64,000 nucleotides of DNA from Macrostomum lignano. Lineage: Eukaryota. The stretch covers positions 372,001-436,000 of the forward strand of contig NIVC01000027.1 in the NCBI GenBank assembly GCA_002269645.1. Reading direction: 5' to 3'. Position 1 is the first letter of the stretch. Each line of letters begins with the position of its first letter. The notes under the pieces are model-generated. The model was not told the DNA's origin. It saw only the letters and a program-made list of their open reading frames with translations, and made no database searches. This document shows, one piece after another, positions 1 through 64,000 of this stretch. The position numbers and the translations under genes were made by a program.

Positions 1-159
1 CTCGTGCCCAGGATTTGGATTATTGTTTTTATCCAACTGAATTTCAAGTGGATTCAAAGGCCCGCAATATTTATAGCCGGGAAGTGTCCAGCCTTTGTTT
101 GGATGAGGAAGCTTTTCTATCAGTCCATGTGAATCTAACTTACCACCAGAGCGTTGCAT
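1..159 (-). CDS. 5' part of parvovirus-type PLA2 gene (copy 1, runs off the window)
   Basis: Matches 14134-14292 (MQRSGGKLDSHG...LPGYKYCGPLNP). Confidence 0.85.
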   Translation of the reverse strand, partial: MQRSGGKLDSHGLIEKLPHPNKGWTLPGYKYCGPLNPLEIQLDKNNNPNPGHE

Positions 160-189
160 TATTTTATTTTAAATTTTCTTTTTAAAAAA

Positions 190-1170
190 ATGACAGATCA
201 GAAACTTAAAAAACTCAACTACAGCGACAAAGGATTCTTTGTAGGAAAAAATGCAGTCACCAAACTCGCAGAACTAAGTGAGGAACCAAAAGGTAAAGTA
301 GAAAAGTGGCTCTCTAAGCAAGCAGTCTACCAAGTCTATTTCCCACCAGTAAAATTTACAAGACCTCACTTTAGCATCTATAAACCTAATGAAGCGCACC
401 AAGCAGATCTTTTGTTTCTCCCCAACGACTCAGGCTACAAGTATGCTCTTACAATTACAGACGTTGCCTCCAGATATAAGGAAGCGAGACCGCTTAAGAC
501 GAAGAAGTCAGAAGCAGTTGCAGCCGCCCTCCAAGATATTTATAAAAACTCTCCGCTCACATACCCCCAAATCTTTATGACCGACCCGGGTAAAGAATTC
601 TTTGGGGCAGTGAAATCACTTCTACATAAGTATGACGCAGAACTGAGCTCCACAGAGATCAGGCTTTTGTGGAAAGATTCAATCTAACTCTAGCCAAGAG
701 GCTATTCACTAAGCAGACAGCTGAAGAGCTGAAAATAAAAAAGTGGTCAGTACTATTCAAAATAGACAGACCGCCTCCCCACTGTTATAGAGCAACTGAA
801 CAATGAAGTCACACGCATGACTGGATTGAAACCGTCCCATGCAATTAAACAAGACACTGTCGAACTTAAATCATCTCATAGAACAGACACCTCGAACTAC
901 CCTAAGCTTCCAGGAGTTGAATCACCATACATACTGACAAACTCTGAGTTTCTACGCTTTTTATATCTACCTGGAGAGCTAGAGAAGGACACTAAAAGAA
1001 GAGCTACAGATCCATACTTCAGCCTTGATGTACATAAAATAGACAGACATTTTACATCCGACTCCGGTGACTATTACTTTTTATCTCAGGCTTTTAACCC
1101 TAAATCCCCCACGCGGTCATTCACTAGAGCTGAACTCCTAGTGATACCAGCTGACACAGAAATTAATTAA
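190..1170 (+). pseudogene. Polinton rve integrase, copy 1, frameshifted
   Basis: Homologous to 14323-15360. A deletion near 630-645 shifts the frame before the catalytic E (HRDQAFVERFN lies in another frame). Confidence 0.9.
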
Positions 1171-1186
1171 AATATTAAAATAAAAA

Positions 1187-1633
1187 ATGACAAAGATTGA
1201 AACCAGAACCATCAATAAACTCAATAAAATCATTGAATCAAAGAAACCAGGTCTTATATCAATTAAAGGTATCAAAGTAAAAATCGATCCCACGCAGCAA
1301 ATAGTTCAGTGTAATGAACAAAGACACAGCATCACAGATGAAAAGTCAGGAGGAATCCTACCATTAGCAGCTCTTATCCCAATCATTGCAGGCGCTGTAA
1401 GTGCCGCAGGTGGTGTAGCTGGAGGTGTAGCAACTGCTGTTAAAGCTGGTAATGATAGAGCCCACCAGCTTGAATTGCAAAAGATTGCAAGAGACAAAGG
1501 TATAACAATTAAGGCAGGAGAGGGCTGCCCCGATCGTGATGATTGTGAGCATGAAAATTCTGTAAGCAAGTCTGACATTGTCAAAGCCATCATGACACTC
1601 CACAATGCTGGGTTTACAATAATGCGCATGTGA
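1187..1633 (+). CDS. Adenovirus protein X-like core protein (copy 1)
   Basis: Same protein as 15377-15823, with the KSGG-ILPLAALIPIIAGAV motif. Confidence 0.75.
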   Translation: MTKIETRTINKLNKIIESKKPGLISIKGIKVKIDPTQQIVQCNEQRHSITDEKSGGILPLAALIPIIAGAVSAAGGVAGGVATAVKAGNDRAHQLELQKIARDKGITIKAGEGCPDRDDCEHENSVSKSDIVKAIMTLHNAGFTIMRM

Positions 1634-1756
1634 TGAGGTTTAAAATCCCACTTTATCCAGCTTCATGAACCTAACGCTACTTATAGGATGTAGAAACAGT
1701 TCAACTTTTCTACCAGGGTGGTCACCCTCAATTTTTTTTATATTTTAGAGAAAAAA

Positions 1757-2868
1757 ATGCCAAAAGCCAATCCAGCAAAAGATTTAGTCAACAAATATTT
1801 TTCAAAAGGCGTCTCATTTCAAGACAAAAGTAATTTACTAAGAGAATCATGTAAACAAAAGTTTAACACCGACCCTGGTCACCTGGGAAGCTATGAAAAA
1901 CAGTTGGAAATCATCAATCAATTAGAATCCAACCAGTATGCGCCTATAAAAAATCCTGCAAAGGAACACCAAGAGAGGAGTCGCAACTTAGTTAACAAAT
2001 ACGAAACTCTCACTGGTGAAAAAGCAAAGTACCCACAAAATAAGCAGGAACAAGAGAAATTAGAGCAATTAATCCATTTAAAAGAGTCGGAGCTTGCCAT
2101 TGAAGAGATTAATTTTGCACAGAGGAAGTTTACAGAACATTACGTAGAGTACACAATCCCAATTAAGGATACCACCGCAAACATCTTCGACTATAAAGAC
2201 AGCATCCAATCAGTTGTTGATCACACACTCAAAACACGCAAGAAATTTAAACTACAGATATCATTCAAGATTGCGTTTTATATGCCTGCAAAACCCACTG
2301 AGCATCTCGAGTATTACATGACAACAAAGGCGAAGCCATTCACCCCTACAGACACACTAGATCCTTTCCTTCAAGATGTCACTAAGAAAATTGAAGCGTT
2401 TACATCCAGAGGTTCCGGATGGGTCGTGGGAGGGATTCAAAGAGCGACTGCCATGGTCATGAAATATGACCCACTTAAAGCCTCCTCTTATATAGAGCTC
2501 CCGCATAAGCTTGCCGGCAAAAAAGCTTGCATAAATGTTAAAAATAAAGACAATTGCTGTGCTCTATGGGCAGTTCTTTCTGCACTTCTTCATGAAAGTG
2601 TCCCTCACCACCCTGAAAGAACCTCAAATTATCAAAATTATTTCAAGGACTATCTCATCGAATGTGAAAAGAAGGGAATCAGGTTTGACAAAGGAGGCTT
2701 GGCGATTTCTCAGATCCCTAAGCTAGAAGAAGTGTTTAATAACAAAATTAGAATCACAGTCTTTGAGTGGAGTGAAAAAACTGAGAAAGTTCAACCGGTC
2801 AGATGTAGCAAAGACGTTTTAGATCCTGAAAGGGAAAAGGCGGATTGAAGTGGATCTTCTAGTGATTG
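1757..2868 (+). pseudogene. N-terminal fragment of protein-primed PolB (copy 1)
   Basis: Matches 15947-17057 (GSGW and INVKNKDNCC motifs). Truncated before HYVWIK. Confidence 0.9.
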
Positions 2869-5544
2869 AAGGCTGTGAGGCTGAGTGGGTCTGGATGAAG
2901 CTGTGAGGCTGAGTGACAGGGGGACGAAGCTCCGAGTGGAGCATAGTCGTCTTAGCTCGTCTGGACGATTTTGACCCGCTATATATCTTTCGTGGAAAAA
3001 ATACAATCACTAATATCCTCACATTGTAACAATTTTGTGTTAAGACCTCAATGAAAAAGTTTTTTTGTTCTTATTGTTTCTGCTCTAGTTCCTCAACGCT
3101 GCGTCCTAGACTAATGTTAGATTGCGCGACAAATGAAGCCGTTTTTAGCAAGGGACGGAGCGACTTTCACTACAGCAGATACTGTGTCCGTGGATCGAAT
3201 ACTCGAATTCTCGAACTTAAGCTGCTGCAGTGCTGTCAAGCCTACTCATAACCGAAGTATAATCTGCAACATTGAACAGTTGCCACTCTATGCGCCAGTG
3301 AGCACTTTCTCTTGGACTATTCTGAGATAAAAGATACGAGAAAACTGATCGTGGTAGCTTTAATCCGTTCAACCCCCGCACACCGCTCCCCGCACTTCAT
3401 TCATCAACTCAAGTCTGCCTTGGCGTAGCAAAGTTGCGTCACTCGCAAAGATTGAGCCAAGGGGATACTTTACAAGTACCTGCACTCTCAAAAGTAGCGA
3501 CCACAGACGGAATCTTCCGTAATGGCGACTGAGTATAGTTTTCGGTTATTCCGACTATTGTGCAATCAAGACAACTGAGTGAAACGCTATGAGAAAACTG
3601 TTTTCACTATTTTAAAACAAACTAACATTTGTTCCCAATTTTTCAAGGAATTTTCTCAGAAAGATTTTTTGCCGCAGATTTGTAGAGGTTTAGCAGTCGA
3701 AGGCTCTGTTCCTTTGAGTCAATCGAATGATTGAATAGGCTTAAAATAATTCTATTTCTTTATTAATGGAGTTTCCGGAAGGTTCTGCAAAAACGTGTGT
3801 CGTTATAACAAAACTAAGTTGTATGTACGTATTGCTTAAAAAGTGGCTTAGCGCTACAGTACAAGAGTTCCTGGAAATTAATAATTTACTATGCATAGAC
3901 GGTGAAGGAATAATATTTTGAACTTGATGGAAATTTCAGGAAAAGCGTAGAATATTTAATAGTACAATAATCGGGTAATTTATACTATTCATACGCTAAA
4001 GAAAGTTCGGGAAGGTCACTACAGATTGTCCAACATAGAAATTTGCATAATGGGGGGGGGCACGGATTCAGAGAATGAGAGCGGGACTCCGCAGTGACCG
4101 GCGCCACCCGAGAATCAAAGAGATAGCCGACCCCTCTGAAGATCACACTGAGCCCATGGACGCCTCACTGTCATGGCCAGCCTTGTTTTATTTTAATCGT
4201 GGGCACAGTCATCATAAAGCCTGTTAGAGTCTCATCATCTTTTTGCACGGAAATCACATACTAGTACGATCCTTACTGAAGTAGTAATTATTGATGCATC
4301 ATTAAGTTACTTTCATCGCATCATCAAGAAGTTTTAAACAGAACTCAAAGTTAATCACTTGATAGTTCTAGCTTTTGTCTTAATCAAAACAATATGTCGA
4401 TGGAGGGTATTCGGACTGGCATCGGTTGACGCCTCCAGAAGTAGTGAGGCGGAAACCATGGGAGATCAATGTGCCAGCAGTCAAGGAAATCGTCTCATAT
4501 TGCGCGTCGTAAGCAATCTGAAATAAAGAGAGACTGTTATTAACGGCAGCTACACGTCAACTGCGCGATCGGTTGATAAAGCATATTTTAGCAGGACAAC
4601 CGGACGGAACTGTGTCAGTGCTCAGAGCAATGATACGGGTACGCCGCCCAGGCAGGCTGCTCGAGGTCCTCGTATTCTTTCGTGTTGTTACTGGTATTGT
4701 TTTTTTTCTTACGCTAGTGAGGGTCAAGCTTCCTGAGGAAATGGCTCAGCAGCTGCGCGGCGTGCCGGCGCCAATGGCCACCTGCGCATCCTGCCAGCTT
4801 TAGCCGGTATGGCTCGCCGCTTGGCTTTAAGCGTGCCCCTCCCCAGCCGTGCGTCCTGCCCCGTGCTCTGTGCTTGGTTGGCTGCGGTCAGGCTGACTGT
4901 GGTGCAAGTGCTGGACACGGCTATGGGCGGGGTTGTGATTGGCTGACGGCCCTTTGCGCGGTTTTACGGGCTTAGGATCAGCATTCAGGAATTATAAATA
5001 ATTTGTGACTCGCGCTACCGCAGAAAATATTTCAGTTTTCTTTGAGACAGAATATAAAATACGTTCCGCAACAGTATCCTCAAATCTTGTCGAATGATGG
5101 ATTCAAGGAGCTGAGGAAAGCATTTTAGATGACTAAACAAACTCCAGTAGTGGGCAGCATAGCAGACCGTCTCGAATTCGAGATGGAGAAGTTGATATTG
5201 ATCCACCAAAGCACGACACTTACTTGCTGTCCATCATTCTTAGTACAATGCAAGGAGTGTTCGATACTCTCACCAAAACGCAGTGAACTCACAAACAAAG
5301 GAGTCCCTCCGGAGTGGCTCGTTCGTCGCTGGTGAGGGGATGTGGCATCACAAGAGTGCATTGCTGATATGGCCATGTGTTGAGCAGTCCGTCGATGGTA
5401 TTTTCCAATTAAGACAGTTTCATTTCTTGCGCCTCAAAACTAAATAGAAATACACAGACTTGAGCACGACTCTGGGGCATCGACGCCCATTTATTTTTTT
5501 ACGCCATAGGCCCCAGAGTGTTCAGCCTCCCGGCACGACACAAA

Positions 5545-5640
5545 CCGCCAGCGTCAGGTAGAGCCTCGGACTGCAGGACATCAGAAAAAATGGCAGACAA
5601 AGCAAGACCGCGGCAACACTGCAGATCCTCACGGCCTGTC
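5545..5640 (-). mobile_element. Decayed RTE-like LINE relic upstream of the WSC gene
   Basis: GGTAGAGCCTCGGACTGCAGGAC aligns by eye to 18202-18224 (GGTAGGGCCTCGGACTGCAGGAC) of the RTE-like RT. Confidence 0.6.
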
Positions 5641-5726
5641 GGCATCAGTCGACACGCATACCCACTACACTGAACTCTTATTAGTGCACTGGCTCTTATC
5701 CAACCAGATTGTTTCTAGAAAGCCGG

Positions 5727-5733
5727 TATAAAA
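5727..5733 (+). promoter_or_regulatory. TATA box of the WSC-PAN gene
   Basis: TATAAAA about 90 nt upstream of the ATG at 5816, conserved in the duplicate near 10779. Confidence 0.6.
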
Positions 5734-5815
5734 GCAAACAAAGACAGCTTTAATCATCGCTTCCTACACTCGTATGAGCAGCAGCAGAACTTAAATCCCA
5801 TCTGCTCAAGTAACT

Positions 5816-6531
5816 ATGCTGAGGACCATCGCCTGCATTGTGGGTCTAGCCGTCCCGGTGCTTTGTGTTGCCGGTAGAGTAACTCAGATGTCCTACATTG
5901 GCTGCTATATAGACGGTGAGACTAGAGACATGAAAGGACTCTCTGGAGTGAGCAAAATTGGACAGTTTAGCACGTCCGGCATCGCTGTGAGCAGTGCCAG
6001 CAGTATGACGCACGAGCTCTGCAGCAGCGTCTGCTCTCTGGGCGGCTTCCCGTACTTCGGAATTCAGGTCGGTGAGCAGTGCATGTGCAGCACCTCCTAC
6101 GGATCTCTGGGAGCTGCTAGCGAGACCGACTGCAACCGCGTTTGCACTGGGAACGGAGCTTCTAAATGCGGAGGCCCGTGGCGCAATTCCGTATTTGCTT
6201 TGACCTATCCTAGTAAGTTTTTATTACAACGATTTTATTAGAGTTTTCAAATGTAATTTCGGCACATTTTTTAAAAGTTTGTGTAATTCTTTTAGAGAAA
6301 CAGTACTTTGAGCAGTCGCAGAGGCCCAACCAGACGGTGGAGTCCATCCACAGCACCTACTGGACCAGCGCTGCCCGAACCGACATCGAGTGCATGGGGC
6401 TGTGCGAGGCCTCAGCTGCCTGCCAGGCTGTGATTTTCTCTGGCCAACAGCGCCTGTGCCACCTACTGAGGTTCGCCTACCCACCTGCCAGTCTGGGCAG
6501 CATCGATGGGGACTACTTCGTTCGTGGCTGA
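5816..6531 (+). CDS. Secreted WSC-domain + PAN/Apple-like protein, 2 exons (5816-6212, 6296-6531), ~210 aa
   Basis: Signal-peptide-like N-terminus. WSC pattern YIGCYIDG...CSSVC..GGFPYFGIQVGEQCMC...C..VCTGNGASKCGGPW. An 83-nt GT-AG intron joins in frame to a PAN-like C...C...CQAVIF...CHLL module. Confidence 0.85.
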
Positions 6532-9500
6532 CTGACTTTCGATTCCGGCAGCCAATTGATCTGATTTGAACGTAGACTGTTGTGTCCTTTTTCAGCACTG
6601 TAACGTGTGTTAACTGATACTGGAGTCTTAAAAAGTTTTAATTTGAGTGTGCTCTAAAATTGAAAGGAAACTATTGTATAAGCAAGCTATATAACAAAAA
6701 CTATATCAATAGCGAAAAACTATATAGCTATATAACTAAATAACAAGGGTCCAATGCGCTGGAGTTTTGTTCAATTTGAGTTTTTCTCACGGCCACAAAA
6801 AACTTAACAAGCTTCTTTTAATTAAAAAGTACCTTACTTGATTCACGCCTTGTTTGGAAAATAAGCTTTTAATCTTTATTAAGGCCTAATAATTTCGTCC
6901 GATTTGGTTTTTTCTTTATTCAAATTGGTGCGCGGTCGTAAGCAGACTAGTGAGGCAGCATGGTAGAGAATTTACACAGAATGACCGTAGAAAACAATGG
7001 ACAACAGAAAACCATTTGGCTTCAACTTTGAACCAAGGACTGCTTGGATTTCACAGTAGAAGGCATGGCTGAAGTAAAGAATGGCGCAGAGAGGGCAGGA
7101 CCATAAATCAGTCTAGTCGACAAAGAGACGACAGTGAATGCATGCGTGACTGTGGAATTGGAGTTTGATGATCGTGAAAGAAACCAAATTGATAGCAAAA
7201 AAAACAAAATTCGACCGGCTTAGTGCATTATGAATACGAGCGTATGAACTTTGCTGGGTCTTTGCAGCACATCAACTTGGACGCAGTCAAAATCAGAGGA
7301 AGCAAAATGGTGTATTCTTCGATACTTCCTAAAGACTATGAGCCAATTTTCGAGTAACCGAAATCAGTCAGACAGCACAAAAGTACGTGCGTAGTTTTGA
7401 ACTGGAATTTACGTGACAGTGATGACAAAGAGTACAGAACTCTGCAAAGCTGAGTCACTTTTACTGCAGCTTCAAATAGTACTGGTCAGCCGAAATGTAT
7501 TTCCTGGAAGTTTCCAATCATGAATTAAAGTGCACCCTGTCAAAGTTTAAATTATCAAACCATTTATTGGCCTGCGAAAGAATGAGGACTGCGAGACCAA
7601 AGATCCCTTGCGAGAACAGGACCTGTCCAAAGTGCCGTGTGGAGTGAAAGTGAAGTTCTCTTCCTGTTTAAGTGCCGTTGGAACTTTTTTAGAGCTCCTT
7701 GTAATAAATTTGAACAGGAAATCTCGGATAAGGTTTCAAAGTTATATAATTAGGTTCGTTACCTAAGAAGATATGGCCATCAAAGAGAAGAAGAACGAAC
7801 GCATGCGCAATGAGAGACGTCCTGAGCTCACTTCTTGCTTCTAGCCAGCCCAACCGGAAAGAAAGCATACAAAGAAGAGTTTCGATAGAAACAGTTTCAA
7901 CCGCCGCTGATTGCAGCAGAAATTTCATGGATTCGCGCATGAGCTGCAATAAACAGATGCCCAGAATTAGATGGCATTTAACTCAACCAGCGCGTTAAAA
8001 TCCTCACTCCGCCACCCAGCGACAGCAGAACGGGTTTCCATAGCAACCATGCTAGTAGCTAGTTTATCGCTTTTACGCTACACTCTATCTGGGCTGCATT
8101 CCCACTCAAAATATTGCGAATGCGTACCGTTGTAAAGGCGCTTCCCTTTGTGTCAAAGGAGAGGGAGTCTGGAGATTTCATAAAGGAAAGACAGGAGAGC
8201 CTCTAGCTCATATTTTCAGATCGGGATGAAAATCATACCGCTAGAGCCACACAGGCGGAAAATCGTACTTTTTAGGGGTAAACCTTAAGAGAAGACAAAA
8301 AATCGATTGAACTCGAGAGTTGCTTCTGATAGTCAGCTGAGACATGAATTTAGAGAACGCTCTTTGACATTATGCGGCGAGAAACCTAAAGAAAAAGCAC
8401 TAGGAAGCCCTGAAATATAGAAAAATTACCATATCTCTTTTTTAGAAATTGGTCATCGCATAAACACACTATGAAAAGCCGAACTGTTCCAAAAGTTTTG
8501 ATCGCAAGGATTTACACTGAAAAGCCGTAATCAGGTAATTTACGATGATGTAAGCAAGTAAGCAGGTTCCCGTTTGTATGGTCACAGGTGTCACGTTATT
8601 GGCGTGGTGACTACAACCCTTAAAAGGGCCGTTTTGACGAGAATTGTCGTTAAGTCGTTGTAGTCCAAAAGTAATTTCGAAGTCAATTCTTGCGAAGCGG
8701 ATTGTGTAGCGGAGCACTTGGCGTATAAAGGCAGGGGACTGCCGTAAGCTAATTTATTGTCGTTATTAATATGATAATTGGTTAATGTCAATACAAAACT
8801 TATAGCGTTCTGGGGCACTGGCGGCTGCAACAATGGTTTTGAATGTAATTGGAGTTATGAAGTCAAGCAGTTGACAAAAGATGCAGTGGCGACGCAGCGT
8901 GGTAAGTTATGGCAGTAAGCACAGTAATGGCAGTGAGTAGCAAGTAGACAGGCAGACAAGTAGTGGTGAGATTGGGCGTTAACCCGTGGCAGTAAACAGT
9001 GGAGCAAAAGTGCGTAGACAGTCTGGCCCAGACAGAGGAGGCCGTGGCGAGAGATAAGGAGAGAGAAGGAAATGACGGCACGCCAGAACAGAAGCGAAGA
9101 AACAAAAGGTGAAAAAAACCCAAGCCCGCCGCCAGGCGGGGTTAATAAAGGAGCGCAGGAGGGTTAACATAATATATGCGGAGAGTTATCATTGGCTGGC
9201 GAGGGAAAAACAAGAAACAGAAATTATCGATCGCGCGAGATTCTACAGACGTACGCAAAGCTTACAAAGTACGCAGTGATTTAGCAATTGATACAGATTA
9301 GTTGCGCGCTACTACAAGTAAACGTGAGAATACGAGATTGGAAAATTTGAATGAGAAATTGTAAGGAAAATTGTAGTCCAACGGCCCTTTTACGGGACCA
9401 CTTTAAACTAGCAAAGTCACACAGGTCTCCGGACTCTTGTGATCTCCTTCTCCTGGTAGAGACTGTGAGGCAATCACGTACTGGCGTTCTGCACTTTTAG

Positions 9501-10404
9501 CCGCAGAACGTGAAGGTCAGAAGCTTTCATAAATTTGGCTTTGAAATCTCGGGTGAAATGCAAGTTCCGATGCGCAAAATACAGAATAATTGATTTATGT
9601 TAATACGGCACTCACCCTACCATCTTTATTTGAAAGCGTACGCTCGTACATCATCAGTTTTTTAAAGAAATTGATAGTCTGAGTTTTTTTATTTAATCAG
9701 TGTTCACTTGTTGAATGAGTAAATCGTATAAACAGTTCAATACTATACATGTAATCCACCAGAGGGCTTGTGTCGTTATGCAAAATTCCTCATCTGGCTT
9801 CTTTATTTCATCAAGGTTTTCATATATGCCCATTGATGAGTATATCGGTGTGTTAGATGATTTGATGTCCAAAGAAAATGACCAATTGGAGCATAGAATT
9901 AGAGAAAACTCGTACGAATTCCGCTGCTTACAATGTACTTTCAGATTACAAAAAGGGAAAAAATCAAGCAATGATGAGAAGATTTACGAAATGTTACACG
10001 TATTTACACCGAGGATGAAGACAAGAAGCTTCTGGTGGGCCTTCACATGGAGGTCCTGCCATCTCTGTCTACCAGCCTCTTCACCAGCAGATAAAATACT
10101 GTGATGCAGCCGTCACTCCGATAGGCAGGTGGGTAGTTTTGACTGTAAGTGACTAAGAAGCTTTCCTCTAAAAATAAGGAAGCCAATTCAACCGACATCC
10201 CCGAGTCGGCCGAGTTCTGTTTGAAGTTATCGGAGTGAAGAGCATCGCCATGCCTACTAGGACTGAAAGTGGCCGTCGCTATATTTTCACTGTGTCGCTA
10301 TGGGAAGATCCAAAAGCACCTGCAATCTCCAGAAGAAGACCCTAAAGGCAGGAGACCGTAAAATGTAATTCCGCAATGGCGATAAATAACCGTGCTGGTA
10401 GTTC

Positions 10405-10650
10405 TCTCGTCGCTTACCTTGAAGGCGGCCTGCAACTGGCCAGCTTGCGCCACGTCAACTTTCTGTTCTAGCGAGTTCGGTCAGCGTCCAGGTCTGTGCG
10501 GCGAAGCAGGATCGCCTCGACCACCGCCTGGAAGAACGCAACCAACTAGCGATCAGGTAGGGTCTCGGACTGCAGTGCCACCTCAAATTGAAAGGCAGGC
10601 CAGGCAAACCGCGGCCACACTGCAGATCGTCACGGACGTTGGGAACCAGA
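10405..10650 (-). mobile_element. Decayed RTE-like LINE relic upstream of the WSC duplicate
   Basis: Colinear similarity to about 18055-18285 (TTGAAGGCGGC...TCAGCGTCCAGGTCT...ACCGCCTGGAA...GGTAGGG.CTCGGACTGCAG). Confidence 0.7.
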
Positions 10651-10862
10651 CAGCAGAGGCTGACATCGCGAAAGTTCCATCGCCTTTCGGTGTCAGGCAA
10701 ACTCTCAGTACGCTCAGTACACTGAAGTCTCATTAGTGCACTGGCTTTTATCCAACCAGATTGTTTTTAGAAAACCGGTATAAAAGAAGAAAAGTCATTT
10801 TCATATTTTGCTACACTCATATGAGCAGCAGCAGAACTGAAATCCCATCTGCTAAAGTAACT

Positions 10863-11575
10863 ATGCTGAAGACCATCACCTGCATTGTGGGTCTCGCCGT
10901 CCCGGTGCTTTGTGTTGCCGGTAGAGTAACTCAGATGTCCTACATTGGCTGCTATATAGACGGTGAGACTAGAGACATGAAAGGACTCTCTGGAGTGAGC
11001 AAAATTGGACAGTTTAGCACGTCCGGCATCGCTGTGAGCAGTGCCAGTATGACGCACGAGCTCTGCAGCAGCGTCTGCTCTTAGGGCGGCTTCCCGTACT
11101 TCGGTATTCAGCTCAGTGAGCAGTGCATGTGCAGCACCTCCTACGGATCTCTGGGAGCTGCTAGCGAGACCGACTGCAGCCGCGTCTGCACTGGGAACGG
11201 AGCTTCTAAATGCGGAGGCCTGTGGCGCAATTCCGTATTTGCTTTGACCTATCCTAGTAAGTTTTTATTACAACGTTTTTATTAGAGTTTTCAAATGTAA
11301 TTTCGGCACATTTTTTAAAAGTTTGTGTAATTCTTTTAGAGAAACAGTACTTTGAGCAGTCGCAGAGGCCCAACCAGACGGTGGAGTCCATCCACAGCAC
11401 CTACTGGACCAGCGCTGCCCGAACCGACATCGAGTGCATGGGGCTGTGCGAGGCCTCAGCTGCCTGCCAGGCTGTGATTTTCTCTGGCCAACAGCGCCTG
11501 TGCCACCTACTGAGGTTCGCCTACCCACCTGCCAGTCTGGGCAGCATCGATGGGGACTTCTTTGCTCGTGGCTGA
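10863..11575 (+). pseudogene. Duplicate WSC-PAN gene with premature stop
   Basis: Highly similar to 5816-6531 including the intron. CTG>TAG at 11082-11084 and a 3-nt deletion in exon 1. Confidence 0.85.
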
Positions 11576-11891
11576 CTGACTTTTGATTCTGGCAGCCCAT
11601 GGATTGGATGTGAAAAATAAACCAACTAATTGTTCAGTTTAAGGGGAAATAATTGTATCAAAATTGGCTTTGAAAAAAAGCTTTTGATTTAAAAATTGAT
11701 GTAATATTTTATCAGCTTTACATAGACTGCCCTGTCCATTTTCAAAATATGTACCGTGCTTACTGCTACTAGAGACTCAATTCGAGTGTACTTCGTATTT
11801 TATAGCAAACTACTCTACAAGTAAGATTAAATAATAACTAGGGTTTCTTTGTTTCTAAGTTTCTCTGTTATATTCAAGTTATTTTCTCTGG

Positions 11892-12180
11892 AGTAGAAGG
11901 CATGAGGGGGCTTCTGGGACAAAATTTTTCACGTCCTCCATAATCCACCTAAATCCATCCATATTATCCCTGACAGAATACATGACAGAATACCTGACAG
12001 AATGACAGAAGGGTTTATGCTCTGAGCATAATCCACTGACATCCACCCATAGCATTTTCGAAACAATCAGAAAATAATCTGCATTCTTATCCCCACATTC
12101 AATTCGCAACATGAAACCAGATCCCTAAGACTTTAAATCATCAGCGCAGGGTCCTTTCCCTTTGAGAAAATCTAAATTTT
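11892..12180 (+). repeat. Left terminal inverted repeat
   Basis: Imperfect reverse complement of 34013-34463. Confidence 0.93.
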
Positions 12181-12212
12181 TTCTGAATCTTGATTGTCTT
12201 TTATATGCTTAT

Positions 12213-12650
12213 GAAGCTTCGTAAATCGAAGTTTTCTGTCGCTAAAAATATTCACTCCTAACCCTAACCCTAACTCCTACTAGCAGTAGGTTAAAAACAT
12301 ATTTTAGTTTTTTCTGCTTTTTCATTAAAGAGTTTACGAAGCTTCGTAAATTGAAATTTTCTGTCGCTAAAGATATTCACTCTGAACTACTACTCCTACT
12401 AGCAGTAGGTTAAAAACATATTTTAGTATTTTCTGCTTTTTCATTAAAGAGTTTACGAAGCTTCGTAAATTGAAATTTTCTGTCGCTAAAGATATTCACT
12501 CTGAACTACTACTTCTACTAGCAGTAGGTTAAAAACATATTTTAGTATTTTCTGCTTTTTCATTAGAGTTTACGAAGCTTCGTAAATTGAAATTTTTTGT
12601 CGCTAAAGATATTCACTCTGAACAACTACTTCTACTAGCAGTAGGTAAAA
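12213..12650. repeat. Subterminal tandem repeat, 117-125 bp x ~3.7
   Basis: GAAGCTTCGTAAAT starts at 12213, 12338, 12457 and 12574. Confidence 0.95.
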
Positions 12651-12798
12651 AATGTGTCGAGTCAGATTCCAATTAACAAAAAAACCGAATTATGTTGATT
12701 TAGTTAATAATTAAGCAGGCTTTTTATTTAACGATTAATCAATTTATATAAATCACCATTTGAAACACAACAGACAGCCATGTAGTAGTAACTTCTTC

Positions 12799-13149
12799 TC
12801 AGTCCATGTCATTTACTTCGTCACCTGGGTCATCTCGAACATCCACGGTCCAATTGGTTAGGCCAATCTCGGTTGTGACGCCGTCTTCGTTTACGCTTTC
12901 GCATGTCTCGAGCTCAACTTCCAAGGCCAGACGAAATTCTTCTCGATAGGCCTAGTTTTCGTAGCTCGTACTGAAGACGATTGCGCGAGCCTGCTCGAAC
13001 ATTCCTAGACTTTTTAAGTTGTCTAGCGACCGCAGACAGTCCGAAATCAGCGAAATGGAAGCAGTGTGGAATTCACATGACTTTTTAGTACCGTATACCG
13101 CCACGCCTGCATGCGTCGAAACTTTTTCAAGCGATTTAATCGAAGGCAT
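12799..13149 (-). pseudogene. Small Polinton ORF (~116 aa, acidic C-terminus) with one internal stop
   Basis: MPSIKSLEK...SYEN*AYREEFRLALEVELETCESVNEDG...DDPGDEVNDMD reads in frame across the TAG at 12952-12954. Confidence 0.5.
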
Positions 13150-13812
13150 AATGCGAGAGAAGATATAGAGAGTTAAAATCGTTTTCAAATGTACATATCT
13201 ACGCGAAATTTCTGTTACTAGCTGTTGTAATCGATCGATCAAGCCACCCCACCCTCTCTCCGCAAGCACCCAACACCAGCAAAACGAGCTAAGTCTCAAC
13301 CCCACTCTTTCCTTTCCTAAGAATGCATTGACAAAATTCCTAGCAGTACATTCGCGAAATCGACTAGAGGGCTACGTTCCCTCAGCAAATAACAGTCGAT
13401 CAACCACATACCCCCCCTTCTGCTTCTTAACTTTTCAAATGCAGCTGTCGCGTTTGGCCAGGGCTGAGAATAATAGTTAAACCCTTCCCGACTCAAGCGC
13501 CTCTCTCTACCCCCCCCCCCCATATCTTCATACCGTATAGACCAACAAGGCGGGCCACATTCCGAGGCCAAATCGGCGGGCCGAGGCCAATTCGGCGGGC
13601 CAACTGGCCTCGCAATTTGGCCAATAATCAATATCAATCAAGGAGAGAATCTCAACATACACAGACCATGCATGTGGCGGCGAAGCGGTTGACTTTTTTT
13701 TCATTTTCTGCTCTTAGCTCTCTGAAGAATGAGAATCTCTCTTGTGCGCAACTCTTTAGGGAATAAAAAACTGTACTTACTCAAATCCACACTTGCTCAT
13801 GCCCTTCCCGAT

Positions 13813-14292
13813 TCAAGCGCCCCTCTCTACCCCCAGCTCTTTCAGCAGTCTTCCCAATTCATTGTTAGGAGCGCACAAAATAAACCCCGCTCCTGAGCCT
13901 CCGCCCTCTCTCCTCGTGCACCCGCCCTCGCCTTCAACCCCCAACCCCAACTTTGTTTTACCAAAAATAACAGCTTTAACTAGCTTCCGAGCAATCGACT
14001 CACGAAATCCGCTTGAAGCCCCTATATTGTCTAGTCTCTTAAGCATTTCTTTGTCCCAACGATTCTTCTCCTCAGGAAAATCTCTATATTTAACATCGTG
14101 CCACATGCAGACAGAGTCTAGCTCGTTCACAGGCTCGTGCCCAGGATTTGGATTATTGTTTTTATCCAACTGAATTTCAAGTGGATTCAAAGGCCCGCAA
14201 TATTTATAGCCGGGAAGTGTCCAGCCTTTGTTTGGATGAGGAAGCTTTTCTATCAGTCCATGTGAATCTAACTTACCACCAGAGCGTTGCAT
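13813..14292 (-). CDS. Parvovirus VP1u-type phospholipase A2 (PLA2X-like)
   Basis: Ca-loop LPGYKYCGPLN and catalytic PVNELDSVCMWHDVKY match the parvoviral PLA2 pattern (YxGxG-like loop, HDxxY). Confidence 0.88.
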   Translation of the reverse strand: MQRSGGKLDSHGLIEKLPHPNKGWTLPGYKYCGPLNPLEIQLDKNNNPNPGHEPVNELDSVCMWHDVKYRDFPEEKNRWDKEMLKRLDNIGASSGFRESIARKLVKAVIFGKTKLGLGVEGEGGCTRREGGGSGAGFILCAPNNELGRLLKELGVERGA

Positions 14293-14322
14293 TATTTTAT
14301 TTTAAATTTTCTTTTTAAAAAA

Positions 14323-15360
14323 ATGACAGATCAGAAACTTAAAAAACTCAACTACAGCGACAAAGGATTCTTTGTAGGAAAAAATGCAGTCACCAAACTC
14401 GCAGAACTAAGTGAGGAACCAAAAGGTAAAGTAGAAAAGTGGCTCTCTAAGCAAGCAGTCTACCAAGTCTATTTCCCACCAGTAAAATTTACAAGACCTC
14501 ACTTTAGCATCTATAAACCTAATGAGGCGCACCAAGCAGATCTTCTGTTTCTCCCCAATGACTCGGGCTACAAGTATGCTCTCACAATTACAGACGTTGC
14601 CTCCAGATATAAGGAAGCGAGACCGCTTAAGACGAAGAAGTCAGAAGCAGTTGCAGCCGCCCTCCAAGATATTTATAAAAACTCACCCCTTAGTTACCCT
14701 GAAATCTTTATGACGGACCCTGGTAAAGAATTCGTGGGTGCAGTGAAATCACTTATGGAAAAGAAAAATACAGAGATTCGCTATGGCAGAAGAGACCTGC
14801 ACAGAGACCAAGCGTACGTTGAGAGATTCAATCTAACTCTAGCCAAGAGACTATTCACTAAGCAGACAGCTGAAGAGCTGAAACTAAAAAGTGGCCAATA
14901 CTATACCAAGTGGACAGAAAGACTCCCCACTGTTATAGAGCAACTGAACAATGAAGTCACACGTATGACTGGATTGAAACCATCCCATGCAATTAAACAA
15001 GACACTGTCAAACTTAAGGCAACTCATAGAACAGACAACAACACGACATCCCCACACAACACACACAACACAAAACACACCTCAAACTACCCTAAGCTTC
15101 CAGGAGTTGAATCACCATACATACTGACAAACTCTGAGTTTCTACGCTTTTTATATCTACCTGGAGAGCTAGAGAAGGACACTAAAAGAAGAGCTACAGA
15201 TCCATACTTCAGCCTTGATGTACATAAAATAGACAGACATTTTACATCCGACTCCGGTGACTATTACTTTTTATCTCAGGCTTTTAACCCTAAATCCCCC
15301 ACGCGGTCATTCACTAGAGCTGAACTCCTAGTGATACCAGCTGACACAGAAATTAATTAA
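14323..15360 (+). CDS. Retroviral-like (rve, DDE) integrase
   Basis: HQADLLFL, TDVASRY, MTDPGKEF and AYVERFNLTL give an intact D,D,E triad. True ATG at 14323. Confidence 0.95.
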   Translation: MTDQKLKKLNYSDKGFFVGKNAVTKLAELSEEPKGKVEKWLSKQAVYQVYFPPVKFTRPHFSIYKPNEAHQADLLFLPNDSGYKYALTITDVASRYKEARPLKTKKSEAVAAALQDIYKNSPLSYPEIFMTDPGKEFVGAVKSLMEKKNTEIRYGRRDLHRDQAYVERFNLTLAKRLFTKQTAEELKLKSGQYYTKWTERLPTVIEQLNNEVTRMTGLKPSHAIKQDTVKLKATHRTDNNTTSPHNTHNTKHTSNYPKLPGVESPYILTNSEFLRFLYLPGELEKDTKRRATDPYFSLDVHKIDRHFTSDSGDYYFLSQAFNPKSPTRSFTRAELLVIPADTEIN

Positions 15361-15376
15361 AATATTAAAATAAAAA

Positions 15377-15823
15377 ATGACAAAGATTGAAACCAGAACC
15401 ATCAATAAACTCAATAAAATCATTGAATCAAAGAAACCAGGTCTTATATCAATTAAAGGTATCAAAGTAAAAATCGATCCCACGCAGCAAATAGTTCAGT
15501 GTAATGAACAAAGACACAGCATCACAGATGAAAAGTCAGGAGGAATCCTACCATTAGCAGCTCTTATCCCAATCATTGCAGGCGCTGTAAGTGCCGCAGG
15601 TGGTGTAGCTGGAGGTGTAGCAACTGCTGTTAAAGCTGGTAATGATAGAGCCCACCAGCTTGAATTGCAAAAGATTGCAAGAGACAAAGGTATAACAATT
15701 AAGGCAGGAGAGGGCTGCCCCGATCGTGATGATTGTGAGCATGAAAATTCTGTAAGCAAGTCTGACATTGTCAAAGCCATCATGACACTCCACAATGCTG
15801 GGTTTACAATAATGCGCATGTGA
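15377..15823 (+). CDS. Adenovirus protein X (pX/Mu precursor)-like core protein
   Basis: GG-ILPLAALIPIIAGAVSAAGGVAGGVATAV resembles the adenoviral pX C-terminus (RGG-(F/I)LP.LIPIIAAAIGA.PG.AS). Confidence 0.75.
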   Translation: MTKIETRTINKLNKIIESKKPGLISIKGIKVKIDPTQQIVQCNEQRHSITDEKSGGILPLAALIPIIAGAVSAAGGVAGGVATAVKAGNDRAHQLELQKIARDKGITIKAGEGCPDRDDCEHENSVSKSDIVKAIMTLHNAGFTIMRM

Positions 15824-17722
15824 TGAGGTTTAAAATCCCACTTTATCCAGCTTCATGAACCTAACGCTACTTATAGGATGTAGAAACAGTTCAACTTTTC
15901 TACCAGGGTGGTCACCCTCAATTTTTTTTATATTTTAGAGAAAAAAATGCCAAAAGCCAATCCAGCAAAAGATTTAGTCAACAAATATTTTTCAAAAGGC
16001 GTCTCATTTCAAGACAAAAGTAATTTACTAAGAGAATCATGTAAACAAAAGTTTAACACCGACCCTGGTCACCTGGGAAGCTATGAAAAACAGTTGGAAA
16101 TCATCAATCAATTAGAATCCAACCAGTATGCGCCTATAAAAAATCCTGCAAAGGAACACCAAGAGAGGAGTCGCAACTTAGTTAACAAATACGAAACTCT
16201 CACTGGTGAAAAAGCAAAGTACCCACAAAATAAGCAGGAACAAGAGAAATTAGAGCAATTAATCCATTTAAAAGAGTCGGAGCTTGCCATTGAAGAGATT
16301 AATTTTGCACAGAGGAAGTTTACAGAACATTACGTAGAGTACACAATCCCAATTAAGGATACCACCGCAAACATCTTCGACTATAAAGACAGCATCCAAT
16401 CAGTTGTTGATCACACACTCAAAACACGCAAGACCTTTAAACTACAGATATCATTCAAGATTGCGTTTTATATGCCTGCAAAACCCACTGAGCATCTCGA
16501 GTATTACATGACAACAAAGGCGAAGCCATTCACCCCTACAGACACACTAGATCCTTTCCTTCAAGATGTCACTAAGAAAATTGAAGCGTTTACATCCAGA
16601 GGTTCCGGATGGGTCGTGGGAGGGATTCAAAGAGCGACTGCCATGGTCATGAAATATGACCCACTTAAAGCCTCCTCTTATATAGAGCTCCCGCATAAGC
16701 TTGCCGGCAAAAAAGCTTGCATAAATGTTAAAAATAAAGACAATTGCTGTGCTCTATGGGCAGTTCTTTCTGCACTTCTTCATGAAAGTGTCCCTCACCA
16801 CCCTGAAAGAACCTCAAATTATCAAAATTATTTCAAGGACTATCTCATCGAATGTGAAAAGAAGGGAATCAGGTTTGACAAAGGAGGCTTGGCGATTTCT
16901 CAGATCCCTAAGCTAGAAGAAGTGTTTAATAACAAAATTAGAATCACAGTCTTTGAGTGGAGTGAGAAAACTGAAAAAGTTCAACCGGTCAGATGTAGCA
17001 AAGACGTTTTAGATCCTGAGGGGAAAAGGCGGACTGTAGTGGATCTTCTAGTGATTGGTAATTTACTAGAGGAGGCTCACTATGTTTGGATTAAAGATCT
17101 CTCAAGACTCATTCACAAGCAGTTGAATAATCATCACGAGGCTGTTGCCATCTGTCGCTTGTGCCTTAAGCATTACAGTGGACTTGAACGCTTTGAAAAA
17201 CTAACAGAACATGAATTATCATGCGAGGATCACCCAACAAACTGCTCTCTTCCTTCAGCTGAAGAGAAGTATCTCCGGTTTAAGAACTATCACAAGATGG
17301 AGAAGCTCCCATTTGTTGTATATGCTGATTTCGAATGCTCAATCATGCCAGAAACTCAAAAACAAACTCCAACTCAAAAACAAACTCAAACTCAAAAACA
17401 TGTCCCCAATTCAGTAGCATATGTCTTTATTACTACAAAAGGACTTGTTGAGTATAATTATTTTTTGGAGAGCAGTGTGTGGAGCAGTTTATTGCCAGAA
17501 TGTTAGAGTTGCAAAAAGTTATTAGCACCCTTCAACCTGTTCCAATAATGATGACTGAGGAGGATGAAAGCAATTTCCTATCAGCAACTCATTGCCACAT
17601 CTGCAGGAAACAGTTAACTTGCACTGATATTAAAAACCCCACCGTTAGGGACCACTGCCACTTTACTGGGAAATTTAGAGGTGCAGCGCATAACACCTGT
17701 AATCTAAAGCTAAAATCGAACA

Positions 17723-18911
17723 ACAACAACAACAACAAAATACGCTGTCATGATGGTAAAAGTCAGCGTCACAGGGCGCGCTTCATGGCTTGGGCGCGAA
17801 CAAAGGCCGCGCCACCGGCAGTGTCCGGGGCGCCGGCGTCAGCCAGCAGACAGTCGACATAACGCCGAGTTCGCGCTTGACCTCGCCGGTAGGGTGCCTG
17901 CAGCGTGAGCAGCAGCACCTCCTGCACCGGCTGTGGGCAGTACGACTCGGCGCGGATGAGATGGCCTGCGAGCTGGAGTCGCCGACGGCGCAGTAGATCA
18001 CTTGGACGTGGCAGGCCAGCGCGGCGATAGAGTGCCGCGTTGGTGACTCGCTCGACGCCGATGTTGAAGGCGGCGCGCAGCAGACCAGCGTGCGCCGCAT
18101 CGACTTGCTGTTCGAGTGAGTCCGTCAGCGTCCAGGTCTCGGCGTTGTACAGCAGGACGGTCTCGATTACCGCCTGGAACAGCGCCGCCCTCTGGCGGTC
18201 CGGTAGGGCCTCGGACTGCAGGACTGCCCTCACAGAACGAAAAGCAGCCCAGGCAAGCCCGCGGCGGCGTCGCAGGTCCTCGCGAGCGTCTGGAACCAGA
18301 CCGCCGAGGTAGACGAACTGCTGACATCGCGGGAGTTCGGTCGCCTGCCCGTCAGCGCCTCGGCAAAATATTGCAGCCTCGATGTCGTCCGGCACGCAGA
18401 GCACAACGGTCTTCTGCGTGTTGACCACCAGGACGACACTCGCCGCAACGGCAACCAGCCTGTCCAGCTGCCGTTGGGCGCCCTCGACGGTCGAGGACAG
18501 CAGGGCGAGGTCGTCGGCGTAGCCAAGCACGCTGAGCCGCTTCTCCGGTTGACGTCGACCCACGCGTCGCTGCAGCAGAAAACCGTCGTCGTCGGTAGGA
18601 AGAGCAGTCCGCAGCACCCAGTCAAGCACCAGGACGAACAGAAACGGCGCCAGCGTATCTCCCTGAAGCACTCCGGAGGATGTCTCAAAGGAGTCCGATA
18701 GGCCGTCCGGTGTTGTCACAGCAGCTGTCGTATCACGGTACATCGCCATGACGGCGGAGATCAGCTGCTCAGGCACGTTGTACGCGCGGAGCACCATTGG
18801 AAGCACGGCTCTGACAACCGAGTCGAATGCCTTCTTGAAATCAATAAAGATTAAAATCAGTATCGACTGACGAATCCGCGCCTCCTCGATGACTCGGCGA
18901 AGAGCCAGGAT
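17723..18911 (-). mobile_element. 5'-truncated RTE-like non-LTR retrotransposon in polB
   Basis: RT motifs FIDFKKAFDSV, GVLQGDTLAP, YADDLAL. (GTT)n 3' tail. 13-bp TSD CTAAAATCGAACA at 17710-17722 and 18912-18924. Confidence 0.93.
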
Positions 18912-20886
18912 CTAAAATCGAACATTCATGATCTAACGATATTTTGTCACAACGCAAAGAACTATGACATGCATTTAATAGTTGAAAAAATCGGCATGAT
19001 TCCAGACATACACCTTGACTGCATCGCAGAGAACAAGGAGAAGTTTAAATGTGTTGATATTAAACAGGATAATTTGGGTACAGGTAAAATAAGACTGAAG
19101 GATTCATATCAATTTCTAGCTGCCAGTCTAGACGAACTAAGCAAGAATCTAAAAGATGAACAATGTACATATACAAAGATGTTTGCAAGTAAAATTTACA
19201 ACAGTGATGAATCATTTAAACTTTTAAGAAAGAAAGGCTTCTACCCCTATGAGAATATTACCGGTTATCATGTATTTGAAGAAGGTTTACCACCACAAGA
19301 AAAGTTCTTTTCAAAGCTAACAGACTCTGGAATCTCTGACAAAGACTATGAGCACGCGAAGCATGTCTATAATTACTTTAATTGTCAAAACTTCTTCCAG
19401 TATCACCTGCTTTACCTCTACACAGATGTGTTTCTGCTGGCCGATGTGTTTGAAACCTTCAGATATACCTGGTACACAGCATATGGCCTCGATCCAGCAC
19501 ATTATGTGTCTCTGCCTGCCACTAGCTGGGAATCTTTGCTTAAAATGAAATGGGATCAAGATCCAGATTGGTACATTGAACTTCTTACAGACATTGACAT
19601 GTACAATTTTGTCGAATCGTCAAAGCGAGGGGGGATCTCAATTTGCGTTAACAGGTATGCGAAAGCAAACAATCCCTACATTGAATCTTACAATAAGGAG
19701 CAGCCCTCAAACTACATTACTTACTTGGACGCTAATAATCTCTACGGTTGGGCGATGAGTCAAGATCTTCCAGTTAGAGATTTTCGATGGCTACCCTCAT
19801 CAGAACTAAAGTGGGACTTTTCATTGGCTGCCATTTATGAGGTTGATGTTTACATTCCACCAGAGCTTCACGACTATTTCTCTGACTTTCCACCCTTCCC
19901 AGAGAACATCAAGTGCCCGAAAATAATCGAAACTCCCAATGGAACTTGGCACCTGTCAGGAACAGAAAAAGAACATACAGAGAAACTAACACAGAATCTA
20001 AACAACAAGACACGTTACAAAATTCATTACAAACTGCTTCAATATTTTATCTCACTTGGTTGCAGGGTCACCAAAGTTCACCGGGCTCTTACATTTACAG
20101 AGGAAGCGTGGATGAAACCCTACATTGATAAGAACACCCAGTTTAGGACCAAAGCAACCAACGACTTTGACAAGAACCTCTTTAAGTTGGCCAACAACTC
20201 TGTCTATGGCAAGACTCTTGAGAATGAGCGGAAAAGAACAAACCTGAAACTTGTTACCTCATCAGAGCCTGCTGTTATTCAGGCAAATATGTCAAAGCCA
20301 ACATTCAAAGAACTCCATATCTTTAATAGCTACTTAGGTGTGATCATGCACGCGAAGGCGTATTCAGCATGCCAGTGAAGTATGAGACAGACTAGGCCCA
20401 TGGGCTAAGGTCTGCGATGCTTCACGCCTGCCCCTATCTTCAGCAGGTCAAGGCTGGTGGGAGGTCTGCACCCTCTATTTGCCTCTGGCAGCCGCAGACC
20501 CCCCCCCCCCACGCTGTCTTGCAAGTCGACCCAGGGTACTCGTCCCCGCGTGTGTTCAAGGCAGTCCCTAGGGCTGCTGGACAGACTGGGCTCCGGCGCT
20601 GGCGACCCTATCCAGTGGCTTCGGCCGAATTTGGGTATGCGGGTCTGGCTCGCCAACCTGCAGGCCGTGGTACTGCTCAACGTACTCTCTAATGCCTAAG
20701 GTGTTGACCGTGCCGATGGGCTGGAAGGCCGGGGAGTAGTCCGGTCGCAAGCGGTCCCCCTCCTGGTGTCGGGCCAGCCTTGAGGGTGCTATTGGCCTAC
20801 TGCCCGGTCAGGTGGAGCGGCCGGGTGGGTACCGCGCCCCTTTGAGGGTAGCCCACCAACCTTTTATCATGGCCTTCGAGCCGTCT

Positions 20887-22387
20887 ATGGATAATCAAGC
20901 TAACTCTAGGGACGGGGACCCTTCTAAACCCCAACCTTAGTCCGAAGGACCGGCCGGCCCTGCTGGCAGATCCCAACCGACTGATTCAACTGTGGCAAAG
21001 GAAGGACCGGCTGGCTCTGCTGGCAGATCCGACCAGAGCTACCAAACTCAAAATACCCAAAGACCTGCCAGCTCCGCTGGTGGATCTAAGGGAACCGCGA
21101 GCTCTGAGCCTAAAGGACCGGCCAAATCTGGCAGATCCGATGAAGCTCAGCGGGCTCGGCTTGAGCGCAAACGCGCTAAACAACGCGCCAAAAGGCAGGC
21201 CAAGAAGGGAGCTGCGGGGGCCAAAGCGGCGGCGTCCACCATGGATGCTGAAGCGACTGGAGTCCCAAGGCAACCAGGCGGGCCGGCCGGTGGAAGCTCC
21301 AGTAGTTCAGCGGCGGCGCTCCCTGGAGCTGCTGCCGCGGCTGCTGAGGCCGAAACCACGGCGCAACAAATGGCCACTGCCAACAAGGAGGTTCCTTCGG
21401 GAGCTACCTTTGCGGCGAAGGCCAAGGCCAAAATCCCGGGAGTGATCATCCAAGGTCGCGACCAGGACTGGACCACTGATCAGCTTCAAAAAGTGTGGAG
21501 TGCTGTTGACTCCTATCTGATTGAGCTGACTGTCGAGGAGGGAATCTCCATCGGCATTGAGCGGATGGTGCTGCGAAGCACATTCGTTCTTATTGCTCCT
21601 AGCAGCGAGGAGGACGCTCGGCGGCTGCTCCAGCGGCTACCGACGGTCTCCTTGGATGCTGACCTTGGCGGAGCTCTTTTTCTTCGCGAGGGCCAGCGTC
21701 CAGACGATACCCTATGTGGTTTTCGTCCCTGCTAAGAGCACCGCAGCTGGACCAGACGTTATTCGCCGGGTCCTACTGCGTCTGAACCCCGACCTCCCTG
21801 CTAGTGGACTGGTGTATCACCGTAAAGTCCGCAGGGGGGAGACGGGCAACTCAATTGTCCTCGGCCTTTCCAGCACTTGGGCGAGTCGGTACCCTAATGG
21901 ATCCTCTTTCCAGCTGGGTGCCCTCAAGCTCAAGATGCGCCGAGGAAAGTCTGCCAAAGGGAAGGCTACTGCCAACCCCGGCATCTCCGGCAAGAGCGGG
22001 GCGCAGTCTAAGGCCCAAGGAAAGGCGCAAGCCGATCCCAAAGCCAAAGCTGCATCTCGCCCCTCTGCTAGCAGCAGTTCGGCGACCGTGGTAACGGCTC
22101 CGGCCAAGCCCCGGGAACCAAACCTGCCAGTCGGAGAAGGAGTTGAGGACGAGGCCGGGTCTTCGGAATCCGAGCTCTCCTCGGCCACCTTGGTGGGGTC
22201 TGAAGGTAAAGATGCAGGTGAGGAAGCTTCCTCCATCCTGTCATCGGAGCCTGAGGACTCTGCTGGGGGGCCGGTGGGGGTGAGGAGGCCATGGACGTCG
22301 ACCAACTCCCATCTCCCAGTCAAGCCCCAGCGGCCTGGGACGAGGACGATCTGTTGTCCAAGTCTCCTTGATGGCCCTGGGCTCTAG
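20887..22387 (+). pseudogene. ORF1 (gag-like) of the LOA/R1-like element
   Basis: ATG at 20887, in-frame TAG at 20938-20940, and a frameshift near 21700 joining ORFs 20992-21735 and 21557-22387. Confidence 0.7.
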
Positions 22388-22448
22388 CCAGAAATTGCAT
22401 TTAATACAGTATGACTAAGCTCCACGCTGCCAAAGAGCGACATTCTGT

Positions 22449-25400
22449 CTGCAAATTAATTTACAGCATTGCGTATCTGCGTCAGTAAATCTGATGAAGA
22501 TTGCTGAGCTGTACAGGCCAGGCCTCATCCTGATCCAGGAACCCTGGATGCGCAACGGTAAGTTGCCCAACATTCCCTCTGGCTACTCTGATTTTTATGT
22601 GTGTGGCCCGGGGAACAGCCGCCCTAGAGCGGCTATCCTCGCTGCTAGCCATCTCCAAGCTTGGCTGAGGACTGATCTCTCTGATGGAGACCTTTGTGTC
22701 ATCCAATCTAATCATTTCTCTCCGCGTACGTGTCTTGTTGCCTCGGTTTATATCCCAGGCGACAGAGACCCTGCTCCTGAGAGTTTACTGCGCCTCGCGC
22801 AGTACTGCGAGTCCCAGAACGCTGAGCTGTGCTTAGGGGGCGACCTCAACGCGCACCACAAGCACTGGGGCAGCAAAGATACCAACACTAGAGGAGAGGA
22901 GCTTCTGGCCCTCATCTCTAACACAAACCTCATGCTCTGCAACCGCGGCAGCACTCCTACCTTTAATAATGGCAGATGGACCGAGGTCCTCGACGCCACA
23001 CTCGTTACCCCAAGACTCTTTGACAGAGTTGAGGAGTGGAGAGTCTGGTCTGAGGAGCCCTCCCTGTCTGACCACTGCTTTATCGCCTTTAACATCGCGG
23101 ACACTAAAACCCAGTCTCCGATCACTTGGAGACGCAATATCCGCAACACTGATTGGGCGGCCTACAAGGCTGCCCTTGATCTGCACCTGCAGGAACTCAC
23201 GGACTTACGTCCGATTGAGACCTGCGAGGATGTGGATCATATGGCTGAGACGCTGACAGGTTGCATTATTGAAGCCTACGAAGCGGCTTGTCCTGCTCGC
23301 GCCTACAGAGGCAAGACCTCGGCGCCGTGGTGGAACCCGGAGCTGGGGAAACTCAGGCGGAAGGCCAAAAGCCTTCATCGCCGTGCCATGAAGACCGGAA
23401 ACCCGGAGGACATGGAGCTTTTCCGGCAAGCCTCCCGCAATTTCAAATCTGAAGTGCGCAAGGCCAAGGAATGTAAGTGGCGCCAATTCTGCAATGAATT
23501 GGATCAAGACAGACCTACTTCTAGGCTTGTCAAGGCCCTTACAATGGACAAAATGTCCAAATTAGCCATGATCAAAAAAGATGATGGCTCTCTTACTAAA
23601 GACCCTGAAGAAGTGCTTCAGCATATGCTTAGCACATTCTTCCCGAGGGTACCTACTGCTAGACCGGAGCCCAACCATTCGATGGATGGAGCCACCCTAG
23701 CGGCGGGCATTGTCACTGAAGACCTAATCGCTCGTGCGGTCAGAACCTTCAAACCCTTCAAATCTCCTGGACCTGATGGTATCTACCCTGTTCTCCTTCG
23801 TGAAGCAGCCAAGATACCCTCGTTCCTGAGACTCACCCGCAATCTCATGCGGGCCTCTATCCAGCTGGGATACGTTCCCAAATGCTGGACTGAAGCTCGG
23901 GTAGTCTTTATTCCAAACCTGGGAAGGGTGACTACCAAAGCGTCAAGGCCTTCCGGCCTATTAGCTTAACGTCAGCAATGCTTAAGCTCACTGAGAGGCT
24001 TATTCTCTGGCGGCTGCTGTCCTGCGAGCTGACAGCGATGCCCCTCAGCAATAATCAGCACGCCTTCCGCACCGGGAGGTCGACTGACAGCGCCCTGCAT
24101 GCGATTGTCGAGAAGATTGAACGGGCGGTACTGGGTGACGGTTACGCTCTGGCTCTCTTTCTTGACATTGTTGGCGCCTTCGACAACGTTATCTTTGAAG
24201 CGTTTCAGAGGGCCCTTCAAAATCGCAAAGCTCATGCTACCCTCATACGGTGGATCATGTACATGATCTCCAACCGTACGGTCACTGCCCAACTTCTTGG
24301 GCAAACTGCCTCCACCAGAGTCTGTAAGGGTGGACCCCAAGGCGGAGTCCTCACCCCGACGCTCTGGAACCTGGTCATGGACGCTCTTTTGAGTGACTCC
24401 CGACCCGACCCCGTCTTCAAAGTCGGGTATGCTGATGACGTCACGGCCATTGTGGCAGGACCGTCTCCCAGCACGCTCAGGGATCTGATGCAGAGCTTTA
24501 TCCGCAAAGCAGAATCCTGGGCCAATGACAATGGTCTGGAACTCTCTGAGCCCAAAACCGTTGCCATTATGTTTACCAGCAGACTACGCTGGAACATACG
24601 TCCTCTGCAGCTCTACGGCAGAGATATTGCCTTCGCGCACCAGACCAGATGTCTCGGGGTCACACTTGACCACCGGCTCAACTGGTCCTTCCACGTGAAA
24701 GCAAAAGCCAAGCGTGCCTCAGCCATCCTGGCCCAGCTCCGACGAGCACTTGGCACTTCTTGGGGTCTATCCCCAAAGCGGCTTTGGTGGATCTATACTT
24801 CCGTAGTTAGACCTGCCATTACGTACGCCTCTGTTGTCTGGGTTAGCGCTACCCAGGTCAAAAGCCATGCAGACCTGCTCAACACGATCCAAGGCAGAGC
24901 GTGTAGGCTCATCTGCAACGCCACCAGGTCCACGCCCTTTGCTGGCATGGGGGCCTTCCTTAATCTTCCGCCTCTTGACCTCTTCATCAGGGGTGAGGCG
25001 GCTAGAACGACGCGGCGTCTAATTGATGCCGGCGTCAAATTCATTTACATGAGAGCACCTGCTAAGCGGAACCTTGTCCCGCATAGCGATCTGTGCCTCA
25101 ACTTTCTCAACGAGTGTCAGGCCAATCGCGTCTTCACCGATGGCATTGCCTCAACGCTCAACCTGAGACAGCGCTACTCCGTAGCTATCGACTCGCGCGA
25201 TAACATCAATGACCATTGGAACCCTGGTGAGCTTCATTGCTACACCGACGGTTCTAAGCAGTCAGCCAACACCGGCTTTGGTGTTGGAATCTTTCTGAAC
25301 GGGAGGGTCATCGCTACCCACGCTCAATACACTGGGGTCAACTCCAGTGTTTTCCAAAATGAAGTTCTGGCCATCAGCTCCTGCACTGCAGAGCTTCTCG

Positions 25401-26149
25401 CCACTGGCGTTACTGGTAAGAACATCATTTTCCATTCGGACAGCCAAGCTGCCTTGCACGCCATCAGTGGCTGCAGCACCAACTCTGCTACAGTCCTTGA
25501 CTGTATCAAACTCCTCAATGTGTTGGGTTCCGCCAACAAAATTACCCTTAAGTGGGTTCCGGGGCATGTGGGGATCCGAGGAAATGAGTTGGCTGACACC
25601 CTTGCAAAAGTTGGTGCCTCCGGCTCCTCTCTCGGCCCCGAACCTCTTGTCCCGATTCCTGGCTGTGTCATCGACTCACGCATCAAAGCGTGGATCAGGA
25701 CTCAGCACCGCTCGACTTGGGCGAACCGCACGAACTGCAGGCAATCCAGAGGCGCTGTCCCTCAGCCCTCTCACCAGCTCCGGAAGCTCCTCTTGCGCCT
25801 CTCGCGCAGAGACATCCGGGCTGCCACCATGACCCTCTCTGGTCACGGCTGCTTCTCCAGGCACCAGTACCTGCAGGGCAACGCCACCAACGCCACCTGT
25901 AGTTTCTGCAACTCAGGTGACGAAACCGCTGAGCATTTCGTCAGCATCTGTCCCGCCTTCACGCGGGCCAGACTCACTTACCTCGGGCCACACACATCTA
26001 TTACTGAAGCGTGCAAACCCGAAAACTTTAATCAGCTCATGCGCTACCTTCGGGCCACCCGCAGGGCTGAACTCTCCTTTCCAGAGAGCACCATAGCTGC
26101 TGGCGACACTGGGGGACCTCCCTGGGCGGCGCCAACCCTCCGTCCATAG
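22449..26149 (+). pseudogene. ORF2: AP endonuclease, reverse transcriptase, RNase H and C-terminal CCHC
   Basis: LQINLQH, LIQEPW, GGDLNAHH, FLDIVGAFD, GGPQGGVL, YADD, YTDGSK, FHSDSQAAL, WVPGH, CSFC..ETAEHF..C. One missing A at 23915-23917 (IPKPGK). Confidence 0.92.
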
Positions 26150-26885
26150 CGACGCGTCGGCCGTTCAGGGACTAGCGGAATGGGCGCCCGCGCCTTCCCG
26201 CTGTGTCCCCTCCGGGACAGCCCTGCAGCTAAGTCAAAGAAGTAAGTCAGGTGTGATCATATTTTACAAAACCAAGGTGACGCTGCGCAAGCCGATCTAT
26301 ACAGGTGTCACTGTTCTCGACGAATCAAAACGTTTGGTGTACCAGTTCTTCTATGGCATGAAGCAGCAGTACAAGGATAAAATGAAACTCTTGTACACTG
26401 ACACAGACAGTTTTATTATGGATATTCAAACAGAAGACATTTATCAGGACATGCTGCAGCAAAAAGATTTGTTTGACTTGTCTGAGTATGATGAATCTTG
26501 CAGGACACAGAATGGCGATCAAGTGTTTGACGCCACTAACAAGAAAGTGATTGGGAAAATGAAGGACGAGATTGCTGGTGACATAATCACTGAATTCATT
26601 GGGTTGAGAGCAAAGTCCTATTTTGTAAAATGTGAGTCGTCAGACCCAATTAAAAAATCAAAGGGAATTCCGAAACGTGTGGTTAGGAAGGAAATTAATG
26701 AAGCTGAATACAGAGACGCCTTGAATTGCAACAAAAAGACATCACATGAGTTCTCAAAGCTACAATCTAAAAACCATATTATTCACACAATTCAGCAAAA
26801 GAAGATTGGACTGTCAGGTGCAGATAACAAGAGATTCATTTTTGATGACAATATCAACAGTCTGCCGTTCGGGCATTGGAGATTA

Positions 26886-26957
26886 GGCTTAGGAGGTGGA
26901 AGTTGGGTTTAGGAGGTGGAGTTTAGGTTTAGGAGGTGAAGTTTAGGTTTAGGTTTG
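26886..26957 (+). repeat. Telomere-like TTTAGG/TTAGG(AGG) repeats at the polB 3' end
   Basis: GGCTTAGGAGGTGG...GTTTAGGTTTAGGAGGTG...GTTTAGGTTTAGGTTTG. Confidence 0.7.
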
Positions 26958-26985
26958 AGAGAAAGTTTAATAAACCTCATAAAAA

Positions 26986-27387
26986 ATGACGACAAATAAC
27001 TTTCTTGAAGATTTGGCTAACTAACTGGAAATCCCAAACTTTAGAGGAATATTTATGAGGGACACTCTGCCTGATATTCCTCTAAGAAAAGAATGCGGCA
27101 TCATGAACTTTGACACCACCGATAAGCCAGGATCTCATTGGGTTTGCTGGGTGATTGATCCCGATGGCAAGCACAAGTGTTATTACTTCGATGGCTATGG
27201 GACGGCAGTACCAGAAGAGCTAAGAAATTATATGAAGGGAAAAAATAATAAAAAAATTTATCGCTCAGACTTTATTCTCCAAGGTCTTAGCAGTGATATT
27301 TGCGGTGAGCTGTGCATGACTGTTTTGTATGCAATGACCAAAACACGAAAGACCTACAAGGAAATTATTCTTGGCTGTGTTTCATAA
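26986..27387 (+). pseudogene. Adenain-like cysteine protease with nonsense codon 13
   Basis: GSHWV (H), YFDGYG (D), LQ...DICG (Q, C). AAAAA-ATG at 26986 reads MTTNNFLEDLAN*LEIPNFRGIFMRD with TAA at 27022-27024. Confidence 0.9.
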
Positions 27388-27391
27388 GGGT

Positions 27392-28063
27392 TCATTGTGC
27401 ATTTCTCGTCGTCCTTCTTGCCAAATTTCTTGCCGAATTTCTTGCCGACTTTCTTTCCGCATAATGTTGAAAAACTTTCTCGAGTTCATTTTTCAGCTGA
27501 CTCATGTCCTCAGTACCGACCATGTTCAAGTTCATTCGAATTGATTGTTCATAAAGATCCTGAATGGTTTTGAACTCGTCCTCTGAAATGAACTTATCCT
27601 CGATTGCCCTTGAAATGTACCCTATGATTGATGTGTGCACCCCTTTCTCTTTTACTTGCTTCTCCTGTAGCTGCTTTAGTTTTTTTCGCCTGTTTCGCGC
27701 TACTGCTCCAGTAATTGCTGAAATAAGTCCACATGCAGCACCTACTGAACCAAGTGGAATTGCGATTGGGACTGTGATGGCTGGCAACACTGAGACAGCT
27801 GCAGCAGATCCAGATAGAACAGACACAGATCCTAGAATCATATTGCTGTAGTCGAAAAATTTACAGTGGTTGTCATAGCGCTTAATTTTCTTTGTGTTGT
27901 GGAAAATATTTTTTTCAAGATCATCGCGCATTTTTTGAATCTCCACCAGTCGAAACTGTTGAGAGTTACAAGTAATGACGGGGTAGAGTTTTTGCTGCTC
28001 ATATTGGGGTGCACTAGGTGCTGTGGGAGCATTCGGATCATAAAGAGAATTTTGAGCATCCAT
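27392..28063 (-). CDS. Conserved Polinton membrane protein (GasderminX-like)
   Basis: LYP...FRLVEI, a hydrophobic helical hairpin, basic RRKKLK and ISRAIED..ISEDEF. Family name recalled from adintovirus literature. Confidence 0.6.
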   Translation of the reverse strand: MDAQNSLYDPNAPTAPSAPQYEQQKLYPVITCNSQQFRLVEIQKMRDDLEKNIFHNTKKIKRYDNHCKFFDYSNMILGSVSVLSGSAAAVSVLPAITVPIAIPLGSVGAACGLISAITGAVARNRRKKLKQLQEKQVKEKGVHTSIIGYISRAIEDKFISEDEFKTIQDLYEQSIRMNLNMVGTEDMSQLKNELEKVFQHYAERKSARNSARNLARRTTRNAQ

Positions 28064-28174
28064 TTTTTAAGGGAATTTTTAAAAAAAAAATCGACAACTA
28101 GTTGGTGGTGTTAGATTTGTTTTACGGTTGATTGCTTCGTCTGCAGTGACGGCAACGGGTCTCTTCGAATTTGC

Positions 28175-28921
28175 CTATTCATTGTCTGTGAGCTCCATTC
28201 TACGCCTGATCTCAAACAAGTCGGTTGGATCACTTATTTCCCTTGTGGTCTGTGGTGGTGCCTCTTCAGCGTCAATGTTTTTGAGATTATGCAAGCGTTC
28301 AAGACGACTGATTCTTCTCAACGATTTCTGCCATTCGGTAAAAACTAAATCTACAAAGACTTTATTTGCAGTAATTCTTACTTTGATTTGATCATGCAAC
28401 GCTGTTGACTGAGTCATGAACTCTTCTAAATTCCTCACTTTACATGTATTGGTTGCGACGTTTTCTTTAATTCTATCATGCAACGCTGTTGACTGGTTCA
28501 TGAACTCTTCTAAATTCCTCACTTTAACTATGTTTGTGAAAACTCCTTCTTCAAGAATGCGCATCCGCCTATCAATGGAGTTTCTCAGAAGATTAATTGT
28601 CGATGCTAAATTTGTTCTTAAACCGTTGATTTGCGAGACTGCCGAAGTTATTTCTGACCTTAGTTCATTAGTGCTGTGATCAAACTGCGCATAAAGCTTA
28701 TCACTTTCAAACTTCTGCCTGGCTACTTTTATGCGGAGATCTTCTATGTTTATCTGTAGCTGGTGCATGGAGCGCTCTAGGGCTTTCAGTCTGTTTTTAT
28801 TCAGTTTGATCTCTGGGATCTCTTCGTCGCTGTTGATATATCGCCTGTCAAGGATGGATATTTGAGCTGATGTAAGAGCGCTGTTGCCAGAAATGGATTC
28901 ACCTGCAAAATTAATATACAT
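28175..28921 (-). CDS. Coiled-coil protein, possible fibre or stalk
   Basis: Heptad-rich 248 aa ORF with a 28-aa (84-nt) tandem duplication. Confidence 0.65.
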   Translation of the reverse strand: MYINFAGESISGNSALTSAQISILDRRYINSDEEIPEIKLNKNRLKALERSMHQLQINIEDLRIKVARQKFESDKLYAQFDHSTNELRSEITSAVSQINGLRTNLASTINLLRNSIDRRMRILEEGVFTNIVKVRNLEEFMNQSTALHDRIKENVATNTCKVRNLEEFMTQSTALHDQIKVRITANKVFVDLVFTEWQKSLRRISRLERLHNLKNIDAEEAPPQTTREISDPTDLFEIRRRMELTDNE

Positions 28922-28937
28922 CTTTTAATAGCAAATT

Positions 28938-29739
28938 TTAAATTACAGTTCTTTTTTCCTTGTTGATCATGACAAACTGATAGGGTTGGTTCCACTTTTC
29001 GCAGCAGAGGTTAACAAATTCCTCTTGTGAAATCTTTCTGTTTGAGTTTTTTGTTGGATTTATAAAATAGGCAGGCGCAATGACCTCATTGTAAAATCTT
29101 TTTAGCCTGTCCTGTGGAATGGTTGGAAACAGGAGAATCAGATTGCAGTTCCCACGAATTGTTTTGTTTGGGAGCTCGAACCAGTTCTGTGCAATGTAAA
29201 TTACATTACAATTGTTATGTCGCCCTCTTGTAAAATAGTTCTCTATCTGTTTATGTGGGCCTGTCATACAATCATCAAAGACGATCAAATGCTTTCTCCC
29301 TTTTTCTAGCTCATCTGGTTGGGGTAGAAGTTTGGTCTTTGGATCCACCTGTGGATCTCCATAGGTGAACACTTAAATGTTCTGCCATTTTTTATTGTCT
29401 TTGAGGTGCTTTGCATATTCGGCAGCAACAATTTCTGGGTTACTGGGAAGGTTTTGTTGGTTTTTAAAACATTGAATAATGTCCTCTTTGTTCAGTTTGT
29501 TTTTGCAATCCAGAAATCAGCATTTTATACTCATCTTGATACAGTGTGGGAGAGTAGATGTGCAGAGTGTCATAGTCGATAAAGCCAGGTCTAAGAAGCA
29601 TGTTAAAGACTCTGAATGTTTTACCTGAACCTGATGAACCAACAACAATGCATCTGAAGTGACTCGGGATTGACTCGTGATGCGAAAACTTAATCTGATT
29701 ACGCGTCCAGTGAGGATTGAAGTCGCTTGAAAAGTCCAT
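28938..29739 (-). pseudogene. A32/FtsK-like genome packaging ATPase, disrupted
   Basis: Walker A GSSGSGKT, Walker B LIVFDD, RGRHNNC..IYIAQ..F..P..TIRGN. Extra A near 29500-29505 and a stop or frameshift near 29373-29395. Confidence 0.93.
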
Positions 29740-29783
29740 TTTTTTCTATGATGAAATTTTTTTTAATAATAAATAATTTAGAA

Positions 29784-29930
29784 GATGTGTCATTTTGGGA
29801 CTTGGATGTGTCATTTTGGGACTTAGATGTGTCATTTTGGGACTTAGATGTGTCATTTTGGGACTTAGATGTGTTATTTTGGGACTTGGATGTGTCATTT
29901 TGGGACTTAGGTATGTCATTTTGGGACTAG
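29784..29930. repeat. 21-bp tandem repeat x7 (GATGTGTCATTTTGGGACTTR)
   Basis: Visible directly between the ATPase start and the stop of the next gene. Confidence 0.95.
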
Positions 29931-29970
29931 TCTTGTACCTTTACATTTCTTGTACCCTCGGAAAGTACCT

Positions 29971-30360
29971 TTAGTCAAATTTGAAACCACTTCCTTTTTT
30001 AATGCTTGCTCTCATCTTCTCATAGACTGCAGGGTCCACACTGTCTGGGTTTGGGGCCAGCGGGGCCAGCGGGGCCAGTGGAGGTTGAATCTCTTGTTTA
30101 GGTGTTACAGTATCTTTAATCTTTTTGGCTGCTGTGGCTACACTGCCAGCCGCTTCGGCAACGTTCTTGATGTTCTCTTTGTTCTCTCCAATGACCTTAA
30201 AAATCTTAGCCCCCTGAGCGATCAAATCGGCAAGGCCATTCCCAGAGCGTTCTTTTCTTGGATAGTGGCCTGCAGGGAAAAGTCCAGATCCGCGTTTAAT
30301 GAGATTAAGTTCCTCTTTGTCATAGTATTTGTCAATGTCTTTTTCGAAAATAAGTGGCAT
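29971..30360 (-). CDS. Small core or membrane-lytic protein with GxG cleavage-like motifs (pVI/pVII-like)
   Basis: ATG at 30360. KRGSG, RSGNG followed by amphipathic LADLIAQGAKIFKVIG, and C-terminal KKGSGF. Confidence 0.6.
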   Translation of the reverse strand: MPLIFEKDIDKYYDKEELNLIKRGSGLFPAGHYPRKERSGNGLADLIAQGAKIFKVIGENKENIKNVAEAAGSVATAAKKIKDTVTPKQEIQPPLAPLAPLAPNPDSVDPAVYEKMRASIKKGSGFKFD

Positions 30361-30376
30361 TTTTACTTGAAATAAA

Positions 30377-31555
30377 TTATTTTTTGTTGAACCGCGAAAG
30401 CAGAAGCTCTCTCGCCCTCTTATCGATGTATTTTCTCTCAAGCATTTTGTCCAGGATGTTGACAAATTCTTTTCTATACTCGTCTTTCATTCCGGTCTTT
30501 GCCGCTCCTAGAAGAACCGCTACTCGCTTGTAGATTTCAGCTATTCCTTTTCCAGATTTGGGTGGTTGGTCTTGGGGTTGTGGAGTTGGTTGGGCTTGTG
30601 GCTGCTGGGGAGGTGATCCAAAAGACTGCTCACTTTCAGAGATGGAACTGTCATGTGGCGCCTGTCTTTGTTGAGGTGTGAAAACTCTTTGCTTGATTCT
30701 GTTCATTCGATCTGGAGAGTGTTGTTCTAAGTGTTGCCAGTCTGTTGGGTGATCATTTTTATATTTAGCTACTTGAGTCGGATCTGCATTTTCCAGTTGC
30801 CTGAGTACTTCTGTAAAATGTGGCTGCTGTTGTGGCGGTTGCTGTTGTTGCTGTTGTTGTTGTGGTTGTTGTCTTATGACCTCTTCCTGATCCGGCAAAC
30901 CAAACCATTGTTTAAAGTATTTGTATTTTCTAAATCTGTTCAAGACAATCCCGTTTTCATGTAAAATTTTCAAAACACCGTTGTTCTTGAGCATATCTAT
31001 ATCCCTATCGAGAGCAAAGGTAACAAGATCTTTGTAATTTTTGAGCTGCTTTTTAGACGTATTCTCTAGATTTTTAGTCATGTAATCAAGTAAAGTTTGA
31101 GTGAACTGGATTCTTTTAGTTTTTGCGCCTTTATTGATTGAAATGTTTTCCTTTGTCACTTCAATGTTGTAATCCGCCGGTTCCCCGGTAATATTTTTTC
31201 GCCAGGCGCTAATTCCAAAAATATATTTTCCATCATCCACTACGGGGCCAAAAAAGTTATCCGTCACTTTCATCTGCACCGGTTGTCCTGGTTCCTGAGC
31301 CTGTGGTTGTCCTGGTGAAGATGGGATTTTACCCAATGTGTTTTGCAAGTGGCTCTCTTGAATATCATCAACTGCTTCCTTCACAGTGTCGAGGTTTTTC
31401 TTCGCTTCTGTGTATCCGGGTTTGTGAAATTCGGTGGCTGCTTGGACAAACTCATTGTAGGATTGTTGCTCCTTATTTATTAGCCCGGTAACTCGTTTCT
31501 CTGCTTGTGCTAGCTTCTCCAATTCAGATATCTGCTGTGTACTTTTTCGCTTCAT
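30377..31555 (-). CDS. Polinton PZ-like protein
   Basis: C-terminal KSGKGIAEIYKRVAVLLGAAKTG...EF..ILDKML...YI resembles the Polinton GxG..RL.LL....AG motif. Q/P-rich linker. Confidence 0.6.
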   Translation of the reverse strand: MKRKSTQQISELEKLAQAEKRVTGLINKEQQSYNEFVQAATEFHKPGYTEAKKNLDTVKEAVDDIQESHLQNTLGKIPSSPGQPQAQEPGQPVQMKVTDNFFGPVVDDGKYIFGISAWRKNITGEPADYNIEVTKENISINKGAKTKRIQFTQTLLDYMTKNLENTSKKQLKNYKDLVTFALDRDIDMLKNNGVLKILHENGIVLNRFRKYKYFKQWFGLPDQEEVIRQQPQQQQQQQQPPQQQPHFTEVLRQLENADPTQVAKYKNDHPTDWQHLEQHSPDRMNRIKQRVFTPQQRQAPHDSSISESEQSFGSPPQQPQAQPTPQPQDQPPKSGKGIAEIYKRVAVLLGAAKTGMKDEYRKEFVNILDKMLERKYIDKRARELLLSRFNKK

Positions 31556-31585
31556 TTCTTATTTTATTTTATTTTTAGTTAAAAA

Positions 31586-32872
31586 ATGAACGACCCACTG
31601 ACACCAGTTTTCTACAAAATTAACAAGCCTATTTTGAGTGATGATAGCACAATCAAAGCGACTCAGGTAAGAGTTCCCAGTCAGGAAAATCAGAATGAAA
31701 CTAATCTTGGTCCTGGCCAAACACTGACATTTACATACAATGGATGTTCGTCTTTGGTCAGTGTCCACAGTCTAAGGAGCGGCTTCCATATGACATTTCA
31801 ATTCAAGACAAAGGGTGGTGCGGATGCGGCTCGTGCTAACGTTGACAAGCATGATGCGGATGTGGTTCTGATCAGTAACTTTTGGGCGTACATGTTCAAG
31901 GAGTTTAGTGTATCGAATGGGAGCACTGAGTTGGAGCGAATCGCCAACTTTGGAATTGTCTATGACGCTCATTGTTTGATCGAGAATACTGATTTTATTC
32001 AATTGGGAAGTGGTGCGGGTTTTATTGCAGACGAAAAAGAAGGAGATATCAATGACAGTGGCTATAAAAATAGGAAGAAGAGATACAACTATGCATTGCA
32101 AGGTGCTGATGATGCTGCTAAGAACCCGCAGTATCGGTCTGTTGATGTATTTGTACCATTGAGATTCATGAGTGGATTCTGTAATACATTTAATCGACTG
32201 ACTAGTAACTTTAGCTACACATTTAGACTGACTAGAGATGATCGCAGTAGAGTGTTGTGGACTGGGGCGGACCACACTAGGATGGAGGTGAAGCTAACCG
32301 GAATCGAGCTGTATTTGGAAGTCATTGAGCCAAAGACTGCACTAAAAGCGGATTATCTTAAGGCAATAGAGAAGGACATTGATGTTGCATACACGGCCTA
32401 CATGTGTCGAGATGAGCGAAACGAAACTAGAACAAATATCTGCATTAAAGAGGGATCATGCAGCAATCCAAGGTATATCATTATTAATATGAGAAACCCA
32501 AATAGCATTATACGCTACATGCATGGAGACGTGCGGTCCATTCAGCATGAAATCAGTGATAATCTTTACCCTGCACTGCCACAAAATGGAGATTTCAGTC
32601 AGAACAAGATTAGCAAATTTTACAGCGAGTTGGTCGACTTGGCTGTGAAAGAGAACAATGGAATTGCTATCACTGCTCTTCAATATGGAACTCTATATCC
32701 GATGTTTGGCGCTGATGTGTCTGCCAGACAAATGCCTACTGATAACAGCCCTGTGAATATCGTGACTAACATTGAGAGGACTGTCGCAACACCCGTGGAC
32801 CTGTACATTATCTATGCATTTGAGAGGAAGGTGAAGCTTAACATGATCAACAATTCATCCAGTAAAGTTTAA
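31586..32872 (+). CDS. Double jelly-roll major capsid protein
   Basis: 428 aa, beta-rich, with DDSTI, PRYIII, YPMFGADVS and YAFER motifs. Lies next to the penton gene. Confidence 0.85.
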   Translation: MNDPLTPVFYKINKPILSDDSTIKATQVRVPSQENQNETNLGPGQTLTFTYNGCSSLVSVHSLRSGFHMTFQFKTKGGADAARANVDKHDADVVLISNFWAYMFKEFSVSNGSTELERIANFGIVYDAHCLIENTDFIQLGSGAGFIADEKEGDINDSGYKNRKKRYNYALQGADDAAKNPQYRSVDVFVPLRFMSGFCNTFNRLTSNFSYTFRLTRDDRSRVLWTGADHTRMEVKLTGIELYLEVIEPKTALKADYLKAIEKDIDVAYTAYMCRDERNETRTNICIKEGSCSNPRYIIINMRNPNSIIRYMHGDVRSIQHEISDNLYPALPQNGDFSQNKISKFYSELVDLAVKENNGIAITALQYGTLYPMFGADVSARQMPTDNSPVNIVTNIERTVATPVDLYIIYAFERKVKLNMINNSSSKV

Positions 32873-32896
32873 ATATTTTTTTTGTGGGTGAAAAAA

Positions 32897-33760
32897 ATGG
32901 AAGCTATAGCCGAAAGACTAAACAATATTATTTCGCACTCCAAGGAGAGCATTCCTATTACAATAACTGGGCGGATTAATGACTCAAACGGGATATTTGT
33001 TCAAAAATTAGAGCAGGCGATTAGCCTGGATCCAGGCGCTAATTACCATGTCTATCTTAACGACTTCACCGGTTGGTCAAACGTTCCCAATGTGATGGCA
33101 GCAAATAATAAGTTTTATTACAAATGGAAAGGTGCAGCAGCAGACCCTGTGGTATTCCATGTGAGCACGCAAAGTGTGGATACCTACAATTACTTTCTAG
33201 AAAATGTCTTTACTAAGAGAGGCCATTTTGAGACACCTGATGCGAGTAAGCCAGAGAAGAAACTGTTCCCTGTCAAACTAACCTATGATCTCACTGTAAT
33301 GAGAGTGGTCATGCAAGTTCACAAAGATGCGGAGGTTGAGTTTAAAGATGACACTTGGTATAGGGAACTGGGATTCGAGAAGAAAGTTTATAAGGCAGAA
33401 TCCGCGGCGCGGACCGCCACTCAAGCATCGGGGACTGTTAGAATGGTCCGGGAAAGTGTAAGCGGTTTGTTCTTAGCACCCAATATTGCAGACATTGTAA
33501 AGGGTTTGAATATTCTAATCAGAAGCAATCTCAGTCTTGATTGGGTATTTAAGGGAAAGCGAACGAATATTTTGTACAACATCTCCAACTCTGTTGCTGG
33601 AGGACAGATGGTGGTAGAGAAACCAAATCCAGTGAAAAGAGTTGTATTGAGTAATAAGGAGATTCACGAGATTGTGCTACAGTTTGAGACTGAAGATGGG
33701 ATGGGTGTTGATTTCAACGGTGAAGAGTTTGTATTGACGTTGATCATTGAGAGAATGTAA
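32897..33760 (+). CDS. Single jelly-roll minor capsid (penton) protein
   Basis: NVPNV..ANNKFYY, ILIRSNL, and a C-terminal I.LQFETEDG..VDFNGEEFVLTLII penton signature. Confidence 0.85.
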   Translation: MEAIAERLNNIISHSKESIPITITGRINDSNGIFVQKLEQAISLDPGANYHVYLNDFTGWSNVPNVMAANNKFYYKWKGAAADPVVFHVSTQSVDTYNYFLENVFTKRGHFETPDASKPEKKLFPVKLTYDLTVMRVVMQVHKDAEVEFKDDTWYRELGFEKKVYKAESAARTATQASGTVRMVRESVSGLFLAPNIADIVKGLNILIRSNLSLDWVFKGKRTNILYNISNSVAGGQMVVEKPNPVKRVVLSNKEIHEIVLQFETEDGMGVDFNGEEFVLTLIIERM

Positions 33761-33764
33761 GAAA

Positions 33765-34001
33765 TCACAATTGCCTAATGATTTCTGCAAAGTTATAGTA
33801 GCTGTCGTAATCGTTAATGACTACTCCATACTTATGAAACCAGTGTCTTTGGAGAGCTAGATTAATATTAGGGACATGGATATCAACGTTGGGCCAATAT
33901 TTTCTCATGTATTCGCTGCATTCAAGTTTGCATCGGTACTTGGATTTGTACAATGGATGAGGCTGAGTATAATAGGAACCTGGAGAGACAACTGGAAACA
34001 T
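33765..34001 (-). CDS. Small aromatic-rich Polinton ORF (78 aa), function unknown
   Basis: A-tract ATG like the other viral genes. Its stop converges tightly with the penton stop. Confidence 0.55.
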   Translation of the reverse strand: MFPVVSPGSYYTQPHPLYKSKYRCKLECSEYMRKYWPNVDIHVPNINLALQRHWFHKYGVVINDYDSYYNFAEIIRQL

Positions 34002-34012
34002 TTTTATTGAGA

Positions 34013-34463
34013 ATTTAATTTTTTTTTCAAAGGGTAAGGACCCTGCGCTGATGATTTAAAGTCTTTGGGATCTGGTTTCATGTTGCGAATCGAATGTGGG
34101 GATAAGAATGCAGATTATTTTCTGATTGTTTCGAAGATGCTATGGGTGGATGTCAGTGGATTATGTCAGTGTCAGTGAGCATAACGGGTATCAGTGGACA
34201 CCTGCTCTGATTCTGTCAGGGATAATATGGATGGATTTAATGGGATTATGTTCGAAGTTTTCGGAGCAAGTGCGGCCCCTCCCCTTTTTCATGATTCTGT
34301 CAGGGATAATATGGATGGATTTAATGGGATTATGGAGGACGTTTTGTGAGCGAGTGCGACCCCCCTTTTTTTCTGATTCTGTCGGGGATAATATGGATGG
34401 ATTTAATGGGATTATGGAGGATGTGAAAAATTTTGTCCCAAAAGCCCCCTCATGCCTTCTACT
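34013..34463 (-). repeat. Right terminal inverted repeat with three ~83-bp internal units
   Basis: TGATTCTGTCRGGGATAATATGGATGGATTTAATGGGATTATG at 34208, 34292 and 34374. The left TIR has one unit. Confidence 0.93.
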
Positions 34464-34649
34464 AAAGAGAGTGGACATTCATGACGGTTAGAAAGTCAGA
34501 ACTGCTGTACACCCTGTGTGAGCGTGTGTACGAGTGCGTGCCTGCGTACATGCAGTATTGGCGCGTTTGTCTGTTCTCAGGACCCAGCGGAATTGCCAGG
34601 GTGCCATGGTGACCTCATGACCAAAACCCTTTCTGCAATCAGAGTCCTA

Positions 34650-35198
34650 CTAGTAATACTGCAGTCCAGATTTAGTTTTTAATAAAATTGAAGTCTCCAG
34701 GAATGGAAAAAGAAGGCGGAGTCGAGGATAAAAATAATATTTTGTAAGGCATTGAAAAGACAGCCCCTTCACAAACCTGTTAAACAGGGCTCTCAAACGG
34801 TCGAGGTTCGCCAGCGAGTCGGGCAGGCCTTGAGCTGCATCGCGAACAGTGATTGCCACCACCAGGTCCTGCCGATGCATCCACTCTAGACCAGCTTTCA
34901 CTCGTAGTTGAAAGTTGGCCTCCTCAGACTTGAGCCGCATCACTGGCAGGAGTTTGTGCCGATCAAACCAGTACAAATATTTTCGAGTGATTTCCTCTCG
35001 CAACTGTCGGTAGTGAGCGTGAAATCCGCCAATATTCACTGCTGAATGCGTCGCTTTGTTATCGGATTTAGTCAGTGTCTCTGACGGTTCCAGATTTAGC
35101 CTGTGATATCTGACCGTTGTACAGCTTTGAAGAGCCACACAGCAAATAAACGTAGCGACGGCAGCTAAATACACAAGTTTCCGAATGCAATGATGCAT
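34650..35198 (-). CDS. Type II membrane glycosyltransferase-like protein, probable exon 35198-34777
   Basis: N-terminal signal anchor, then DLVVAITVRDAAQGLPDSLANLDRLRALF (GT-A beta1-alpha1-like). Candidate GT donor after FNR. Confidence 0.4.
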   Translation of the reverse strand: MHHCIRKLVYLAAVATFICCVALQSCTTVRYHRLNLEPSETLTKSDNKATHSAVNIGGFHAHYRQLREEITRKYLYWFDRHKLLPVMRLKSEEANFQLRVKAGLEWMHRQDLVVAITVRDAAQGLPDSLANLDRLRALFNRFVKGLSFQCLTKYYFYPRLRLLFPFLETSILLKTKSGLQYY

Positions 35199-36126
35199 GG
35201 TTGTGATTCTTCAGATGTCGCTTTCAGTTGAACTAGCAAGGTAGAAAATTTACTGTCCTAATATACAAGTAGCATCCAAAGTGGCATACGTTAAACAAAG
35301 TCATCAAAATAATGGTGTAGTATTTTTAGGAAACCAAGCCATTTTATCATTGTTCGCGTTTTGTCATGCGATACAGACCAAAACGTCGTCTTAAACCATA
35401 TCGGATGTCGCTAAGTTTAAACACATTGTTCGCTCTTTATGCGCATTTATGATGTCTACACGCATTTTTATAGGAATTGGCGCGTTTGAAGGTTAGATAG
35501 TTTGCATCTTTTGTTTATATATGCAGCGCTGGCTTGGAACCCGGAAACGAAGTAGAGAACGATTGCTGCTATAGCTAGTGCAGCACCAGCATAAGATGCA
35601 GCGCCGACAAAGTTCAGAACTATCTACGCAACTTTTCGACTTCTCGACTTTACGAGCGAAGCCTATATCAATAAATATCGCAAAAAAGTCAGTATCAGTA
35701 GGTATTTGAAACAAGAACCAAACATCCAGGAAGTACCAAGATCCAGGATACAGGCAGGAAGTATAAACACAAAAATTATGAATATTCCTTTAAAGGTCTA
35801 AATTCTCTTCCAAGCTACATCAGAGAGCTAGTCAAATACGTGTTGTATGAAATCTTGCATAGTCTTGCTCTGGCCTATATGCGCACGCATTCATGGAATT
35901 CAAAGTCATTCTAACAATAACGTTTTTATAACAATCAACCATGTACACATTAGTTTTTCTATTACACAAACTTAGCTGATGAGAAGCTAGCTGATTGACA
36001 AAATAAACAACAGAATGTCTGTATAGTTAAAAAACATTTTAATGAAATAATACAAACTTCATATAATTTTACTTGTGGCTTAGGACACGTCTATCAAGGT
36101 GCTTGAAGTGGCTTGAAGTGCAAGTT

Positions 36127-37404
36127 TTAACAGTTCTTGGTTGAGTCGCGAACGTTTCTGAATCCGGAGTCTCGATTTCTCTGATATCTACCGGCGGCAG
36201 CCATGGGATTAACGGTCCCGCTGAACGAGAAGACGTTTGCTTCGACAATCGCGCCCGACTGCTGAGGACAGCAACAACAGATTTGCCGACAACAGCCGCG
36301 AGAGTAGGTAGCGGAGAACTTCTGTCTGAAGCTTCCGCCAGAAAAGTACACCAGAACGTTTAGAACGCACTGAAAGTACATCAGAGTGTTCAATTGACGC
36401 AAGAGAAGCTCGTAAGTGTTCGACGGTATCTGGTCGAGGGCGCCAACTAGATGCAACATTTCGGCCAAACTCCAAGGTAGATTGCAAATCAAAAAGGCTG
36501 CATTGAAAAGGCCCAACAGAATGCTGAGACGAGTGAGTGTCCGGAATCTTCGCACAGCGGCCGTTCTGTTGTTGGCCTGACCCAGTTCAGCTGCAGCATC
36601 GGCTGCCGCAACATCCGACCGGCGGAGAAGGATGCAAATCACCAGCGAGCCAGAGATGAGGCAGACAGTCAGAGCCACTCGGCCATAGAACAGTTCGAGC
36701 TTCACATAGGTTGACTCATAGTATTGGTTCTCCCCAACGATGCAGGCTGAAGTGTCTGCATTCCAGCTAGTTGTGGCCGTGCGCAGTACCGGCAGTACCA
36801 TGGCCAAAGTGGTCACCGCAGCTAGCAGAGCTGCAGTCTTTGTCACTGTCATAATGCGCCGAGCTCTTAACGGAGTCGCCACGGCTACCAGGCGATCCAC
36901 AGTGAGGCCCAGCTGAAAGAAAGGCGCACCAAACAGGGCATAGTGGGTGACGAACACATAGAGAATGCAACCAGCGTGACTGCCGTAAAATGGATTGACG
37001 AACCAGTCCCAGGCATTTGCTACGAACGGCTGCGACATGTAAGTCAAATAATGCGTCGGTGCCTTCAGCAGTAGGATGAGAGCATCGTTCAGGCTAATGA
37101 TGAGCATGAACAGCCGAGTGACCCTCGGGAACAGGCGGCGATGCCTCAGGATCACCCAGAAGCAGAGCGAATTCATCACGCCGCCAACAAAGCAGAGCGT
37201 CGGAAACAGCCAAACAAAGACGCACCAGTGAAATTTGTTCCACGATTCACTGAAAGGATACTGAGTCGTAGGATAAAACTGAGTTGTCCAGTTTCCCAGC
37301 GAACCGGTGCTGCAGTTTTCACCCTCGAGATCTGGCATAGTGTGCTCGAGAGCCGCTTTAAGCAGCCAAGCTAAAATCTGGTATTTCTTCGGATCTGGCC
37401 TCAT
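36127..37404 (-). CDS. Intronless class A (rhodopsin-like) GPCR, peptide-receptor type
   Basis: Seven hydrophobic segments, GGVMN (TM1), LND (TM2), TVDRLVAV..P (DRY-like), ICNLP (TM6), LNVLVYF..SFRQ (TM7/H8). Confidence 0.93.
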   Translation of the reverse strand: MRPDPKKYQILAWLLKAALEHTMPDLEGENCSTGSLGNWTTQFYPTTQYPFSESWNKFHWCVFVWLFPTLCFVGGVMNSLCFWVILRHRRLFPRVTRLFMLIISLNDALILLLKAPTHYLTYMSQPFVANAWDWFVNPFYGSHAGCILYVFVTHYALFGAPFFQLGLTVDRLVAVATPLRARRIMTVTKTAALLAAVTTLAMVLPVLRTATTSWNADTSACIVGENQYYESTYVKLELFYGRVALTVCLISGSLVICILLRRSDVAAADAAAELGQANNRTAAVRRFRTLTRLSILLGLFNAAFLICNLPWSLAEMLHLVGALDQIPSNTYELLLRQLNTLMYFQCVLNVLVYFSGGSFRQKFSATYSRGCCRQICCCCPQQSGAIVEANVFSFSGTVNPMAAAGRYQRNRDSGFRNVRDSTKNC

Positions 37405-37919
37405 TCTCTATCCATCGGAATGCGCATTTAAGGAGCAACGGGTCCGATAAGATAAGCGGGCTGGAGGCTGCGGCGCAATAGCCAGTTTACAATACGTTGA
37501 AGCGAAGAGGAAGGAGAGGGAGAGAGAGAACCGAAAAAACTTCTTGGTTCCCGCTTGATGTTTGCCGGGTTCGCACAGTGACGAGGTAGAGAGGGGGGTG
37601 AAAAAGTGCACACGCAGCTCCTTGGGCGAATAAATGCATTATTCATTAACTTTTTTCTGCCAAAGTAATATATTTCCACCTGCTCCGATATTGAGGACTA
37701 AGGAAAGACCGTTGAACCTCGTGTGGGCTGCCCAAACATCCGGTTTTTTCTGTTGATTTGCAGCATTTACGCTTGAACGCTACGCAATACTTTACAGTCT
37801 AGCAATATCGCTGTTTGCAAACCATATTGTCATATTATCTACACTACTGATAACATTTTGAAGAGATGAATCTGTTATCAAACCTTGTGAAGCCAATTCA
37901 TTAACGTTGCCTACTTACG

Positions 37920-38140
37920 GTCAGTCAGCTAGTCACCCACTCACTAAGTCAGTCAGTCAGTCAGTCAGTCAGTCAGTCAGTCAGTCAGTCAGTCAGTCAG
38001 TCAGTCAGTCAGTCAGTCAGTCAGTCAGTCAGTCAGTCAGTCAGTCAGTCAGTCAGTCAGTCAGTCAGTCAGTCAGTCAGTCCCACTCACTAAGTCAGTC
38101 AGTCACCCACTCACTAAGTCAGTGAGTCAGTCAGTCAGAT
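37920..38140. repeat. (TCAG)n microsatellite with CCCACTCACTAAG interruptions
   Basis: Direct. Confidence 0.95.
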
Positions 38141-39107
38141 TTCTTTTACAACTAAATACCTTATTAACCATTTTGTAATCTCTTGATGAAGAGATATTGT
38201 GGAAGCCAAATCTAACCTAAAGCCAGCCTATGAAACTGCTCGTGCTTTGAATTGTTGATTAAATCAGAAAATCAGCCAAGTCTTCACCAGTCCAACTTTT
38301 CGCATCCACAAGCTGCATCAACTTCAATCACATGTTTCCATGCAGTAACTTTGAAGCAGAGTTTTCCTGTAAGGCTGTGGGAACGAAATGCAATTAAAAA
38401 CTGCTCACTGAACTGCTCTGTCAGGGGCTAAGATTCCTTACTAATTCAGAGAGTGATAATATAATGTTGCTGCCACGATATTTCAAGTGCCATAGGGGAA
38501 TTTTTATCAATCAAAGATATGAGTGAGAGTGAGTCAATTTTTGCTTTCTTGACTTTGACTTTCTTGACTTTCTTGACTTTCTTGAAGTTCAAGCTGATTG
38601 CATTGAAGTGGCGAACTTAGAGGGTCGCTCACCAAGAGACACTGGCGCCCACCAAGAGAAAAGAGGGGCCCACCAAGAGACAGGGGCGCCAACCTAAAAA
38701 AGGGGCGCCAACCTACAGAAATGGGCGCCCACCAAGATACACTGGTGCCCACCAAAGACAGAGGCTGCCTGAAAAAAAGCGTTTTGCCTCGATGTAATGA
38801 CACTATTAGCTCTGTTGGATTGGATAGAAATACTCGCGCATAGCTTGCTAATTGTTAAAATCTAAATATAATTAAGCAAGCAGGAGTCTCCGCTGGTAGA
38901 AACTCCATATTTTGCAGTCAATTCGTCAACATCTTGACGATTACAATCGTTTTGCTAGTTCAATTGGACGAACTGTTAAGCTAGGCTTCAATCAAACGGT
39001 TAGCAAGTAAATGATGGGTTTATTTTTTGCATCAAGGACAACAGAAGACAACGTTCTTGATTTGCGTTTGGTTATCCAAAAAAGTCAATTTTTTGTTGTC
39101 ATCGTTT

Positions 39108-39353
39108 TCAGCAGCCACGCTGGTAGAGAGTCCAGTCGGGTCCGGTCAGGCTGGCTGGCGGGTAGGCGAACTCCAGCAGGTGGCAGGCGAGCAGCCGTTT
39201 GGAGAAAACGGCGGCCTGGCAGTCGGCTCTGGCGCTGCACTTGGAAAGGCAGCGCATGAGACGGGGCAGCGGCCGACCAGATAGAAGTTGAATCGGAAGT
39301 CACCGGAGGGCTGGACTGCCGAATCTTCGTCGTGTAGGTGTTTCTGCCCACAT
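39108..39353 (-). pseudogene. Diverged last exon of a third WSC-PAN paralog
   Basis: LMRCLSKCSARADCQAAVFSKRLLACHLLEFAYPPASL matches IECMGLCEASAACQAVIFSGQQRLCHLLRFAYPPASL. Phase-1 acceptor at 39354-39355. One frameshift near 39260. Confidence 0.75.
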
Positions 39354-39473
39354 CTGTGCGTGAAATCAGGAATGAAATCAAGGACCTATCATTAAGCGTT
39401 TATTATTTCCTTATAGTCTATTGCCTTACTTTTGTTGAAAAAAATCAAGAAAAGTTGAAAAAATAAAAACTAA

Positions 39474-39782
39474 GGAGTGATAGCCTAGTGGTCAGAGCGT
39501 CGGACTCACGACTTGAAGGTCGAGGGTTCGATTCTCGATCCCACTGGAACAATTTGTGGCCTTGAGCAAGGCACTTTAAGCTCTGCATTGCTTCAGTTCA
39601 CTCAACTTAAAAATTGGTGCCAGCATTAGCTGGGGTAATCGAGGTTGTGTGACGACCCCACAGTCCTTGGACTGAACAGCCGTACGCAGCCTTCAGATGC
39701 CCCGCACAAGCTGCGGCTGAGCTGTCGGTTGCACATCTGGGCCAAGTGGGGCAGGTGTAATCAATTATTATCAATTAATAAA
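39474..39782 (+). mobile_element. tRNA-derived SINE
   Basis: A box TAGCCTAGTGG, B box GGTTCGATTC, then GGCCTTGAGCAAGGCACTT typical of conserved SINE central domains. AT-rich tail. Confidence 0.75.
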
Positions 39783-39929
39783 ACAGATCCCCGATTAAGG
39801 AAAAACAATTGTCTATGTCTGCTTGCTTTATTAATGGTGTCAAAAACCGCTCGTATTATTTGGGAAGTTAAAATTGCTCAATAGTATTGCTGCTTTTACT
39901 TAAATCGCCCCAAGTCAGCTCCTTTTAAA

Positions 39930-41620
39930 ATGCAAAAAAGCAAACAGACAGCGTCAATCGGCGAAAAACACTTAAATGACGTCACTGTTATAAACCACTC
40001 GGAAAGTCTGAGTCGCGAAGGGATCCAGCGGATGATGGAAGCCTGCGGCAAGCGCCGCGATCCCGAGTGCCTGGTGTGCGCCATCCTGCGCAAGAAGCTG
40101 GAGGCTTCCCCTGATCAAAAACGGATGCTGCTACCGATTGACATTGAAGTTGAGCAGAGTCGCATTGTGCGGCAGCACTTCCCGCTGTGCACACCGCCTG
40201 CGGATTTAAACCGTGGCTCGCTTGACTCCACTGCCTCCATTGGGCAGCAGGCGTTGGGCGCGGATGTGTCCATACTCAAGTTTGGCATTGGCGGAGTGAA
40301 AAACACAGGAGGAGGTGAGACACAAACGAGAGCGAACATTGAGCTGATTAAATGGTTTGCATAGTCTGCAGTGCATTCTTTTGTAGAACGACACGAGTGT
40401 CTGAATTACCAGATTTTAGTTCCACTGTATAGAAACTTCTTTGGCTATTGCTAGGAGCGTAAATGGAAGCATAAAAGTCTGCGAGCTATATCTGTTGACG
40501 CTTGATACGCTCGTAGCTATCTTGGCTCTAGCGGCCCAAGTTCGATTCTCGGCTTGGCTCTGCTCGCGCAATTAGCGGCCCTGAGGGCCAACCCCCAAGG
40601 CACAGTAAAGTGTACATAACTAACGTTAAATAAAGTTAGGGCTGCTGTGCGTATGATTGCGTACGTATCCGCGCGCTTGTGTACCTGCTCAGGGGAGTCG
40701 GCGGAATGGGCAGTAATGCCTCTCGCTGGTTGTGTGACAATGTCGCTTAAAGTTCGTCAGGGTGCTCATACACTGTTGTAATTAGTTTGCAAAAACGGCT
40801 GGTATGGCACTTCACACACTTACTCAGCCGGTGTTAGGGTTTCTGCTCTCCGGAGTTAAGGATCTCCGGCCAAAAAAATTACGTGATTTTACAATCGCCC
40901 TCACGGATATCGGTGTAGAATCTCCGAGGGGATAACAGAATCTGGTTTTGGATCTCCGGATAGGGAGACCTGACCATGCCCCGGAGATCCCACAACGGTT
41001 ACGGATCTCCGATCGTGGAGATCCCTAACCGTTTGTATTCTCCGAAGGAGATCCTAAACCCTTTAAGATGGTCGGAGATCCCAGCCCGTTTGCAGTCTCC
41101 GGATCGGCGACCCAAAACTGACCAGAGCCCCGGAGTTTCTAAACCGTAATACCGGGTACAGAAAGTCCTCGCTTTCCACTTGTCGGGCAGTATGAACTGG
41201 CTTTAAGTAAAAGCTTTAATTGTGTATTTTTGTCCGCTTGCAGATCAACCGGCCGCTCAGAAGCTGCCGCGCGACAGTCAGCTGTCGGATCCGGGCGCCA
41301 AGCAGGGCGGCGACACCCGGGCTCTGAACTACGGACTGCACAACCTCATCCAGGAGATCGATTCGGAGCCTAACCAAAATCATCAAACTGTATTCAAAAA
41401 CTTGGAGCAGTCGCAGTTGAACTCGCTCCTGGCTCAGGTTACCTGTAAGGACACCCTGTTCAAGGAGAACGAGAGCAATGCCAAGCTGCTGCGCATCGAG
41501 CAGGAGTTGAACGACCTCATGAACCGGGAGGACGTGGCCAGGTTGACCCAGGACAGCAAGCCTGGCAGCGGGGTTGGCGGAGTGACATCAAAGAAGATCA
41601 ACCATGAGCACGGTTACTGA
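39930..41620 (+). CDS. Uncharacterised two-exon protein (39930-40314 + 41244-41620, ~253 aa)
   Basis: Phase-1 G|GTGAGA donor and TTGCAG| acceptor join in frame (762 nt). AATAAA near 41636. Confidence 0.6.
40828..41155. mobile_element. Foldback/MITE-like imperfect palindrome in an intron
   Basis: Central hairpin ACAACGGTTACGGATCTCC/GGAGATCCCTAACCGTTTGT with matching outer arms and repeated GGATCTCCG/CGGAGATCC. Confidence 0.7.
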
Positions 41621-41969
41621 GCAAGATGTTCTACTAATAAAACCCTTTCTCTGTTACTTTAAGTAGCGTGCTAGAGATAAAACTTTCCAACCGATATTAT
41701 TCTGCTGTAAAAGTATTTATTAGCAAAGTTAAGGACTGTAACCAACTAGAATAAAGAAACTTTTCTAGCTTTCTAACACTGCAGCTTGACTTGTTTGAAG
41801 AAGTTTTCAAATTTTCCAATTAAAATTTGGAGCATAAAAACTTCGAAGCTGCTTCCTATCTGCAGGGCAAAACGTTTTTATGTCGTTTGAATCAATAAAA
41901 AACTTTGTGGATTTTTTTGCATATTTTACAGCCTAGCAGTCATCAAGCCATTCCGATCCGGGCGGAATG

Positions 41970-41970
<1 letters not shown>

Positions 41971-42000
<30 letters not shown>
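41971..42000. repeat. (CAG)10
   Basis: Direct. Confidence 0.95.
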
Positions 42001-42003
<3 letters not shown>

Positions 42004-42780
42004 CCGTGCATACGCTGCTATGTTCGTGTGTTTGATTGCCCATCGCTAAGCCGCGCTCAACAGCTGAGCTCCGTTCTAAAATATTTTTATCGACCTCCAC
42101 CTCCGCCACAGGTCATCCCAATTTGTACTCATTTTTACATTCAATTCCATATGATTAATAAAAATGCTGAACTAACAGCTGAATTAAAAATTCTGAGCAT
42201 GATTAATATCCGTCGATGTAACGCTAATCACCTCTGGCTAGAGGCAGAGTTAGGAAGCCTTGCGTTGGGTCTCTCAGTTTTACAATGCGTTCCAGCTAAA
42301 AGGCGGTAAAAGCATCATAAGAGCGTATGCTTGTTAACCAAATAATTGCTAATTGCATTGCAATGCAGTTAGATTTTTTAGTATCACGTGTTCGATTACA
42401 TTTTAACTTTTGCGATTAGTAAGCAGATCACAGGCATTAGGAATATGTTGAATATTAAGTGCCTAAAATATTCGGAACTCTTTTATCATTCTCGAGGCTC
42501 TTCTATCTCCATCACTCTTTAGATTCTTCCATCGTTCTCGAGGCTCTTCTGCCATTGTCAAGACTCTTCTGGAGACTGAGCCTGATGGATGGAGACTGGT
42601 GGAGATCATCAGTCTTTAGACTCTTTCAGTCATTTTTATTGAGTTTCCATCATTCTCGAGACTCCTCCTCTTGAGACTCGTCATTCTTCATACTCTTCTA
42701 TCAATCATTCGATCATTTGATCATCCCATTCCTTCGTTTCATCCATCATTCCATCATTCCATTTCATCATTCTCGGGACT

Positions 42781-43150
42781 CTTGAGACTCTTCAGTCATT
42801 CTTGAGACTCTTCAGTCATTCTTGAGACTCTTCAGTCATTCTTGAGACTCTTCAGTCATTCTTGAGACTCTTCAGTCATTCTTGAGACTCTTCAGTCATT
42901 CTTGAGACTCTTCAGTCATTCTTGAGACTCTTCAGTCATTCTTGAGACTCTTCAGTCATTCTTGAGACTCTTCAGTCATTCTTGAGACTCTTCAGTCATT
43001 CTTGAGACTCTTCAGTCATTCTTGAGACTCTTCAGTCATTCTTGAGACTCTTCAGTCATTCTTGAGACTCTTCAGTCATTCTTGAGACTCTTCAGTCATT
43101 CTCGAGACTCTTCAGTCGTTCTCGAGACTCTTCAGTCATTCTCGAGACTC
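42781..43150. repeat. 20-bp minisatellite (CTTGAGACTCTTCAGTCATT) x~18 with degenerate flanks
   Basis: Direct. Confidence 0.97.
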
Positions 43151-45610
43151 TTCAATGATACTCATCAGTCTTCAGACTCTTCCATCCATCATTTCATCGT
43201 TCCATTCCATAATTATCTCGAGACTCCTTTATCAATCTCGAGACTTTCCTGCTTTTCTCGAGACGTACGCTTCCCAGAAACTCATCTACCATTCAGTAGA
43301 CATTACTGTCGAGCTTTACTGTCATTTTTTATCTATGGAGGACTAGCATTCTTCTCTCTCTTATAGGAAGGCAACAAAAATGAATATTTTTTAATAAGCT
43401 ACATATGTAGCTTTCGGCATTGTGTTACATACAAGTTTCTTTAGTTTCTTAAGGAAAAAAAGATGTTTGAAAGTCAGCTGCTACGCGAGTATCTACTCGT
43501 AGCAAAAGATATCAGCACCCCCTTTCAGCTTTGACATCAAATCCTAGCTCACTTTCCGCCATGTCTTAACGCTAACTCTCCCTTTGTTCTAATAGTAGGA
43601 AAGTAGGAAAGGCATCAACAATCCAATTAAATTTATGACCGCTAAAACGCTAATTGGGAGCCGCACCTCACGGCTTCACCTCTTGTAGCTCATTTACTCC
43701 ACTATAGCGGGCTCTATGCACTTAACCTCGGTTGAAAGACCAGAGAACCTCATATAGACGTAACGAAGTTTGACATCCTGTCACCGCGTGACCTGAAGTG
43801 CAAATCAGTCGACCAGAAGGATACCTCTTGAACTGTATAAACACTGTCAGTTGCGTGTTACACATACATAAAGCTACTGGCTATATTAGTAAGTTTGCAG
43901 AGGGGGCTGTAGGGGACAGAGACGACAACCAACTCATTATGTGTCACGGCGGTATTCTGGAACGAGCCTTGAAACTAATGTAACGTTTTTTTGGAAAATT
44001 TTAGATAGCTATGTTTTACCAAAAAAGACATTACGGAGATAGGAGGCTTCATTTTTCAACGCTTAAATTTTTATTGCTTTTTAATAGAAGGGAGACCCAA
44101 GTGTTCATCTTTTGTTATTTTTTGCCTTTCTTATATTATAGCTCTATTGATATTCAATTTTATATCCTACGTACAATCGTACATGCACTGTGTTTAAAAT
44201 CATATAAAAATGGCGCGGATCGACTCATTGGTTTTAGGACTCTTTCTTTTTTATTATGCTTTGCCGACAATTATGCTTTGCCGAAATTATAAAAGACGCT
44301 AGTAGAGTCATAAAAAACTATGAGTCGAGCTGTGCCATATTTTATGATTTTTAGGCATATAGGAAATCGCGGGTAAAATATAAGAAGCAGAAGGCGGCTT
44401 TACATCATCCAACCAGGTGTTCTCTACGAGCGTATGCTTGAGCCGTAGGCTATGCACCCCTGCCCCATCTCAGCATTTTGCGCAGCATTGCTCTGACAGT
44501 CACACCAAACTTTTTTTATTCAAAGCATTTAATAAATTCAGGATGCGCAAGAGGGGGCCGGGGACGACGGGGAGAGGGGGGGGGGCTTGTCCGCCCGGCT
44601 TTTTGACCCGCTGTTCCGGCTTGTTACATAAGCTGGCTCTGCATTTTTAGGCGTATAAAATTTTTATTTATTAATGCAAAGCTCCGCCGTAGAGAGAGAG
44701 AGCGAGAGAGAGAAAATGCGGAAAAAAGCGTTAAAGTGTTTGAGCAGACTGGCGGGCGGGGACAGACAGGAAGGCAGAACAAGACAGAGAGGCCTCCCAT
44801 GCCCCCAGGGGGTTATCTGTGGGGGGAGTTGCACTGGATAATGCCCCCACAGTGCTCCGAGACTGAGATGGCGGCAGCGTTACTGCTCAACCGCACCCCC
44901 TTTCTGTTTAGCCCCCAAAACCGTGGAGGACTTGGTCCTAGGAAGTGGACGGGGCGTTAGGTGGCGTTATGAGCTGCTTTGCACTCAAAAGTGCTGCGGG
45001 ATTCCGTAATTCCCTCCCTGTCCCTTTCCCTCTCTCTCTTGCTCTCATTCTTCAACCTAAGCACCCGCACGCTCACGCGGAAGCAGAAAAGGCCTGTGGG
45101 ATCAGGGAGTGAGGTGGGCAATGAGATATAAGCAGAGAGGGGAGCAAGGGAAAGAAATAGTGGGGTGGGGGGCGGGAATCAGGAACAGCTGAGACAAGGC
45201 CTCACCTCAGCTTAGCGCAACAGCAAACGTCTCGCGACACCATAGCACTCGCGGGGGTGGGGATGGCGCGCGTACTTCTCACCCAGCCATGCCACGATTT
45301 TGCTGTTTCGTCAGCCAACCGCGTTTAGTTTCGTTACTCAGCCAATGGTGAAAGCGTAGAGGGCGGGAGTGATTAGCACGCGTTACCGAAGAGAGAGAGA
45401 GAGAAAGAGAGCGAGAATGAAACAATATTAAAATGTCTTCGCCGAAGGAAGCAGCCAGAAAATATCGAAAATCAGTCGCGAGTGAAATCAAAATCACGAG
45501 ATCCTGCAACTAGAAAATTGCATTGGATTTCTCGATACTTCGACTGCATCCTAACCTAGGGGACAGTATCGCTGTGTAAGGGGGGCTGCCAACAACCAAG
45601 CCTGCCAACC

Positions 45611-48600
45611 ATGTCTAGCAGCAATGCCTCTTCATCACCGGAACTTGCTTGCGTTGAGCACCGGAAGTGGCACATCTTTCTGGCGTCCAGCGCGATCGCC
45701 CTGGTAGGCGGCATTCTGACTGTCCTCCTGAGCCGGTTCATCGGCCGCCTAATTCAGCGCCACCGCTCTGGGATCGGCAGCGGGCAGCGAAGCTACGCTC
45801 CGGAGACTGACGAGGACGAGGAGCCTCCGGAGGAGGAGTCGGAGCAGATAGAGATCAGCTGGCTCACTGAAGCCAAGGACTGGGCTGGCGAGCTCATCTC
45901 GGGTCAGACGTCTACGGGTAGGATCCTGGTAGTTCTGGTATTCATCGTGAGCATGGCGTCTCTTGTTGTGTACCAAATTGACACCGTCCGAATGAAAAAC
46001 ACGGAGGAGTGCGTCGCCTGGTCCGAAAGCGTCACGCAGCAGGTGGACCTGGCATTTAACGTCATTTTTCTGGTGTACTTTTTTGTTCGGTTTATAGCCG
46101 CCCAGGATAAACTGTGGTTTTGGTTTGAAATGTACAGCATAGTGGATATTCTAACCATTCCTCCGTCATTTGTTGCCGTCTATCTTGACCAGAACTGGAT
46201 CGGCCTCAGGTCCACCAGAGCCTTGAGAATTCTCAGCCTGCCGGACGTGCTTCAATACTTAAACATTCTAAGAACCAGCACAGGGATTCGGCTGCTACAG
46301 CTGATCACTTTCTTTGCTTCTCTGGTCCTGACCGCGGCAGGTCTCATCCACCTGGTCGAAAACTCTGGCGATCCGCCAAATTTTACCAACAAAAATACCT
46401 TATACGACATGAACTACTTCACCTGCATCTACTTTGTCATTGTCACAATGTCAACCGTTGGCTACGGGACGTGTATTGCACCACGATCTCGGGCAAAATC
46501 GGCTCCGCGCTGGTCATCATGGGCGGCCTGGCCGTGTTCGCCAACTCTATTCCCGAGATTGCGGACATCCTCAGCTCGCGCAACAAGTACGGCGGCCACT
46601 TTCGCAAGGAGGCAGGCAAACAGCACATCGTGCTGTGCGGCCACATCACCTTCGAATCGGTGGCCAACTTTCTTGGCGATTTTCTGCACGAGGATCGCGA
46701 GGATGTCGACGTTCAGATTGTGGTGCTGGACAAGCACGTACCCGACCTGGAGATGCAAGGCCTGTTGAAGCGACATTTCACGCAGGTTCAATTCTTTCAG
46801 GGTTCCGTGATGAACACGAGGGACCTGGCCAGGGTGGGCCTGGAGTCTGCAGATGCCTGTCTGGTGCTGGCCAACAAGTACTGCCCCGACCCGGATGCCG
46901 AGGATGCCGCCAACATCATGCGCGTCATCTCAATTAAAAACTTCTGCGAGCGCATCAAGGTGATCATCCAGCTGATGCAGTACCACAACAAGACCTACCT
47001 GCTCAACATCCCCAGCTGGGACTGGAAGCAAGGCGACGATGCCGTCTGCGTCGCCGAGCTGAAGCTAGGCTTCCTGGCTCAGAGCTGCATGGCGTTCGGC
47101 TTCTCCACCCTGTTGGCGAATCTGTTTACCATGCGCAGCTACCGTGAAGGGAAAAGCATCCCCAGATGGCTCAACAACTATTTGCAGGGGGCGGGCATGG
47201 AAATGTACACCGAGTTTCTATCGCCAGCTTTTGATGGTCTGAGTTTCCCTGCGGCAGCGGAGGTGTGCTTCAGCAAGCTGCACCTCCTGTTGATTGCCAT
47301 TGAAGGCGAGACTGGCATCGCCATCAACCCGAAGGAGGGCATCAAAGTAGAGGCAGGCACTCAGGGGTTCTTCGTTGCCCAGTCGGCCGAAGAGGTGAAG
47401 AAGGCCTACTTCTACTGCAGCCGATGCCACAGCGACGTTGCAGACCCAGAGCTGGTGAAGCGATGCCGCTGCAGGCAGAGCAACCCGAAGCATTCGGCCG
47501 GCAAGACTGTGATTCGCAATCGGCACAGCAAGGACAGCTCGGCGAACCTGACAACAACACCGGCTGGCAATGGTGGCAGTGGAAACCCCAGCGGAAACGG
47601 CGGCAGCGCCAGCAGCAGCGGCGTCGGCGGCACCTCAGTTCCAGCGAGCACCGAACTCAACGCCGGCAGCCGCAGACCGTCACTTCTCTCTCCTAACGAA
47701 GCCAAAATACTCGGGCAGCAGTCCGAGCGACGGTTCGACTCGACAGGCATGTTCCACTGGTGCCAAGAGACCTCATTTGAAGAGCTAGTACTGAGCCGGG
47801 AGCAGGTGAATTTAACAGTTTTCAGCAACCATATCGTTGTGTGCGTGTTCGCAGACTCATCAAGTCCTTTAATTGGCCTCAGAAGCTTCGTAATGCCTCT
47901 GAGGGCCAGCAACTTTCATTATAGCGAGCTGCGTCACATCATATTTGTCGGCAACATGGAGTACCTGAGGCGCGAGTGGAAGACCTTGATAAACTTTCCC
48001 AAGCTGAGCTTCTTTCCGGGCTCCCCGCTAAACCGTTCCAACCTTAGAGCGGTGAACATCAACCTTGCTCAAATGTGCGTCGTGCTCAGCTCTAAGCAGA
48101 ACTCTGGAATGGGCGACGATGCAACTCTTGTCGACAAGGAGGCGATCTTGTGCTCCCTGAACATCAAGGCCATGGCCTTCGACACGCCGCCTGTCGAACA
48201 GGGCTCGGGCTCGAATCGTCTCAACAACATTTGCATCCTCACCGAGTTGGCGGTCGATGCAAACGTCCAATTCCTGGAGCAGGACGACGATGACGATCCG
48301 GACACAGAGCTGTACATGACGCAGCCGTTCGCCTGCGGCACCTCGTTTGCTGTGAGTGTGCTGGACTCCCTGATGAGCACCGCGTATTTCAACGAGAACG
48401 CGCTGACCCTCATCCGGACTTTGGTGACCGGCGGCGCCACTCCTGAGCTGGAGCAGATTCTCGCCGAGGGTGCCGGCATCCGAGGCGGCTTCTGCAGTCC
48501 GGAAACGCTGCGCAGGCGAGATCGAGCTCGTGTCGCCCAGCTGCCAGTCAGCGACGAGCGACTCCGCCAGTACAGCCAGGGCGACTTCTCCAAGCTGTTC

Positions 48601-48786
48601 TTGGGCGCTCTGCACCGGCACGGGATTCTGTGCATCGGCCTGTACCGCTTCATCACCCCGCCAGAGGAGGGCGAGCAGACTCTCATCGCCCGGTACGTCA
48701 TCACCAACCCAGCGCCCGACTTCCCCATGCTGGCATCGGACATTGTGTTCTGTCTGGTCCGCTACTCAGCTGACGAGTCGCGCTAG
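45611..48786 (+). CDS. slo: Slowpoke / BK calcium-activated potassium channel alpha subunit, intronless, one frameshift
   Basis: S0-S6, TMSTVGYGD pore, RCK1, Ca bowl [27 protein letters not shown] instead of GGGG at 46466-46468; correcting it gives 1058 aa. Confidence 0.97.
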
Positions 48787-49463
48787 GCATAGTTCCCATC
48801 AGGTGTTTAATTCCGCTAAGGTAAGGCTTGTCGCTAAAATTAATTTCAAGTAGATTGCTGAGAAATCTGAGCCCGAGTGAAGCTGTCAATTGGCAGACAG
48901 AAAGACAAGCGGTTATGAGCCAAGTATTTGTTACTGAATTCACAACAGATCGATAAACAGGGAATCTAATGCTTGGATTAATATATTCTATTTTAAAAAA
49001 ATTATTCAAATAACCATTTAATTACGAGCGTAGAATGCCAATGATCGGATGCAATTTCAAATAGAATCAGTACAAAGGAACCCATCGACTTGCAAATTGT
49101 CAAACCCGACTTTGAAACCCGCTCAGACGCAAACCATCAAAGGTCGATCTATTTTTAGCTGAGCTTTTTAGATTTTTTATTAAGATTCTGATGGGCACTA
49201 AAGAAAACTTAGCTATTCGAAGCATTATCTGAAGACCCTCTGTAGCCTCACTTACCTCGGCGTCCGTATGGAGCTTCCCGAAACCCAACCAACTCAATTC
49301 TGCAGCTCCCAGTTGGACACAAGAGCCACATGTCACCGTCGGGACTCTGATGGGAAAGCAAAGCCGCCCGCGAATTCGAACTAAAGACGTCTAATTTACC
49401 AGAGGTTCGGACTTTTCGTTTTCATGCCCTGCTTGTCAGTAAGGACGTAGGCCCAGTTGTAGT

Positions 49464-49706
49464 AAAAGGACGCTATAAACTCATAAAGCGTGCAAACTTT
49501 GCTGCAGTCCAGACGCGCCTTTTTCCGCTACAAAAAATGCATTAGTAAGATATTTCAGCGCTACAAGCGTAAATTCTGGACTACCGAATTTCAAATATTG
49601 AAAAAAAGTTTGAAAAAAATATTACTAAAGAGCAAAAGAAGTTCAAAATTTTGGCAAAATATTTTGTTTTCTTTGTAAACAACTTTTGCGAGTATGGCGT
49701 CCTTTT
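49464..49706. mobile_element. Possible MITE
   Basis: AAAAGGACGCTATA at the left and TATGGCGTCCTTTT at the right form short inverted ends. Confidence 0.35.
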
Positions 49707-50405
49707 GCTTCACCTGTCCATGATGTAGTATACGATATTTATTGTTATATTAAAAATACATCGAAATTTGTAATGAATTTATTCTGTACACGTTTTTTTC
49801 AATTTTTACTTTAGAAGTAACTCTATGCTGTTATTTTTTCCAATGATTTTTTGAATTTTGTGTGTACTCCCACATTTTTCTATTTAGCGCTCAGTTCAAT
49901 TGGATCACAGAATGTTTTTATAATTGAAAAAGTACTCGTACATGCGCGATTGCGTAATCACAGGGTGCATTGTTAAACAAATCAACCATTCAGAAGTACC
50001 AATTTAAAACGATTTTTATCACAAAAAGCAGTCCGTTTGACCTCTTTTCAAATGCGTAATTTGGATAGGAAATATTGCAAGCTTGATGCTTGATAATATG
50101 ATTGATTTTACTTTCTTAACATAACCCACTGCTCTAAGGCGTATTGTGTCAGTTAATTTGCTATTGCCACTGCGAAGATTTCTTGTCCTATCATGATTGT
50201 GCGCGTTGCTATCAGCTTTTGCAATTAACTTCTGTCCAGAAATTCTATTTTTGTCAAGTTACTAGTCTGCTTTTCTAAGTTTCGTGTGCAAGAAAGCTTT
50301 GAATTTGCTACTCATTATAACAAAATTGTAATTAGTTTAAATATAGTACATTGATTACGAGCTACTTATCCTAGTTTTAATCCAATAGTCATTTAGTCAG
50401 CTCGG

Positions 50406-50845
<440 letters not shown>

Positions 50846-51139
50846 CTCCCAATCAGTTAGAGCTTGTTTCCTTAGTGAAATGCACTCTATTTGTCAGAGG
50901 CACTAATACTCGTAAAACTTTGATCGGGACTACTGAAGCGGCTAGTTCTCACGGATCAATACGATTAAAAGGCATATTTCTTAGGTCATTCCTAATTATT
51001 GGAATTGAATGCAGCTTGGGTTGATCAAAGACTTTTTTGCAACTCTCGGCTTGTCGCTGCAGATTCAGAGGCTCATGTCAGGTGGGAAGTACAGGGAAGG
51101 AATATTGGGACGGTTAACAGTGGGGAGGGATACAAAGAG

Positions 51140-52600
51140 GTAGAGAGACGGGGAAGAGTAGAAGAGACAGGGGAGAGGTAGAGAGACAGGGGAGAGGTAG
51201 AGAGAAAGAGGAGAGGTAGAAAGACGTGGGACAGATAGAGAGACAGGGAGGGGTAGAGAGACAAGGGAGAGGTAGATAGACAGGGGAGAGGTAGAGACAC
51301 AGGGGAGAGGTAGAGAGACAGGGGAGAGGTAGAGAGATAGGGGAGAGGTAGAGAGACAGGGGAGAGGTAGAGAGATAGGGGAGAGGTAGAGACACAAGAG
51401 AGGTAGGGAGACAAGGGAGAGGTAGGGAGACGATGGAGAGATAGAGAGACACGGGAGAGGTAGAGAGACAGGGGAGAGGTAGGGAAACAGGGGAGAGGTA
51501 GAGACACAAGAGAGGTAGGGAGACAAGGCAGAGGTAGGGAGACGATGGAGAGGTAGGGAGACGATGGAGAGGTAGGGAGACAAGGGAGAGGTAGGGAGAC
51601 AAGGGAGAGGTAGGGAGACGATGGAGAGGTAGGGAGACAAGGGAGAGGTAGGGAGACGATGGAGAGGTAGGGAGACGATGGAGAGGTAGGGAGACAAGGG
51701 AGAGGTAGGGAGACAAGGGAGAGGTAGGGAGACGATGGAGAGGTAGGGAGACGATGGAGAGGTAGGGAGACGATGGAGAGGTAGGGAGACACGGGAGAGG
51801 TAGGGAGACAGAGGAGAGGTAGGGAGACAGGGGAGAGGTAGGGAGACAGGGGAGAGGTAGGGAAACAGGGGAGAGGTAGGGAAACGGGGGAGAGGTAGAG
51901 ACACAAGAGAGGTAGGGAGACAAGGGAGAGGTAGGGAAACAGGGGAGAGGTAGGGAAACAGGGGAGAGGTAGAGACACAAGAGAGGTAGGGAGACAGGGG
52001 AGAGGTAGGGAAACAGGGGAGAGGTAGGGAAACAGGGGAGAGGTAGGGAAACAGGGGAGAGGTAGAGACACAAGAGAGGTAGGGAGACAGGGGAGAGGTA
52101 GAGACACAAGAGAGGTAGGGAGACAAGGGAGAGGTAGGGAGACGATGGAGAGGTAGGGAGACAAGGGAGAGGTAGGGAGACAAGGGAGAGGTAGGGAGAC
52201 GATGGAGAGGTAGGGAGACAGGGGAGAGGTAGAGAGACAGAGGAGAGGTAGAGATACAGGTGAGAGATAGAGAGACACGGGAGAGGTAGGGAGACAGGGG
52301 AGAGGTAGAGAGACAGGGGAGAGGTAGAGAGACAGGGGAGAGGTAGGGAAACAGGGGACAGGTAGAGACACAAGAGAGGTAGGGAGGCAGGGGAGAGGTA
52401 GAGACAGGGGAGAGGTAGAGAGGCAGGGGAGAGGTAGAGAGACAGGAGAGGTAGGGAAACAGGGGACAGGTAGAGACACAAGAGAGGTAGGGAGGCAGGG
52501 GAGAGGTAGAGACAGGGGAGAGGTAGAGAGGCAGGGGAGAGGTAGAGAGACAGGAGAGGTAGGGAAACAGAGGGAGCGGCAGATAGACAGGGGCAGGTAG
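51140..52600. repeat. Purine-rich ~20-bp degenerate minisatellite (GGAGAGGTAGGGAGACAGG)
   Basis: Direct. Confidence 0.95.
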
Positions 52601-53059
52601 AGAGTTATCTTCAGCTTTTGTGTAAAAATATCTCGATGCTGAAATTCAGCTTTTTTGTCGTTGCTTGTCTGTAAAACCTGAAATTTCAATAGGAAATTAA
52701 TATTTATGACGCGAAAAAATACAAAACTTATTGATATAAAATTCTGGCCATAGTTGTGGCTGCCGACAGAGCTTACCTGTCTGTGAGAAGTACAAGGGGA
52801 GAATTAAAAGATATGTTTAAGATACTTCTACGCTCCTATAATACTTAGAGGGAAAATATTTGTTTTTAGATGCTTTGTTTTCTAGATATTCACTTCAAGA
52901 CAAGGAGAGGGGGGGAGACAGAGACGATGACAGAGAGAGGAGAGGGAGAGATAGGAAGGGAGAGCGAGAGAGAGGTAGGGATCGGAGAGGTAAAGAGAAG
53001 GGAGCGAAAGGAGAGGGAGAAAGATGGTAAGCGAGAAAAAAGGGAGAGGGTGAGAAGGG

Positions 53060-53735
53060 GAGAGTGAGAGAGAGATAAGGAGGGAAACGGTGAGAGGGAG
53101 AGTGAGAGAGAGATAAGGAGGGAAACGGTGAGAGGGGAGAGTGAGAGAGAGATAAGGAGGGAAACGGTGAGAGGGGAGAGCGAGAGAGAGATAAGGAGGG
53201 AAACGGTGAGAGGGGAGAGTGAGAGAGAGAGATAAGGAGGGAAACGGTGAGAGGGGAGAGTGAGAGAGATAAGGAGGGAAACGGTGAGAGGGGAAGAGTG
53301 AGAGAGAGATAAGGAGGGAAACGGTGAGAGGGGAGAGTGAGAGAGAGATAAGGAGGGAAACGGTGAGAGGGGAGAGTGAGAGAGATAAGGAGGGAAACGG
53401 TGAGAGGGGAGAGTGAGAGAGAGATAAGGAGGGAAACGGTGAGAGGGGAGAGCGAGAGAGAGATAAGGAGGGAAACGGTGAGAGGGGAGAGTGAGAGAGA
53501 TAAGGAGGGAAACGGTGAGAGGGGAGAGTGAGAGAGAGATAAGGAGGGAAACAGTGAGAGGGGAGAGCGAGAGAGAGATAAGGAGGGAAACGGTGAGAGG
53601 GGAGAGTGAGAGAGAGATAAGGAGGGAAACGGTGAGAGGGGAAAGTGAGAGAGAGATAAGGAGGGAAACGGTGAGAGGGGGAGAGTGAGAGAGATAAGGA
53701 GGGAAACGGTGAGAGGGGAGAGCGAGAGAGAGATA
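53060..53735. repeat. Purine-rich 37-41-bp minisatellite (GAGAGATAAGGAGGGAAACGGTGAGAGGGGAGAGT)
   Basis: Direct. Confidence 0.95.
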
Positions 53736-54356
53736 CGGAGGGAGAGGGATAATATGGTTAAGAACGTGAAAGGAACCGGAGCCACAGAAAATGAGATCGA
53801 AGTGCAATTGAGGGAGAACAGAGATAAAAGAGGAGGCAGGCAGGGATGCGCAGACCGACAAGAGCCTCCTCGGCTTAAGTGCACTGCAAGGTTACTGCCG
53901 TGCCATGCATATTTGAGGCAGATGAAACAGCTTGGCAGTGGGAGACAAGCCAGTGTAAAAAGTAACCTGACACGGATTGCATAAAGAGACAAACCTAAAA
54001 CTGGCATTACAAAAATGAATAAGAGCACGAGTCTGCAGACTGGGGCTTGGGACTAAAATAAAACTGAGTCGATCAGGCGCAACATCAAACCCAGCTCAGC
54101 AATTAGCAAACGGAAGACACAGGAGCACTTTCGGAAGCAGACAAGGGTGGGGCTTGCTTCTCTGGTCGCGAATAGTTAACAACAGTAATTGCAAAGGCGA
54201 GGACGTCCTGGTGGGTTGTGCGCACTCCTGTTCCACCGCTCTTGGGTTGGTCCTGCGACGAGAGCTGAGTCAAGGTGGGTGGTTAATTACTGCCTTGTCA
54301 CGTGCTTAGGATAATTGCAGTGGGGGCCAAGTGTTACTAAACTGGTTGCAGTCAGT

Positions 54357-54566
<210 letters not shown>

Positions 54567-54589
54567 AGGCGAAAAGAAACCAGACACAG

Positions 54590-57430
<2,841 letters not shown>

Positions 57431-57696
57431 ATTAAATGCATTCTGCTTTTCCTTTAAACAGCTGTTTTTTGTCTTGCCTTCGCATAAAAAAGACTGGAAA
57501 ACACAGTATTACCTACTAGACCTATTATTAATAAGAGAAATTGTCTGGCGAAGTCCCAAAAGTGCTACCATGTGGAGGCTCAATACAAGGGTAAGTGTAG
57601 AATGGCTTAGACAAAAACACAACATTTTTACGCGGATTGTTAATCCAACAGTTAATCCACAAGCCATCAGGCCGTCAGTCTTGTCACATGATTGAA

Positions 57697-58258
57697 AACT
57701 TTTGGAACTCTTCTCTGTTCATTTACTGGGTCACGTGATCTTACACTTTTGGAACTCTTCTCTGTTTATTTACTTGGTCACGTGATTTTAAAATTTTGGA
57801 GCTTTTCTCCGTCTATTTACTCGGTCACGTGATCTTAAAACTTTGGAACTTTTATCCGTTCATTTACTTGGTCCCGTGATTTTTAAACTTTGGAGCTTTT
57901 CTCTGTTTATTTACTTGGTCACGTGATCTTAAAACTTTGGAACTCTTCTCTGTTTATTTACTGGGTCACGTGATCTTAAAACTTTGGAACTCTTCTCTGT
58001 TTATTTACTTGGTCACGTGATCTTAAAACTTTGGAACTCTTCTCTGTTTATTTACTTGGTCACGTGATCTTAAAACTTTGGAACTCTTCTCTGTTTATTT
58101 ACTGGGTCACGTGATCTTAAAACTTTGGAACTCTTCTCTGTTTATTTACTTGGTCACGTGATCTTAAAACTTTGGAACTCTTATCCGTTCATTTACTTGG
58201 TCCCGTGATTTTTAAACTTTGGAGCTTTTCTCTGTTTATTTACTTGGTCACGTGATTT
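57697..58258. repeat. 47-bp tandem repeat x~12 carrying TCACGTGA
   Basis: CACGTG at 57920, 57967, 58014 and onward. Confidence 0.95.
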
Positions 58259-58989
58259 CCGATTTAGAATGTTAATCGATAATACATTTTGCCACGTGAC
58301 AGGCCAAGAACTTTTTATTGGCGATCCTTTTGAATAGCAAAAAGTAATATTTCATGTAAAATTTACGTTAAAATACTTGCAAAAATCGTTTTTTCTGTCT
58401 CAACAGTAGAAAAGGAGAATTTGCAGTCTGCATGCGTGACTGTAGCTGAGGTACCTATAGGGAGCAGATGCTGCCCTGCCGTGCCGCAGAACAGCTCAGC
58501 AAAAATCTGAACATTGTTATTTTCAACAGAGAGGAAGTAATAAAATGCAACCCCCCCCCCCCCTACCCCCAAGGAGAGGTAAGACAGGAAAGGATTATAG
58601 TTAATGCTTCCCACTTGAAGAATTTGCAACAACCCCAGGCAGGCAACACCAGGAGGACCCTGATTCTTTTTAATCCGCTCCGCGGGAGCTCAAAACCAAC
58701 TATGGGTAGAGCAGAGACTCAGACTACATGCTGTGCAAAAAAATTTTATCAATATGAGCGCCAAATTCGTTGTTCCTCGGGGCAGCTGGAGACGGCGGCA
58801 GCTGACTGCCTTCATTGCGACCGGCTCGTTGGTGAGGAGGTTTCTGCGCGTTTATCCAGCAGGATTGATGTTGAACATTCACAGAGTTGGATGAGTCAGG
58901 CGAAGGAAGAGAAGGTTGAGAAAGGCTATAGAGTTCAGAAGCTTGGGTTTGGTCTTAAGGATTCGATACTTAAATTGAGATTTTTCACC

Positions 58990-61915
58990 CAAATTGGGAT
59001 TCAGACTCAAATTGGGATTCAGACTCAAATTGTGATTCAGACTCAAATTGGGATTTGATACTCAAATTGGGTTTTGATACTCAAATTGGGATTTGATACT
59101 CAAATTGGGATTTGATACTCGAATTGGGATTCGATACTCAAATTGGGATTCTCCACCCAAATAGGCATTCAAACTCAAATTGGGATTTGATACTCAAATT
59201 GGGATTCTCCACCCAAATAGGGATTCAAACTCAAATTGGGATTTGATACTCAAATTGGGATTCGATACTCAAATTGGGATTCGATACTCAAATTGGGATT
59301 CAGACTCAAATTGGGATTTGATACTCAAATTGGGATTTGATACTCAAATTGGGATTTGATACCCAAATTGGGATTTGATACTCAAATTGGGATTTGATAC
59401 TCAAATTGGGATTTGATACTCAAATTGGGATTTGATACTCAAATTGGGATTTGATACTCAAATTGGGATTTGATACTCTAATTGGGATTTGATACTCAAA
59501 TTGGGATTTGATACTCAAATTGGGATTTGATACTCAAATTGGGATTTGATACTCAAATTGGGATTTGATACTCAAATTGGGATTTGATACCCAAATTGGG
59601 ATTTGATACTCAAATTGGGATTTGATACTCAAATGGGGATTTGATACTCAAATTGGGATTTGATAGGTGCTCAAATTGGGATTTGATACCCAAATTGGGA
59701 TTTGATACTCAAATTGGGATTTGATACTCAAATTGGGATTTGATACTCAAATTGGGATTTGATACTCAAATTGGGATTTGATACTCAAATTGGGATTTGA
59801 TACTCAAATTGGGTTTTGATACTCAAATTGGGATTCTCCACCCAAATAGGGATTCAAACTCAAATTGGGATTTGATACTCAAATTGGGATTTGATACTCA
59901 AATTGGGATTTGATACTCAAATTGGGATTTGATACTCAAATTGGGATTTGATACTCAAATTGGGATTTGATACTCAAATTGGGATTTGATACTCAAATTG
60001 GGATTTGATACTCAAATTGGGATTTGATACCCAAATTGGGATTTGATACTCAAATTGGGATTTGATACTCAAATTGGGATTTGATACTCAAATTGGGATT
60101 TGATACTCAAATTGGGATTTGATACTCAAATTGGGTTTTGATACTCAAATTGGGATTTGATACTCAAATTGGGATTTGATACTCAAATTGGGATTTGATA
60201 CTCAAATTGGGATTTGATACTCAAATTGGGTTTTGATACTCAAATTGGGATTTGAGGCCCTACAAATTGGGATTTGATACTCAAATTGGGATTTGATACT
60301 CAAATTGGGATTTGATACTCAAATTGGGATTTGATACTCAAATTGGGATTTGATACTCAAATTGGGATTTGATACTCAAATTGGGATTTGATACTCAAAT
60401 TGGGTTTTGATACTCAAATTGGGATTTGAGGCCCTACAAATTGGGATTTGATACTCAAATTGGGATTTGATACTCAAATTGGGATTTGATACTCAAATTG
60501 GGTTTTGATACTCAAATTGGGATTTGATACTCAAATTGGGATTTGATACTCAAATTGGGATTTGATACTCAAATTGGGATTTGATACTCAAATTGGGATT
60601 TGATACTCAAATTGGGATTTGATACTCAAATTGGGATTTGATACTCAAATTGGGTTTTGATACTCAAATTGGGATTTGAGGCCCTACAAATTGGGATTTG
60701 ATACTCAAATTGGGATTTGATACTCAAATTGGGATTTGATACTCAAATTGGGATTTGATACTCAAATTGGGATTTGATACTCAAATTGGGATTTGATACT
60801 CAAATTGGGATTTGATACTCAAATTGGGTTTTGATACTCAAATTGGGATTTGAGGCCCTACAAATTGGGATTTGATACTCAAATTGGGATTTGATACTCA
60901 AATTGGGATTTGATACTCAAATTGGGTTTTGATACTCAAATTGGGATTTGATACTCAAATTGGGATTTGATACTCAAATTGGGATTTGATACTCAAATTG
61001 GGATTTGATACTCAAATTGGGATTTGATACTCAAATTGGGATTTGATACTCAAATTGGGATTTGATACTCAAATTGGGTTTTGATACTCAAATTGGGATT
61101 TGAGGCCCTACAAATTGGGATTTGATACTCAAATTGGGATTTGATACTCAAATTGGGATTTGATACTCAAATTGGGATTTGATACTCAAATTGGGATTTG
61201 ATACTCAAATTGGGATTTGATACTCAAATTGGGATTTGATACTCAAATTGGGATTTGATACTCAAATTGGGATTTGATACTCAAATTGGGATTTGATACT
61301 CAAATTGGGATTTGATACTCTAATTGGGATTTGATACTCAAATTGGGATTTGATACTCAAATTGGGATTTGATACTCAAATTGGGATTTGATACTCAAAT
61401 TGGGATTTGATACTCAAATTGGGATTTGATACTCAAATTGGGATTTGATACTCAAATTGGGATTTGATACTCAAATTGGGATTTGATACTCAAATTGGGG
61501 TTTGATAGGTGCTCAAATTAGGATTTGATACTCAAATTGGGGTTTGATACTCAAATTGCGATTTGATACTCTAATTGGGATTTGATACTCTAATTGGGAT
61601 TTGATAGCTACTCAAATTGGGATTTGCTAGCTACTCAAATTGGGATTTGATACTCAAATTGGGATTTGATACTCTAATTGGGATTTGATACTCTAATTGA
61701 GATTTGATAGCTACTCAAATTGGGATTTGCTAGCTACTCAAATTGGGATTTGCTAGCTACTCAAATTGGGATTTGCTAGCTACTCAAATTGGGATTTGCT
61801 AGCTACTCAAATTGGGATTTGCTAGCTACTCAAATTGGGATTTTCCCCCCAAATTGGGATTCACACTCAAATAGGGATTCAGACTCAAATTGGGATTTGA
61901 GATTCAGACTCAAAT
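58990..61915. repeat. 19-bp satellite (GATACTCAAATTGGGATTT), ~2.9 kb
   Basis: Direct. Confidence 0.98.
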
Positions 61916-62441
61916 CGGGATTTCAGACTCATGTGCTTTAATACCACAAATATGCAAACTCGGTTTTGCATACGCTAGTGACTTGAAACAGCAGGTGAAG
62001 CCCGGCACTAATTAGAATTGAAAATAATGCTTGAGCCAAGTTGCCAAGTTACCAGTATAAGAAGAGAATGATTGGCAACTAAATATTTATAGCTACCAGC
62101 CACCCCAGATATTTCATTCGTCAGTGCGCCGAACTGCGCAATTCCAGAGCCTGTACAGTACATAATGAACCTCACCTGCACCGGTTATAACCTGGGTAGA
62201 AATTCTCTGTCGCTTAGCAATATGATATATATTGCAATATATGGCTACAGAGCCAAGCCCAATGCAAGACTTTAACACAGTTTTGTTGCCATCCACAAAA
62301 GCATGAAAAACTTTTTTAAGTTTTGCAATTTTCGCCTTACAAAAACAAGGATTGGACAAAGACGTCTGTTGTCTTTGTTTTTGACGGTGAGAAAGGCTCG
62401 GTTATTGTGCGTGTGCGTGTAAGCATGTTTACTTGTCATAG

Positions 62442-63150
62442 CTGAGATAACAGGTATCTAATCTAGGAAATCACCTGAGATAACAGGTATCTATTCTAGG
62501 AAATCACCCCTGAGATCACATGGTATCTAATCTAGGAAATCACCTGAGATCTCAGGGCATCTATTCTAGGAAATCACCTTGAGATAACAGGTATCTATTC
62601 TAGGAAATCACCCTGAGATCTCAGGGTATCTATTCTAGGAAATCACCTTGAGATCTCAGGGTATCTATTCTAGGAAATCCCCCTAAAGATCTCAGGGTAT
62701 CTATTCTAGGAAATCACCTTGAGATCTCAGGGTATCTATTCTAGGAAATCCCCCTAAAGATCTCAGGGTATTTATTCTAGGAAATCACCTGAGATCACAG
62801 GGTATCTATTCTAGGAAATCACCCTGAGATCACAGGCATCTATTCTAGGAAATCACACTGAGATCACAGGGTATCTATTCTAGGAAATCACACTGAGATC
62901 ACAGGGTATCTATTCTAGGAAATCACCCTGAGATCACAGGCATCTATTCTAGGAAATCACACTGAGATCACAGGGTATCTATTCTAGGAAATCACCCTGA
63001 GATCACAGGCATCTATTCTAGGAAATCACACTGAGATCACAGGGTATCTATTCTAGGAAATCACCTGAGATCTCAGGGTATTTATTCTAGGAAATCACCT
63101 GAGATCACAGGCATCTATTCTAGGAAATCACCTGAGATCACAGGGTATAT
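62442..63150. repeat. 33-35-bp tandem array (CTGAGATCACAGGGTATCTATTCTAGGAAATCAC)
   Basis: Direct. Confidence 0.95.
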
Positions 63151-63625
63151 ACGAGCTATCTCTGTGATCTCACAAAATTTTCTCTAGAGAACAGAAGTTT
63201 GCGACTGCTCCTAATCACACGAGTTGTCTATGGCACAAAATCATCCGATTGCTGAAACTTTTCGGATGACCCCATGGATGAATAAAACCATGGATTGCTC
63301 GTCTGCCTTAAATTTGGGGATGCAACTTTGTCCCGCGAAGCCATCGTTCGCACCGATTGGTTACTGCAGATCCCTTAGTTGTCTATGGTAAAAACGTAAG
63401 CTGCAGTGCTTATGCACGGAAAGTCCTATACACGGTTTTATTCATACATGGATGACCCTTTTATATGGCTACGATTTGGACCTTTAAAGCAAGACTAACA
63501 TTTTCTTGTCATTCAATACAGCATGAAATTTTGCCTTTCAAAAACACGGATTGGACAAAGACTTCTGCTATCTTTGCTATTGATGGTGAGACAGGTGTTT
63601 ATGCGTGTGTGAGCTTGCTCAGTAC

Positions 63626-64000
63626 CAGAGATCACAGGGTGTTTATTTTAGGAAAGCATCTGAGATCACAGGGTGTTTATTTTAGGAAATCATCTGAGAT
63701 CACAGGGTGTTTATTTTAGGAAATCATCTGAGATCACAGGTATCTACTCTAGGAAATCACCCTGAGATCACAGGTATCTACTCTAGAAAATCACCCTGAG
63801 ATCACAGGTACCTACTCTAGGAAATCACCTGAGATCACAGGTACCTACTCTAGGAAATCACCTGAGATCACAGGTACCTACTCTAGGAAATCACCTGAGA
63901 TCACAGGTATCTACTCTAGGAAATCACCTGAGATAACAGGTATCTACTCTAGGAAATCACCTGAGATCACAGGTATCTACTCTAGGAAATCACCTGAGAT
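63626..64000. repeat. Second array of the same 33-35-bp family
   Basis: Direct. Runs off the window end. Confidence 0.95.

Follow-up and report, generated by a model that had tools for sequence, protein, structure and literature searches.

The window examined here is a 64,000-nucleotide stretch of the Macrostomum lignano genome (contig NIVC01000027.1, hereafter C27), in which the interval from 11892 to 34463 resembles an endogenous virus. The locus raises the question of whether this is one near-complete, recently integrated provirus, as a preliminary description had it, and what it tells us about how the family to which it belongs is copied and perhaps packaged. Our main reading, to which we give a probability of roughly 0.7, is that the window carries a disabled composite of a high-copy family that likely replicates as linear protein-primed DNA, would re-integrate by means of its own integrase and is predicted to be packaged in double-jelly-roll particles.

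Inverted termini are indeed present at 11892 and 34463, and the 'about 13 compact genes' first described are found as twelve core genes and one decayed arm gene. The set includes an integrase, a protein-primed polymerase (PolB), an adenain, an A32 ATPase, a double-jelly-roll capsid protein, a PLA2 and a pX-like protein. The core genes are as follows.

13813..14292, minus: parvovirus-like PLA2 protein, 159 aa, no pX fusion (PF08398, E=5e-14)
14323..15360, plus: rve integrase, 345 aa, frame open (PF00665, E=1.6e-9)
15377..15823, plus: pX-like core protein, 148 aa (PF05829, E=4.5e-7)
15947..26912, plus: protein-primed PolB, probably of Alpha type, with an Endonuclease VII domain, in pieces (PF03175, E=1.9e-15; PF02945)
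26986..27387, plus: adenain-like maturation protease, early stop (PF00770)
27392..28063, minus: hydrophobic-hairpin and coiled-coil protein, 223 aa (hydropathy), weakly SLATT-like (NF033634, E=0.007, below cut-off)
28175..28921, minus: coiled-coil protein, 248 aa, length differing among copies
28938..29739, minus: A32/FtsK packaging ATPase (PF04665), 266 aa in many siblings
29971..30360, minus: 129-aa protein (U129) with three [KR]xGxG motifs (shared-variant dN/dS 0.06)
30377..31555, minus: 392-aa protein (U392) that exists in several allelic forms (nucleotide difference 8% at the median and 29% at most)
31586..32872, plus: double-jelly-roll major capsid protein (MCP), 428 aa, frame open
32897..33760, plus: penton candidate, 287 aa, frame open (position and co-variation with MCP)

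Profile searches returned Pfam matches for PLA2, rve, Adeno_PX, DNA_pol_B_2 and Endonuclease VII. Peptidase_C5 (PF00770) and Pox_A32 (PF04665) lay slightly under the cut-off in the window pieces and over it in a sibling, natural sibling frames exceeding both thresholds. The MCP profile PF21738 scored 25.6 bits in the window (cut-off 27) and 35.9 bits in a second allele. A predicted MCP model of low-to-medium confidence (pLDDT 53.6, compared with 31 for a single-sequence AlphaFold run) gave iridovirus, Sputnik, PBCV-1 and mavirus capsids as best Foldseek matches (E about 1e-9 to 1e-10, TM about 0.35–0.4), consistent with the double jelly roll. The penton candidate had no Pfam or PDB sequence match; its nearest Atlas neighbours, at 0.98, were viral proteins and the recognition score stayed under the threshold, while those of the 223-aa protein were viral or mollusc hypotheticals, a weak match at 0.93. 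NCBIfam and PHROGs profiles yielded weak or coiled-coil matches only. U129 is likely a substrate of the protease, judging by its sequence. The 'several candidate entry proteins' of the preliminary description proved to be either known adintovirus-type accessories (PLA2, pX and the weak SLATT-like match) or proteins without an assignment.

By gene content the element is an adintovirus-like Polinton/Maverick, a divergent representative of an established type of element, and its host is amenable to laboratory work. Features of the Polintoviricetes that it shows are a protein-primed family B polymerase (broken here), an rve integrase, TIRs, a double-jelly-roll capsid, an A32/FtsK ATPase and an adenain. 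PolB has at least 5,814 relatives at E<=1e-30, the best at 47% identity, and sits on a long branch (1.84 vs a median of 0.24). A 469-aa piece is 39% identical to the PolB of a Corynactis coral adintovirus (panel A of Fig. S2 in Starrett et al. 2021, PMC8502044) over 99% of its length (E=5e-106), with 28% at the N-terminus, where OTU-like Cys/His residues were seen by eye in the alignment and no OTU profile matched. Placement in the Alpha class is supported by this similarity, the comparison being with the Alpha reference only. The best MCP identity, 77%, was to assembly contigs, and no named hexon occurred among 9 close matches or 20 looked-up clusters. The original assignment to a Polinton/adintovirus with a virion module in an under-sampled invertebrate is upheld by these values, no close named relative having been found that would tie the element at high identity to a described family. 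Alpha adintoviruses (PMC8502044) share with it the PF03175-type PolB, rve integrase, adenain, FtsK ATPase, double-jelly-roll hexon, PLA2 and pX domains and inverted terminal repeats. They carry, however, a PLA2X fusion with a C-terminal pX, whereas in the flatworm element and its siblings PLA2 (13813-14292, minus) and pX (15377-15823, plus) are separate and lie on opposite strands around the integrase. The GasderminX and cupiennin accessories of Beta adintoviruses had no Pfam match in the window.

The target duplication of Polintons is 6 bp. Long TIRs with such a duplication are found in siblings. At the window copy's own ends the flanks CTCTGG (left) and AAAGAG (right) disagree and no common target duplication exists. 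The 34463 end pairs with another terminus, at C27:369430, which lies 2.57 kb before the window and 14.5 kb upstream of 11892 and has AAAGAG directly ahead of it; this is the left terminus of what we call insertion B. The leftmost 3.3 kb of the window copy derives from another copy, copy A, and the locus is built as follows.

1..2868, plus: interior of insertion B's true left half, with PLA2, integrase, pX-like gene and PolB N-terminus, matching at 99.4% the C622 copy, which is uninterrupted
2869..11891, no strand: host DNA of a second locus (site A) inside insertion B, 94-98% to C217:295-311.6 kb
11892..12170, plus: left terminus and TIR of copy A (AGTAGAAGGCATGAGG...), inserted precisely after CTCTGG
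12209..13800, no strand: variable subterminal arm of copy A, in which an array of 119-bp tandem repeats accompanies an arm gene that has decayed and suffered an internal deletion (about 12800-13090, minus)
33761..34463, minus: insertion B's right TIR, which contains 84-bp repeats and has AAAGAG directly after it (92% over 867 bp when compared with the left end upstream)

Compared with the uninterrupted insertion B copy on C622, the stretch from 13823 to about 15250 is about 7% different and the remainder about 0.2%, and the difference map places the A-to-B crossover near the integrase 3' end, at about 15050-15250. Synteny between C27 and C622 ends near C27:323 kb. The element is a disabled, rearranged composite of two insertions, with the right end's partner upstream and the left end from another copy, and not the near-complete insertion first described; taken alone, the window copy is ordinary and dead.

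A composite of this kind could also arise, for the window copy only, if the assembly had misjoined two haplotypes via a repeat with no real rearrangement. Such a misjoin would fit a 2868 junction that occurs on one contig only, the absence from the assembly of the right junction of copy A, sought as a reciprocal inversion product, a host segment that is C217-like (94-98%) in C622-like surroundings (99-100%), and an assembly in which indel errors are common. We nevertheless regard it as unlikely: the join at 2868 is non-homologous, with 2 bp of microhomology, a kind that assemblers seldom produce, both halves of B flanking it match C622 at >99%, and the terminus of copy A is precise to the base against three empty sites (on C622, C3252 and C217). 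Under the composite reading, copy B on C27 would have acquired two LINEs after insertion, as well as a segment of 14.5 kb that comprises the left end of copy A and 9 kb of host DNA. Repair is the likely route, the template having been left through microhomology and regained through homology close to the 3' end of the integrase. Local rearrangement of host DNA thus seems to be driven by copies of the family, to judge from this locus.

PolB is interrupted by the two LINEs, each with a 12-bp duplication.

17722..18911, minus: 5'-truncated non-LTR retrotransposon (RVT_1), which we take to be RTE-like, duplication CTAAAATCGAAC, missing from the C622 copy
20348..26248, plus: full-length APE-RT-RNase H LINE, duplication AGGTGTGATCAT, common to the C622 copy

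The preliminary description held the capsid genes and integrase to be intact and polB, protease and ATPase to be disabled. Open frames are indeed seen for MCP, the penton candidate and integrase, whereas PolB is split and the early stop in the protease recurs in a second assembly of the same insertion (C3969); the part concerning the ATPase was not confirmed, its frameshift near 29500 being confined to the window contig. C3969 lacks that frameshift and C622 lacks the one in PolB near 17460, so each could be an artefact of assembly. Intact siblings had been proposed to complement the copy. Siblings are numerous, but a whole PolB frame occurred in none of 30 copies chosen by MCP score (about 23 spanning the gene) and none of 9 chosen by terminus, and a whole MCP frame in only one of the latter 9; one-base assembly errors are common, so that intact siblings may nevertheless exist.

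Mapping of the family returned 482 exact termini in the genome vs 0 for a control pattern; some loci were assembled two or three times (C27/C3969/C622, C276/C1652, C124/C289), so that independent insertions number <241. In a DNA run, summed contig depth over the element was far above that of the flank, a value that is not a copy number. Perfect 6-bp target duplications bound 16 of the 22 full-length siblings (10/13 MCP-picked and 6/9 terminus-picked), and in two further ones the duplication agrees at 5 of 6 bases. From 29 private stops vs 407 private amino-acid changes we calculate about 0.2% change per site or less since insertion, in agreement with the earlier claim of recent integration, and the family likely copied itself recently. 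TIR identity (82-99%) was dropped as a clock on account of repeat-unit variation.

Across 16 gene segments, dN/dS was 0.12 for shared and 0.30 for private variants. Shared-variant values were 0.06 for MCP (biased low, since the 30 copies were chosen by MCP score), 0.04-0.06 for ATPase, 0.20 for penton, 0.14 for protease, 0.08 for integrase and 0.05-0.07 for the PolB core. Judged by these values, purifying selection acts on the genes of the family, and it dates the ancestors of the copies, not present activity. Particles would have been needed until recently, because the capsid, ATPase and protease genes are under selection, and the family may still make them. If instead it were a capsid-independent transposon, amplified in germ cells by PolB and integrase alone, the virion genes would be baggage of past selection. 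MCP frames are broken in most terminus-picked copies, and Widen et al. (10.1101/2022.07.12.499685) detected no transcription from Maverick genes in nematodes, both in line with such a transposon; we nonetheless think it improbable, given that dN/dS of MCP and ATPase is as low as that of integrase and the PolB core and that one natural frame of the second capsid allele is open. No run that contains the element is recorded as RNA. In three runs, from three studies, that were guessed to be RNA, contigs span the element with both LINEs but leave out the flank, and DNA carry-over of a high-copy repeat would look identical.

The copies of the family are mosaics. Between-gene distance correlation falls from 0.76 within PolB to about 0 for integrase vs U392 and ATPase vs MCP, values that were computed from non-independent pairs and fall short of a formal test. 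The second MCP/penton allele, at 83%/79% amino-acid identity, was present in 2 of 39 sequences. Subterminal arms of 1-2.8 kb comprised 20 types among 33 arms and can occupy either genome end; the type at 12209..13800 recurs at the right end of copy C186. The arms often bear a fast-evolving gene family, intronless and highly divergent, at either end and in either orientation. None of 13 arm ORFs had a Pfam match above cut-off; the arm gene gave no PDB match below E=0.07, and its single database match was the protein itself. Five further arm ORFs failed to beat shuffles against the arm-gene family profile; the family's seven core members were picked by eye, and one of them, C2059, passes narrowly. 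Nematode Mavericks with cargo (10.1101/2022.07.12.499685) carry captured host-like genes, whereas the flatworm slot holds one divergent arm-gene family; no fusogen gene was recognised in the flatworm element. Mosaicism can alternatively come from gene conversion after insertion, and recombination of that age did shape the window copy.

The same diversity, with its 20 arm types and two capsid alleles, would be expected if a circulating exogenous virus population had entered the germ line repeatedly in place of within-genome amplification, integrated copies being dead-end samples. The private dN/dS, well below 1, implies that most copies come from distinct selected lineages, and MCP relatives at 71-77% exist on assembly contigs. 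This origin seems doubtful to us, for all 20 runs holding the MCP-penton stretch were of the same organism and an MCP alignment scan of IMG/VR and JGI contigs found no relative. Mobilisation within the genome would also fit the existence of short, non-autonomous derivatives bounded by perfect duplications.

These derivatives comprise deleted forms and capsid-only palindromes, integrated with perfect 6-bp duplications. The two arms of a palindrome measure 4.7-4.8 kb and agree at 99.6-99.85%, and the 4.7-kb palindromes have no integrase, PLA2 or pX and lack all or nearly all of PolB. Of five loci with two nearby MCP genes, three were palindromes, which stand for 2 insertions; C1098 and C2829 were rejected as palindromes, being adjacent copies. 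In linear DNA viruses, snap-back or defective genomes have one genome half duplicated head-to-head with both termini retained. The flatworm palindromes are built in the same way, but they have become fixed germ-line insertions, each flanked by a perfect 6-bp duplication, and their origin in replication is our inference. Pierid butterfly polintons (Pannagram, 10.1101/2025.02.07.637071) likewise have recent activity, LINE insertions, PolB-less derivatives and hexon-duplicating long inverted repeats, yet theirs are 2-kb TIRs around otherwise full elements, in contrast to 4.7-kb palindromes with gene loss.

Within-genome replication of a packaged family could account for these forms together. Many distinct templates would be replicated side by side in single germ-line nuclei and recombine there, whence the mosaic cores, the pair of capsid alleles and the end-swapping arms; template switching during strand-displacement replication would yield the capsid-only palindromes, which would then integrate in trans, like defective genomes. 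A further-reaching proposal, tentative and in our estimate less probable than not, is that a Polinton virus population is replicating and recombining in the flatworm germ line at present. It would have two types of capsid, an end-flipping arm with a hypervariable gene for interaction with the host, and integrated defective-interfering palindromes that encode the packaging side only. In the studies consulted, particle formation by animal Polintons is inferred from genes and models. With a family as young, numerous and selected as this one in a laboratory flatworm, the question becomes testable by observation alone. The copies are a frozen population sample, whose mosaics, two capsid alleles, end-swapping arms and palindromic defectives inform how the element replicates. 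If the population does replicate, Macrostomum lignano would offer a culturable host for direct observation of the virion cycle of Polintons and of the arms race between element and animal.

The element at 11892-34463 carries the same inverted 30-mer at both ends (one mismatch), together with longer inverted arms, and holds a core set of 12 genes.

Core genes of the window element
PLA2 (PF08398)
integrase, rve (PF00665)
pX-like protein (PF05829)
PolB (PF03175 with PF02945)
adenain (PF00770)
hydrophobic-hairpin protein, 223 aa
coiled-coil protein, 248 aa
A32 ATPase (PF04665)
U129, unknown protein, 129 aa
U392, unknown protein, 392 aa
major capsid protein (MCP)
penton candidate, from position and co-variation with MCP

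The inverted ends, the Pfam families and the capsid comparison bear out the terminal inverted repeats (TIRs), integrase, pPolB, protease, ATPase and MCP reported in the preliminary description. The alignment-based MCP model (pLDDT 53.6) matched iridovirus, Sputnik, PBCV-1 and mavirus capsids with the double-jelly-roll fold (E ~1e-9 to 1e-10), and a repeat comparison was similar. The window proteins contain 8 occurrences of [KR]xGxG, a candidate protease site, versus 1.6 in shuffles (1/5000; the motif was picked after sighting).

The idea of a near-complete single element did not hold, as the flanks disagree (CTCTGG left, AAAGAG right); two insertions, copy A and insertion B, are joined. The left junction is precise to the base against empty sites on three contigs, and the right flank is part of another site. 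On the window's contig (C27), a second terminus with AAAGAG just before it lies 14.5 kb upstream of 11892, at C27:369430. On contig C622 insertion B is uninterrupted; the window differs from it by ~7% up to ~15250, then by 4 substitutions in the following 2.5 kb. The upstream terminus, the C622 copy and this difference map indicate that insertion B was probably broken at 2868, with a 2-bp microhomology, by a host segment of 9 kb and the left 3.3 kb of copy A, which would rejoin insertion B near the integrase 3' end. Templated repair probably caused the interruption. An assembly misjoin, which we consider unlikely, would fit the finding of the 2868 junction on a single contig, the missing right junction of copy A and the end of C622 synteny near C27:323 kb. 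That break, ~46 kb upstream of insertion B, marks a further rearrangement or misjoin.

Host features of the window
5663-6570 and 10700-11614: host segment in tandem duplicate (95%), from a dispersed multi-copy family (C462, C1424, C217, others)
10821-11084: short secreted-looking ORF in the duplicated segment, no Pfam match, with what we take to be a WSC-like motif
34650-35198 (-): host ORF right of the element, 182 aa, hydrophobic N-terminal stretch, no Pfam match
50400-64000: dense satellites (units 4, 19, 35, 39, 47, 69 bp), strong strand skew

The window copy is dead as well as chimeric. Two retrotransposons split its PolB, one at 17722-18911 and one at 20348-26248; each has a 12-bp duplication, and siblings lack both at the corresponding sites. 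C3969, which assembles this insertion a second time, has the protease stop too but not the ATPase frameshift; the disabling described earlier stands for polB and protease, and the ATPase frameshift may be an assembly error. Other insertions are present in many siblings. A sister of the window's large LINE (C622:108508-114404, 98.8% identical) lies 1 kb from empty site A and ~90 kb from copy B, itself bearing the same LINE, by coincidence or through a link to the rearrangement. Copies on C422 and C2023 carry a related LINE at different positions (5' end 93% and RT region 64% identical to the window's LINE).

Searching the worm's own genome with MCP yielded 660 candidates, of which the 98 best scorers were 97-100% identical, 96 of them lacking an internal stop. 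The exact 22-base terminus pattern matched 482 times (control, 0). Certain loci appear repeatedly in the assembly, so there are fewer than 241 independent insertions. Both ends fell within the fetched stretch in 13 of 30 MCP-picked copies (14.3-17.5 kb), with a perfect 6-bp target duplication in 10 and a 5-of-6 match in one; for terminus-picked copies the figures were 6/9 and 1/9.

Two insertions, on C276 (which appears a second time as C1652) and on C633, are palindromes of two right halves head-to-head (arms 4.7-4.8 kb, 99.6-99.85% identical). Each carries two MCP-penton pairs and lacks integrase, and the target duplications are perfect. Perfect duplications also flank short deletion derivatives (0.6-3.6 kb).

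Miniature and mid-size non-autonomous derivatives
C124:22982-23697 (with C289, a single insertion assembled twice)
C289:58541-59180
C32:1150965-1151833
C544:473028-476600

Palindromes and derivatives would have had to be integrated in trans; a replication template switch would be their simplest origin.

Leaving C3969 aside, we calculated dN/dS for 16 gene segments, each with 13-30 sequences, obtaining 0.12 for variants in at least two copies and 0.30 for private variants. The latter included 29 stops against 407 amino-acid changes, a ratio as under neutral decay, so private non-synonymous changes date insertion. They suggest ~0.2% change per site since then, sequencing error included, in agreement with the recent integration first proposed. 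Because private synonymous changes are in excess, most copies appear to derive from distinct selected templates. Whole PolB frames were found in 0/30 MCP-picked copies (~23 of them cover the gene, the longest frame being 1059 aa) and 0/9 terminus-picked copies, and a whole MCP frame in 1/9 of the latter, which would count against activity. Comparing two assemblies of one insertion over 7.9 kb shows 15 indels of a single base and 3 substitutions. This points to assembly error, so the frame counts above may understate the truly intact copies.

Core genomes appear mosaic among copies: pairwise distances correlate at 0.76 within PolB, and the pairs ATPase-U392, ATPase-MCP and integrase-U392 give 0.00-0.04. 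In 2/39 sequences, C66 and C298, whose genomes are otherwise family-typical, the capsid module is of a second kind (MCP ~82% nt and 83% aa, penton 79% aa). Between TIR and core, 33 arms exceed 1150 bp and form 20 types at 80% identity, three of them sitting left or right depending on the copy. Sixteen arms (8 facing inward, 8 outward) match a profile made for a single divergent gene family from seven of them; in leave-one-out, each of the seven scored above 500/500 shuffles. Pfam, PDB and protein-database searches found no recognised relative, and one arm protein is 100% identical to an annotated Macrostomum lignano protein. The window's arm-gene copy has an internal deletion. The insertion B arm holds a 143-aa ORF (L115:8707-9138; C27:370707-371138) without score against this profile, and several other arm types also contain unrelated ORFs.

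We therefore favour, at roughly 70%, an account in which the family would replicate as linear DNA primed by its own terminal protein, co-replicating templates would recombine with one another, the rve integrase would carry out re-integration, and the capsid would have been required until recently. The virion step is its weakest part; that the family is a transposon independent of its capsid seems to us improbable, as does the repeated entry of an exogenous virus.

The division into Alpha and Beta adintoviruses follows Starrett et al. 2021 (PMC8502044). The window's PolB resembles the Alpha class (39% identity to Corynactis adintovirus PolB), and in a 32-row tree with no Beta outgroup its branch is long; PLA2 and pX are separate, unlike the Alpha fusion, so genus is not asserted. 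Excerpts of related work report a variable slot that separates the left TIR from integrase (Widen et al., 10.1101/2022.07.12.499685), recent polintons whose 2-kb TIRs contain hexon, along with PolB-less forms (Pannagram, 10.1101/2025.02.07.637071), mosaicism in the same group (Barth et al., 10.64898/2026.10.13.758929), and Orthopolintovirales insertions in a rhabditophoran flatworm, with near-identical expansions uncommon among high-content assemblies (10.1101/2025.04.19.649669). Titles and abstract openings (Repbase and subscription journals outside scope) gave no description of this Macrostomum family, which appears new and divergent within the known Polinton/adintovirus kind. The element first noticed is real, partly as described, and the interest lies not in the window copy but in its family, which is young, under selection and recombining, and whose host is a tractable animal.
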